Assembly: GCA_051530055.1 (NCBI GenBank)
Contig: CM121342.1
Span: 15,763,480 to 15,827,479 of the forward strand
DNA: 64,000 nucleotides
Reading direction: 5' to 3'
Origin: Neoechinorhynchus agilis
Lineage: Eukaryota; Animalia; Acanthocephala
Shown: positions 1 to 64,000 of the stretch, in pieces
How positions within the stretch are numbered: the first letter of the stretch is position 1
How the letters are laid out: each line of letters starts with the position of its first letter
Notes under the pieces: model-generated
What the model saw: only the letters and a program-made list of their open reading frames with translations
Told to the model about the DNA's origin: nothing
The model's database searches: none
Position numbers and translations under genes: made by a program

Positions 1-106
1 TTTAAAAAGTTCATTGAGTGTATTAATTTTATTGTTACAAAATTCATCGATCATCCCGAAAAACTTTTATGGTCATGAATTCCTTATCTCGAAATTTTAA
101 GTTGGT

Positions 107-2613
107 TTGAATTTTCCTACGGATAGTTTAAAACTTCATTTTGTATTCGATAAAGATGCGATTCCAGCTGAGTTCGTTTCCCCAAACTATTTAGTGAGTC
201 TGACGAGCAATTCACGTTTGTACTCACGGATGAGATTGGCAAATATAAATACGGTCACTGTTCTCTTGTTCGCAATGAGGATAACGAATTATTGTCCTAT
301 TGCTTCATAAGGTACGATTTTGAAAGAATTTGGTGTCATTTTCTTAAAGCAAGTGTTTATCAGCGATCATCCTCATTTTGACAAATTCGATCGCATACTC
401 AGTCATTTTGCAAGAACAACAACAAAAGGTGACAGTAAGGACTTTGTGGATGAAGTATGCAAAACATTAAATAGTCAATGGTTCGACGACAATATAGTAG
501 TCGATAGTTCCGATTCATTGTTCGGCAAACTCTCGGATCTTGGGATGGACGTCCTTGAGACGATTTTTCGAGTATTGATCAACGAAAGGAGCATATTGTT
601 CGTCTGCTCAAGTTTAAGAAGATTAACCACCTACGCCCTATCGTGTCTTGAGCTTATAAAACCCTTCAAATGGTAACAATTCATCGTTAAACTGATTGAT
701 TCGTTATATTAAACAGGCAATCGAGTCTAATATCTATTTTACCCGCACATTTGACTGCATTTGTTCATATGCCGTGTCCGTATATTGTCGGTCTTCATAC
801 GAGCCAATACAACGTAAGTGAATGTGTCCTTTGGTGACCTCTTATTGTGTACTTAATCAAAAATTATTTTAATTTCTATGAAATAATCAAATTAGAAGAG
901 TGATTTCACTTGGCAAAATTAGCTAGACCGGTTATTGAATATCGAGATGCCACCTATAAATTATTCTAGAAACAGCGGAGGGTCTTTTTTAGAATCTAAA
1001 TACCGCAAACAAAATGCTTCCAATTCGGTCTGCTAATCTGTTGAGCTTTATTGGTTAAACGTAACCGTATAATTTGTTAAAAAAAGTGTCCTGTGTTGTA
1101 TTCAAAGGAAAATTTAAGTTCTCAAATCCCGGAAACGACAATAATTGAGATTGACTCGAATGGCTCGAGAGTGCTGATTGGACAAAATGTTGACTTTCTG
1201 CCTGCTGCGATGATTGTGAGTAAAATTAGTTTCGTTTAAAAACTTAGACTACGCTATCAGTCTCAGCAACTATTGCGTAACTCGACTGCCGGCGATGGAA
1301 CAATGGGCGATAAATCGGATAGGCTAAGAGTGTCAAGTCTAGCACGTGGTCGCTTCATGCATGCCACGGGCTATCTGACTGGTATGCGCTCGAATTGACA
1401 TTTAAATTATTGAAGCCACACTGCATACTGCTTTTAGACCAAATTGACCCGTTTATTGTTGTTTCCAGCAGCAGCAACGATGGCGACTCCGTTGAGTTCG
1501 ACGAACATGCATATCTGAAGAAATTCCCGTCTGGGCAGGAAAGGAATACGATAAGAAGACTAATGAAAACATTGCTGTTCACTGAAGTAGGTGATTTACA
1601 CCAAAAACGCTCTAGAAAATGCTAAAGTTTATCGATCGAAAAAAACGTAAGGATTGCGGGATTAACGAAATTCTATCTTCTGTAAGAATGGTGCTAAAAC
1701 TATTATACAACAGTTGGCAATCTCGCCCTTTTTTAGGACGATTCCAAAAGACAACCACAAGGGAAAATCAGTCTTAAGGTATTCTAAATAAAAAGTTGAT
1801 CTAGTGACCACCAAAGTCGACGTGTTTAAGAAACTTTATTTTATCAAAAGTACTTTAAAATCTTAGAGTTTTACGCGTGAGTTTTATTCGAGAATCGTTG
1901 AAATGAAATCCGTAATTTGTCAAAGTTTACATTCCCAAAATGTTATTCAGTGAGGAACAGCCTAAGATATCGATGTTCCTTTTGAAATATAGACTTCAAT
2001 TATTTGATCTTAATGTAGTAACTCTTTTGAGGATAATGTATCGATAGAACGTTCCAGTTTCTAATTGAGTGCAATTAGGCAATCAGGAACTCATTTCGTA
2101 AAAAAGAATTCGAAAAATCATTAAGCAGACCGAAGCAAAAGGTACTTTTAGTTTGTTGATTATGAAACAAATCACAATACTTCTTTAGTCCTATCCAAAG
2201 TTAAACTCAGCGAGTTCTCAAGATTTTTCATCCGGATTCACTTCGTTTTTCCACTTTCGAAGAGTTTGTATCATTACGAAATATAAGAAGACAAACGTAC
2301 GCTCATTAATTCTCATCTCGCACCTTAGAAAGCAGACCCGGTACCTCGTTCCCAATCTACGCACCCAACAAATGTAAACGCCGATAAGTGCACAGCTGAT
2401 TCAATCACGGCGAGTACTACAATTTCGTCTATTTCGTTCGAATCGATCGAAGCGCCATTGAATGATCGGAGAACGACTTTTGAGTCCAGCATGGATCTTA
2501 GCGATCTGATTGTGATGATTAACGAGAAATTACCTGGAAAGCACTCAATGACAACCACGAACGATTCTGCAACTAGTAGTGATTTTGTGAGCTTGACTAA
2601 GCATGCGCATTAG
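107..2613 (+). CDS. DENN-domain Rab GEF (DENND1-like), multi-exon, 5' end probably upstream of the window
   Basis: uDENN motif QFTFVLTDEIGKYKYGHC, cDENN RSILFVCSSLRRLTTYALSCLELIKPFKW / ILPAHL..PCPYIVG, dDENN FDEHAYLKK..LLFTE. Short canonical GT-AG introns (e.g. 312-363, 673-716, 814-1107). Ser/Thr-rich last exon ~2329-2613; 3' exon structure approximate. Confidence 0.8.
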
Positions 2614-3237
2614 ATGTGATTCTAGTGAGTTGAACGCGTGTAAATCAGATTGCGTCCAGTCGAATTGAGATCTTCGTGCCTAATTTTTAATTTGAAAAAA
2701 GAGTGATTCGAAATTCTAAGTGGAACGTGATGACCAGTAGATTTATTTCATCGAATCAGAGCTGAAGATTTGGTCCAATTCTGAATGGATAGATATTCTT
2801 TTAACCTATCGACTTCTCGGTCAGAATTCTGTCATTGAGTCCACAGCGATTTGTTCCTATTTCGACTAGGTCGGCAGTTTTTGTATGATTTTCTCAAGAA
2901 ACAGCACTCACTTTTCGTCCCTTTCACTTTTGGTCTGCATTAGATCCGAGCCTTTAATACTCATTAAAGTGTGTTTTTGAAATATTTACTACCGTCGAAA
3001 TTAGGCGTAGTATAGAAACTGTACAAACAATGTTATTCCAGTCAAGCTGAGTTCATACAATGAAAAACAATATTTTTATTTGGCCGTATTTAGGGCAGTT
3101 GATCTATTTTAGAGGCCGAATAAAAAACTTTTCAAAATGTATTATGTTCATTAAATACTGAAGTGTTCCAGGTTCGATTGAATAGAGTTCAATTTTCCGT
3201 TACCAATTTTAAATTAGCCGGTGCAATAGCGACATAG

Positions 3238-6200
3238 ATGACTGGCACTATCCATCTTCGTCCGGCTTTGGAACGTTACAAACAATGGCTCTTATATAAA
3301 CACGTTTTATTAATGTAAGAAAAGCACGATCCACACACTTGCCAGCATATATCTTTGCTGAAGGTGCCTGGATGACGGATGTTGAAGGCAAGGGAGGTGG
3401 GACTTGTCTTTGAAGAAGTGTTAATGTGCGATCGGAGGCTTTGTACAGGAGATGACCGATTGGGAGTCTTTCCTTGTTCTCCGGTTATTGAGGAAAGATT
3501 GGGCTTGGGGGAGGAAAGATTTTTGGTAGAGGGTGGTACGAGCGAGGGGGATGAAAAAGGTTGGGTTTACGGGTTTTTACGAGGGAAGAGTACTTAGAGA
3601 TGAGGAAAGAAAATTGTGGGCGGGGTTGAAGAAGACGGAGGGTGTTTTTGGAGAAAATGGAGTGGAGGTGGGCTTCGAGGGGAGGGAGTGAAGTCCCGCA
3701 TATTCTCGCTGCTCTCTTGTGGAAGGTTTCGAGGGAATGTAGAGCATTGACGGAAAGGGCGAGGAAAGTGGGGAAGGCGTATGTAAGGATAGGGAGGATG
3801 GCAGAGAGATAAAAGTGGGCAGGGTGTTTAGGGGATACGCCGAGACGCCGGAGGAGTTTGAGGAGGTAAAGACGAGGGTTTGTTTTAGCGAGTGCAAATG
3901 AAATGTGGGCATCCCATTTAATGTTTTCTTGTAAAATCAGGCCCAGTATTCGGAGCGAAGATTAGCGTTGGATGGGGAGAGGGAGATGCGCGGGGATAAG
4001 ATTGTGTTTGGAAATGTGGGCGACAAGCTCAAAAGATTTGGATAAATTTAGGGAGAGGTTTAAGATGGAGAGCGAGGAAATGAGATGGTTGAGCTCGTCC
4101 ATGGTTGTGGAGAGGGAGAGAGAGATGCGATGGTAATGACTGTGAGGTCATCTGCGCGGGAGCGAGGGGATGGTGGTCATTTAGAAAAATGTCAAAGAGG
4201 AGATGGGAAAGTACGGCGCTTTGGGGTTACCCCTTTAAATATGGGCAGAGAGGAGGAACAAGAAGTTCCACATAGGATATATTATTCGCGGTTGGAGAGG
4301 AAAGAGGAAATCCAAGCGAGTTGCCAAGTTGGGAGGCCAAAGGAAGCAAATGATTGGAGAAGGGAGTGATCTACTGACTCGGACGCCCTGGAAATATCCA
4401 GTTGCACGAGACGGACGGTTGATGCTGGACTGGAATCTAAGCTGCGCACAAGCGTATCGTAGATGCAGAGGAGGGCATCGGAACAAGAGTAATTGGGACG
4501 GAAAGCGAATTGGAAAGGGGAGATGTTTTTGAGGAAGAAGGGAAATAGGTGGGTTTTAAAACATTTTTCCAAGATTTTAGAGAAAGGTGAGAGGATAGAG
4601 ATGAGACGAAAGGATGTGGGGGAAATCGGCTTATAGTTTTTGGGTAGGGGGACGACACGGTCTTCCCTAAGACACGATGGGAAAGAGCCCAGTAGAAAGC
4701 TAAGGTTCGTTATGTGCGTTAGAGGATCAATAAGTTCCGGGATGATGAAACGAATAGCCCAATTTGGGATAGTCGAATTAGGGGAAGAATGGCGGGGCAG
4801 GTGTTTAAGGATCTCTAGGATTTCGAGAGGGGAAACTAAGGAAGGGCATGTATGAATGAGCGGGTCAAAAAGTGAGGAGGGAGGTTGGGACAGTGGATGG
4901 GAGGTTTGGGGAGGACAGAGGTTTTATTCATGGAGTTAAGGATTGAGAGGAGATCAGATGCGAAGGGGTGGATCTACCAAGACCAGTGACATTTTTTATT
5001 TTACACCACCAGTTTCGATTGGGAACGGACGAGAGACGAGATGAGAGGAATAATTTGCGGGCTATACGGATGCGTTTTGTCAGTTTTTAGTGGAGGGAGG
5101 GGTAAGCAGGATTACCTGACCGGAAAGCTTTGGTGACCTGCATTTGAAGGGTTTTTAGAAAAGGCGAGAGCCAAGGAGAGTCGCGGTTAGATATTCGTAT
5201 GCTTTTGCGAGGAAAGGAGGCCTTCATCGCAGATTCTATTAGATTTAACAAAGAGCCCATTGCAATCGAGGGGGGTCGGTGCCAAAGATGGTAGAGCGGT
5301 TTTGCGTGATAAGAGAATTGACACATGCAGCAAAGGATTGGGTATGATGATCACGTTTATCCCAAACCACGTAGGGGTCGGAATAGGAACGTTTTTGAGG
5401 TGATGAGGGGGAGAGAAGGATAGAAAAATGGTCAGACGAGGCGATCGGGGGAAGTTTCGTAGTGCGCGAATATTGCCTGATGTTTGAGAAAATTTTATCA
5501 AGGCGGGAGGAGAAGCGTGTTGGGAAAGTAACGAGTTGGGAAATATGAGAGAGCGAGGGCGGGATCGGCAATTTGTTAAAATTGGCCAGTATGATGAAGT
5601 GATCTGAGGAAGAGGAAAATAGGTCAGTAAATAGATGGTCTATTTGTTGAAGTGTGTTGGGGATGTTTGAGGAAGGAGGGCGATAAAGGCCAGCGATAGG
5701 GATCTCACGTTGGCCATTGCGGAGGGGGAGATGAAGTTGGATGTGTAGCCATTCAAGATCGTCGGAGATGAAAAGGTAGGGTGAAGAGCAATGGTAAGGG
5801 AGAGAGGCACGGATGAAGATCGATATGCCTCCCCCGTTTCGGAAGTCCCTTGTTAGGTGAAAAGCTTGAAAGTTTGGAAGGAAGGCAGATAATTTGCTAT
5901 GGGGTGAGAGCCATGTTTCCGTAATTACAAGGATGTCGGCGTTGCAAGAGGAGGCAACTATATGGAGCTCATCCAGTTTGTTGAGGAGGCTGCGGATGTT
6001 AGAATAAAAGATTATTGGAAAGGGATGTTTAGAAGGGACATGAGGGGTGGACACTGACGGAGAGGGTTGAAGCTTCGTAGGGAGCGAAGGGATGGGAGTT
6101 GACCGATAGGGTAGTTCGGAGGTAATGGATTTGTTGGTGGACACTGCAGTGAGGGGCGATTTGAGTGTAGGGACCAGAAGGGTGGGAACTGCGTATGCGG

Positions 6201-7494
6201 GATGAAGTCGAGGGGACAAGGGGATATTGGGAGTTGAAGAGGTGGTGGTAAGAAGTGAGGTATTGTGCGCGTCCAAGGCATTTTTCGCTTCCGAGGGGCG
6301 AAGCGAAAATTTCCAGATTTGGTAGGGTGCGGAATAGTGGTTTTAGGCAGATGAGAGATGAGTGGTGGCAGGGATGAGAGTGGTTTAGGAGGTGTTAGTA
6401 TACGAGGCGAGGGATGCTTAATGTAGTCGTTGAAGGATGGTAGGGGTGTGTGTTTTTTACTAGAAGATCGAGGTACAGTAGACGAGGTGGTAGGTTTTGA
6501 TGGGGCTAATGTTGAAACGTAATCGTAGAAGGATGGGAGGGGTTCATGATTTTTTTCTAGCAGTTCGGGGTGCTAGAGAGGAGGTGGATGATTTAGATGA
6601 GGCCGAGGAGGAAGGGGGGTTCGGTTTTAATCGTGGCGCAGAGTGAGACGTAGAGTGCAGGGACGAGGGAAAAGGGGTATGAGAGATGATAGGAACGGAA
6701 TTAAGGAGGGGAGAAGATTGTTGAAGAAAAGTCGAATTAGAGTGTGGAGAGGAGTCTTGTAGGGCGCCGACAGCAAAGGGTTGGTGGACAGTATTTAAAG
6801 AGTGAAGCGAGGGAGATGAGGAGGTTTGGGGTGGGGAAACTGAAGATGTAAGTGGTTGGGGTTTGTGATTGGTTAGTGTTTGAGTACTTATTGGGAAGGG
6901 CGTCAGTTCTATCTTTTCGATGCTAAATGGCAAGATCCATTTGAGTCCGGAAAACGAATTGTGCATATAATTCAAGGAAAACATAAACCTTATTATGATG
7001 CTCAGAGTAAGCTCAAGATTCTCAGACTCTAAATGTTTTCTTCGTTAGATGATGTCGGAGATATAGTCGTGGCTTTTAACAGTCGTTTAATTGCAATGCC
7101 GGACGATATTTGGAAATTACAGAAAATTCATTACCATAATCGATACGCTCGATCCCATAGAATGATTCCTGCTTTTGAATTCCACGAAGATAACCCTACC
7201 GAGATTCTTAGAAACTGTGTTCGGAAGTTCGTTCGTTGTAATAATCTTCAGCGGTTCCATTTGGGTCGATTGCTTGTGTATTCGGACGATAATGTTCCCG
7301 AACACATTTTGGAAAATATAAATTTTCAGCTACCCGGTAACCGGCGTGTTCCAAAGACCATCGATGATTATACGGAAAAAGATAAGTCAGAATTTCCTGT
7401 CGTATGTGAAATGCCGGAGGAATTCACCTTGGATTTCATCGAAGAGGATCCAATGCTTCCGCTAGAACCAAAATATTACATTAAAGACTATTGA
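3238..7494 (+). CDS. MRPL13: Mitochondrial ribosomal protein uL13m; exon 1 ~3238-3303, exon 2 ~6907-7006, exon 3 7049-7494
   Basis: MTGTIHLRPALERYKQWLLYK..FYLFDAKWQDPFESG..QGKHKPYYDAQNDVGDIVV..RRVPKTIDDYT matches uL13m. GT-AG intron 7007-7048. Intron 1 boundaries are uncertain by a few nt. Confidence 0.85.
3360..6895 (-). mobile_element. Decayed LINE (APE endonuclease + RT, CR1/L2/Jockey-like) inside MRPL13 intron 1
   Basis: APE motifs YSNIRSLLNK, VITETW, LYRPP, SDH (5245-6276); RT fragment QFAFRPNYSCSDAL..LDISRA.ESVDH (4282-4572); frameshifted; strongly purine-rich plus strand. Confidence 0.85.
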
Positions 7495-7989
7495 TCAGTT
7501 CAGAGTATTTTCTAGTCTAACCAATTTCGGTGCATTTTTGAGTTTCCTTCATTTCTACCAAAAGCAAATCTGTCAATGCATCACGTTCATCAGCGCTGGA
7601 AAAACAAAATTAAGAATTCCACGTCGCATTTTTAAATGATCTATACAGCATTTTATCAACGTCCAACTAATTCATCTTATTTTTAAAGATATTAACTTCC
7701 TATATAACAGTTCAGTTGACTGAAATCTTTTAACCGGACAGAAAACACAATAAATCAAATTTTACAATGCTGCACAGATTTGCTATCGAGAATCAGCAGT
7801 GCGATTCAGAAGGGGAATGCTGCATCCTCGAGGCAATGGAGGATAAAGGCGTTTTACGGCTCCCAACAGAACTTTTATAAATTTTTAACGTATTGCTATG
7901 TTATCCTGTTCATTGCAGTGAGTGAATCCCCTGATTAAAGGCTAAATTCCACAAAAACTATCAATTCCCACAACTGACACTTCTGTCAA

Positions 7990-9340
7990 CTCTCCAATAC
8001 TCCCCTTAATTTCGTCATATAAAGTCCTACGGCATCTCAAGAAATTACAACGAAATTCGTCCCCTCAATCCCAAGCTGGGCTCTTCGCTGCATAATCCCG
8101 AACTAAGAGACTCTTTTACCCTCATTATAAATCACAGCTTTTTATATGGCATCATCCTCTCATGTTTCAAAAATGCTAAAGTGATCCTTCTTCCGAAAAA
8201 TGGACATCTGATTTCCATCTAATCATTCCGTCCCATATCGATTCTGCCCGCTCTTTCAAAAATTGTCGAAAAATGTTTTAAACCTCGCCTTCTTTCACTT
8301 CTAAACAACAAATTATCGCCCCTACAATTCAGTTTCCGGCCCAAATTTTCGGTAACGGATGCCCTATTTTGCATTTACGACAAGATAATACGCAATCACG
8401 TCAATAATCTCTCCAACGCCACCCGTCTCACTAAACTGGATTTGTGGAAAGCATTCGACTCCGTGGACCATTCACTCTTTCCCCGGGCTTGCTCCGATTT
8501 TGCTCTCAATTTAAGGCATATCCGCTTGCTCGCGTCTCATCCTCACAATCGCAAGCAGTACATTCATTGCGAAACCTCACCAAACGTGTCACCACTTTTT
8601 TAATATTTTCTTAAATGAACTAAAGCCTCGCTCCCTCATAACCAGCCAACCTTTCCCTCTCGTTAACATCTAAAGAAATCATCTACATCAAGGATTTCTA
8701 ACCTTCCAAATGGCATCCTAAGAGTAACCTCCCTCAGAATTCTGAGTACAAATTTCAATAAAATCTGAAATGGGGTTCGCGCATTACACTTTCCCTCAAA
8801 CGCAATACTTTTAAAATGTACTTCCTCAAACGTCTCTGCCATTTTAGGAGTTGATTCGCCCGATATTTAATTTTTTTCACTACGGCTCTATTTTACCCGC
8901 TCTCATCTACATCTATCCCATCTTTTGCAACCTTTCCCAATCACAAACCCGTCGCCTTGAAACGTTTCATTAAAGCGTTGCACAGTTGGTTTTCTCCCTC
9001 TCACCGAATACCTTGATAAGATTTTCAACTAAGAATCAAAACGCCTCTCAACCCTACCATCACAATTTTTACCACATTTCATTCCGATTTTCATACGAGC
9101 ACAACACTCGCAATCCCAATTCCATTCACCATCCCTCTACCTCCGCTCTTTTTACCATGCTGCCCAACCTTCTCGGATACCATGACCCGAAATGAAACTG
9201 AGGAAAAATCCAACCGAACGAACTACCAACGTTTCCACTTGATCTTGCCCGTAATCCACTCCGAAATCAACAGCCGCGTTCATTTGACCTATCAGAATTC
9301 GAGTGTTTATGAGATCCATGAAGTGCATGGCACCTCTTCT
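7990..9340 (+). mobile_element. LINE RT 3' remnant, same broad family as 3360-6895 and 44980-45460
   Basis: Degenerate FRPISILPALSKIVEKC, QFSFRP, LDLWKAFDSVDH; 3' tail sequence shared with 45000-45460. Confidence 0.7.
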
Positions 9341-9590
9341 CTGGGCGTTGCCGAATAGACGAATGTTGATGAACGTGTTATTAAAAAGCGTAGCAATTAA
9401 ATCACAGATAACTATCTACATTGATCATGAAACGCATGACGGTTTACAAGATAATTTCTATTCTTACTTTTTGAATGCTATAAAAACTCACAAGTAAATC
9501 CTCGTTGCGATTGTAAGCTTTTCTAAAGTTGGTCCGAGACGCAAAAATAATAAATTTTTGTTCCCCAATGAAAAATACACAATTGTTTAA

Positions 9591-11519
9591 TTAGTATCCA
9601 AATACAATCGATATATCTGTTTCATTGATGTTAACCCTTCCTAGAGATTTCATGGACATAAATGGGGCGTTGAAGAATTTATGGATCGGATTGTTCGAGA
9701 TGTCAAGCCAAGTGAGACTTTGCAGTTGGGAAATGGCTTTGGAAGGAACTTCGTCGAGACCATTGCTGGCGAGATTAAGAAACAATAGAGATCGAAGACC
9801 CTTGAATGTATCCGGAGTGTCAAAGTCACGCAATTGATTATGACTGAGGTCTAAGGCCATAAGTTTATAAAATCGATTGAAAACATTGGGAACAATGTTT
9901 TGGATTTTGTTGAACTCTAAGCTCATGTACATGAGATATTCCATTCCATTAAGGTCATTGACATCGATTTTTGAAATCATATTATGACTTGCGTCCAATG
10001 ATTCGACGCCTTTGTAAGTCACAAATGTTTGCATGTCCTTTAAACTGGTCATTCCAACTGAAGATAAGTCCAATATTGATGAAGGTTCAATTGCGGTTCT
10101 TACAACACCGAGACCAAGGGTTGTTGCGATTGATTTTGGCAAAGAGCCGGCTCGTTGAGCAAAGAACATTAATGATCGACGAGCATTATTTTTGTCGAAA
10201 GTGATTGTTGAAAGGCCGTTGTTGTCAACTTTGAAATAACCAACTCTTTTCATATCACCTTCTCTGGCAACTAGCTCATTGATTTGATTTCCAGATATCG
10301 ACAAGAAGCTCAAAAATTCAATATTACGTAGTAGATTTGGATCGAAGTTCTTCAGGTGGTTGTTGGACAAACTGAGCACCTTAAGACTCTTGGTATTTTC
10401 AAGCAGATTGAACGGTAGCTCGAAAAGTTGGTTTCCGTCTAGTTCAAGAGTCCTTAGATTCGGCAACTCAAAAAAAGCGCGTTCATCGATCTTACTGATT
10501 TTATTCTGTGACAAATCCAGTCGCTTGAGATTGTGGTAGTTATGTAGATCGTAACCTTTCAGAGTCTCTATTTGGTTTCCTTTAAGAATAAGCGTTTCAA
10601 AGACGTCGTTTGTTACATCATTTCCACGCGGAATTTCCGTCAATTGTGCACCAGGAACGCCGAAATGTTTGAGCTTTGGTATTTTAGTCAATAAATTTGA
10701 ACCAATAGATCGCGTACTTCCTCCATGAACAACAAGTTTTGTTAATTGCCCAAACATAAAATTCGAATTCAATAGGTCTGCGAGGTTGCCAGAATAGTCT
10801 ATTTCCAAAGATCGCAAATTGTTAAGCGTCATTTCAATTTTTTTTAATAGATTTCCATGCATGTTTATTTCCTTTAGTCCGGCTAAAGCAGAATCACCAC
10901 TGATTTTGACATTCTCAATCAAATTGTTTGATAAGTCCAGAGTCTTCAAGCTCTTCATTTTACTGATAATTTCTACAGAGTCGTCTGTTAGTTTATTGTT
11001 TGAGAGAATTAAAGATTCCAAGCGCGGCAAATTCTGATCCATTTTTGAGCTTAACTGGTGTATATTATTCATTTTCAAATTAAGCTCAACGAGATTCTGG
11101 AATCCTTCAAATGCACCTTCCTCAATTATTTTAATCCCGAAGTCTTGAATTCGAAAATATTTTAGGTGTCGGAATTTATTCAACGTAGTTTTTGTTAGAG
11201 TAGTATGTTCATCAGAATATTTCCTTGGCATAATGAAAATTCTATCAATTTGTGGAATAATTAAGTTCAGATCACTTGGAATTGCATCTAAATAGGCTCC
11301 TTCGATACTAAGCGCTGTTTGATTGATTTCCATATTTGCAAGAATTTCCAGGAGAGACTGTCCATCGATATCAGCACCACAATAAACGTAGGCTTCATAC
11401 CCCATGGATCCGGAGATCAGCGCGCAATTGTGGTCGCCATTCGGACCACCGCTCGGCACCGACAGGGCAAGGGAAAATGCGAGCAAACTCGAGAGAAGAA
11501 CGAAGAGTTTCGAGAGCAT
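9591..11519 (-). CDS. Secreted leucine-rich-repeat protein; may continue to a stop at ~9488
   Basis: Signal peptide MLSKLFVLLSSLLAFSLALS followed by many LxxLxLxxNxI repeats; long single exon. Confidence 0.8.
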   Translation of the reverse strand: MLSKLFVLLSSLLAFSLALSVPSGGPNGDHNCALISGSMGYEAYVYCGADIDGQSLLEILANMEINQTALSIEGAYLDAIPSDLNLIIPQIDRIFIMPRKYSDEHTTLTKTTLNKFRHLKYFRIQDFGIKIIEEGAFEGFQNLVELNLKMNNIHQLSSKMDQNLPRLESLILSNNKLTDDSVEIISKMKSLKTLDLSNNLIENVKISGDSALAGLKEINMHGNLLKKIEMTLNNLRSLEIDYSGNLADLLNSNFMFGQLTKLVVHGGSTRSIGSNLLTKIPKLKHFGVPGAQLTEIPRGNDVTNDVFETLILKGNQIETLKGYDLHNYHNLKRLDLSQNKISKIDERAFFELPNLRTLELDGNQLFELPFNLLENTKSLKVLSLSNNHLKNFDPNLLRNIEFLSFLSISGNQINELVAREGDMKRVGYFKVDNNGLSTITFDKNNARRSLMFFAQRAGSLPKSIATTLGLGVVRTAIEPSSILDLSSVGMTSLKDMQTFVTYKGVESLDASHNMISKIDVNDLNGMEYLMYMSLEFNKIQNIVPNVFNRFYKLMALDLSHNQLRDFDTPDTFKGLRSLLFLNLASNGLDEVPSKAISQLQSLTWLDISNNPIHKFFNAPFMSMKSLGRVNINETDISIVFGY

Positions 11520-13439
11520 TGTAAGAATGATTTTACTGTGAAGCCTCGGTGAATATTTATACACTTTTCCAACGGTTAGCTATGCCCAAAAACTGTCAAA
11601 TCGTGGTGCATTTTAAAACGAGTGAAACGCTTGGAACACACTATGATAAAACCTCTAGACCGTTGATGGACGCTTGTGGTCTACGGTTCTTTAGCTTAAA
11701 AATACTTGACAAGCTGTCTTTTTGTCATAAAGGGATTTTGTTACAAGTGGACAGATTTTTGTGGAGACTTTTTTGCGTGCTTGAAGGCATATAAAATCCA
11801 TAAAGTCTAATCACAAGGCATTAAATTTTGTTTTGCTTTATTTGAAACTTTTCGATTTGAACAAATGTAAAAGGATCATTTAAGGGTTCAGCTCTACGTC
11901 AAATGGAGAATCGAGCATCCTGCAAAACAATAAGGACCCAAAGGTACATGGTTCTAATTCTTGTTATCTAACAAACAAATAAACGTGTTATTATTACTTC
12001 AGTATGATCTTTTCTTATCGATTAAATCTTTGATTTTGTTATTGGATTGATTATTAAGCCGATTTTATGGAAAATTTGGATGTTGGTATTATATTTCATC
12101 GTTAAAATACGAGTCTTCGGAGTCTCAAACTCGTGGATTGATACAAATAAGGGCGTCAATTGTCGAGTAGTGTTTAAATATTATTGCATTTACTCAAAAA
12201 TTCCCTATAGATAAGAAGTAATTTCTTGTGCCTTGTCGATCACTCGTTCAGCCACTACGCTAAACTTTGGATGCTCGGCACCAGTTTCTCAACACTTTTT
12301 AGTTCAGATTGTTTTATTGTACGATAACAATTTATAAGCAGCAAATCCATTTATCCGCGAACAATTACTTGATTTCCTTTCCCGAGCAATTATGCCTGAA
12401 TTATACCCATGCGTACCCTAAATTCGTAAATAACCTTTTTAGTAGAAAATATCATTATTGAAGAGACTTCATGAAAAAGGCCCACCGCATAGATCGTTGC
12501 AAACAATCGTTAACTGAAGAAACAATTACGATTCTATTATACGTACGTTTAATTTTTAATCAATGAAAGCCTCTTTTAGGTGGATTTACGGCGACGCAAA
12601 ACTTTGGCCATTGAAAACATTGAAACCATGAAGAGCAAATACGACAACCTTTTCATCCTGGGCTTAAGTGTTTTTTAATTCTAATAAAATAACAAACAAA
12701 ATTTTAAAGGGTTCGATCTCTTCATTCCTAAAAGAAATTTGATGCTTACTATCGCAGTTAATCTTTCTAAATTATTTCACTTTTCTGGGCTTGCCGGTTT
12801 CAATAGCTTGAAAGTGAATAATAATTATTAATTCGGGTTCATCGTAGAATACAAAGAAACTTTCGTTTTAAAATATTATAATACCAAGCTTGTCTTTGGT
12901 ATGTAACATCTCGTATTGTCTGCTTGGCATGCCGATAAGCAAAACGTCGATTTAGACATTTATATGCAACTAAAAATAAATTATGAACAATTAAATGCAA
13001 CTGTTTTGGTAATATCAATAAATATCTGCTTGTTTACGAATTCACCGTTTTGAAAAAACTTACAAGCAATGTCTGAGGAGGAACAGTAAATCAATCAATA
13101 TCGGCGAGGTTAAGAGTAAAGTTGCCAGAATAATTAATAGTTATCTACTCTTTATAATTCAGCAAATGATCCTTGATAGAACAATAGATTTTGTCTAAGG
13201 TTTATGGTACAGCTCGACTGTCAGCTCATCTGCTATCATTGAACACAAATAAGTTGATAATCTCTCGTAGATCAAAGCGCTCCCTCGTCAACATCTATTC
13301 TCTGCTCAAATCAATGAACAGTTAATGAGAAACAGCCAAGTATTCCACTTTTATTGATGTTGCACTAAAGAAGTGCTTTGAACGAGTTACTGAAACTCTA
13401 AGAGGTTTATTTATTGAAGCGATGAGCGCAGTTAAGGAT

Positions 13440-13660
13440 ATATAAGCGGAGGCTATTCAGTGCGAAATTGAAGCTCTTAACAGTGAACAGTTGGTCGAAG
13501 TCAGAAAGTACAAAGGGAAAAAAGCTAACGGTTCAAGGAAGCAGACACAGGTTTCAAAGGGAAAGGGAATACTATCTTGGTAGATGTCATCAGTATACCA
13601 AACTCAAAAGAAGACTAGTTGGAAACGAGTGGTGCACAAAAGACTGCAAATATTTCAACA
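13440..13660 (+). mobile_element. Possible Ty1/copia RT remnant
   Basis: EAIQCEIEAL..KGKK and KRRLVG resemble the copia RT N-terminus; heavily degraded. Confidence 0.3.
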
Positions 13661-13989
13661 ATTACTAGGGAACTTGGTACCACCCTTAGAGTATATTCAG
13701 CCTGTAGTACTTAATGACTCTAAAATTACTGTGGAGTATGATATTGTGACTGGGACAAAAGGTAACGATGGGAAAAGCGAAAGGAATTCAGCTGAAGTAA
13801 CTACTAAGAAAGCTACAGTTCAACAAAAGGCCGAAGAATCCTCTGAACGAGTAGGAACAAGAGCAAAGGGAGGAACAAATAACTATAAGGTTATAAAGTT
13901 GACACCAACACCATCAAAATCAGTCAACCATCCGATTCATTTCTCTAATGATACGCCTTCTCCACCCCCATCATTTCTCGTTGCTCTGA

Positions 13990-14575
13990 ATCCGGCCCAT
14001 CGTATCATGACCACCTCCCTCAAGGATATAAATCGCACCATTTTTATTTCTGGCATGCCAGAAGCCCCTGCTACAAGTCCTGTCGCCGCTGATGCACACC
14101 ACCGCCACCAAATTCTTCGTATCGGTCAACTAATTTTCCCGACGTCAATCACTCATCCCAACTCAAAATTACGATTCGCTCCCGGACTTCTCTCTTTGGG
14201 GTAATCAATCGTTCTATATCGGCATCTTTTAACGATTCTTTCCTCAATCCATCACCCGCGACGAACAATTTAACCTCAATGTCCCACGTTCCCCTCGGTT
14301 TGCCAAAATCCAAAATTCACTTCCTCACCGTAATCTACTCCAATATTCGTAGCCATACCGAGAGGACCGTCACGGGATCTCAATTTACGTACGTCAATCG
14401 CTACCATACTCTTTATCGCTCATAGGCTATCTACAAAACCCCGATCAGCTCCTTGCTGGCGTCTATCGCCCTCCTGCCTCACGTCCTGAATTCTCTTTGC
14501 TCCAACTTGATTCTATGATCGAGCTCATAAACTCCACAAATTCGCACCATTTCTTAATTGCAGGAGATTTTAAGC
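13990..14575 (+). mobile_element. LINE ORF1 and APE remnant
   Basis: IFISGMPE..LRF ORF1-like stretch, followed by IYSNIRS, GVYRPP and LIAGDF endonuclease fragments. Confidence 0.6.
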
Positions 14576-14639
14576 TGATTGAAGGCCTCTTTATTGTGTA
14601 TCCTCATGTATATGGTTTTTGATTTTTTGGACGTTGAGG

Positions 14640-15898
14640 GACACACACAATCTTTTATTGAATCCGATATTTCGGCGCCTCACGCCTTCTTCAGGTTCCT
14701 TGATACTCTAAAACACACAAAGGGAGTTCACAAGAGGTCCATGCTCCCTGTCAATTCGTCTCGGCGGTTCAGGTTTTCCCGTTCGCAGCCGAGATCCCCA
14801 CTTGCACCCGACCGCACTACCCAATAACGGTTCATCAGCAGGGCTTCCGAGATAGAGAGTTCAATGGGATCTGATGCCCGATAAAGAACCCCAACGTCAA
14901 AAACAGGGCTGGCTCCCTCGTGGCGGGTAGCGAAGTGGGTGCCCCAGGGCGTTGATGCGTACGCTGGACTGGTCGGATTGCGTGCATTACGCACGTGTTC
15001 AGTGATGCGTTCACGCAGTGTTCGCTCTGTTTTCCCGACATAATTGCAGGAACGTCCTTCATCCTTACAGTTCCTGCAGGTGATCTCGTAGACGACGCTG
15101 CTTGAGAAGCAATCGCTTTTTGCCCCAGCATTCCTCGGGCAGTGCTTGCACATCAGACAGGCCTTTGGGCAAATCCTCGTATCTTCGTGATGCATTGTCC
15201 GCATTAGCATCCGCTTTAGCGACGGATTTGTCCTGTGCACTACTCGTGCTTCAATGCCGCAGTCACGTATGGCCTTCTTGACGTTCCAAGTAAAATGTTC
15301 GGACACGTACGGGATTCGAAGAAGAGGAAGATCGTTTTTCCGGTTTCGACTTCCAACTGGTCGTTCCATTCTTTGCATCATCCTCTTAAGATCCAGCTTC
15401 GAATAGCCATTCTTTTCGAACAATTCACAGACCCGTTCCTCCGCTTCCTTCCTTACGAGAGCCGTCGACGAACACATTTGTGCCGTTCTAAGCATTTCTC
15501 CGAAGATTGCTTGTTTCACAGCCCATGGGTGGTGCGATCGTCGATGCAGGACAATATCCTTCTTGCACGGTTTCCTGAACCAGTTGTGTTCGGCAGGATT
15601 GTCTGCTTTTAGCTTTATGTTCAGGAAGGGCAGGTAGTCACGTGGTTGATCTCGCGTAACCTGAATATGACCATTCGGATCCATCGAATTGAGGCTTTGC
15701 TCGATTATATCAACCTCACAATCCTGTCGGTAGGTCAGCAACACATCATCTACGTATCGGAGATATAATTGACTCGACGACAATTGTGGGTAGATGTGAT
15801 GCCTTTCCAACCCATCAAGGAAAGTGCAAGCTAATATGGGAGCTAGGCAGTTGCCCATCGCGAGACCACGGACTTGCCTGTATAGCCGACCGCTGAAG
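14640..15898 (-). mobile_element. 5'-truncated Penelope-like element (RT C-terminal half + GIY-YIG endonuclease)
   Basis: FSGRLYRQVRGLAMGNCLAP, YLRYVDD, PFLNI, VVYEITC..YVGKT.R.L.ERI.EH..SEAL. ORF 14728-15858 is intact to its stop; AATAAA downstream. Confidence 0.92.
14660..14699 (-). ncRNA. Minimal (Penelope-type) hammerhead ribozyme motif
   Basis: Minus strand CTGAAGA-a-ggcg-tgagg-cgcc-GAAA-ta-TC-gg: stem II pairs, palindromic ATAT stem III, weak stem I. Confidence 0.55.
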
Positions 15899-16131
15899 GG
15901 AGGAAACCCACTGATGAGTCCCGCCTCCTGGAGGTATCTGAGGATCCGGAGGAATGTACAAACTCTTAACCGACATTAGAGACTATGTGGTTATATCACT
16001 TCTCTGATGTAATTGGTTTGGCTTTATGCCTAAATAAAATAAGCCGGACAAGAAAAGGATTGACTAAAATTGAATGATGATAACATACCGGCTTGCCAGT
16101 AAAACTTAAAATAGAACACAGCGCTCACCCT
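15889..16131 (+). repeat. Copy 1 (5'-truncated) of the tRNA-SINE/hammerhead unit
   Basis: Near-identical to 16270-16492 and 17354-17540; lacks the GGGAC-GAAA strand. Confidence 0.85.
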
Positions 16132-16170
16132 GAGTCGATAAACTGGCTGAGTTTGACATTTCGTAGTTGT

Positions 16171-16492
16171 GTCGAGGTGGCCAAGTGGACTGATGCCCGT
16201 GATCCCGATTAGGGGTCAAGTGGTTCGAATCCGTTACCACCAATGGCGCACAGCCAAAGGGGACGAAATACCGCTGAAGGGAGGAAACTCACTGATGAGT
16301 CCCGCTTCCTGGAGGTATCTGAGGATCCGGAGGAATGTAACTCTTAACCGTGCATTAGAGACTATGTGGTTATATCACTTCTCTGATGTAATTGGTTTGG
16401 CTTTTATGCCTAAAAATAAGCCGGACAAGAAAGGGATAGACTAAAATTTAATGATGATAACAATACCGGCTTGCCAGTAAAACTTAAAATAG
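16171..16492 (+). mobile_element. tRNA-derived SINE (copy 2, complete) with permuted hammerhead
   Basis: A box TGGCCAAGTGG (16178-16188) and B box GGTTCGAATCC (16222-16232); acceptor stem does not pair, so not a functional tRNA; hammerhead strands at 16260-16328. Confidence 0.8.
16260..16328 (+). ncRNA. Non-circularly permuted hammerhead ribozyme, predicted cleavage after C16319
   Basis: GGGAC-GAAA-TACC, then CTCA-CTGATGA-GTCCC, then GGTA-TC-TGAG. Stems II, III and I all pair, and stem I extends (GGA/TCC). Confidence 0.7.
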
Positions 16493-17220
16493 ATGTCCTC
16501 AACAGTCGAAGGAGCTCAACGCATGCTAAATAGACCGTGCAAGAGGGCGAGTATGATTGGTCTGAACATCAACTCGAAGAAGGCGGAATTCCTGACCATT
16601 CCGCATGTCGTGCATGCAGTCTCTGGCGAAGGGTCGAATGGCGTTGGGCAATTAAAACAGATAGAGCGGTATGTCTATCTGGGAGCTGTCGTTCCTGAGG
16701 TGAGTGCGGATGTCAGCCGAAGGAGAGCTATAGCTTGGAGAGCAATGGGGCAACTTAAACAACTGTTTGACAGCGTCTTTGCCAGACGAACTCCGTTCGA
16801 AGCTGTTTAGGGCTCTAATTGAGAGCATTCTCTACTACAATGCAGAGACCCTGGACACTGTCAACAGCGGCGACGAGGCAGTTGGATCAAAATCATTCAT
16901 CTCTCTTACGTGCGGCGTTCAAGGTCAGATGGCCAGATAAAGTGACCAACAAAGCACTGTATAAGAGAGCCGGAGTCCAACCGCACAGTGAATATTTGCG
17001 CCGCAGACGACTGCAGTTCACGGGCAATATAATTCGGTCCGAGGCATCTTGCCCACAGGTCGTGCAACAGTTCCTTTTCTGGAAGCCAGCGACATTGTAT
17101 TGCAAAGGCAAAGGGAACTGTCGTACATACGATGACCTGATTTTAAGAGGCGCGAATTGCCCGCATAACAGGTCTGCTGTTGTGTATTTTAGATCCCTTG
17201 CGGAGTCTAATTCTATTTGA
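16493..17220 (+). mobile_element. RTE-like LINE RT 3' fragment
   Basis: GLNINSKK, YVYLG, RRRAIAWRAM, WTLS, RRRRLQF.G..IR; frameshifted. Confidence 0.75.
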
Positions 17221-17327
17221 CGGGCTTATATCTATGGTGCAACGTAGAAAAGTACCGTTGCATACATACATTACAATGGCAAGGGAGAGAGGCGCGGATA
17301 ATAACACGTTTTTTTATTATTTCAGAA

Positions 17328-17540
17328 ATGACGCACAGCCAAAGGGGACGAGATACCGCTGAAGGGAGGAAACTCACTGATGAGTCCCGCCTCCTGGAGG
17401 TATCTGAGGATCCGGAGGAATGTACAAACTCTTAACCGACATTAGAGACTATGTGGTTATATCACTTCTCTGATGTAATTGGTTTGGCTTTATGCCTAAA
17501 TAAAATAAGCCGGACAAGAAAGGGATTGACTAAAATTGAA
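17328..17540 (+). repeat. Copy 3 of the hammerhead unit (GAAA mutated to GAGA; no tRNA head)
   Basis: Near-identical to copies 1 and 2. Confidence 0.85.
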
Positions 17541-19589
17541 TTACTTAAGTTTACTGTTTGTCGACTTTAATGTTCAAAAGCAGAATTCTTAATTTTATCA
17601 GCAAAATAGCAGATCAATTCAATTCCAAGGAATGCAAACGAAGCGAACATTAATGCGTGAAGATTGAGAAAGCGAATTAAGTTGCAAGGACGCCACCCTT
17701 TTTCAACTTCTCAACAACAAACTATCGCCCAACGGAATTCACTTCTCCTTCAGGTCTATTCCAATTTCGGTCTAAACGCGTGGCAGATCCACTGACTGGC
17801 CTCTTATCTTCACAATCGCGAACAATACATTCATTGCCGGGACATCGCCGTGATCATCAAATCCCTCCCAAGAGGCGTACCCCAAGGTGCCACCCTGTAA
17901 CCACTTTGCTACGTTTCCTTTTTTCGTTTATATCATAAAGATGCTCTCGTTTCTAAAGTAATTATTTGAGGAGAATCTAATATATTGAGTTGAAAAAAGG
18001 CTACAAACTTATACACTGATTGTGGTATCTTAACGTCAGTTCTTCTAGTTTTACAATCAAAGCAGCAATGATGAGAAAATGCATATTCCGACATTTCGCT
18101 CGAAAATATCTGATCAACGCACAATTTTATAGGTCCATTGATATTATAATAACACTTTTATTTGTTAGTTAACAAAGAAAACGATCCATGTATCTTTGGG
18201 TATTGAGAACACTCGAATTCGCAGGAGAGATTGTGAGGTTGGGACTTTCCTCCGGTAATGAGCGGAGGTAGAGATTTGTGCGAGGAACCGAAGGATGGAA
18301 AATGTACTCGGTAAACTGGTTCCTGTACTGAATGTGTTCAATGTCTAATTGAACACTCGAAATAGAAGAAACATTCTCGAGATAAAGTGTACATTTCATT
18401 GCAACTCAAAAAGTTTGGTTAGAAACTCCACTTCACCAAGTTGAGTAATCGTTGAAGTTAGGAAAAACCACAGCCTTATGTAAAGCAGAAGCGAGAGTGT
18501 TTCCGACAAAGACAGCGATTGTCGATTTAAACAAGTTATTCATTTGTACGAAGTCGCAAAAGATAATAAAACTTGTTTTCAAGTGAACTTTTAATGAGCG
18601 GAATCTCACGAAATTGACCAGTCGATTCATCGTCATTTCGGTTATTATCGGCCACTATTTAAAGTCTGTCCGGATGTGCAATCAAAAGTTTATAAAGTTC
18701 GGCAGCATTCGACTTTATGAAATTCAGCATTCCAATGGTTCGCTTACATCTTAAGAGCCTAAATTCATTAAGAAAGCAGCTCAAGTGTTTGCACACGGAA
18801 GAAGGCAAATGGCTGAGAAAGCTTGTAAATCAAATTTTTCATACGTTGGTCTGAATGCAAAATTATGAAAGTGGTTGAAATGATCCGTTCGCATGCTGCG
18901 ATGTAATATTTTTGTTACTAAAAGAATTGATATATTTTCTACTTTGTAAAGAATTGATATATTTTGTTTGGTGATATAGAGATTGATTTATTATTTGCCT
19001 TTTAAAATATTTCGTCCGTCGGATTTCTTCAGGTTGCTTGAAAGTGAGACGGACGAAATATTGTAAAGGGTAAATAATAGATCAATATCTAAAGAACAAA
19101 ATATTTTCCATTTTGCCTCTGATTTTACGATGTGGTTAATAAAAAGCATTAAACCATTATCGGTCATTTTTATTTCTCTATCTGAAATGCTGACGTTTTC
19201 ATTTTAACTATAGAACAGTAAAGACCTCTGCCACTACTTCGAGAGCTTTTGTAAAGAACTCCCATACAAATTTGTTCGTGATCATTTATCAACCGGAACT
19301 GAATGCCAAACTATTCATTGTGACTATCGATGAATCTAACCATCGAAACTAATTGAGCTCTGTCCGATTTTGAAGCACTCGGTTTTCCTTACGGGCATAT
19401 TCTGTAAAGGCTTCTAAGACGAGGCTCAAAAAAATTTCCTTATCGTATGAACCCAACATATTGCAAACGTTGCTTGATAAATAGTCATATTTAACTTCTT
19501 TCCCAACGTTATATACCAACGTTATTGACCTTTTTTCGTTTTTATAGGGTTTCCAGAAATTACATCCGGCTTTGTACCATCGGCGTTTA

Positions 19590-20155
19590 CCAGTGGAAAT
19601 CACAGTTCCAGCAATGGGACGAAATGAAATGAAAATGAGTTTTTCTGCTAACCCAAATAGCTAAATATTACCTTTTACGACAGAAACTCGACATCTGAGT
19701 ATGATTGAATGTTCCAGGAGATGCGGGAAATCGCTAAACGCGGTAATTTGATGGTGATAAGCGATAGTGATACAAGGCGACATTTAGATTCTGGGTACCT
19801 AATAAAAACGAGATTTAAATATGAAATAGTTTTCTCGGATCAAGCGAATGTCGTAACTGAGAAAGGCCCAAATATTCGTAACGTAATCAACTGCGAGGAA
19901 GTTCTACGAATTTGGTGAAATGACCTTTTTTCGTTTTATTGGGTATTCAGAATCTAAATGTCACCTTGTATCATTACTGCTTTTCACGAGCTGAATACCG
20001 CGTTTAACTTCCTGCATCTCCTGAAACATTCGATCGTACTCAGGTGATGTCGAATTTAAGTCGTAAAAGGTAATATTTAGTCATTTGGGTTACCAGACAA
20101 ACTCATTTTCATTTCTTTTCGTCCTATTGCTTAAGCTGTCGTTTCCACTGATTGT
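19590..20155. repeat. Diverged inverted repeat, ~230 bp arms with ~110 bp spacer
   Basis: 19590-19815 aligns to the reverse complement of 19925-20155 at roughly 80 percent identity by eye. Confidence 0.75.
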
Positions 20156-20483
20156 TCGATCTTTGTCGCCAACCAAACTTCTTAGATGATCCATAAATTT
20201 TTCCAACAAGTACTTGCTTAAATACTCAGTATATCAAAATTCGTCTCTCTTTCAAAATATATTTGCAAATAGAGACACACCAGAATCTTCCAAGGATATT
20301 TCGTTTAATTTAAAGTCATTTTTGTATCCTTCAGCGCTTAAAGCGTGAACCCCTAAAACTATTTCATTTCGCTCTTTTTAAACTAAGTAAAACCTTGCTT
20401 TTTTCCCTGCTCATCATCGAAGAAATAAAAATTGATGTACAATTCGCTTTGATATACTCCTTTACCATCCATATTTTCCTTAG

Positions 20484-23400
20484 ATGTCAGCAGAAAAAAA
20501 GAGCACTGTGAAGCTTGAGTACATGATGTCTATTCAGCGACGAATGCAAGATAAGTGGAAACGGGACAAGGAGTTTGATGTAGACGCTGGTCCACTTGGC
20601 ACTGATAAATACTTTGTATCGTTTCCTTATCCTTACATGAACGGATACCTTCATCTCGGTCATACGTTCACTTTAACAAAATGTGAGTTTGCCTCCACTT
20701 ATTACCGACTTCGTGGACGCAAATCGCTATTTCCCATGGCTTTCCATTGTACGGGAATGCCCATAAAAGCGAGTGCTGACAAGCTGAGAAGAGAAATGGA
20801 TGAGTTTGGATTCCCACCACAGTTCCCACGAGAAGATAATCACGAAACTGAAGCGGTCAACAAACCAAACGAACTCACAACAGAAAAATTTAAAAGTAAG
20901 AAGAGTAAAACCGTGGCGAAAACGGGCAATGCTAAATATCAATGGGAGATAATGCGTCAGATGGGTCTCCAAGACGAGCAGATTAAGCTTTTTAGAGATC
21001 CTCTTCATTGGTTGCACTATTTTCCCCAACATTGCAGGTCTGATCTAGACTACATTGGTTTTAAGATTGACTGGCGCCGATCGTTTGTAACGACAAACTA
21101 TAACCGCTGGTATGACCGTTTCGTGCGATGGCAAATGCGTAAGTTGAAGGAAGGTGGTCGAATTATGTTTGGCAAAAGGTATACAATATTCTGTCCGTTG
21201 GACAATCAGCCTTGTATGGACCACGATCGATCCAGTGGAGAAGGAGTTGGTCCACAAGAATATATTCTAATAAAGTTTAAGCTAAATAGATCAGACGTCC
21301 CTTCCTTTTTGAGCGAAGATCAATCACGTGTGTTTTTGTTGGCAGCAACTCTACGACCTGAGACAATGTACGGATTGACTAATTGTTGGGTTCATCCTGA
21401 TATTGAATACCAAGCAGTTCGAGCGATGGATGGTAGCGTTTTCGTGTGTACAGGACGATCGGCACGGAATATGGCTTACCAGGATGTGATCGAGTATACA
21501 ACCGAAGGGAACCAAAGGTATCCCGTCGTGTTGGCTACGTTCAAAGGAAGCGAAATAGTCGGTAAAGCGATTGTGGACGCTCCATTAAGTACTCATAAGC
21601 TTATATATGTTCTACCAATGCTATCTCTATCGGAATCCAAAGGAACAGGAATCGTTGCCAGTGTCCCGTCCGACTCTCCGGATGACTTCGCTGCATTAGA
21701 AGATCTGCGCCTAAAAAAAGCGTTAAGGGAGAAATACGGGGTTTCAGACGAAATGATTCTGGATCCGGTTCCTATCATCGAGATCAATGATTTAGGCATT
21801 CTGAGCGCACCAAAGTTGTGTACAGAAATGGCAATCAAAAGTCAGAACGATCGAGATGCTCTTTGTAATGCGAAGGAGGTAATCTATATGCGAGGATTCT
21901 ACGAGGGAAAGATGATCATAGGAGAATTTAGCGGTAAAGCAGTAAAGGACGTCAAAGTAAAGATAAGAAATATCCTTATTCATCAAAAGAACGCTCTAAT
22001 TTATAATGAACCAGAAAAAGAAGTTGTAAGTCGATCTGGTGATGAATGCGTGGTAGCTTTATGTGACCAATGGTATCTGGATTATGGTAATCATGAATGG
22101 AAACAGCAAACTCTTTCGGCGTGTGAAGCAATCGAATTGTTCAGTGTAGAAGCCAAGAATAATCTGATCCATACGATCGAGAATCTTCACGAACACGCTT
22201 GTTCTAGATCTTATGGTCTAGGTAGTCAGGTTCCATGGGACGAACAGTACTTAATTGAGTCTTTAACTGATTCCACGATCTACATGGCCTATTATACTAT
22301 TTCCCATCTACTTAAGTCTGTCGATATCGAACTTTTCGACGAAGATCAATCAGATCGCCTGTTCAATTACTTGTTTTGCCTAAGCGATGACCGATCGGGA
22401 CTTCCATCTGTGAACAGTTTGTCTGCACTTATTGACCAAATGAGACACGAATTCCAATTTTGGTATCCATTGGACCTCAGATGCACGGGAAAAGACCTCC
22501 TGCAAAATCACATCGCTTACTTCATATACACGCATTGTGCATTATTCAGGAGTCAATATTGGCCTCGAGCGGTAAACGCTAATGGTCTTCTTCAGTTGAA
22601 TTCTGCCAAAATGTCCAAATCAACTGGAAACTTTATGACCCTTCGACAGGCGATCGACAAGTACTCTGCTGATGCCACACGACTTGTTTTGGCCGACGCC
22701 GGAGATACAATTGAAGATGCTAACTTTGTAGAGTCTCAAGCCGACGCCGTCCTTCTTCGACTTTACACCTTCACTCAATGGGCAATCGATATAGTCAATC
22801 GATTGGATAGTCCAGCTGAAGATTGGCGAGATGACCAATCATTTGCCGACGGTGTGTTTCTAAACAGAATTTATGATTTAATTGGGAAGACAACGCATGC
22901 AATAGAAGCCATGCAGTTCAAAGAAGCTGTCAAGCATGCTTTTTTTGAATTGCAGATTGCTAGGGATGAATATCAAGAACTTAGCGGCCGTCGAATGAAT
23001 CGCGCATTGGTTAAGTTTTATCTTCAAAATCAACTTGTGTTGATGTCCGTCTTTTGCCCGCATACGGCTGAATATATTTACTGCAAATTTCAAGGAACAA
23101 CCGTAGGATCAGTTTTAAATGAACGCTGGCCAGACAAATCTGTTTCAATCGACCAATCAATACTGGATGCTGCCGATCACCTCGTGGCTTTCATGAGTGA
23201 AGCTAGAAAGAAATTAGAAACTTACTTAAAGAAAACAAACGAAGTGACCCATTTGGATATTTTTATTGCGACTTCTTATCCTGATTGGCAACATAGAATT
23301 CTGGAGATCATGCAGAAGAGTTTTGATGAATGTCGTAAATTGGAAGGTCCAAATGCCGTTCCTGATAACCGAAAACTACTTTCTCGCTTTGCTACCGATC

Positions 23401-23990
23401 CACTTCTCAGTTCCCAGTCGAAGCAGATCCAAAAACGACAAATGCCATTTGCTCAAATGATGAAGGAAAAATTCACAAGGTCATTTGGAACTCTTCAACT
23501 GTTCCCATTCAATGAATTTGAAATGTTCAGCGATCCAATAGTGACCCAGTACATCTCCCGTTCTACTCGAAACACAGTTGTTAATGTTCAGAAGGATGCA
23601 GGATCCCAAGCACTGCCGTATAAGCCCATTATTAAATTCTCAACCCGAGTGTTCAGTCTTCTGAATATAGCTAATCCAGAACCACTGAGCGGATATGTTG
23701 AGCAAAGGAGCTTTCCGATTTTCGACAAAGAAATCGTTCGTGATACATCGAAGCGACTCATGGAATGCCTTAAAAGTTCGCAGTGCCGATTGGCTCTTTT
23801 AAATCGCCAAGATCTATCCATGCCTGCTTTTGGACAACACTTGAAAAGGTGTTCTCTATTAGAAGATGAGGATATGTTTCACGTAAACGAAAGTGGTCTC
23901 ATTTCCGTGTCCAAGCTCAATGCTTTACCCACAAAGTACGATTTGGACAATCGAAGATATGGTTTAGCATTTTTAGTCCTTGTTCAATAA
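20484..23990 (+). CDS. LARS1: Cytosolic leucyl-tRNA synthetase, intronless, 1168 aa
   Basis: FPYPYMNGYLHLGH, editing domain GTGIVASVPSDSPDD, KMSKS. Confidence 0.97.
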   Translation: MSAEKKSTVKLEYMMSIQRRMQDKWKRDKEFDVDAGPLGTDKYFVSFPYPYMNGYLHLGHTFTLTKCEFASTYYRLRGRKSLFPMAFHCTGMPIKASADKLRREMDEFGFPPQFPREDNHETEAVNKPNELTTEKFKSKKSKTVAKTGNAKYQWEIMRQMGLQDEQIKLFRDPLHWLHYFPQHCRSDLDYIGFKIDWRRSFVTTNYNRWYDRFVRWQMRKLKEGGRIMFGKRYTIFCPLDNQPCMDHDRSSGEGVGPQEYILIKFKLNRSDVPSFLSEDQSRVFLLAATLRPETMYGLTNCWVHPDIEYQAVRAMDGSVFVCTGRSARNMAYQDVIEYTTEGNQRYPVVLATFKGSEIVGKAIVDAPLSTHKLIYVLPMLSLSESKGTGIVASVPSDSPDDFAALEDLRLKKALREKYGVSDEMILDPVPIIEINDLGILSAPKLCTEMAIKSQNDRDALCNAKEVIYMRGFYEGKMIIGEFSGKAVKDVKVKIRNILIHQKNALIYNEPEKEVVSRSGDECVVALCDQWYLDYGNHEWKQQTLSACEAIELFSVEAKNNLIHTIENLHEHACSRSYGLGSQVPWDEQYLIESLTDSTIYMAYYTISHLLKSVDIELFDEDQSDRLFNYLFCLSDDRSGLPSVNSLSALIDQMRHEFQFWYPLDLRCTGKDLLQNHIAYFIYTHCALFRSQYWPRAVNANGLLQLNSAKMSKSTGNFMTLRQAIDKYSADATRLVLADAGDTIEDANFVESQADAVLLRLYTFTQWAIDIVNRLDSPAEDWRDDQSFADGVFLNRIYDLIGKTTHAIEAMQFKEAVKHAFFELQIARDEYQELSGRRMNRALVKFYLQNQLVLMSVFCPHTAEYIYCKFQGTTVGSVLNERWPDKSVSIDQSILDAADHLVAFMSEARKKLETYLKKTNEVTHLDIFIATSYPDWQHRILEIMQKSFDECRKLEGPNAVPDNRKLLSRFATDPLLSSQSKQIQKRQMPFAQMMKEKFTRSFGTLQLFPFNEFEMFSDPIVTQYISRSTRNTVVNVQKDAGSQALPYKPIIKFSTRVFSLLNIANPEPLSGYVEQRSFPIFDKEIVRDTSKRLMECLKSSQCRLALLNRQDLSMPAFGQHLKRCSLLEDEDMFHVNESGLISVSKLNALPTKYDLDNRRYGLAFLVLVQ

Positions 23991-24264
23991 ATCCGGTTTC
24001 CAAAAACCTGTATTCGTTTTGGACAAACAATAATTTATATTGCTGTTTTCTAATAATCAACTTTGAAGCCACAGAAATTTACAATCGATAACCTTATGTT
24101 CCTTAATAGTGGCTTCTTCTTTGAAGAACAAAACAGCTATCCGTACAATGGGACCTATCTTACAATTATTTTCGGAATTAAGTTAAGTAATTTATCTACA
24201 CTATATCAAGAATTTTCGAAATTGATAGAACAACCGCCAATTTTATACTTTGGTCTTATTTCAG

Positions 24265-25199
24265 ATGTTTCAGTGTTGTCTTCTACTGCGCACTGGAATT
24301 CTCTCCCGATGCTTAACAACAAGATGCATTTCTAGCATGAGCCACACCGATCCAGACGATAGAACATTCGACGATGAAGAAAAAGTGATTCAATTAAGGA
24401 GCAAATCCAATCGATTTAGAGTTAAGCGGCCTCGACAATATGACAAAACTCTTAACGAATTCGATGTCAACAATGTGATTGGTGTAGGTGAGAAAGTACC
24501 GATTCGTTACACAGAGCTTTTAACCTCTAACATTTTATGGAAGCAAGTGAAGGGAGCGAACAATATGACCCGTTTATGAACCCTGAATGGGTATATGATG
24601 AATATTATAAGAATCAAGACAATGTGAGCGTTCAATACGATCAGCAGACCTATGAGGACTATAACTCGGCGCAACCTCCGAGGCGAATACCTACACTATC
24701 CGAAGCTCCACCACTTGGGATATTTTCTAGTCAAGTCATGGCGGAAATCAGCGACACGAAGCTGGAACACTCGTCACCCGTATGGAAAGCCTTTTATGAG
24801 ATGGAGATGGAACAGCTGATGCAAAAGTCTCAACCGCCGAGGTCATGGTTCGACCATTGTGCCAGAATGACTAAGCAGGGTCGTCTATGGGAATTTCCAA
24901 TCAATAACGAACAAGATCTTGATGCCGAAGAAGAGGCGGAATCTAGAGTTCCATTCGAAGAGCATTCTCTTATTCAGCCACCAGAAGACAATCATCCTGC
25001 AATTCAGAATCCAATTGTTCAAGAATTTTTCGAACTAGCAACCGTCGGTCTCTCGAAGAATCATACACTGACTGCTGCTGAAAAACAAGAGCACCTTCGC
25101 TGGTTCGTCAAGTATTTCAAGGATAACCAGTACCTACTTGACCGGAAACCGATCACCCACCAGATCCACGCTAATGCTAGAGATGAATCCAAAAAATAA
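24265..25199 (+). CDS. MRPS31: Mitochondrial ribosomal protein mS31; one canonical 56 nt intron 24488-24543
   Basis: Transit-peptide-like N-terminus; QGRLWEFPINNEQ..FEEH..FFEL...GLSKN..LT..EK.EH..WF..YF. Intron AG/GTGAGA..CTAAC..AAG restores the frame. Confidence 0.85.
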
Positions 25200-25581
25200 G
25201 TCAGCAAATTTGTAAACGAATCGAATTGTGTACGGTCGATCAGAACATCAATTTGCAACTAAGACTGCTCTTTTATTGTTTCAAAAGCAGCGGAATTTTT
25301 ATTAAAGGACAATACTTGTAATTCTCAAACATTGCTTTAATCAATTTCAAAAATTCCAATTCTTAATCGTGCAAAAATTTCGTATTTTTATCTCCCAACA
25401 ATGCATAAAGAGCAATGCGTTCTATTAAGGTTTAAAATCGATGCGTACATCACGTCATTAAAGAGTAGACATCATCGGATATTCCACGGGGAAAATGTTT
25501 ATGCAAATATCTTGGTTTTAATCACCGAATCCGTCAGTTACTGCGCAGATTTTCTTTTAAAGGCTTAATAATAACACCTAT

Positions 25582-25740
25582 ATTTTGTCTGTTTGATAAC
25601 AAGAATTGGACCCACTTAATTTTTGGTCCCTTTGTGAGATTGTTTTTGATGAAAATCGTTATTTAAGCGATAAACAATATTGGATTGAAACTAAGGAATG
25701 CGGATTTGGTCAGGTCGGGGAATGTCCGTTCGGGTGGGAA
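25582..25740 (+). repeat. Dispersed repeat, related copy at ~55725-55855
   Basis: TTTTGTCTGTTTGATAACAAG..CCCACTTAATTTT..GCGATAAACAATATTG..GAATGCGGATT is shared. Confidence 0.7.
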
Positions 25741-26109
25741 TATCCGGTCCAGGGATCTCGTCAAGCTAAAACTAAGAAAATAATTTCAAGCTTGATCGTT
25801 CCGTTCGTAGATTGAAAACTTTCGCTTAAAGGTGAATGCGAAAATGAATACAAAGCATATTACCGATAAAGCGAGTCGTGGTGGCGCTTTGAATGTAGAC
25901 TATTGGATAAATATGTTTTCTGACTTTCAAATAAAACCTTTTCACGCTGGTATAACACAGAATGCCCGATCGCAGCTTTTCGAGCTCGTTTATACATTGG
26001 TTATTGCATTTCATTTAATTCACCATATCGAAATTCTCGTGAGACTACTTAAAGCACTAAATTAGCCTTTAAGATTTGGTCTTCTCGTCCACAAAGCAAA
26101 CTCACGGTC

Positions 26110-27775
26110 ATGCTCCGTTCAAAGCATCTAACCGTCTCAAGTACGATATCGGACCTCAAACAATACGAAGAATACAGTCTCCGAGCAAAGCGAGTGGCAA
26201 TCTTACTTACTGTTCCCGTCAGACTGGAACCTCTGATGAACTACGGATTTCTCACATGTCTTTATGCCTTTTTGAAAACACTGTTACCAACAATGAGCTG
26301 CATTCTTAAACCGTCCAGCTCGGTTCGTCTCCGGGTATTAATTATGATAACCGCAGTTGCCGCACTCTTTCATCTGGATCTATCGCTTGTCTATCATTTA
26401 ATTCGAGCCCAGACCGCCCTCAAAATATATTTCTTATACAATGCCGTCGAAATGGCCGACCGAATCCTGGCACCTCTTGGTCAGGATGCACTCGAGCACT
26501 TTTGCTCTGATCCTCCTCCTTATTACAACATAAACCAACAACCATTAAGCCGTTTCCTTGAACGTCTTGAAGTGAAATTCCTGATCGCGGCAGTGATTAC
26601 AGTTGCTCAGTCATTTGTTTTCCTCCTTCAGGTTCTCACTTTGAACGTATAGATCGCTAGCACTCACAATGAGTCTCTTGTTAGTGCTCGCTTTCTCATA
26701 GCATTTAACTCCTTTAATCGAGCCTTATTTGGTCTTGTTGTCTCTAACAATTTCGTTGAGATTAAACAGGCCATTTTTAAACGATTCAATGAACAAGCAC
26801 ATCAAAGAGTGACTCTTTCCGATGCACGAGAGCGATTCCAATTCAGTCTAATTTTACTCATAATCGCAATTAGAAACTTGAGTCAATATGAATGCAAATA
26901 TCAATATCTCGAACAAATATTCCCCTATATCATTCTCATGCTTGCGACTGAGGTCTTTGTCGACTATGTCAAACATGTCTCAATGATCCGGTTCAATAAT
27001 CTAAAAACCGAGTTCTACTCAGAGCTACTAGATAAAATCAAACTCGACCTGCATTCGTCATATACAGGAAATACAAATAGGATTGAGAGCAATTGAACCA
27101 AATTTTCTCTTGCCTTCTTAGCAAGAAGTAAATTTTTAAATTTGCTTCCAATCACCTTCTATATTTCAATTAGCTTTCTACGAAAATCGCTTAATCTTCA
27201 TCATCCAAATTACTTTGTATGAAGTGAACTAAGGAAATAAAGGTTCACTTAATCTCGGAGCAGAAATCATTCACACCGCCGCTTTGGATCAATCAGCTGC
27301 CGTTATGGTGTAACGGCCTTCCCGTTTTTAAAAACTTCTATGAAGCTTTTGAAAAAAATTACTTTTTAAAGTCACAACCTTTTTGTAACTCGATAAATGG
27401 CGGATCAGGTCAACAGACTTTAAGCAACAATGCAAAATCAACAAAGTTTCGAATGGTCCACAAAATCGAAATTTGCACAAATCCAAGTCATGTGGAAGCT
27501 TGCTGTCTTTAAAAGAGCCATTACGATCAAACAATTCAAATGATTGGCGCTCTTCGGTAACTAAAGATCAGTGCGACATTATCTGTCGATATTTTGCATT
27601 TGCACCAATCCCCTGTGCAACAGTTTTCGTGGTTAATTTAAGTCAAATAGTAAGAGTTAATTCCTTTAATGGTCTCCTAAAAACCTGCCTGCTCATCGTG
27701 TCATTAGTTCTACTCAAGAATTTGATCGATAAGCTGGTGAGGATTTCGTGTGCACGGGTTCATAAGACCAAATAA
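26110..27775 (+). CDS. TAPT1: Transmembrane anterior posterior transformation protein 1 homolog
   Basis: VYHLIRAQTALKIYFLYN..DR....GQD, TLNV|AFNS..SNNFVEIKQAIFKRF, DARERFQ, EVFVDYVKH, and C-terminal FAFAPIP. Exon structure 27070-27470 is unresolved. Confidence 0.9.
26650..26700 (+). other. Non-canonical stem-loop intron in TAPT1 (51 nt)
   Basis: In-frame stops; removal restores TLNVAFNS; TA repeated at both ends; whole segment self-complementary. Confidence 0.75.
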
Positions 27776-27917
27776 ATTATTGGCACCTAGTTTTTTTGTG
27801 ATTTCCATATCGAAAAGGATAACAACGAAAAAAAGGCGAGATTTGCATTATCTCCGATTTTTTTGCATAAAAATGTGCTTAAAATCAGAAAAAAGAATGA
27901 TTCTTGAATCTCGTTTG

Positions 27918-28610
27918 TTACGACGAATTCATGCTCTTCTCTCTGGACTCGGTCCAAGCTTTGGCAATAGTTCTTTTCATCTCATCATCCCCTTCCTCGT
28001 ACATTTTCTTCATCATTTTCATGAGACCTTCCTGTGGATCCTGTTTTTCATCAACTGGATCAAATTTGGGCTTACGGCGTTCACTCGATTGTTTATCGGC
28101 CTCTGTAAGATATTCCCATTTTTTACTTTCACTCTTCGCCATACTAATCTGAACCACGTCTCCTTTGAGAACTTTAACGTTACTATCATCGCATTTAATC
28201 CTATGCAGTAGATTACGGATTTCAAGAACGTGATTGGCACCAGATAAACGTTCGATGACCAATTTGAATCCTCGCTCATTAAAATCACATTTGACCTGAT
28301 CGGTTCCCGCCAGTGAACTAACTCCTGTTATACCCGACGTTACCAGTAGTCGAATTCGATCATTCGTCTGATCCCATCCGTAGACCTTGATGATTTTATT
28401 GAAACAAGTATTGGAAGTCGATGATGAAGTTGTGGACCGTTTAGAACACGCTGATTGTGTCGATTGTTTTAAAAATCCGATTTGACTTTCTACTTGAAGA
28501 ATAAGTGATGACATCAGTTGTTTGACCGAACAGCGAGATGCCCGAGTGCTTAGAGCATTCAATTCCGCCAGATCCGCTTCAAGAGAAGAAAGCTGATCGC
28601 TCGGAGACAT
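27918..28610 (-). CDS. CACYBP: Calcyclin-binding protein / SIP, intronless
   Basis: IKVYGWDQT CS domain; SGS domain DPQEGLMKMMKKMYEEGDDEMKRTIAKAWTESR. Confidence 0.93.
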   Translation of the reverse strand: MSPSDQLSSLEADLAELNALSTRASRCSVKQLMSSLILQVESQIGFLKQSTQSACSKRSTTSSSTSNTCFNKIIKVYGWDQTNDRIRLLVTSGITGVSSLAGTDQVKCDFNERGFKLVIERLSGANHVLEIRNLLHRIKCDDSNVKVLKGDVVQISMAKSESKKWEYLTEADKQSSERRKPKFDPVDEKQDPQEGLMKMMKKMYEEGDDEMKRTIAKAWTESREKSMNSS

Positions 28611-28844
28611 TAAAGCAGCGCGAATTAACAACGCGAGAGGGATGGTCGTACGCGTACTTTATCGCTATTCTTTCGGAAATTACAATGACGCCATCCGTGA
28701 GGTGATCTATGCAACGTAATCACGTCCCATCGTTAAAAATCTATGACGAACGATTCATTGAGACCAGGATGCTAACTTCGCTAATATTTCAATTTTTTTA
28801 AATAATGGTAATTAAAACGTATTTTGTATCGATGTGTTTTGTAC

Positions 28845-28912
28845 TCCGGAAAGGCGGGACTCATCAGTGAGTTTCCTCCGCTCTTCAACGAGGTATTAAG
28901 TGTGATTTTAAC
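28845..28912 (-). repeat. Degenerate fragment of the hammerhead unit
   Basis: Minus strand GGAGGAAACTCACTGATGAGTCCCGCC; the other two strands are lost. Confidence 0.7.
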
Positions 28913-29698
28913 GCTTCCCCTCCTGACCGATGAAATGGGCAGACTTCAAAAAAATAAAACGTTATGGAATTGAGATATTTCGGACGAGGAAACCTCGTTC
29001 GGAACTTTTTTTAAGCAATTTACTACGTGAACCCCGAAAGATTTTCTATCGATATTTGTTCCTTTTGGTAGTTTTCGTCAATGCCGACGTTATCTACATT
29101 TGCCTTTCTTTGGTACTTCCCATATTTAAATTGACCGATTTCCGATATTTCGTCAATGCCGACGTTATCAACGTTTGCCTTTCTTTGGTAATTTCATCTG
29201 AAAAAATAATGAAAGGCTTTGATAATGTCGGAAGCTAAGAAAGTATCCTTTTAACCCGTCGAAGACAATAATCCAACGATTTAATGTTTCGTCGTTTTAA
29301 ACGGGGCAATGCTGCCAGCGTGATGGCGGCAGTCGAGGAAGGACAAAAGCTGGAATTCGGCGGGAGGTGGTGAGTGTGTTAATTGTCGCGAGATGAAGAT
29401 TGATTGAATACATTTTTTCGAGTTAAAAAAATTTCCTAACGTTGTTTATAAATATTTTGGAATCGTCGATTCATTTTCGAAATTCACGCAGAAATTCTGC
29501 TAGATAAACTTTGAATTGTCTTAACCTCAGAATGCTCAGATATTGGAAAAAGCGTGAAATCTACGTCGACGTTATCTAAAAGCTTTTTAGCTCCTTTTCC
29601 AACGCTCTAATGACGCCCTGAAAAGTGAAATTTATCGCTTTTCTATCTTTTTATCTCATGTGATTGGCGCTTCTTGTTTTCCTTAATCTGCAAACGTA

Positions 29699-32600
29699 CT
29701 TTCAATGTCGTCAAACACACGATTTAATGCCGTTTAACAAAATATAAAACATTTGAGATTTTTTAGGCTGTTCATTTTTTAATTAGCTCATTCACGGCAG
29801 TTTCGTTTGCATTGAATGAACAATCCATTCTCCGTTCAAAAATGCTCTAAATTCGTTTTAATGATTCAATGCCAAAAATGTAAATACCGAGTTTCTGTCT
29901 ACAAATGTACATCGTTAAATCAGTTTAGTAATAGTCTTTTTAAGTCCCACAATCTTCTTTCCTCAGTTGCACTTCATTTTTTGTACCGTTGAACAAATGT
30001 TACCAAGTCTAATGGGTTAAAGTATTGTTTATTTCTAAAATGTAACCACTAACAAAACTACCAACCAAACCCCAAAACCAAACCAACCCCTCCTTTCAAT
30101 GTCTCAAACACACATCAAGCGTTAACAAAATATAAAACATTTGAGTTTTTTAGGCTGTTCATTTTTTAATTAGCTCATTCACGCAGTTTCGTTTGCATTG
30201 AATGAACAATCCATTCTCCCTCAAAAATGCTCTAAATTCGTTTTAATGATTCAATGCCAAAAATGTAAATACCGAGTTTCTGTCTACAAATGTACATCGT
30301 TAAATCAGTTTAGTAATAGTCTTTTTAAGTCCCACAATCTTCTTTCCTCAGTTGCACTTCATTTTTTGTACCGTTGAACAAATGTTTTACCAAGTCTAAT
30401 GGGTTAAAGTATTGTTTTATTTTCTAAAATGTAACCACTAACAAAACTTGATTTTCGTTGCGTGATGGGATTCCGATTAAATTGCCCCGCTTTGTATAAT
30501 GAAATCCAGGAATCCAACCCGGCTTTCCGTCCTTTCAATGTCGTCAAACACACGATTCAATGCCGTTTAACAAAATATAAAACATTTGAGGGTTTTTTAG
30601 GCTGTTCATTTTTTAATTAGCTCATTCACGGCAGTTTCGTTTGCATTGAATGAACAATCCATTCTCCGCTCAAAAATGCTCTAAATTCGTTTTAATGATT
30701 CAATGTCAAAAATGTAAATAATGAGTTTCTGTCTAAATCAGTTTAGTAATATTCTTTTTAAGTCCCACAATCTTCTTTCCTCAGTTGCACTTCATTTTTT
30801 GTACCGTTGAACAAATGTTGGACCAAGTCTAATGGGTTAAAGTATTGTTTTATTTCTAAAATGTAACCACTAACAAAACTGGATTTTCGTTGCGTGATGG
30901 GATTCCGATTAAATTGCCCCGTTTTGTAAAATGAAATCCAGGAACCCAACCCGGCTTCCCGTCCTTTCAATGTCGTCAAACACACGATTCAATGCCGTTT
31001 AACAAAATATAAAACATTTGAGGTTTTTTTAGGCTGTTCATTTTTTAATTAGCTCATTCACGACAGTTTCGTTTTCATTTTGAACGAACAATCCATTCTC
31101 CGCTCAAAAATGCTCTAAATTCGTTTTATTGATTCAATGTCAAAAATGTAAATAGTGAGTTTCTGTCTAAATCAGTTTAGTAATATTCTTTTTAAGTCCC
31201 ACAATCTTCTTTCCTCAGTTGCACTTCATTTTTTGTACCGTTGAACTAATGTTCAACCAAGTCTAATGGGTTTAAGTATTGTTTTATTTTCTAAAATGTA
31301 ACCACTAACAAAACTGGATTTTCTTTGCGTGATGGAATTCCGATTAAATTGCCCCGTTTTGTGTAATGAAATCCAGGAACCCAACCCTGCTTCCCGTCCT
31401 TTCAATGTCGTCAAACACACGATTCAATGCCGTTTAACAAAATATAAAACATTTGAGGGTTTTTTAGGCTGTTCATTTTTTAATTAGCTCATTCACGGCA
31501 GTTTCGTTTGCATTGAATGAACAATCCATTCTCCGCTCAAAAATGCTCTAAATTCGTTTTAGATATTCAATGCCAAAAATGTATATACTGAGTTTCTGTC
31601 TAAATCAGTTTAGTAATATTCTTTTTAAGTCCCACAATCTTCTTTCCTCAGTTGCACTTCATTTTTTGTGCCTTGTACAAATGTTGGACCAAGTCTAATT
31701 GGTAAAAGTATTGTTTTATTTTCTAAAATGTAACCACTAACAAAACTGGATTTTCGTTGCGCCATAGGATTCCGATTAAATTGCCCCGTTTTGTGTAATG
31801 AAATCCAGGAATCCAACCCGGCTTCCCGTCCTTTCAATGTCGTCAAACACACGATTCAATGCCGTTTAACAAAATATAAAACATTTGAGGTTTTTTTAGG
31901 CTGTTCATTTTTTAATTAGCTCATTCACGGCAGTTTCGTTTGCATTGAATGAACAATCCATTCTCCGTTCAAAAATGCTCTAAATTCGTTTTAGTGATTC
32001 AATGTCAAAAATGTAAATACTGAGTTTCTGTCTACAAATGAACATCGTTAAATCAGTTTGGTAATATTCTTTTTAAGTCCCACAATCTTCTTCCCTCAGT
32101 TGCACTTCATTTTTTGTGCCTTGAACAAATGTTGGACCAAGTCTAATTGGTAAAAGTATTGTTTTATTTTCTAAAATGTAACCACTAACAAAACTGGATT
32201 TTCGTTGCGCCATAGGATTCCGATTAAATTGCCCCGTTTTGTGTAATGAAATCCAGGAACCCAACCCGGCTTCCCGTCCTTTCAATGTCGTCAAACACAC
32301 GATTCAATGCCGTTTAACAAAATATAAAACATTTGAGGGTTTTTTAGGCTGTTCATTTTTTAATTAGCTCATTCACGGCAGTTTCGTTTGCATTGAATGA
32401 ACAATCCATTCTCCGTTCAAAAATGCTCAAATTCGTTTTAAGATTCAATGCCAAAAATGTAAATACGAGTTTCTGTCTACAAATGACATCGTTAAATCAG
32501 TTTAGTAATATTCTTTTTAAGTCCCACAATCTTCTTTCCTCAGTTGCACTTCATTTTTTGTGCCTTGAACAAATGTTGGACCAAGTCTAATTGGTTAAAG

Positions 32601-35600
32601 TATTGTTTTATTTTCTAAAATGTAACCACTAACAAAACTGGATTTTCGTTGCGCCATAGGATTCCGATTAAATTGCCCCGTTTTGTGTAATGAAATCCAG
32701 GAACCCAACCCTGCTTCCCGTCCTTTCAATGTCGTCAAACACACATTCAATGCCGTTTAACAAAATATAAAACATTTGAGGGTTTTTTAGGCTGTTCATT
32801 TTTTAATTAGCTCATTCACGGCAGTTTCGTTTGCATTGAATGAACAATCCATTCTCCGTTCAAAAATGCTCTAAATTCGTTTTAGTGATTCAATGTCAAA
32901 AATGTAAATACTGAGTTTCTGTCTACAAATGAACATCGTTAAATCAGTTTGGTAATATTCTTTTTAAGTCCCACAATCTTCTTCCCTCAGTTGCACTTCA
33001 TTTTTTGTGCCTTGAACAAATGTTGGACCAAGTCTAATTGGTAAAAGTATTGTTTTATTTTCTAAAATGTAACCACTAACAAAACTGGATTTTCGTTGCG
33101 CCATAGGATTCCGATTAAATTGCCCCGTTTTGTGAGATGAAATCCAGGAATCCAACCCGGCTTCCCGTCCTTTCAATGTCGTCAAACACACGATTCAATG
33201 CCGTTTAACAAAATATAAAACATTTGAGATTTTTTTAGGCTGTTCATTTTTTAATTAGCTCATTCACGACAGTTTCGTTTGCATTGAATGAACAATCCAT
33301 TCTCCGCTCAAAAATGCTCTAAATTCGTTTTAGATATTCAATGCCAAAAATGTATATACTGAGTTTCTGTCTAAATCAGTTTAGTAATATTCTTTTTAAG
33401 TCCCACAATCTTCTTTCCTCAGTTGCACTTCATTTTTTGTGCCTTGTACAAATGTTGGACCAAGTCTAATTGGTAAAAGTATTGTTTTATTTTCTAAAAT
33501 GTAACCACTAACAAAACTGGATTTTCGTTGCGTGATGGGATTCCGATTAAATTGCCCCGTTTTGTATAATGAAATCCAGGAACCCAACCCTGCTTCCCGT
33601 CCTTTCAATGTCGTCAAACACACGATTCAATGCCGTTTAACAAAATATAAAACATTTGAGGGTTTTTTAGGCTGTTCATTTTTTAATTAGCTCATTCACG
33701 GCAGTTTCGTTTGCATTGAATGAACAATCCATTCTCCGTTCAAAAATGCTCTAAATTCGTTTTAGTGATTCAATGTCAAAAATGTAAATACTGAGTTTCT
33801 GTCTACAAATGAACATCGTTAAATCAGTTTGGTAATATTCTTTTTAAGTCCCACAATCTTCTTCCCTCAGTTGCACTTCATTTTTTGTGCCTTGAACAAA
33901 TGTTGGACCAAGTCTAATTGGTAAAAGTATTGTTTTATTTTCTAAAATGTAACCACTAACAAAACTGGATTTTCGTTGCGCCATAGGATTCCGATTAAAT
34001 TGCCCCGTTTTGTGAGATGAAATCCAGGAATCCAACCCGGCTTCCCGTCCTTTCAATGTCGTCAAACACACGATTCAATGCCGTTTAACAAAATATAAAA
34101 CATTTGAGGTTTTTTTAGGCTGTTCATTTTTTAATTAGCTCATTCACGGCAGTTTCGTTTGCATTGAATGAACAATCCATTCTCCGCTCAAAAATGCTCT
34201 AAATTCGTTTTAGATATTCAATGCCAAAAATGTATGTACTGAGTTTCTGTCTAAATCAGTTTAGTAATATTCTTTTTAAGTCCCACAATCTTCTTTCCTC
34301 AGTTGCACTTCATTTTTTGTGCCTTGTACAAATGTTGGACCAAGTCTAATTGGTTAAAGTATTGTTTTATTTTCAAAATGTAACCACTAACAAACTGATT
34401 TTCGTTGCGTGATGGGATTCCGATTAAATTGCCCCGTTTTGTATAATGAAATCCAGGAACCCAACCCTGCTTCCCGTCCTTTCAATGTCGTCAAACACAC
34501 GATTCAATGCCGTTTAACAAAATATAAAACATTTGAGGGTTTTTTAGGCTGTTCATTTTTTAATTAGCTCATTCACGGCAGTTTCGTTTGCATTGAATGA
34601 ACAATCCATTCTCCGTTCAAAAATGCTCTAAATTCGTTTTAGTGATTCAATGTCAAAAATGTAAATACTGAGTTTCTGTCTACAAATGAACATCGTTAAA
34701 TCAGTTTGGTAATATTCTTTTTAAGTCCCACAATCTTCTTCCCTCAGTTGCACTTCATTTTTTGTGCCTTGAACAAATGTTGGACCAAGTCTAATTGGTA
34801 AAAGTATTGTTTTATTTTCTAAAATGTAACCACTAACAAAACTGGATTTTCGTTGCGCCATAGGATTCCGATTAAATTGCCCCGTTTTGTGTAATGAAAT
34901 CCAGGAATCCAACCCGGCTTCCCGTCCTTTCAATGTCGTCAAACACACGATTCAATGCCGTTTAACAAAATATAAAACATTTGAGATTTTTTTAGGCTGT
35001 TCATTTTTTAATTAGCTCATTCACGACAGTTTCGTTTGCATTGAATGAACAATCCATTCTCCGCTCAAAAATGCTCTTAATTCGTTTTAGATATTCAATG
35101 CCAAAAATGTATGTACTGAGTTTCTGTCTAAATCAGTTTAGTAATATTCCTTTTGAGTCCCACAATCTTCTTTCCTCAGTTGCACTTCATTTTTTGTGCC
35201 TTGTACAAATGTTGGACCAAGTCTAATTGGTTAAAGTATTGTTTTATTTTCTAAAATGTAACCACTAACAAAACTGGATTTTCGTTGCGTGATGGGATTC
35301 CGATTAAATTGCCCCGTTTTGTGTAATGAAATCCAGGAACCCAACCCTGCTTCCCGTCCTTTCAATGTCGTCAAACACACGATTCAATGCCGTTTAACAA
35401 AATATAAAACATTTGAGGGTTTTTTAGGCTGTTCATTTTTTAATTAGCTCATTCACGGCAGTTTCGTTTGCATTGAATGAACAATCCATTCTCCGTTCAA
35501 AAATGCTCTAAATTCGTTTTAGTGATTCAATGTCAAAAATGTAAATACTGAGTTTCTGTCTACAAATGAACATCGTTAAATCAGTTTGGTAATATTCTTT

Positions 35601-38600
35601 TTAAGTCCCACAATCTTCTTCCCTCAGTTGCACTTCATTTTTTGTGCCTTGAACAAATGTTGGACCAAGTCTAATTGGTAAAAGTATTGTTTTATTTTCT
35701 AAAATGTAACCACTAACAAAACTGGATTTTCGTTGCGCCATAGGATTCCGATTAAATTGCCCCGTTTTGTGAGATGAAATCCAGGAATCCAACCCGGCTT
35801 CCCGTCCTTTCAATGTCGTCAAACACACGATTCAATGCCGTTTAACAAAATATAAAACATTTGAGATTTTTTTAGGCTGTTCATTTTTTAATTAGCTCAT
35901 TCACGACAGTTTCGTTTGCATTGAATGAACAATCCATTCTCCGCTCAAAAATGCTCTTAATTCGTTTTAGATATTCAATGCCAAAAATGTATGTACTGAG
36001 TTTCTGTCTAAATCAGTTTAGTAATATTCTTTTTAAGTCCCACAATCTTCTTTCCTCAGTTGCACTTCATTTTTTGTGCCTTGTACAAATGTTGGACCAA
36101 GTCTAATTGGTAAAAGTATTGTTTTATTTTCTAAAATGTAACCACTAACAAAACTGGATTTTCGTTGCGTCATGGGATTCCGATTAAATTGCCCCGTTTT
36201 GTATAATGAAATCCAGGAACCCAACCCTGCTTCCCGTCCTTTCAATGTCGTCAAACACACGATTCAATGCCGTTTAACAAAATATAAAACATTTGAGGGT
36301 TTTTTAGGCTGTTCATTTTTTAATTAGCTCATTCACGGCAGTTTCGTTTGCATTGAATGAACAATCCATTCTCCGTTCAAAAATGCTCTAAATTCGTTTT
36401 AGTGATTCAATGTCAAAAATGTAAATACTGAGTTTCTGTCTACAAATGAACATCGTTAAATCAGTTTGGTAATATTCTTTTTAAGTCCCACAATCTTCTT
36501 CCCTCAGTTGCACTTCATTTTTTGTGCCTTGAACAAATGTTGGACCAAGTCTAATTGGTAAAAGTATTGTTTTATTTTCTAAAATGTAACCACTAACAAA
36601 ACTGGATTTTCGTTGCGCCATAGGATTCCGATTAAATTGCCCCGTTTTGTGTAATGAAATCCAGGAACTCAACCCGGATTCCCGTCCTTTCAATGTCGTC
36701 AAACACACGATTCAATGCCGTTTAACAAAATATAAAACATTTGAGGGTTTTTTAGGCTGTTCATTTTTTAATTAGCTCATTCACGGCAGTTTCGTTTGCA
36801 TTGAATGAACAATCCATTCTCCGCTCAAAAATGCTCTAAATTCGTTTTAATGATTCAATGCCAAAAATGTAAATACTGAGTTTCTGTCTACAAATGACAT
36901 CGTTAAATCAGTTTAGTGATATTCCTTTTGAGTCCCACAATCTTCTTTCCTCAGTTGCACTTCATTTCTTGTGCCTTGAACAAATGTTGGACCAAGTCTA
37001 ATTGGTAAAAGTATTGTTTTATTTTCTAAAATGTAACCACTAACAAAACTGGATTTTCGTTGCGTCATGGGATTCCGATTAAATTGCCCCGTTTTGTGTA
37101 ATGAAATCCAGGAACCCAACCCTGCTTCCCGTCCTTTCAATGTCGTCAAACACACGATTCAATGCCGTTTAACAAAATATAAAACATTTGAGGGTTTTTT
37201 AGGCTGTTCATTTTTTAATTAGCTCATTCACGGCAGTTTCGTTTGCATTGAATGAACAATCCATTCTCCGTTCAAAAATGCTCTAAATTCGTTTTAGTGA
37301 TTCAATGTCAAAAATGTAAATACTGAGTTTCTGTCTACAAATGAACATCGTTAAATCAGTTTGGTAATATTCTTTTAAGTCCCACCTTCTTCCTCAGTTG
37401 CACTTCATTTTTTGTGCCTTGAACAAATGTTGGACCAAGTCTAATAGGTTAAAGTATTGTTTTATTTTCTAAATGTAACCACTAACAAAACTGGTTTTCG
37501 TTGCATGGATTCTTAAATTGCCCCGTTTTGTAATGAAATCCAGGAACTCAACCCGGATTCCCGTCCTTTCAATGTCGTCAAAAACACGATTCAATGCCGT
37601 TTAACAAAATATAAAACATTTGAGGGTTTTTTAGGCTGTTCATTTTTTAATTAGCTCATTCACGGCAGTTTCGTTTGCATTGAATGAACAATCCATTCTC
37701 CGCTCAAAAATGCTCTAAATTCGTTTTAATGATTCAATGCCAAAAATGTAAATACTGAGTTTCTGTCTACAAATGTACATCGTTAAATCAGTTTAGTGAT
37801 ATCTTTGAGTCCCACAATCTTCTTCTCAGTTGCACTTCATTTCTTGTGCCTTGTACAAATGTTGGACCAAGTCTAATTGGTAAAAGTATTGTTTTATTTT
37901 CTAAAATGTAACCACTAACAAAACTGGATTTTCGTTGCGCCATAGGATTCCGATTAAATTGCCCCGTTTTGTATAATGAAATCCAGGAACCCAACCCTGC
38001 TTCCCGTCCTTTCAATGTCGTCAAACACACGATTCAATGCCGTTTAACAAAATATAAAACATTTGAGGGTTTTTTAGGCTGTTCATTTTTTAATTAGCTC
38101 ATTCACGGCAGTTTCGTTTGCATTGAATGAACAACCATTCTCCGTTCAAAAATGCTCTAAATTCGTTTTAGTGATTCAACAAAAATGTAAATACTGAGTT
38201 TCTGTCTACAAATGAACATCGTTAAATCAGTTTGGTAATATTCTTTTTAAGTCCCACAATCTTCTTCCCTCAGTTGCACTTCATTTTTTGTGCCTTGAAC
38301 AAATGTTGGACCAAGTCTAATTGGTAAAAGTATTGTTTTATTTTCTAAAATGTAACCACTAACAAAACTGGATTTTCGTTGCGCCATAGGATTCCGATTA
38401 AATTGCCCCGTTTTGTGTAATGAAATCCAGGAATCCAACCCGGCTTCCCGTCCTTTCAATGTCGTCAAACACACGATTCAATGCCGTTTAACAAAATATA
38501 AAACATTTGAGGTTTTTTAGGCTGTTCATTTTTTAATTAGCTCATTCACGACAGTTTCGTTTGCATTGAATGAACAATCCATTCTCCGCTCAAAAATGCT

Positions 38601-41600
38601 CTAAATTCGTTTTAGATATTCAATGCCAAAAATGTATATACTGAGTTTCTGTCTAAATCAGTTTAGTAATATTCTTTTTAAGTCCCACAATCTTCTTTCC
38701 TCAGTTGCACTTCATTTTTTGTGCCTTGAACAAATGTTGGACCAAGTCTAATTGGTAAAAGTATTGTTTTATTTTCTAAAATGTAACCACTAACAAAACT
38801 GGATTTTCGTTGCGTCATGGGATTCCGATTAAATTGCCCCGTTTTGTGTAATGAAATCCAGGAACCCAACCCTGCTTCCCGTCCTTTCAATGTCGTCAAA
38901 CACACGATTCAATGCCGTTTAACAAAATATAAAACATTTGAGGGTTTTTTAGGCTGTTCATTTTTTAATTAGCTCATTCACGGCAGTTTCGTTTGCATTG
39001 AATGAACAATCCATTCTCCGTTCAAAAATGCTCTAAATTCGTTTTAGTGATTCAATGTCAAAAATGTAAATACTGAGTTTCTGTCTACAAATGAACATCG
39101 TTAAATCAGTTTGGTAATATTCTTTTTAAGTCCCACAATCTTCTTCCCTCAGTTGCACTTCATTTTTTGTGCCTTGAACAAATGTTGGACCAAGTCTAAT
39201 TGGTAAAAGTATTGTTTTATTTTCTAAAATGTAACCACTAACAAAACTGGATTTTCGTTGCGCCATAGGATTCCGATTAAATTGCCCCGTTTTGTGTAAT
39301 GAAATCCAGGAACCCAACCCGGCTTCCCGTCCTTTCAATGTCGTCAAACACACGATTCAATGCCGTTTAACAAAATATAAAACATTTGAGGGTTTTTTAG
39401 GCTGTTCATTTTTTAATTAGCTCATTCACGGCAGTTTCGTTTGCATTGAATGAACAATCCATTCTCCGTTCAAAAATGCTCTAAATTCGTTTTAGTGATT
39501 CAATGTCAAAAATGTAAATACTGAGTTTCTGTCTACAAATGAACATCGTTAAATCAGTTTGGTAATATTCTTTTTAAGTCCCACAATCTTCTTCCCTCAG
39601 TTGCACTTCATTTTTTGTGCCTTGAACAAATGTTGGACCAAGTCTAATTGGTTAAAGTATTGTTTTATTTTCTAAAATGTAACCACTAACAAAACTGGAT
39701 TTTCGTTGCGCCATAGGATTCCGATTAAATTGCCCCGTTTTGTGTAATGAAATCCAGGAACCCAACCCGGCTTCCCGTCCTTTCAATGTCGTCAAACACA
39801 CGATTCAATGCCGTTTAACAAAATATAAAACATTTGAGGGTTTTTTAGGCTGTTCATTTTTTAATTAGCTCATTCACGGCAGTTTCGTTTGCATTGAATG
39901 AACAATCCATTCTCCGCTCAAAAATGCTCTAAATTCGTTTTAATGATTCAATGCCAAAAATGTAAATACTGAGTTTCTGTCTACAAATGTACATCGTTAA
40001 ATCAGTTTAGTAATATTCTTTTTAAGTCCCACAATCTTCTTTCCTCAGTTGCACTTCATTTTTTGTGCCTTGAACAAATGTTGGACCAAGTCTAATTGGT
40101 TAAAGTATTGTTTTATTTTCTAAAATGTAACCACTAACAAAACTGGATTTTCGTTGCGTCATGGGATTCCGATTAAATTGCCCCGTTTTGTGTAATGAAA
40201 TCCAGGAACCCAACCCTGCTTCCCGTCCTTTCAATGTCGTCAAACACACGATTCAATGCCGTTTAACAAAATATAAAACATTTGAGGGTTTTTTAGGCTG
40301 TTCATTTTTTAATTAGCTCATTCACGGCAGTTTCGTTTGCATTGAATGAACAATCCATTCTCCGTTCAAAAATGCTCTAAATTCGTTTTAGTGATTCAAT
40401 GTCAAAAATGTAAATACTGAGTTTCTGTCTACAAATGAACATCGTTAAATCAGTTTGGTAATATTCTTTTTAAGTCCCACAATCTTCTTCCCTCAGTTGC
40501 ACTTCATTTTTTGTGCCTTGAACAAATGTTGGACCAAGTCTAATTGGTAAAAGTATTGTTTTATTTTCTAAAATGTAACCACTAACAAAACTGGATTTTC
40601 GTTGCGCCATAGGATTCCGATTAAATTGCCCCGTTTTGTGTAATGAAATCCAGGAATCCAACCCGGCTTCCCGTCCTTTCAATGTCGTCAAACACACGAT
40701 TCAATGCCGTTTAACAAAATATAAAACATTTGAGGGTTTTTAGGCTGTTCATTTTTTAATTAGCTCATTCACGGCAGTTTCGTTTGCATTGAATGAACAA
40801 TCCATTCTGCCCTAAAAAATGCTCTAAATTCGTTTTAGTGATTCAATGCCAAAAATGTAAATACTGAGTTTCTGTCTACAAATGTACATCGTTAAATCAG
40901 TTTAGTGATATTCCTTTTGAAGTCCCACAATCTTCTTTCCTCAGTTGCACTTCATTTCTTGTGCCTTGTACAAATGTTGGACCAAGTCTAATTGGTAAAA
41001 GTATTGTTTTATTTTCTAAAATGTAACCACTAACAAAACTGGATTTTCGTTGCGCCATAGGATTCCGATTAAATTGCCCCGTTTTGTATAATGAAATCCA
41101 GGAACCCAACCCTGCTTCCCGTCCTTTCAATGTCGTCAAACACACGATTCAATGCCGTTTAACAAAATATAAAACATTTGAGGGTTTTTTAGGCTGTTCA
41201 TTTTTTAATTAGCTCATTCACGGCAGTTTCGTTTGCATTGAATGAACAATCCATTCTCCGTTCAAAAATGCTCTAAATTCGTTTTAGTGATTCAATGTCA
41301 AAAATGTAAATACTGAGTTTCTGTCTACAAATGAACATCGTTAAATCAGTTTGGTAATATTCTTTTTAAGTCCCACAATCTTCTTCCCTCAGTTTCACTT
41401 CATTTTTTGTGCCTTGAACAAATGTTGGACCAAGTCTAATTGGTAAAAGTATTGTTTTATTTTCTAAAATGTAACCACCAACAAAACTGAATTTTCGTTG
41501 CGCCATAGGATTCCGATTAAATTGCCCCGTTTTGTGTAATGAAATCCAGGAACTCAACCCGGATTCCCGTCCTTCCAATGTCGTCAAAAACACGATTCAA

Positions 41601-42902
41601 TGCCGTTTAACAAAATATAAAACATTTGAGGGTTTTTTAGGCTGTTCATTTTTTAATTAGCTCATTCACGGCAGTTAAGTTTGCATTGAATGAACAATCC
41701 ATTCTGCCCTAAAAAATGCTCTAAATTCGTTTTAATGATTCAATGCCAAAAATGTAAATACCGAGTTTCTGTCTACAAATGTACATCGTTAAATCAGTTT
41801 AGTGATATTCCTTTTGAGTCCCACAATCTTCTTTCCTCAGTTGCACTTCATTTCTTGTGCCTTGAACAAATGTTGGACCAAATCTAATGGGTTAAAGTAT
41901 TGTTTTATTTTCTAAAATGTAACCACTAACAAAACTGGATTTTCGTTGCGTGATGGGATTCCGATTAAATTGCCCCGTTTTGTATAATGAAATCCAGGAA
42001 CCCAACCCTGCTTCCCGTCCTTTCAATGTCGTCAAACACACGATTCAATGCCGTTTAACAAAATATAAAACATTTGAGGGTTTTTTAGGCTGTTCATTTT
42101 TTAATTAGCTCATTCACGGCGGTTTCGTTTGCATTGAATGAACAATCCATTCTCCGTTCAAAAATGCTCTAAATTCGTTTTAGTGATTCAATGTCAAAAA
42201 TGTAAATACTGAGTTTCTGTCTACAAATGAACATCGTTAAATCAGTTTGGTAATATTCTTTTTAAGTCCCACAATCTTCTTTTTTCAGTTGCACTTCATT
42301 TTTTGTACCGTTGAACAAATGTTGGACCAAGTCTAATACGTTAAAGTATTGTTTTATTTTCTAAAATGTAACCACTAACAAAACTGGATTTTCGTTGCGT
42401 GATGGGATTCCGATTAAATTGCCCCGTTTTGTGTAATGAAATCCAGGAACCCAACCCGGCTTCCCGTCCTTTCAATGTCGTCAAACGCACGATTCAATGC
42501 CGTTTAACAAAATATAAAACATTTGAGGGTTTTTAGGCTGTTCATTTTTTAATTAGCTCATTCACGGCAGTTAAGTTTGCATTGAATGAACAATCCATTC
42601 TCCGTTCAAAAATGCTCTAAATTCGTTTTAGTGATTCAATGTCAAAAATGTAAATACCGAGTTTCTGTCTACAAATGAACATCGTTAAATCAGTTTGGTA
42701 ATATTCTTTTTAAGTCCCACAATCTTCTTTCCTCAGTTGCACTTCATTTTTTGTGCCTTGAACAAATGTTGGACCAAATCTAATGGGTTAAAGTATTGTT
42801 TTATTTTCTAAAATGTAACCACCAACAAAACTGGATTTTCGTTGCGCCATAGGATTCCGATTAAATTGCCGCGTCTTGTGTAATGAAATCCAGAAACCCA
42901 AC
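29699..42902. repeat. Satellite array, ~30 monomers of 432 or 448 bp with partial dimeric higher-order structure
   Basis: Spacing of the repeated ORF copies is 432, 448 and 880 bp; monomers differ by a 16 bp indel (ACAAATGAACATCGTT) and linked substitutions. Confidence 0.97.
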
Positions 42903-43508
42903 TTTTTCGTAATGGGAAAAGCTAAAATAGATGACTGCGTTGCAGAAATATGCCGGTTGTGAGTTCGAGGGCTTTTCTCCGCCACGGTTATTGGAAAGAT
43001 CTTTCAGAAGCTCTGAACATTATTAAGCAAAAGGGGCTATTGTAAACGTCCTCAGCGTTTATCCAGAATTAGCGGAGAACAGACTGGGACTTCGGCGACC
43101 GCTGCAACCGTCACCATCGTCTCAACTTCTAGTTTTGTCATGGACAATTGTGATCTGGGATCACGAGACCTTATCTCAGTAATATGCGTGGGAGACCTTG
43201 ACGAATCCTCGAATCTTAGGCGGCCAAAGACGATGGAGACAGAATATTTTAAACTAGTGACCGTGCAGAAACGGCTTTGACGACTCGAATTACTGGGCCA
43301 TTGAATCTTTACATCTTGAACGTGATTTTTTGGAGGCAGCAAAATAACACATTAAACTGTGTTCATTCGAAACCGATTTTCCTTCAAATCTGCATTCCGA
43401 GACGTCGATTCATCCGGATTAATCGTCGAAACCGAGGCAGCCAACAATGACGACTAACATCCACATTCCGCACCCGTCACGTATTCCCCTAAAAACTCTC
43501 GTTTCTAG

Positions 43509-44767
43509 ATGAGTTCAAATGACAGCGATGGCGAAAGAGCGAGTCACGGCGTCCTAGTTGCAAGACGCGTAAGTTTCCAAGACGCTAGTTTCAAACAACC
43601 CATTGTCCCTGAAATCCTTGACTATTTGGGCCATCTTCCTTGTAGGTTAACAAAAGGAAGCTGCTTAAGGCCAGGCTGCTGCTTAAGTCGGACTCATTGA
43701 TGATTGACAATGAAGCCATTAAATATGTTTCTCAATGTTGGCATTTAACAACCCCAATCTTACTTATACTTCAGAACTCGTTCATGACATTGGTCGTTCG
43801 GCATATGAAGCTGAGAAAGTCGTACTCGTTTATGAACACAACAGCTGTCTTTTGGACAGAAATTATAAAATTGAAACTGTCATTGATCCTCATAGCACTC
43901 AACCATTCATCTTTCAGTGCTTTTCAGCAAACTCTTAGGCAAAAACTGTTTTCAGCCAATTTTACTACTCTTAAATCGTTCCTTCCTGCACTTCTCTACT
44001 CCTTTCAAAACAATCTCCTCTACATTGCAATGGGAAACCTCGACGCAGCTACTTTTCAAGTCTCATATCAGCTTAAAATACTCACCACTGCTGCCTGCAT
44101 GTGGTTGATTTTGGGAAAACGGCTATCTTTTACGCAATGGATTACCTGATACAATTAATGATCATCGGAAGGGCTACTAATCTTGGGATGATCGTTGGCT
44201 TTCTTATCAGATTCACTCGTTTTGATGTTCGTCGGCGTTGTCTTAGTTCAAACAAATTCAGTGCAATCAAACCAAAAGCACACCAATCCTCTTGTGGGAT
44301 TGAGTTCCACTCTCGCCGCTTGTGTCCTATGCAGCTTCGCGGGTGTGTATACTGAGAAAATCCTAAAGGACGATGAACTCGATACTTGGACTAGAAATGC
44401 TCATCTTGCCTTCTTCAGTGCAATTGTGTCCGGTTTTACAATGCTCATCTATGACGGAACCAATATAATCAAATTAGGACTTCTTAGCGGGTACGGTCCT
44501 CTCACATGGGCGGCGATACTGGCGCAAGCCTTTGGCGGACTGATTGTGGCTCTTGTAATTAAGAACCATGATAATATCATTAAAGCATTCGCTAATGTTT
44601 CATCGATCATTTTGTCGACTGTGCTCGCTGCCATGTATCTTGATACTTACATCACTCGTCAATTGGTAGCTGGGATGACTATTGTGCTCGTCAATATTCT
44701 CGTATATTTATACCACAAAGCTGTTTCTAAAAAAATCAAATCCATTGTAAAAACTTGTACATCGTGA
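43509..44767 (+). CDS. SLC35A-family nucleotide-sugar transporter (UDP-Gal/UDP-GlcNAc type)
   Basis: KYVS..LQN, PALLYSFQNNLLY, LDAATFQVSYQLKILTTA, FAGVYTEKILK, GGLIVALVIK.HDNIIK.F. A possible 29 nt GT-AG intron (43646-43674) links the upstream ATG; otherwise the start is 43700. Confidence 0.88.
44145..44213 (+). other. Non-canonical stem-loop intron in the SLC35A gene (69 nt; boundary may shift by 1-2 nt)
   Basis: Four in-frame stops; removal gives QWI(T/S)LVLMF; CTGATA/TATCAG and AATGATCATC/GATGATCGTT arms. Confidence 0.72.
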
Positions 44768-44979
44768 TGAAGTTTCAGAACTTGTTGCGATAAATCCTCG
44801 TTTGATCACACAACTTTTACGGACTGTCAAAACTAATAACCACTTGTAGTCGTGGATATATTACTAACTTCACAAATATTCGAAATCTTTTCATGCATCA
44901 ACAAGTGATTGTCAAAATAATACTTCGAAACGCGATCCTAACAAGGCAATTTTTAATGACCTCATTGTGCAATCTGATT

Positions 44980-46210
44980 CCTCGGTTGACGAGTATTTTA
45001 GCTTTATTTTATTTGCAAAAAGATCCATATTTATAGGACAACACAAGCAAAACCGAATACGCAATGCTAAACATTTGATTTTCTCCCTCTCACCGAATAC
45101 CTTTATAAGATTTTCTACTGACAAGCAGTGCGCCTTTAAACCCTACCACTACAAATTTGACTCCGTTTTATTCCCCTTTTCATACGAGAACAACACTCGC
45201 ATTCCCAATTCCATTCACCCTCTCTCAACCTTGCACCTCCTTCTACTTCTGCTCCTATTTCCATACTGTCCAATCTTCTCGAATATTATGACCCGAAATG
45301 AACCGGAGACAAGACCCAACCTCACAAACGTCCCTGCAAACAATACCAAGGAGCTTTCACACCCATCCGGACCAGTAATTTACTCCAAAATAAACAACCA
45401 CATTCAGGAAATATATCATATGGTTTGAGTGTTCACGAAGAGCCAGAGGTACATGGTTCTTCTACTTTGAACAATGAAATGTGTTATTATTTTAAGTTGA
45501 AAATTAGCTCTAATGATTAAAAGGTCACTCTCCGTTAACTTGTTAAGTTTTCTAACGCGGCTAATTCAATCGTGAGAATATCGGGTAGGGAGATGTCCGT
45601 TCTGGTGGGGGTTGGTGGTTACGGTTTGCAGGATAGCTTGTGAGGTTAGTCTCTCCTCAGGTTCATTTCAGATTATGATATCCGAGAAGATTGGGCAGCA
45701 TGGACCATTCAACGAAGGTGTGCAAATGTACAGACAAAAAGTGATTATTTTCAACAATGAAGCTAAAATCGTGTAATTCTACCCCCAGTTTGCCTTTTTA
45801 AACTTTGATATCTGTAGTCCAGCTTTATATATAAACATGTTTTGTTGATTGTGGTTGGTTGGTCGATTTTGGTTGGTTAATTTGTAGTTGTTGTGTTCCG
45901 TTCTTTCCTCCGAATCAATTCGCATTGGAAGGATTGAGCAGCGGGGAAGAAAGAGCGGAGTTAGAGATTTGTGCGAGGAACTGATGGATGGGAAATGTTG
46001 GGGCGACGAGTGTTGTAAGTGTGAGTAAAAGAGAATGAAGGCGCTTTGAATGCTTTTGAAAGATTAGAGAGAGGTGTTTTTCTAAGGGCAGGAGTTCGGA
46101 GGAGCAGATTAGAGTGCACCTCTAGTGAAATGTATTAAGTTTTTGGAAACGGCAAGAAGAAAAATTGCGGAAGGTTGGATATGCGCGTAGGTGATCGTTG
46201 GTAGGATGGT
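44980..46210. mobile_element. LINE 3' remnants in opposite orientations (plus ~44980-45460; minus ~45590-45730 and ~45930-46210)
   Basis: Similarity to 8950-9340 and to each other. Confidence 0.6.
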
Positions 46211-47101
46211 GGACATATAAAAGTACTTACGGTCATTGAATGAGAATCCAAGGAATCGGAGGCGTTTAAGAAGATAGAGTTTAGTGGGCCCTTCTCAAAT
46301 TAGGCTTTCGGTTATCGGAAAAATCTCGTATCCGAATGGTGTCCGACCGAATTATTTCGGATAAACGACGTTCTACTGTAACTGGTAATCGTCTTCCTCG
46401 TTTCCCGAAAAGAATATAAAAACACCGGTTCTAGAAAGGGCTGTTTTTAGATTTAAAAAGAGAATCGATGATGATTGTGCATTAAATTAACGGAAATCGA
46501 TGCACCTGATTACTTGATCGAGGATTTTCCTCATTTACAAATTTCAGATCCTTAAGTGTCAGTAAAAAAGAATTTATTAACACCTTTACAACCCTCCGTC
46601 AGAAGAAAAGCATTCGTCGATAATCCACAAAAAATTTCGCTCTTGATCTGCACGGAAGAAATAAAATGACGTTAGTTCGCTAAAATATAAAAGAATGATC
46701 TTCAGCGATATTTGAAAATAAAATTGGGATGTTTTTAGAGGCTCAGTATGTTATATTTGTTATGATTTCAATATGCTCGAATTTTTGTTTCGTGTAGGGA
46801 CCGTAATTGCACTTAAAAAATCCCTTTTATTGATTTATCTGCGCGTATGATATTAAAATTTGGCATTTTTCCCGCACTTCAATTTTAAGAAACGATCAAA
46901 AGCGGATCTGATTTGGTTTTTGCTTTTCCTGAAATCGGTTGTTATTTCTCATAAAATGAAAGCCGCTGGTTTGTGTTTTAATAAAATGCCTACACATTCT
47001 CTAAAAATCGCAGCATTCTGATTGGCTTAAAATTGAGATGAGGCGCAGTTAGATAATTAGAGTTCTTAAGAGCACAACGTGAGTGACACGGTCTTTTTAA
47101 G

Positions 47102-49318
47102 ATGTTGAATAAAGGCGATAAAGGACAAAGGTCCAAGAAGTTCAAAAAAGGCGCATTTCAATGCATGGGACTTCATCCTGCACTTTTGAAAGGTATTTTC
47201 GCTTGTGGATACAAGCAACCAACGCCCATCCAACGTGAAATGATACCCATTGCTCTGACTGGCTCTGATGTGGTTGCAATGGCACGAACGGGGAGTGGCA
47301 AGACTGCAGCTTTTCTTATCCCGATACTGAACCAACTGCTTTTGAACACTGATGATCTGAAGCACGAAATAGCGGTGACCCTGAAACCATTCGATAACAT
47401 TCGTGCACTGATCCTGAGTCCAACAAGAGAAATTGCGATTCAAACATTTAAGTTTCTGAAGAGGATTGGCAAGTACGTGTTGGGATCAAAGAATGGAAAA
47501 CTAAGTAGCGCATTAATAACTGGTGGTTCGGAAAGTCTTGACAGTCAATTCGATCTTTTAACGAATAATTGTCCACAAGTTTTAGTGGCTACGATCGGTC
47601 GGCTGCTTCATCTTTCCGTAGAGATGGAAGTCAAGAAGTTCCTTAATGTCAAATTTCTTGTCTTGGACGAAGCAGATCGCCTTTTTGAGCAAGCACGAGA
47701 GTCCAAATCAGACGAGGCTCTTGTACAGATTCATGAAATTCTTAAACGACTTCCTAGTGAAGGACGACAAAATATGCTTGTGTCTGCAACGCTTCCGAGA
47801 CAACTTATACAGTTCGCAAACGCTGGTCTTAACTCACCAGTAGTAGTTCGTTTAATTCATGTATTCGTGATCGGCTCGACGAAATCGGAAAGCAAGCCAT
47901 TACCGAAGGACATCCTGTTCTCCAACGTTTAGTTTTCACTCCTGAATTATTTATATGGGCTTTCGCGTTTCTTTGATTCATAAAATCAACATTCGATTAT
48001 CTAAATAATATCACGATTACATGAAAAAGACTCTGATATGCGATTAAGCCCATACTTATCAGACGTTCATTATATTATGTGCCGCCAAAACTATCAGTCG
48101 AAACTTTCGATTCTGGCTAATATGCTTGCCGATGGCCGTTACGTTCGACGACCGTGTGCCATATTTGTTGCCACCAAACACGACGTCGAGCTACTTTGCT
48201 CTATGATTGATCAACATTTAAATTTAGCCAAATGTGCCGGTCTTTACGGAAAGATGGACCAGGTGGCGCGCGAAATGGCCTTAAATAGATTCATAAATCT
48301 AAAAGCGGATTGTCTTGTTGTTACAGACGTTGCTGCGCGAGGGATAGATATTCCAGCATTGGACTGTGTTGTAAATTTCAACTTTCCTGCTACCGGAAAA
48401 TTATTTATTCATAGAATTGGCCGTGTAGCTAGAAGACCATCAGTTCACGGCTCAACAGCAATTTGTTTGGTCGCGGTAGACGAGATTCCCCGTCTTTTGG
48501 ACGTACATCTTTTGCTTGGATTTGAGATTGAAGACGATGACCGATTTTCACTTGAGCCTGGTTATTCGAATGCCCAATACGATGAAATTATTGGTCGGAT
48601 ATTAAAAGATCAGTTAAGTGAGGAGATTAAGCGAGCTTCAAATGGGTATTGTGCTTATTTGAGATCTTTGAAGCCTCCTTCAAGTCAATCAGTAAAGACC
48701 TTTAAAGAACAAAAGGAAAGGTATCAGGCTTTGTGTGCTACCGAGGGCAGTATCCGATTAGTTGATAAATGGAGAAATGCGAAAAAGTCCAAGGGGCTAA
48801 AGAATCCAATCGATAAAGGGATCAATGTAAAAAATTCTGACAAGAAAGCAAGTTTTAAAGATCTGGACTACTTTATTCCCTATAGACAAAGTGATTGTGA
48901 CCGAGAAGAGTTTCTCTCTCTTTCTAAGAACAATCTAAACGACGCTGTGGATGACACTGTTTGTGATGAGGGTGCGATGGAGATACAAAGGAATCGAAAA
49001 CCGAAGTTAAGGTGGGATAGAAAGAGGAAGAAGTACGTTAGTGTGAATATAGAAGAGCGGCAGTCTGTTGCAAAATTTAAGCGAGGACGATACAAGTCGT
49101 GGTTAGAAAAATCGAAGCATATTGATCGCATTGGTACTACATCCGATCAACAGGCCATGGATCAAGGCTTCAAAAGTCACGGTAAGGTTCGCCACAGAAA
49201 GAACCGCGAGCTTAAAAGTGTCCAACAAGTCCTGAAAAGGCGGCGGATTACGGGGGTGAAACAGAAATTCGAGAAATCGAGGAGAAGCTTGCGAAGTAAA
49301 CGGAAGGGCGTAAAGTGA
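47102..49318 (+). CDS. DDX54: DEAD-box RNA helicase DDX54/Dbp10
   Basis: FQCMGL..GY..PTPIQR, ARTGSGKT, PTRE, DEADRLFE, SAT, TDVAARGIDIP, HRIGRVAR, and C-terminal WDRKRKKYV. Confidence 0.93.
47855..48028 (+). other. Non-canonical stem-loop intron in DDX54 (174 nt)
   Basis: 15/16 bp terminal inverted repeat; removal restores VRL|DSDMRLS, matching the conserved RLDxxxx(L/V)S spacing. Confidence 0.78.
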
Positions 49319-49859
49319 TAAGAGAATTTGTTTTGTGGTTATGTAGGAAGATTGGTCATACAAGACGTTCAAGATATTATTATGCAAATTCCAAAGAACC
49401 TATTTGTTGAATATTATCGACTCTGCCGTTTTTATCTTTTTTACAATATTAATCCGGTTTAGACCATTGCGAGGTATCAGTAGATGGTTAGAATAATTGT
49501 TTTGATTTCACCTGAGGCGTTTGTCGCAAACCGCCCGTTCGGATTTTGACGATTTATTTTTTCATTGTAGATGTCCAACGTATACTTGCGTACGACCGGT
49601 CGGATTTTCGGAGCAATGGAATAGAAGTCCTCTCTCATTCCTGAGCTCTTAGATTTGGACAAGTTAAGCAGAAGGATTTCGCACTTCCTCGGATCCTCAA
49701 GAACTACACCATGTTCGCTATATAGTATGGCATCATCAACTTACCAAGCGTTAAAGCTCGATTCTAGGCGGTTGGTAACTTTGTCTATGACAAGTGCGAA
49801 TCCTGTTAAGGGGAAGAAATGGTGTTTACGCAAACAACACGAAGCGCAACAAATGGGAC

Positions 49860-50325
49860 GAACTTTCCGTTTCGATGTCGCTACTTTAACACACACTTCA
49901 CATGCTCACGTGCCTTTGTAGATTCCTGAATAAGCTGCAAGACGGCGAAAGATCAAGAATAAAGATTTTTCTCATACAACAGCCCACCAAAGTGTCAATT
50001 TAAAAACAACATTCAATCATGCGGCTAGAAATCAAGTAGTATGTTACAAGATTATGAACATGCGGTTGGGCAAACCGATTTTTGCTACTGTCACAAACTA
50101 CATAGCGATCTAAGATAGGTTGAAGGGTCAAGAGCAGCGAATTCCGCTCGTAAAGCGATTTTTTCAAAAAATATTGAGGGGACTTCGTTTTCAATATCTC
50201 GAAATCCATTTACGAGAAACGTAGTGCTTCTTTAGTACACACACTTCACATCTCCACTCGCCTTTGTAAGATCTTGAAGAAGTTGTAAGACGACGAAAGC
50301 TCGGAAATAAAGATTTTTCCTTCTC
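49860..50325 (+). mobile_element. Two decayed Penelope-like 3' ends with minimal hammerhead-like motifs
   Basis: Related blocks ~49890-49975 and ~50237-50320: (C/T)TGAA(T/G)A-stem-GAAA-palindrome-AATAAA. Confidence 0.5.
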
Positions 50326-50339
50326 TTTATTATTAAAAC

Positions 50340-50443
50340 ATTTTCCAATGTTAACTTAAAAACAAAACTTCAGCCTTTTCCAAGTGTTAATTTAAAAACA
50401 AAACTTCAGCCTTTTCCAAGTGTTAATTTAAAAACAAAACTTG
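50340..50443. repeat. 35 bp tandem repeat, ~3 copies
   Basis: CAGCCTTTTCCAAGTGTTAATTTAAAAACAAAACTT-like unit. Confidence 0.85.
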
Positions 50444-51116
50444 ATTTATCGGAACCAAACGGTGGGTTCTGATTCAATGGAAACAAAATCGTTCTACCCG
50501 AATTAGGCTTTTTTATTTACGGATTCATCAAATGATAATCACGCTGCAGTGCAAGCTGTTAACCGACTTCTGGAGCAAGGATACTCACATGGTGACATAA
50601 AGGGTAGTTTTAACAGAAATGTTTAAATTTGGAATGAATGTTAACGAGATTGAAACTAAATTTGCAGTGATGGTTAGAGTTATATTTTGCCAAGTAAAAG
50701 AAATTCATTCGAGCATTTTTTGTGAAATCTATGAAAAGTAATTGAAATAATGTTTAAAAACTTTCAAGCAAATTCAGCATTCAATGCAATCCGATTTTAT
50801 GGTTTTGTGAATGCTAGGACTAAGATTATTTCGAAGCATCGATACTTGCAGAATTGATCTTTCAGCATCGTTAGGAATGTTACCATATTAAAGCCTGCAT
50901 CTGATATTGTTAATTTAAATACCGACCATTGAATTTCAAAAACCTTACTTAAATTTTTTAACCATTCTGTGCGTGGCTCAGAAATGCAGCAAAAAAACAC
51001 GTCGAGTTCAAGAGTAGATTCCCAACTCACTACACGTTTTCCATTGCTCATCACTGAAGCGTTCATTGCACATTTAAAGATCTTTGCAACATTTCTACGT
51101 GCTTTGATAAAACGAA

Positions 51117-51746
51117 ATGGGTGCCCGTCAAAATGCGCAGAAGGAACCAACCGAAAAGTTGATGAAGATGCTTAGTCAATCAACGAAATGCAGCGAAAAA
51201 AACGTTTGGGAAAGCTATCACCGATTTAAAACTTATGCTCCAAGTGGGATTATGGACAAGGAAACCTTCATCCACAGATTTCAAACAAAGTACCCACACG
51301 CAAATGTAAAACACATAGCCGATGTCGTTTTTCGATATTTCGATACTGACAATTCCGGTGGAATCTCATTTGTGGAATATTTCCTACCAAATGCATTTAG
51401 AGCAGCGGATGTTTATTTAGAATGGATCAAGGAAAAATAGACTGCCCGCTGACTTATATATCAAGCAAATCCAGTGGAAAGGGCAAAAATTCTGTTCGAC
51501 ATATTTGATGCCGATGATAACAATGTCGTGACCGAAAAGGAACTAAGGAAAGCAATCACAGGATTAGTCGAATTGAGGGGTAATCATAACATGTCCGATG
51601 CAGATGTGTCAAGAATTGCAGCTCGGTTTACCAGCGAAATGGATTGTGACGGAAATCGCGAAATATCAAAAGACGAGTTTGTTTATGCCCTCAGTACAAA
51701 TCAGAACCTGAGGAAGTTCCTTGAGTTCAATTATGGGAATGCTTGA
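51117..51746 (+). CDS. Neuronal calcium sensor-like EF-hand protein
   Basis: MG N-terminus (myristoylation), YHRF...APSG, DTDNSGGISFVE, DADDNNVVTEKE, DCDGNREISKDE. Confidence 0.85.
51400..51456 (+). other. Non-canonical stem-loop intron in the EF-hand gene (57 nt)
   Basis: In-frame TAG and TGA; TA repeated at both ends; CAGCGG/CCGCTG stem; removal gives the 20-residue EF2-EF3 spacing of NCS proteins. Confidence 0.68.
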
Positions 51747-52113
51747 GAGACATATTCTTATAATTTCAAGTTTTAACAAAACAAATCGATTTTTAATGGG
51801 TAGCCTGGAAGTGCCAAGCCACACATTGCGGTTAAAGTTTGACATTTTAATTTTATAGTTAAAATTTGTAATTCTTTGGACAACTTTAACAGATTCAAGT
51901 GGGAGTCTCAAGCTTTCCGAAATGCTCATCAAAACATGAATAACCATTTACTGTTTGTCCGCTTTGTTAAGGATCGCTCTTAAAAAGCACAAGGATACAT
52001 TTTCATCCGTTTGTCTAAAAAAATTGGATTGAAAGACAATGCCATATTGGTTTTAAGAAAAAATAACTTATTTTTGTCCTTGTTTCTAAGCACGGACATT
52101 GCGATAGAAAAAT

Positions 52114-52434
52114 TCATGATTTAATATATTGTTCAACGGCGGCGACAAGATTGAACGAGTGACAAGCAAGAAGTTTTTGAGCTTGTTTTCTACTGAGGTC
52201 CAGTTCTTTAATTACAAACTCAATGTCTTTTTCTCTTGCACGTCCTACTTTTCTCTCTTTAAGGGATTTTAGCGCTCCCAGTGCACTTTGAACGCCTTCA
52301 CCCGTCAAAGTTTCATCTTCCTTCAATTCAGTGGTGGACATTTTGTTCATTTGACTATCAGCTGCTTGCTCGAATTTACTGCGTTTCTCATCCTTAGATG
52401 AGTCATCTTGATTCTTTGGATCAGTGGCCGTCAT
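52114..52434 (-). CDS. HYPK: Huntingtin-interacting protein K homolog, intronless
   Basis: C-terminal UBA-like KDIEFVIKELDLSRKQAQKLL...FNLVAAV; typical size. Confidence 0.7.
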   Translation of the reverse strand: MTATDPKNQDDSSKDEKRSKFEQAADSQMNKMSTTELKEDETLTGEGVQSALGALKSLKERKVGRAREKDIEFVIKELDLSRKQAQKLLACHSFNLVAAVEQYIKS

Positions 52435-53099
52435 CTATTGAGAAGATTAAAATGAGTTTCAAATGTGAATTTTCGTGCATTACACTTAAAAGTTGAACAT
52501 CCGTACAAAAAGGAAAAACAAGCTACAAATTTGAATTGTTATGATGATAATCCTGGATGACTTCCTCTTTCGAAATATTTCAATTTAATAAAATATTTTT
52601 TTCCACGATTGTCATCACTACAATTCAAACTCTATCATCCCGAAGGATTTTCTCTCGGTAATTAACAAGCTAAAAATGTCAATAGTTTAATGCAGCTACA
52701 TTTTTACCAAAAAAGCATCGATTTAAAAGATAGCCGCAGAAAATGCGTTAAATGTGCGGCCTCTATACATCGGCTCCAGGGACCTATTTTCTAATTCAAC
52801 GAGCAATATAAGATTGAATTTGTTGCCGAATGTAGCCTACGTCGTACATTTGTATTTAAATTTTTTAAACTTTTCCCGCTGCAAATACTACTGTGCGCGG
52901 CACACAGTTCGAGAAACACTGCTCTTACAACATGCGAAAAGGTTTTTCTCTGCGTTGTTAAGGCTATAAGAAATTGACGATTGATAAAATGCTTAGTCTT
53001 TATAGGATCGAAATAACCAACTAATTGCAACAGAACGAGCTTATAAGCATCAACGCCACCGTTCTCGATCACTCAGTCGATCCTATAAAGACAAAGTAT

Positions 53100-54180
53100 T
53101 TTATTCTTTTTTTTTGTATTTTAAAGTTTCTTTTTAAAGGACAATTTTAGATTAAATCGTCCCCCGGACGCTGACCGCATTTCCTCGTTGGATTGCGAGG
53201 CTTATTCTTTGTATCAGGAAAATCCTCTCGCGTCGCTCCCCTGTTTGTGCTGCAAGTCGTCTTCCGAGTTCGGCACAAAAGCTTCGTGCCGAAGATCCCA
53301 GCGCCCCTTGTGTCTCCACGCCGAAAGGAAGGAAACGTAATTTTGTTTGACCTCATTGTATTTCTCCGCTTTCCTCTTTTCGGCGGCACTCGCTGCTCCT
53401 CCCGTCTCCGCTAAAGCATCTTGCCGGTTGGACAGGGCGAGTGAGTCCACGCATGTTGCGTCCCAAATTAGACTCTTTCCTTCTTTCCAAGGGAAAATGG
53501 TTATACCGCCGGGACGCTTACCATCCGAGCGACAGAGGTGATTGGGCTCCAGGATGGTTGGAACGTGGATCGAGTTCAGAGCTCTGCTAATGATCTTGTT
53601 GAGCTCTGCGTGCCTTGGGAAACGACCGCTCGATCTCTTGCAGTAGAGCCCATGTCTCCCGAGCACGTCAACTTTTATTCCACATCGGCACTGGTGTGGG
53701 GCACAGGTTGGAAGTCCTAAACGTAGAGCGACGACTATTCGAACTGTCTCGTCGTCCAGCAAAGTTCCCAAAGTACCAATTGGCAAAACGTTCAACCATG
53801 CGCCTGACTCCTTCGAAGAACTGGCCACAAGTCTAGCTTGAGACATCTCGTCCATCTGGCCTTTTAGTTTGTTGTGAGCCGTCACGATTAAGGGTTTATC
53901 CCAAGCAGATTGTTCGTACGCGTTGGTTGGAGCTTGTTGCAGACCGGTCTGCGAGAGCCATGATGTGACTCCCTGTTTCAATAGTTTGCATGGCTTCGGC
54001 ATTCTGTTTAAGAGAATTTCCCCCTGTAATTCCTCCGTCTTGTGCATCGAGGATACGAATGCCGGAAGGGCCAAACCAGCCACACTTCGTAAGCCTAAAC
54101 CTCCGTATTTGATCGGAAGGGCAGCTTGTTGCCAAGCTTCATCAGTGATGGCGCAGTACCAATGGTCAATTTCTTATAGT
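53100..54180 (-). mobile_element. CRE-like non-LTR retrotransposon 3' remnant (CCHC knuckle + restriction-like endonuclease)
   Basis: SGAWLNVLP, CRCG..VD..G.HGL.C, RH, KRPGG..PW..GK.LIWD.TC, AEKRK..KY; frameshift after NYVSF. Confidence 0.8.
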
Positions 54181-56670
54181 CTTAGCAACGCAGAAAAAAA
54201 CTATTTCGAGTGTCGTTAGAGCAGTGTTTCTTTAACTGTGTGCCGCGACGCAGTAGTATTCGCAGATGCAGTGCGGAAAATTTTAAGAACATTTGAATTC
54301 TACACACGTTTTCAGAATGTTTCTTATCAATGAAGAAATACGTTAGCAAGAATGAAGCTGTGAAGCCGTTAAATGGAAAGCAATGAACCGAAAGAAGGTA
54401 CAAAGAAGATAACATCGGACGAACATATTACGAAATGGCTATGTTTTAATCCGTAAAGTCATTGTTCATTATCCGGGTGAATTGTTCAGTTTAAGGATGC
54501 GAACAAAAACGTTGTTAGAGGCTCCCAAATACTTAACGAATATGTTTCAAATTCGCGAATACGGCCTCACAAACGAGCCTACAGAAAATGAAACAGAATG
54601 AAAAACGTCGTGCTTGAAGATCATATCAAGAAAGCAATGAGAATCATAGTTTTGCTTCACAAAGAAAATGATCAAAATCGGTTCTTAGCCAGATTGTGAT
54701 TCCAGGTTTGACCTTGGATGTGAAATCGAAATTTCAAGGCACTCCGGGCGACATGAATAACAAGGAAATCCCGCTTAGAATTCCTTCATCTGGTAGTCAC
54801 AAGAGTACCGCAAGCTTCTCTGCTAGCCACAGAGCTTTCAATAACGTCTCTGTACTATTCATTGCCATTCGAGGGGCTCCGCGAGAGGGAGCCCCTCATG
54901 TATGTCCAGGTTTTGAACCCCGTCCAACACATAAACTATGCTTACGTCATAAGACTCAGCATTTTTATCAAATTTCGAAATTTTTCTTCGTTCATTTGTC
55001 AAAAACTTTTACCAACTTTGCTTACGTCAAATAGCCGACACCTTTAGCTTCTCTGCGAGCCTCAAAGAGTAACACACCTTCTCGTTGCCAGCTTGGTTAT
55101 ATGTCTAGAAACAACCAAGTTTTTGCATGAAGGATCTAAAGGAGTATCAAGTCTCAAATTCCATAAACGAATCCACTAAATCAAGGTTGTCGATGCTAAT
55201 GATCACCAAAATATGGACTCACTCGATAGTATTGATAACGATAGGGAGAAATCGATGAGATTTACAACCACTAAATCGTTGTTTGTCAAAGGAGTATGAA
55301 TTTCAACTACCGATGTCGTCGTCTTCACCTTAATAATGAAAATTCAATTTCGAGATTATTATTAATAAGTTCCCAGTTTGTAGCATGAAGTTAAGAGTTT
55401 ATTAGACAATGTCCTTGAAGGGATTTAATTATTACCTATAACCATCGTCGGTAACATACAGCTCCACACGGGTAACTGCTGCCCGGCCGATTCCCCACAG
55501 CAATCGGTAGATTATCACCGACTTTTTGGAAAGAGCACAGAAAGATGCAGAAAATAAGTATTTTGTTGCTTCTTGCAGTGACAGACAAGGGACAGTTCCA
55601 GGGTTAGGCCTGCAGTGTCTGTTTCATGACTAAGCATATCCTTCAGATGTTGCGGGACCATGGTCGGAATCATTTACGAAGGATTTAATAGTGCGTCTTA
55701 CTTCATTCTGATATAATAATAATACGTTTATTTTGTCTGTTTGATAACAAGTATTAGGCCCACTTAATTTTGAGTCCTCATTGTGGCATTGTTTTTATGG
55801 CGATAAACAATATTGTTTTGAAACTATAGAATGCGGATTCGGTGAGGTCAGGGGACAACGGAAGTCATCGAATGAAATATTTTGTATAGTAGGCACTGTG
55901 GTAGATAGACGCCAAACGATCTTGAATGCTCCCAATGTGGAGACGTCGTTGTCAGAGAAAGACTCCGTTGAACAACAGATCCTAAGGCACTGATTAATGG
56001 CACCTTTTGGGAATCCTTTTCAGTATCGTATGAGAGTGATCAAAGCAAACTTTCGATCGAGGATTCAAGTGTGGACGAATCAGATAGGGCTGGTGTCCTT
56101 ATTAGACATTTAATGGTCATTTCGATGTTAGCATTGCTTCGGCTATTGGGTAGCGCTATCCTGGCTCTGATCATTCACTTTGGCACATCATTTTATATGT
56201 TCTCCTTGGTCGAGAGCCGCTTTTGTCAAATTTCTGTGCGCATACTTTTGCCGCTTTATTTCGCTTAGACCGTTCACCAATAATCACATGCGAACGACAC
56301 AAGGAAAAGCGCTCAGGATTGTGACAGTGTGATAGCCGATTCACCGTGCCCATTTTGAATACCGACCGAAGATGCGCTCAATGAATACCGCCTCACAATT
56401 GCAATTAAATCCGCGAACCAGTTCGCAAGCCGGAATCTGTCTAGGAACCAGATCTATTATTAGAAGAATTCGTACAAAGTGTGCCTCTTGCATCAAACTT
56501 TGGATTGTCGGTAGTTCGAAACAAATTCCGCGAACCAATATTGGAGTCAAAATCTGTTTAAGAAGTGGATGAATGTTGCTTAATAGTTTATATGCAATTA
56601 AAGAGGCTCGAAAATATGTTCGAGCTTCCAAGAGAAAGGGGTGCTGAAAATTATACAATAAATGCTATTT

Positions 56671-59600
56671 ATAACCTATGTGGCTATGCACAACTTCGAC
56701 GTTCTAATTAAACTGTTCGGCCTCTTCAATACCGAAATCTATAATTTCGAGTTACACAGTATACAAATGTTCTCTTTATCATCGCATGAATCGGGATAAA
56801 ATAAATACAACTTAGTTGGTCGACAATGAGTGACTCGACAAATAGTACGGCGTTCGAGGATTTTTGGTTTTCATTTACTCGTGCAGTTCGTACAAAAATT
56901 AAAACGTAAAAAATTCATTAAGAGTTGACCGGCTGATTGTTTTCCTTGGTAACATAGCTCACCGGTATGGCACGGGAAGCGCATAAAATCACTTAATGCC
57001 ATAACCTATGTAGCTGTGCACAACTTCGACGTTCTAATTAAACTGTTCGGCCTCTTCAATATCGAAATCTATAATTTCGAGTTACACAGTATACAAATGT
57101 TCTCTTTATCAATGCACGAATCGGGATAAAATAAATACAACTTAGTTGGTCGACAATATGTGACTCGACAAATCATATGGCGTTCGAGGATTTTTGGTTT
57201 TCATTTACTTGTGCAGTTCATACAAAAATTAAAACATAAAAAATTCCTTAAAAGTTGACCGGCTGATTGTTTTCCTTGGTAACATAGCTCACCGGTATGG
57301 GCACGGGAAGCGCATAAAATCACTTAATGCCATAACCTATGTGGCTATGCACAACTTCGACGTTCTAATTAAACTGTTCGGCCTCTTCAATACCGAAATC
57401 TATAATTTCGAGTTACACAGTATACAAATGTTCTCTTTATCATCGCATGAATCGGGATAAAATAAATACAACTTAGTTGGTCGACAATAAGTGACTCGAC
57501 AAATCATATGGCGTTCGAGGATTTGTTTTCATTTACTCGTGCAGTTCGTACAAAAATTAAAACATAAAAAATTCATTAAAAGTTGACCGGCTGATTGTTT
57601 TCCTTGGTAACATAGCTCACCGGTATGGGCACGGGAAGCGCATAAAATCACTTAATGCCATAACCTATGTGGCTATGCACAACTTCGACGTTCTAATTAA
57701 ACTGTTCGGCCTCTTCAATACCGAAATCTATAATTTCGAGTTACACACTATACAAATGTTCTCTTTATCATCGCATGAATCGGGATAAAATAAATACAAC
57801 TTAGTTGGTCGACAATGAGTGACTCGACAAATCATATGGCGTTCGAGGATTTTTTTCATTTACTCGTGCAGTTCGTACAAAAATTAAAACATAAAAAATT
57901 CATTAAGAGTTGACCGGCTGATTGTTTTCCTTGGTAACATAGCTCACCGGTATGGGCACGGGAAGCGCATAAAATCACTTAATGCCATAACCTATGTGGC
58001 TATGCACAACTTCGACGTTCTAATTAAACTGTTCGGCCTCTTCAATACCGAAATCTATAATTTCGAGTTACACACTATACAAATGTTCTCTTTATCATCG
58101 CATGAATCGGGATAAAATAAATACAACTTAGTTGGTCGACAATGAGTGACTCGACAAATCATATGGCGTTCGAGGATTTTTTTCATTTACTCGTGCAGTT
58201 CGTACAAAAATTAAAACATAAAAAATTCATTAAAAGTTGACCGGCTGATTTTCCTTGGTAACATAGCTCACCGGTATGGGCACGGGAAGCGCATAAAATC
58301 ACTTAATGCCATAACCTATGTGGCTATGCACAACTTCGACGTTCTAATTAAACTGTTCGGCCTCTTCAATACCGAAATCTATAATTTCGAGTTACACAGT
58401 ATACAAATGTTCTCTTTATCATCGCATGAATCGGGATAAAATAAATACAACTTAGTTGGTCGACAATAAGTGACTCGACAAATCATATGGCGTTCGAGGA
58501 TTTTTTTCATTTACTCGTGCAGTTCGTACAAAAATTAAAACATAAAAAATTCATTAAGAGTTGACCGGCTGATTGTTTTCCTTGGTAACATAGCTCACCG
58601 GTATGGGCACGGGAAGCGCATAAAATCACTTAATGCCATAACCTATGTGGCTATGCACAACTTCGACGTTCTAATTAAACTGTTCGGCCTCTTCAATACC
58701 GAAATCTATAATTTCGAGTTACACAGTATACAAATGTTCTCTTTATCATCGCATGAATCGGGATAAAATAAATACAACTTAGTTGGTCGACAATAAGTGA
58801 CTCGACAAATCATATGGCGTTCGAGGATTTGTTTTCATTTACTCGTGCAGTTCGTACAAAAATTAAAACATAAAAAATTCCTTAAAAGTTGACCGGCTGA
58901 TTGTTTTCCTTGGTAACATAGCTCACCGGTATGGGCACGGGAAGCGCATAAAATCACTTAATGCCATAACCTATGTAGCTGTGCACAACTTCGACGTTCT
59001 AATTAAACTGTTCGGCCTCTTCAATACCGAAATCTATAATTTCGAGTTACACAGTATACAAATGTTCTCTTTATCATCGCATGAATCGGGATAAAATAAA
59101 TACAACTTAGTTGGTCGACAATAAGTGACTCGACAAATCATATGGCGTTCGAGGATTTTTTTTCATTTACTCGTGCAGTTCGTACAGAAATTAAAACATA
59201 AAAAATTCATTAAAAGTTGACCGGCTAATTGTTTTCCTTGGTAACATAGCTCACCGGTATGGGCACGGGAAGCGCATAAAATCACTTAATGCCATAACCT
59301 ATGTGGCTATGCACAACTTCGACGTTCTAATTAAACTGTTCGGCCTCTTCAATACCGAAATCTATAATTTCGAGTTACACAGTATACAAATGTTCTCTTT
59401 ATCATCGCATGAATCGGGATAAAATAAATACAACTTAGTTGGTCGACAATGAGTGACTCGACAAATCATATGGCGTTCGAGGATTTTTTTCATTTACTCG
59501 TGCAGTTCGTACAAAAATTAAAACATAAAAAATTCATTAAAAGTTGACCGGCTGATTGTTTTCCTTGGTAACATAGCTCACCGGTATGGCACGGGAAGCG

Positions 59601-59863
59601 CATAAAATCACTTAATGCCATAACCTATGTAGCTGTGCACAACTTCGACGTTCTAATTAAACTGTTCGGCCTCTTCAATATCGAAATCTATAATTTCGAG
59701 TTACACAGTATACAAATGTTCTCTTTATCATCGCATGAATCGGGATAAAATAAATACCACTTAGTTGGTCGACAATGAGTGACTCGACAAATCATATGGC
59801 GTTCGGGGATTTTTGGTTTTTAAGTACGTATGGGCACGGGAAGCACATAAAATCACTTAATGC
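56671..59863. repeat. Satellite array, ~9.6 monomers of 324-331 bp
   Basis: ATAACCTATG recurs at 56671, 57001, 57332, 57660, 57987, 58311, 58638, 58966, 59294 and 59620. Confidence 0.97.
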
Positions 59864-59871
59864 CCTGAAGC

Positions 59872-60110
59872 ATACGGTTAAGAGTTTTGTACATCCCTCT
59901 GGATCCTAGGATACCTCCCGGGGAGACGGGACTTATCAGAGAGTTTCCTCTTCCCTTCAGCGGCATTTCGTCCCCTTTGCTTATGTGTCATCGGAACTAA
60001 TGGATATTGAACCTTTGACTCTGAAAGAGCGATCCGAAGCTCAATCTCACTTGACCACCACGGCACAACTACGAAATCTACAAACTCTACCAGTTTTAAT
60101 TTTGGGCCAA
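59872..60110 (-). mobile_element. Diverged tRNA-SINE with permuted hammerhead (core mutated to CTGATAA)
   Basis: tRNA-like head (GGTGGTCAAGTG, GGTTCAATATCC), then GGGAC-GAAA-TGCC / CTGATAA-GTCCC / GGTA-TC in the same order as copy 2. Confidence 0.75.
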
Positions 60111-61233
60111 TTATTGAGTCTGGCTTGCCTGTTATTTTTTTATTAAGCTTTCCCATAGGAAACAATTAAGCGTTTAAAAAGTATTGTGCACCAGTCACAA
60201 TTCATTTTAGTATACATCATGGCCGAATAATGCAAGTATCATCTAAAGTATACTACAAAAAACTATGAACTTACTTCGACAACGGCCTCAATAGCATGAA
60301 AACTTTGGATTTTTGCACAATTGTAGCATCAGCGATGTCCGAACACTTATGTTAACGATTCGGATAATTAACCTAAATAACTACAAAAAGGTTTTTGCAA
60401 CTTTTTTAGAGCTTCCGTAGTCCATGAGTAAGAATACTCGCGACCATTCTATTTGTTGCTGCTCAAGATAAAAAGTGAAGAAATTGCTAATCGTAAGCTT
60501 TATCATCTCCGTGGTTTGCCCGACTCTTTTGAGGAATTTGCAACGAGCGTATCCCTGCTTTCATAATTGATTGAGCGTTCCACATTTATGCCCGCAGCTT
60601 ATTTCAATCAGCCCTTAACGCGTCGTATTTAAAGCTACTTTTCTTTTGATTAAAAACCTAAGGGAAAGGGTGATGGTGGATAGTTAGGAAAACTATTTGT
60701 TTAAAGTAAAACGCGAGTGTGTGTGCAATGAGGTGCACTATATGGTGGTGTGTAGTTTTGGCGGTGTACGTCAAGTGCCTAATGGAAACAACAGCGGCAT
60801 TCGGTTGAAAAAATTGCTTCTGGGGAGGTCGACGTAGTAAAAGATCTAAAAATGTCAAACAATAGGCAAATTTATGATCGATAAGAACGCTCGCATTCCT
60901 TGATTTGCGAGCTGTGGGTACCAGAAGTTGATCGATTAGCTAGGATACGGAGTGTGGAGCACGGGGGTGAAAGTCTTCAATGTGAGCTCGAGGGAACTGC
61001 TTTGCGCGTGATGGAAAGCAACCACTTGATGAGATGCACTCCCTCTGCTCCCAGAATGTAGATGAGCATTTCTTGGCATCAGATGATGAATTGCGTGTTT
61101 TGGATGTAAAAGCAATTCGAAAAAGATCTAGTAACTTCCCTGTGAATTTTGCCTGAACTTTTTTTATCGAAACCAAGGAAACGGTGTATTCCATTTTAAG
61201 TCCCGTAAAACAAAATTTGATTTTTAGAATAGA

Positions 61234-62060
61234 ATGAGCAGTCATTTGTCAAGGCTTGTGAAGCTCAATGTTTCTGGTCATTTGTTCACAATTTCAAAAA
61301 AAACCGTGGAATCAATCCCAGAAATTCTTAAAAAAGCAATCAAGCTCTTTGACGACGATGAAGAGTATTTTATTGATCGCGATCCGGACATGTTCAAACT
61401 AGTACTGGATTTAATTCGCAACTCTAGAGATGGGGTGCCGTTTAAAGTGCCGGACGACCGGGACATGTTGGAGCGACTGACGAACGAAGCAAAGTTCTTT
61501 GGTGTAGAGGACCTACTTATTTGTGCTAACAGTAGAAATCTAACAAGTAATGTTTGTGTAGAATTTCGTCCGAACGACGGTCTACTTCTAAGGGTTCATG
61601 GACCTTTAATTTTAGCTAAATTTTTGTCTCGGCGTGGATTTGATTCGAACAAAAGCGGTAGCCTGAATGCGCGATCGCTGTTCGACCTGCTCCGGTGCAC
61701 GTTCTTTTACTCATTGAAGAATATTCAGTGTCGATGGCGGAGGGTAAACACATTAGAGAACTGAAATCCTTCTTGAATCCACAGGACTCACTGCGATGTG
61801 CGTATAAGGATCAGGCAGCGGTCATCTTGCATCCTGATCAACTTCCAGGAAGTCCTGCAGGACATATAAGTAAACACTATCCTGAAATCAGAAGAGGATA
61901 TTATGCACATCGGTATATTCTCATCGAATCCGCTGATTCATACGATCTACTTTTATCTGTTCTTATCAATCAAGGGGCCAAACTCACGGCAACACAGTGC
62001 CATCAAAGTCACACGGTGCAGCATTTTACCATTACGATTCAAAATCTTTTAAAGGTTTAA
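61234..62060 (+). CDS. KCTD-like BTB/POZ (T1) protein; probable canonical intron 61658-61719
   Basis: LVKLNVSGHLFT, EYFIDRDPDMFKLVLD, EAKFFGV; H1-like C-terminal domain after the frame change. Confidence 0.8.
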
Positions 62061-62917
62061 CACTTATTAGAGCTTTTGGGGAATAAAAACCTATATAGAC
62101 CGTTCTTTATATAATAAACTGTATTTTATTCCGCAAAGAGATTTGACCATCGCATGACTAAAACGAACGAAGTATATAAACCCCGAAAGTTCCATCAAAA
62201 CTAGTAATCATAGAGCCGCAATTGAATAATGAAATTGTATTTATAACCGTATCAGCGAACAGAGTTCTAGAGAAATGATGATGCATGTAATTTTGTAGAT
62301 TTATTGTAGTTAAAACCAAATTGCATCAATGAACTTTCAAAAAATATAGCAAATATGCATAGCTTGTATTTCTATTGATTGGAAATAGGAATCGATGAGA
62401 AATACTCGCTATACCAAAAACGTAAGCAAATATTAGGAAATGAATTTCTGTCTAGTGATGAAATATCGGCTCAGTTTTAAAGGAACAATCAAACTTATAC
62501 ACCAGAATCACTGAAACCACATCAGATAGAGATTTTAAAACTACTAAACTACTCTTATAAACTCACTTTCTACTCTTTTCCCGGCAATAATTTCAGAATA
62601 CTATTAAATCTCATTCAGACATCCATATCCTTCTTTCGTGTTGTTTCCTATTTCAGAATACTATTAAATCTCATTCAGACATCCATATCCTTCTTTCGTG
62701 TTGTTTCCTAAGACAAAATCGAACGTTATTCTTTCAGCTTCACGGAATCGTTTCGATTAAAAAAATTGGCTAAACATTAATATTGATATCTGCTTTTTAA
62801 ATTGATTCCCCTGTGATTCTGGGAAATAAATCGAAGAGCTTCGATTTAAGTATGAGAAACTGGAAACTGAATGTCGATATCCTTGATTTTTAATTTAATA
62901 TTTCAATATCATAGAAA

Positions 62918-63895
62918 ATGTTCACCTCGCATCATGTGCGGCGTCTATTTTCGTCCAAACCTGCTGTTTTGAAAGCTGCTCTCTGCATATTTCGTCAACG
63001 ATTCGTTGCTCCTCCAATGAATGAAATCGAACGTGATTATCACAACCTTCAACTGCAACTCGAATTGGAAAATAGCTATCTGTCGGACCATGAACTACGA
63101 TTAACCAGGGAAAGGTTTTGTGTGTGATAAAAGCGAAGGAAAATCATGCTTAAAATCTCCATCGTGATTAGAGCTTCATCGGAAAAGGGTGAAAGTTTAG
63201 TGGACGCTAAAACAGAAACCGGCCTTGATTTTGAACATAAGAGGCAATGCAGACTAAATACAATCTTAAGCACTCTAAACAAAGGTTTGTTTTAACTGGA
63301 GATTGCAGTAAAAATTCATATTGTCTAGATAAAAATTCTGACTGTGATAAATGTGATCCCTTACATGCACACTCTTTTCCTGTTGGCTGAATTTTTACAA
63401 ACCAAATAATTACATAGAGTGCGTCACTTGACAAGTGTGCTGGTTGGCTATATTTAAACCAATCACGCTCACATAGCAAAGCGAACTCTTTCATGTACGA
63501 AATTATCGATGTCGATATGTAAGGTACCGGGGTATATGATCAGGATCATTGTTTAGGTCTTCACCCGGTAAATATTTATTTTATTAAGAACGTTTCGACC
63601 CTCGTCGTGTTCATCATCAGTTTGTTCATCTATTAATAACTAACAAACTAATGATGAACCCGACGAGGTTGGAAACGTCTTCAAGAAAAAATTATTTACC
63701 GGGTGTAGACCTAAACAATAATCCTGAAATTATCGATTATAGCTACATACAAGGTGCCCTAAACGAGGAAAAGAGTGGAATAAGGCATTCAACTCGAAAA
63801 TTAATATTAATGGAACGCACAGAGAATTTCTATCGATTGCCTGAAGTTCAGCTTAATTCGGACGAAATGTTCCGCCAGGTACTGTCTGTACGTTT
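62918..63895 (+). CDS. MRPL46: Mitochondrial ribosomal protein mL46, multi-exon, continues past the window
   Basis: AALCIFRQ..PPMNEIE..LELENSYLSDHELR, then TGLDFE, RKLILM and YRLPEVQLNSDEMFRQ; exon joins approximate. Confidence 0.78.
63541..63726. repeat. Inverted repeat (~85 bp arms), each arm with a minimal hammerhead-like motif
   Basis: Minus CTGATGATG..GAAACGTT and plus CTAATGATG..GAAACGTC. Confidence 0.65.
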
Positions 63896-64000
63896 AGCTA
63901 ATCTGTAATTTATTTGTTTTTCATGCTATTGAACGATGGATTGTCGATAATAACAAATCATTCGGACGGGTTCATATGCTCGGTAACTGTCCCGCTGCTG

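Follow-up and report, generated by a model that had tools for sequence, protein, structure and literature searches.

In Neoechinorhynchus agilis (Acanthocephala; Syndermata, protostomes), whose genome of 46 Mb is very compact and has few introns, we analysed a stretch of 64 kb, hereafter the window. About 12 genes are recognisable in 25 kb of it. Four of these, including DDX54, are interrupted, though their ORFs are otherwise long and intact.

Interrupted genes and their restored reading frames

Four conserved genes, encoding TAPT1, an SLC35A-type transporter, DDX54 and a KChIP-like EF-hand protein, each carry a short hairpin insert that lacks normal splice signals (Table 1). The initial annotation had placed in-frame stops within these segments, and stops of all three kinds were found across them at the same coordinates: a TAG in TAPT1, four stops in SLC35A, three in DDX54, and a TAG and a TGA in the EF-hand gene. 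Exact deletion of the segments yields ungapped alignments to TAPT1, SLC35A, DDX54 and KChIP-like homologues. Homology places the junctions to within about 1–3 nt in the SLC35 and EF-hand genes, and exactly in TAPT1 and DDX54, apart from sliding over a repeated TA or A. The predicted exon junctions are TTGAACGTA joined to GCATTTAAC, CAATGGATTA to CACTCGTTTTG, GTAGTTCGTTTA to GACTCTGATATG, and AATGCATTTA to TATATCAAGC.

With its insert removed, TAPT1 regains LNVAFNS (A in nine of 10 sequences) within a single DUF747 stretch, and against a TAPT1 profile the form with the exact deletion scores highest, at 276.0 bits; shifting the cut by +1 lowers this to 273.2, assuming a GT-AG intron of 27 nt to 264.4, and leaving the insert in place to 261.4. 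The SLC35 protein, from flanking open exons of 149 and 184 codons, becomes gap-free across the junction relative to the mouse CMP-sialic acid transporter 6oh4 and forms a single Nuc_sug_transp stretch (11–314/315). DDX54, with flanking open exons of 251 and 429 codons, regains R-L-D, invariant across eight sequences, and the EF-hand protein aligns to calsenilin/KChIP4 without gaps. When all in-frame, stop-free GT/GC..AG pairs around each of the four sites were enumerated, every alternative lost or gained conserved residues; even the least bad, DDX54 47850–48029, loses RLD. This bears out the earlier claim that no GT-AG pair preserves the conserved motifs. Likewise as first annotated, the terminal dinucleotides are not shared, whether read directly or shifted by +1, and there is no common sequence among the four segments.

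The lengths, measured at the values given originally, are all multiples of three. The chance of this is 1/81 if the sample is unbiased, but the four segments were chosen by a reader looking for continuation in the same frame, and the pattern, to which we attach no mechanistic reading, may stem from how they were found; precise excision does not need it.

The closest relative of the TAPT1 gene, Pomphorhynchus laevis P0242, is one unbroken 432-aa ORF with no insert at the N. agilis position, and because that position is empty the N. agilis insert is lineage-specific. A candidate fifth element in the 3' part of TAPT1 has a stem of 11 nt (27095–27105 / 27138–27148, 91%) and a fold z-score of -2.56, its ends being left open in the minimum-energy structure; profile and BLASTP comparisons are compatible with both its excision and its read-through.

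Table 1. Introns, inserts and host genes, in positions of the 64-kb window.
Feature	Position	Strand	Length	Remarks
GT-AG intron, DENN gene	312..363	+	52 nt	GTACGA..TATCAG; joins ..LLSYCFI to SDHPHFDKF..
GT-AG intron, DENN gene	673..716	+	44 nt	GTAACA..AAACAG
GT-AG intron, MRPL13	7007..7048	+	42 nt	GTAAGC..CGTTAG
GT-AG intron, MRPS31	24488..24543	+	56 nt	GTGAGA..TGGAAG
TAPT1 coding exons	26110-26649 + 26701-27093	+		DUF747 match, E = 1.1e-63
TAPT1 (DUF747) hairpin intervening sequence	26650..26700	+	51 nt	cut slides to 26648-26698
Candidate fifth element, TAPT1 3' part	27094..27151	+	58 nt	not 3n; begins at in-frame TGA
SLC35A-type transporter gene	43700..44767	+		exons 43700-44144, 44214-44767
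SLC35A-type nucleotide-sugar transporter hairpin intervening sequence	44145..44213	+	69 nt
DDX54 gene	47102..49318	+		exons 47102-47854, 48029-49318; otherwise uninterrupted
DDX54/Dbp10 hairpin intervening sequence	47855..48028	+	174 nt	cut slides to 47854-48027
EF-hand (NCS/KChIP-like) gene	51117..51746	+		exons 51117-51399, 51457-51746
NCS/KChIP-like EF-hand hairpin intervening sequence	51400..51456	+	57 nt	cut slides to 51397-51453

Hairpin inserts beside ordinary introns

All four segments form hairpins that close their ends, with minimum free energies of -15.7 (TAPT1), -20.5 (SLC35A), -39.5 (DDX54) and -16.0 kcal/mol (EF-hand) and fold z-scores of -2.68, -3.16, -2.60 and -2.85, respectively, in agreement with the original observation that they fold back on themselves. 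The SLC35A insert has an outer stem CTGATA/TATCAG and an inner stem of 15 nt, the DDX54 insert a 16-nt terminal inverted repeat (94%; 47856–71 / 48010–25), and the EF-hand insert the stem CAGCGG/CCGCTG at +4..+9 / -11..-6. A perfect terminal stem of at least 6 bp is thus present in three of the four, at (5',3') offsets of (1,3), (1,3) and (3,5), so that the 3' offset exceeds the 5' offset by exactly 2 nt each time; about 1% of random segments show any such stem when 35 offset combinations are tried. The terminal stem of TAPT1 (19 nt) is interrupted, 79% complementary and one base out of register. Our offset scan agrees with the pairing first proposed, +4 with -6 in DDX54, SLC35A and the EF-hand gene, and TAPT1 one base off.

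The ordinary short GT-AG introns that had been noted alongside are indeed present, and they differ from the hairpin-bounded, non-GT-AG class. They are 42–56 nt long and unstructured (fold z +0.67 for 312–363, -1.19 for 673–716, +1.58 for 7007–7048 and +0.79 for 24488–24543), none of these four controls from the window has a terminal stem, and their 3' ends are T-rich, with the 5' sites listed in Table 1. These observations support the coexistence of two intron-like classes in one animal genome.

Proposed origin and removal of the inserts

The upstream exon had been said to be able to end in TA at all four sites, and every empty site does read NNTA^. TA accounts for 5.4% of the dinucleotides in coding sequence; from this frequency, with sliding allowed, we calculate a joint chance of about 4e-4 for four TA sites. 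The TA duplication is exact in two segments (TA..TA in TAPT1, extended to TTA..TTA in the EF-hand gene); the remaining two each show a single mismatch (TA..TT in SLC35A, TA..AA in DDX54). The element ends align symmetrically, and each segment can be read as an element with terminal inverted repeats plus one 2-bp TA copy; in TAPT1 the element measures 49 nt. Since a 2-bp target-site duplication suffices to produce the 2-nt register, an enzyme that measures the helix is unnecessary, and the structure-guided splicing route that the initial annotation also proposed is putative. Six long intergenic palindromes also lie in the window, so insertions with a hairpin shape are frequent in N. agilis. The initial annotation had proposed a family of introners derived from MITEs: the transposon origin fits the TA sites, inverted repeats and 2-bp duplication, but the family is not supported, there being no second copy of any of the four elements in the 64 kb. 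For this reason, and because the four have no sequence in common, it is from anatomy that the label 'transposon' derives.

We consider it probable that the inserts are transposon-derived nonconventional introns coexisting with ordinary short GT-AG introns; both the transposon origin and excision at the RNA level are inferred. DNA transposons (MITE-like elements) would have left short palindromic insertions at TA in coding exons, and removal of the element with one TA copy would recreate the ancestral uninterrupted codons exactly. Because the duplications and inverted repeats are partly decayed, while the essential, conserved host genes are otherwise intact, the inserts appear to be old and tolerated, and must therefore leave the message. 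Most likely, the inserts behave as nonconventional introns and would be excised from the pre-mRNA, with cuts at non-GT/AG positions by the foot of the terminal helix, 1–3 nt from it on the 5' side and 3–5 nt on the 3' side. As to the enzyme, a spliceosome that is less strict about its sites, like that of Fritillaria, and a helix-guided activity of the kind suspected in Euglena seem about equally plausible. Counting against the transposon-derived intron reading are the TAPT1 stem, off register by one base, and the imperfect duplications in two of the four; so too are the restriction to four cases, the lengths all divisible by three and a transposon case made from anatomy.

Removal from the RNA could instead bypass the spliceosome. 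An endonuclease recognising the helix would cleave each insert at set distances from the base of its stem, leaving a 3' overhang of 2 nt, as RNase III-type enzymes typically do, and an RNA ligase would seal the exons together, in an animal counterpart of the machinery proposed for Euglena. While the constant register of three inserts matches the N3...N5 of Euglena, and the EF-hand insert has CAG/CTG at +4..6 / -8..-6, the target-site duplication accounts for the register equally well and TAPT1 departs from it. Also in its favour, the ends defined by homology share no terminal dinucleotides, include no GT and show no consistent polypyrimidine tract or AG on the 3' side. The canonical introns look wholly normal, indicating a spliceosome without visible degeneration; however, the sole animal precedent, Fritillaria, uses the U2 spliceosome. 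Moreover, there is no bulge-helix-bulge, the extended SLC35 fold bulging on one strand only. On balance we regard this mechanism as unlikely.

Considerably less probable is removal at the DNA level, in which germline or whole-body sequences would be precisely excised in (some) somatic nuclei and the assembly would represent the unexcised form. The DNA did come from whole worms and pools, all four inserts lie at TA, and their size, inverted termini and position within coding sequence recall the internal eliminated sequences (IESs) of Paramecium. However, TA is present at both boundaries in only two of the four, the right boundary being TT or AA in the others, and excision of the ciliate type requires it; the assembly, with a k-mer completeness of 96%, holds one consensus form. 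To our knowledge, programmed DNA elimination has not been reported in Acanthocephala.

We give similarly little weight to the idea that nothing is removed and that the gene copies in the assembled haplotype are broken by transposon insertions, recent or polymorphic, or by artefacts of assembly. In its favour, the hybrid assembly combines short and long reads of pooled worms (about 50) and of single females, and its BUSCO completeness is just 47%, but the frequency of the inserts (four of about 12 genes in 25 kb, DDX54 included, all with intact long ORFs) argues otherwise, the decayed duplications and inverted repeats point to age, and the inserts are unique in sequence, which sets them apart from artefacts of collapse or foldback. 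Least probable of all is the use of nearby GT-AG or GC-AG sites by proteins that merely diverge (e.g. 180 nt at DDX54 47850–48029 or 27 nt at TAPT1 26647–26673): in-frame, stop-free pairs exist at all four sites, and gene model P0241 in the protein collection has a 21-nt GT..AG gap in TAPT1, but DDX54 would lose its invariant RLD, the TAPT1 alternatives score 12–24 bits lower, the SLC35 and EF-hand options lose at least 14–16 conserved residues, the candidate sites (GTTTAA, and no pyrimidine tract) compare badly with those of the confirmed introns, introns of 21 and 27 nt would be far shorter than the 42–56 nt seen here, and the hairpins would be left unexplained.

Comparison with known systems

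Introns are nowhere mentioned in the Acanthocephala genome papers, we found no paper tying the group to non-canonical splicing, and the protein collections searched hold no RNA-derived proteins of N. agilis (self-cluster of one member). Elsewhere, the inserts appear to resemble introns of Amoebophrya, Euglena and Fritillaria, yet seem to match no sequence signature of any of them.

Two kinds of DNA element offer partial parallels. The IESs of Paramecium are TA-bounded, are excised from DNA and are tied to nuclear dimorphism, which is absent in animals. Like them, the inserts are short, TA-associated, have inverted termini and interrupt coding sequence so that exact removal is needed, but two of the four lack the right-boundary TA. 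Stowaway/Tc1-mariner-type MITEs duplicate a TA target site and usually have CAGT/CTCC-type ends. The inserts share their TA insertion, small size (49–172 nt), terminal inverted repeats, high hairpin potential and want of coding capacity. In contrast, their termini differ among the four, none begins with CAGT/CTCC-type ends adjoining TA, and no multi-copy family is seen in the 64 kb.

Both comparisons drawn in the initial annotation, with Fritillaria and with the +4..6 / -8..-6 register of Euglena, proved apt. The larvacean Fritillaria borealis has MITE-derived non-canonical introns (Henriet et al., 2019; Soo et al., 2026, PMC13326754). Fewer than 10% of its introns are GT-AG, and Fritillaria introns, mostly AG/AC or AG/AT, end in a YAY triplet and have another ahead of the 5' site. 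N. agilis is likewise an animal with a compact genome and most ancestral introns lost, and in both the intron positions are lineage-specific, with terminal inverted repeats, target-site duplications and an intron made up of the element plus the 3' duplication copy. However, none of the four inserts fits the dinucleotide/YAY pattern in frame, at least four of eight introns in the window are GT-AG, and N. agilis is a protostome rather than a tunicate; spliceosomal removal has been demonstrated in Fritillaria, whereas the inserts are known here from genomic sequence.

The nonconventional introns of euglenids have the signature 5'-N3CDG...CH'GN5-6|R (Nomura et al., 2025, PMC12501133; reviewed in PMC11282704). 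Although the lineages are unrelated, both have variable non-GT-AG borders, codominance with conventional introns and a helix joining the ends, in the register +4:-6, +5:-7, +6:-8 in three of our four inserts. The EF-hand insert even has the motif itself, as CAG...CTG spaced by N3 and N5; the other three lack CDG/CH'G (GAT/ATC, CAT/ATG, none), the TAPT1 insert is off register, and only two of the four are followed by a purine as the first exon base.

In the parasitic dinoflagellate Amoebophrya, non-canonical introns of the introner type have direct repeats of 3–5 nt and inverted repeats of 8–20 nt, are validated by RNA-seq and belong in part to repeated families (Farhat et al., 2021, PMC7789003). 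N. agilis differs in being an animal and not an alveolate, in repeats of 2 (to 3) nt centred on TA, in two stems of only 6 bp, and in inserts read from the genome, with no repeat copy in 64 kb. On the other hand, both hosts are fast-evolving parasites with reduced genomes, and in both the terminal dinucleotides are unshared, inverted repeats at the ends pair into a hairpin that brings the exon borders together, short direct repeats span the exon/intron boundaries, there is no internal transposase, and canonical introns coexist. Outside a handful of protists and a single tunicate lineage, transposon-like unconventional introns have so far not been described.

Interrupted genes and the effect of exact removal

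Four conserved genes of the window, encoding TAPT1, an SLC35A-type transporter, DDX54 and an EF-hand protein, each contain a segment with in-frame stop codons, as the initial annotation had reported; at the positions tabulated below, every one of these inserts holds stops of more than one kind. We spliced the genes in silico at these positions and aligned the products to homologues. The spliced SLC35A-type transporter runs ungapped over its junction (..QWIT/LVLM..) against the mouse CMP-sialic acid transporter 6oh4 and forms a single Nuc_sug_transp stretch (profile positions 11–314 of 315), and the spliced EF-hand protein is likewise ungapped against calsenilin and KChIP4. Splicing recovers ..VVVRL/DSDM.. 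in DDX54, where the residues R, L and D do not vary among the aligned protein and seven homologues, and ..LNV/AFNS.. in TAPT1, where eight of nine homologues have LNVAFNS. Against a TAPT1 profile built from 69 homologues, exact deletion of the 51 nt scored 276.0 bits and the same deletion shifted by +1 scored 273.2 bits, compared with 264.4 for a 27-nt GT-AG intron, 261.4 for the unspliced sequence and 252.4 for P0241, the public gene model.

All in-frame, stop-free GT/GC..AG pairs within ~90 nt of each site were enumerated, giving 39, 6, 22 and 10 pairs at the four sites. Every one of them loses or gains conserved residues, so the earlier statement that no GT-AG pair preserves the conserved motifs holds in the full enumeration. 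No residue-preserving shift of the boundaries yields GT-AG, and the terminal dinucleotides, as first described, are not common to the four inserts. Reassignment of stop codons was considered and rejected: each of the three stops (TAA, TAG and TGA) is present within the inserts and also ends genes. The insert lengths are all multiples of three, a property that precise excision would not require.

Inserts, ordinary introns and neighbouring features of the window (z-scores are against dinucleotide shuffles)
Feature	Position	Strand	Size	Ends	Fold energy (kcal/mol)	Fold z-score
TAPT1 insert	26650-26700		51 nt	TAGATC..TA	-15.7	-2.68
SLC35 insert	44145-44213		69 nt	CCTGAT..TT	-20.5	-3.16
DDX54 insert	47855-48028		174 nt	ATTCAT..AA	-39.5	-2.60
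EF-hand insert	51400-51456		57 nt	GAGCAG..TA	-16.0	-2.85
TAPT1 3' candidate element	27094-27151		58 nt			
DENN GT-AG intron	312-363			GTACGA..TATCAG		+0.67
DENN GT-AG intron	673-716			GTAACA..AAACAG		-1.19
MRPL13 GT-AG intron	7007-7048			GTAAGC..CGTTAG		+1.58
MRPS31 GT-AG intron	24488-24543			GTGAGA..TGGAAG		+0.79
LRR protein ORF	9594-11579		662 aa			
LARS1 ORF	20484-23987		1168 aa			
CacyBP ORF	27921-28658					
HYPK ORF	52117-52434					
Tandem array	30087-42902		29 copies, 448-bp unit, 93% matches			
Tandem array	56671-59814		9.6 copies, 328-bp unit, 97% matches			
Retroelement remains	3300-8600					
LINE-type endonuclease ORF	5248-6342	minus				
RT fragment	8223-8600	plus				
Retroelement remains, Penelope-like ORF (RT + GIY-YIG)	14731-15975	minus				
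Intergenic palindrome	18967-19101					
Intergenic palindrome	19591-20150		560 nt			
Intergenic palindrome	45260-45704					
Intergenic palindrome	52530-52629					
Intergenic palindrome	52984-53104					
Intergenic palindrome	63540-63727					

Terminal helices, TA sites and ordinary introns

In the folds of all four inserts the ends are closed by a helix. Three of them (SLC35, DDX54 and EF-hand) carry a perfect stem of 6 bp or more at their termini, at offsets (5',3') of (1,3), (1,3) and (3,5), the 3' offset always being 2 nt the greater; with 35 offset pairs allowed, any such stem is found in only ~1% of length-matched random segments of the window. These three stems all include the pairing of +4 with -6 that had been noticed at the outset, while the TAPT1 stem is interrupted, 19 nt long and 79% complementary, and lies one base out of that register. 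The four ordinary GT-AG introns, in the DENN, MRPL13 and MRPS31 genes, are 42–56 nt in length and rich in AT and, at their 3' ends, in T, and neither a terminal stem nor excess folding was found in any of them. With hairpin inserts on the one hand and stemless, unfolded GT-AG introns on the other, the window therefore holds two sharply different coexisting intron-like classes, much as the initial annotation had set a hairpin class alongside ordinary short introns. The hairpin class, if confirmed by transcripts, would make up about half of the introns in the window.

The upstream exon can indeed end in TA, as was claimed, at all four sites (GTA, TTA, TTA and TTA for TAPT1, SLC35, DDX54 and EF-hand, respectively). 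TA accounts for 5.4% of coding-exon dinucleotides, and the chance of four out of four is ~4e-4 when two to four equivalent cut positions are allowed per site. Read as a TA, an element and a second TA copy, the sites contain elements of 49, 67, 172 and 55 nt whose ends are symmetric inverted repeats (16 nt at 94% in DDX54, 6 nt and perfect in SLC35 and EF-hand). The right-hand copy reads TA, TT, AA and TA, so that the repeat is exact at the EF-hand site (TTA..TTA) and at TAPT1 (TA..TA) and has one mismatch at SLC35 and DDX54; direct repeats across the boundaries measure 3, 2, 1 and 1 nt over the four inserts. An intron that joins the element to the 3' copy of a 2-bp duplication will have its helix 2 nt farther from the 3' than from the 5' end, and the register thus matches what a miniature inverted-repeat element inserting at TA would show. 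Imperfections in the duplications and stems suggest that the insertions are old, and the long intact flanking reading frames that the genes are under selection, from which it would follow that the inserts are removed before translation.

The proposal of a MITE-derived family is compatible with the inverted repeats, the left TA of all four sites and the duplication (exact in two cases), but of the many related copies that a MITE would have in the genome, alongside a cognate transposase, blastn with each insert found none in the 64-kb window, a weak negative given that the window is 0.14% of the genome. Comparison within the window also found no sequence relatedness among the four inserts, in agreement with the remark that their internal sequences are not shared.

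Six intergenic palindromes of 100–560 nt, with arms 80–93% complementary, all differ in sequence from one another; the longest has CAGTGG...CCACTG ends resembling Tc1/mariner inverted repeats. The 5' arm, AAGCAGCGGAATTTTT, of an 80-nt intergenic hairpin at 25285–25364 and the EF-hand insert at its 5' end, GAGCAGCGGATG, both contain AGCAGCGGA, a match of 9 nt that is expected by chance about once per window. A brute-force scan for stem-ended segments bridging ORF pairs returned 10,703 hits and was unspecific, and a hexamer-based coding model, for which the genes of the window served as training set, was overfitted.

Genome setting and the TAPT1 locus

Neoechinorhynchus agilis belongs to the Eoacanthocephala, within the Syndermata. 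Its Hi-C-scaffolded assembly spans 46.2 Mb in three major scaffolds (N50 = 16,375,937; genome paper and its supplementary table), with a GC content of 38.81% that is matched by the window. LARS1, the LRR protein, CacyBP and HYPK are encoded by single uninterrupted ORFs, DDX54 has one interruption only, and same-strand genes are tightly packed (LARS1/MRPS31/TAPT1; SLC35/DDX54). It is an extremely compact genome from which most ancestral introns are gone. The only homologues found for LARS1 and DDX54 are distant animal ones, at 45–50% identity. Among the repeats, the 448-bp array has a strongly skewed strand composition and no Pfam or Rfam match, most of its units containing a minus-strand ORF of 75 aa with a GTG start, and each unit of the 328-bp array carries a 75-aa plus-strand ORF (NIKNSLKVDRLIVFLGNIAHRYGHG...) with no Pfam match. 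A protein search with the Penelope-like ORF for further N. agilis loci found no paralogues, and around MRPL13 a G-rich stretch reaches a GC skew of +0.47.

The TAPT1 protein of the window and that of Pomphorhynchus laevis (P0242) are mutual nearest relatives, with 40% identity as against 27–37% to others and lineage-specific motifs in common. The P. laevis gene (WNNJ02001749.1, GCA_012934845.2) consists of one 432-aa ORF and lacks an insert, and for TAPT1, the one gene compared, the insert position is empty in that species. Beside it a diphthamide-synthesis gene whose product is 390 aa long extends over more than 8 kb, and compactness therefore differs greatly between the two acanthocephalan genomes; the P. 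laevis locus (21 kb) holds just two genes.

Model P0241 (26452–27093) joins the TAPT1 exons over a 21-nt GT..AG gap (26632–26652), as a consequence of which the conserved VLTLNV is deleted and 16 insert residues are kept. This splice is an annotation artefact caused by the putative non-canonical intron of TAPT1. Conventional gene finders and splice-aware read mappers expect GT-AG borders, and P0241 illustrates how annotation fails on the hairpin class. The 58-nt candidate in the 3' part of TAPT1, in the SRRMGF region of its homologues, begins at an in-frame TGA and has an 11-nt stem of 91% complementarity directly at that codon (27095–27105/27138–27148). Its excision would switch to the frame reading SPSIFQLAFYENRLIFIIQITLYEVN*, and neither profile nor BLASTP separates excision from no excision. 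It may be a fifth element, the sole non-3n candidate as against four 3n inserts; alternatively, the TGA may be read through, the sequence may contain an error, or the gene may be truncated.

Introns are not mentioned in the genome papers of N. agilis and P. laevis or in the 2025 gene-loss paper, and the Seison paper uses them only as a length measure. A search for non-canonical, nonconventional or introner introns in Acanthocephala, rotifers or Syndermata found none, and hairpin non-GT-AG introns are undescribed for the acanthocephalan clade within the literature searched. The published BUSCO completeness of N. agilis is 47%, and claims of massive gene loss in the clade, which rest partly on such scores, may be inflated because genes were merely interrupted by unrecognised introns.

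Removal of the inserts and comparison with other introns

The inserts are probably transposon-derived nonconventional introns, which would be cut from the pre-mRNA at the base of their closing helix; on this view, a relaxed spliceosome and a helix-guided activity are about evenly balanced. Given on its own terms, removal of all four helix-closed inserts by a helix-guided activity other than the spliceosome seems unlikely. We regard as decidedly unlikely a second, Euglena-type excision pathway in a bilaterian, in which the helix and not GT/AG would define the cut sites; such a reaction would bypass U1/U2AF recognition, or even the whole spliceosome, and would have enabled hairpin transposons to colonise coding exons of essential acanthocephalan genes. 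No snRNA or splicing-factor gene was found in the 64-kb window. Excision at the DNA level would suit the left TA of all four sites, but ciliate IESs depend on TA on either side, whereas SLC35 and DDX54 lack it at the right boundary, and we consider DNA-level excision highly improbable. Broken or polymorphic alleles, or assembly artefacts, are just as improbable. The use of poor GT-AG sites is least probable of all, as every enumerated pair alters conserved residues and the 27-nt TAPT1 intron falls short of exact deletion (264.4 versus 276.0 bits).

If transcripts confirm that the inserts are transposon-derived introns, Acanthocephala would be only the second lineage of animals, and the first among protostomes, to have abundant hairpin-bounded non-GT-AG introns. 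The case would be independent of Fritillaria and strikingly convergent with two groups of protists, of which one is likewise parasitic. N. agilis, which has a 46-Mb genome of three chromosomes and for which 74 RNA-seq libraries are public, would then offer a tractable case for the conversion of transposons to introns and for splice-site choice without GT/AG.

Several familiar structures were rejected. U12-type introns have a 5' ATATCC consensus and an AC 3' end; the 5' ends of the inserts differ from it (table), and none ends in AC. In a mirtron the two ends of a GT-AG intron pair into a pre-miRNA hairpin whose 3' overhang is 2 nt. This overhang geometry recurs in three of the four inserts, but their termini are not GT-AG and the hairpins match no Rfam family or miRNA precursor even at E <= 1. 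The bulge-helix-bulge motif of the tRNA endonuclease is not formed in extended folds.

Euglena nonconventional introns follow the pattern N3-CDG...CH'G-N5-6/R (PMC12501133). The inserts resemble them in their variable non-GT-AG borders, and the euglenid comparison made initially stands for the register, +4..+6 pairing with -8..-6 (3-nt 5' and 5–6-nt 3' spacer) in SLC35, DDX54 and EF-hand though not in TAPT1. It does not extend to the CDG...CH'G signature, present only in the EF-hand insert (CAG/CTG) while the others have GAT/ATC, CAT/ATG or unpaired bases, nor to the expected purine as first exon base, here G, C, G and T.

Introns of Fritillaria borealis are AG/AC and AG/AT with YAY triplets, are MITE-derived, consist of the element plus the 3' copy of the duplication, and are removed by the U2 spliceosome, alongside duplicated, divergent U2AF subunits (PMC13326754). 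The likeness drawn to them is sound in architecture, which is the same in the inserts, as are terminal inverted repeats, target-site duplication and lineage-specific position (TAPT1, empty in P. laevis). The terminal-base rule fails: a YAY triplet both ahead of the 5' site and at the very 3' end of the intron does not fit the inserts. Only at TAPT1 and EF-hand could the intron begin with AG, after a shift of +1 or -1 that leaves 3' ends of TAG or CTT, and at TAPT1 this shift loses the Ala of LNVAFNS.

Closest in anatomy of the systems compared is Amoebophrya, where non-canonical introns lacking common dinucleotides exceed 60% of the total and a subset has 8–20-nt inverted repeats at the ends and 3–5-nt direct repeats over the boundaries (PMC7789003). 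Some of its introns fall into families of repeated copies, whereas the inserts have none in the window, a weak difference at that scale. Judged from sequence, the inserts belong to none of the three systems by defining features, yet would work like those of Amoebophrya, Euglena and Fritillaria.
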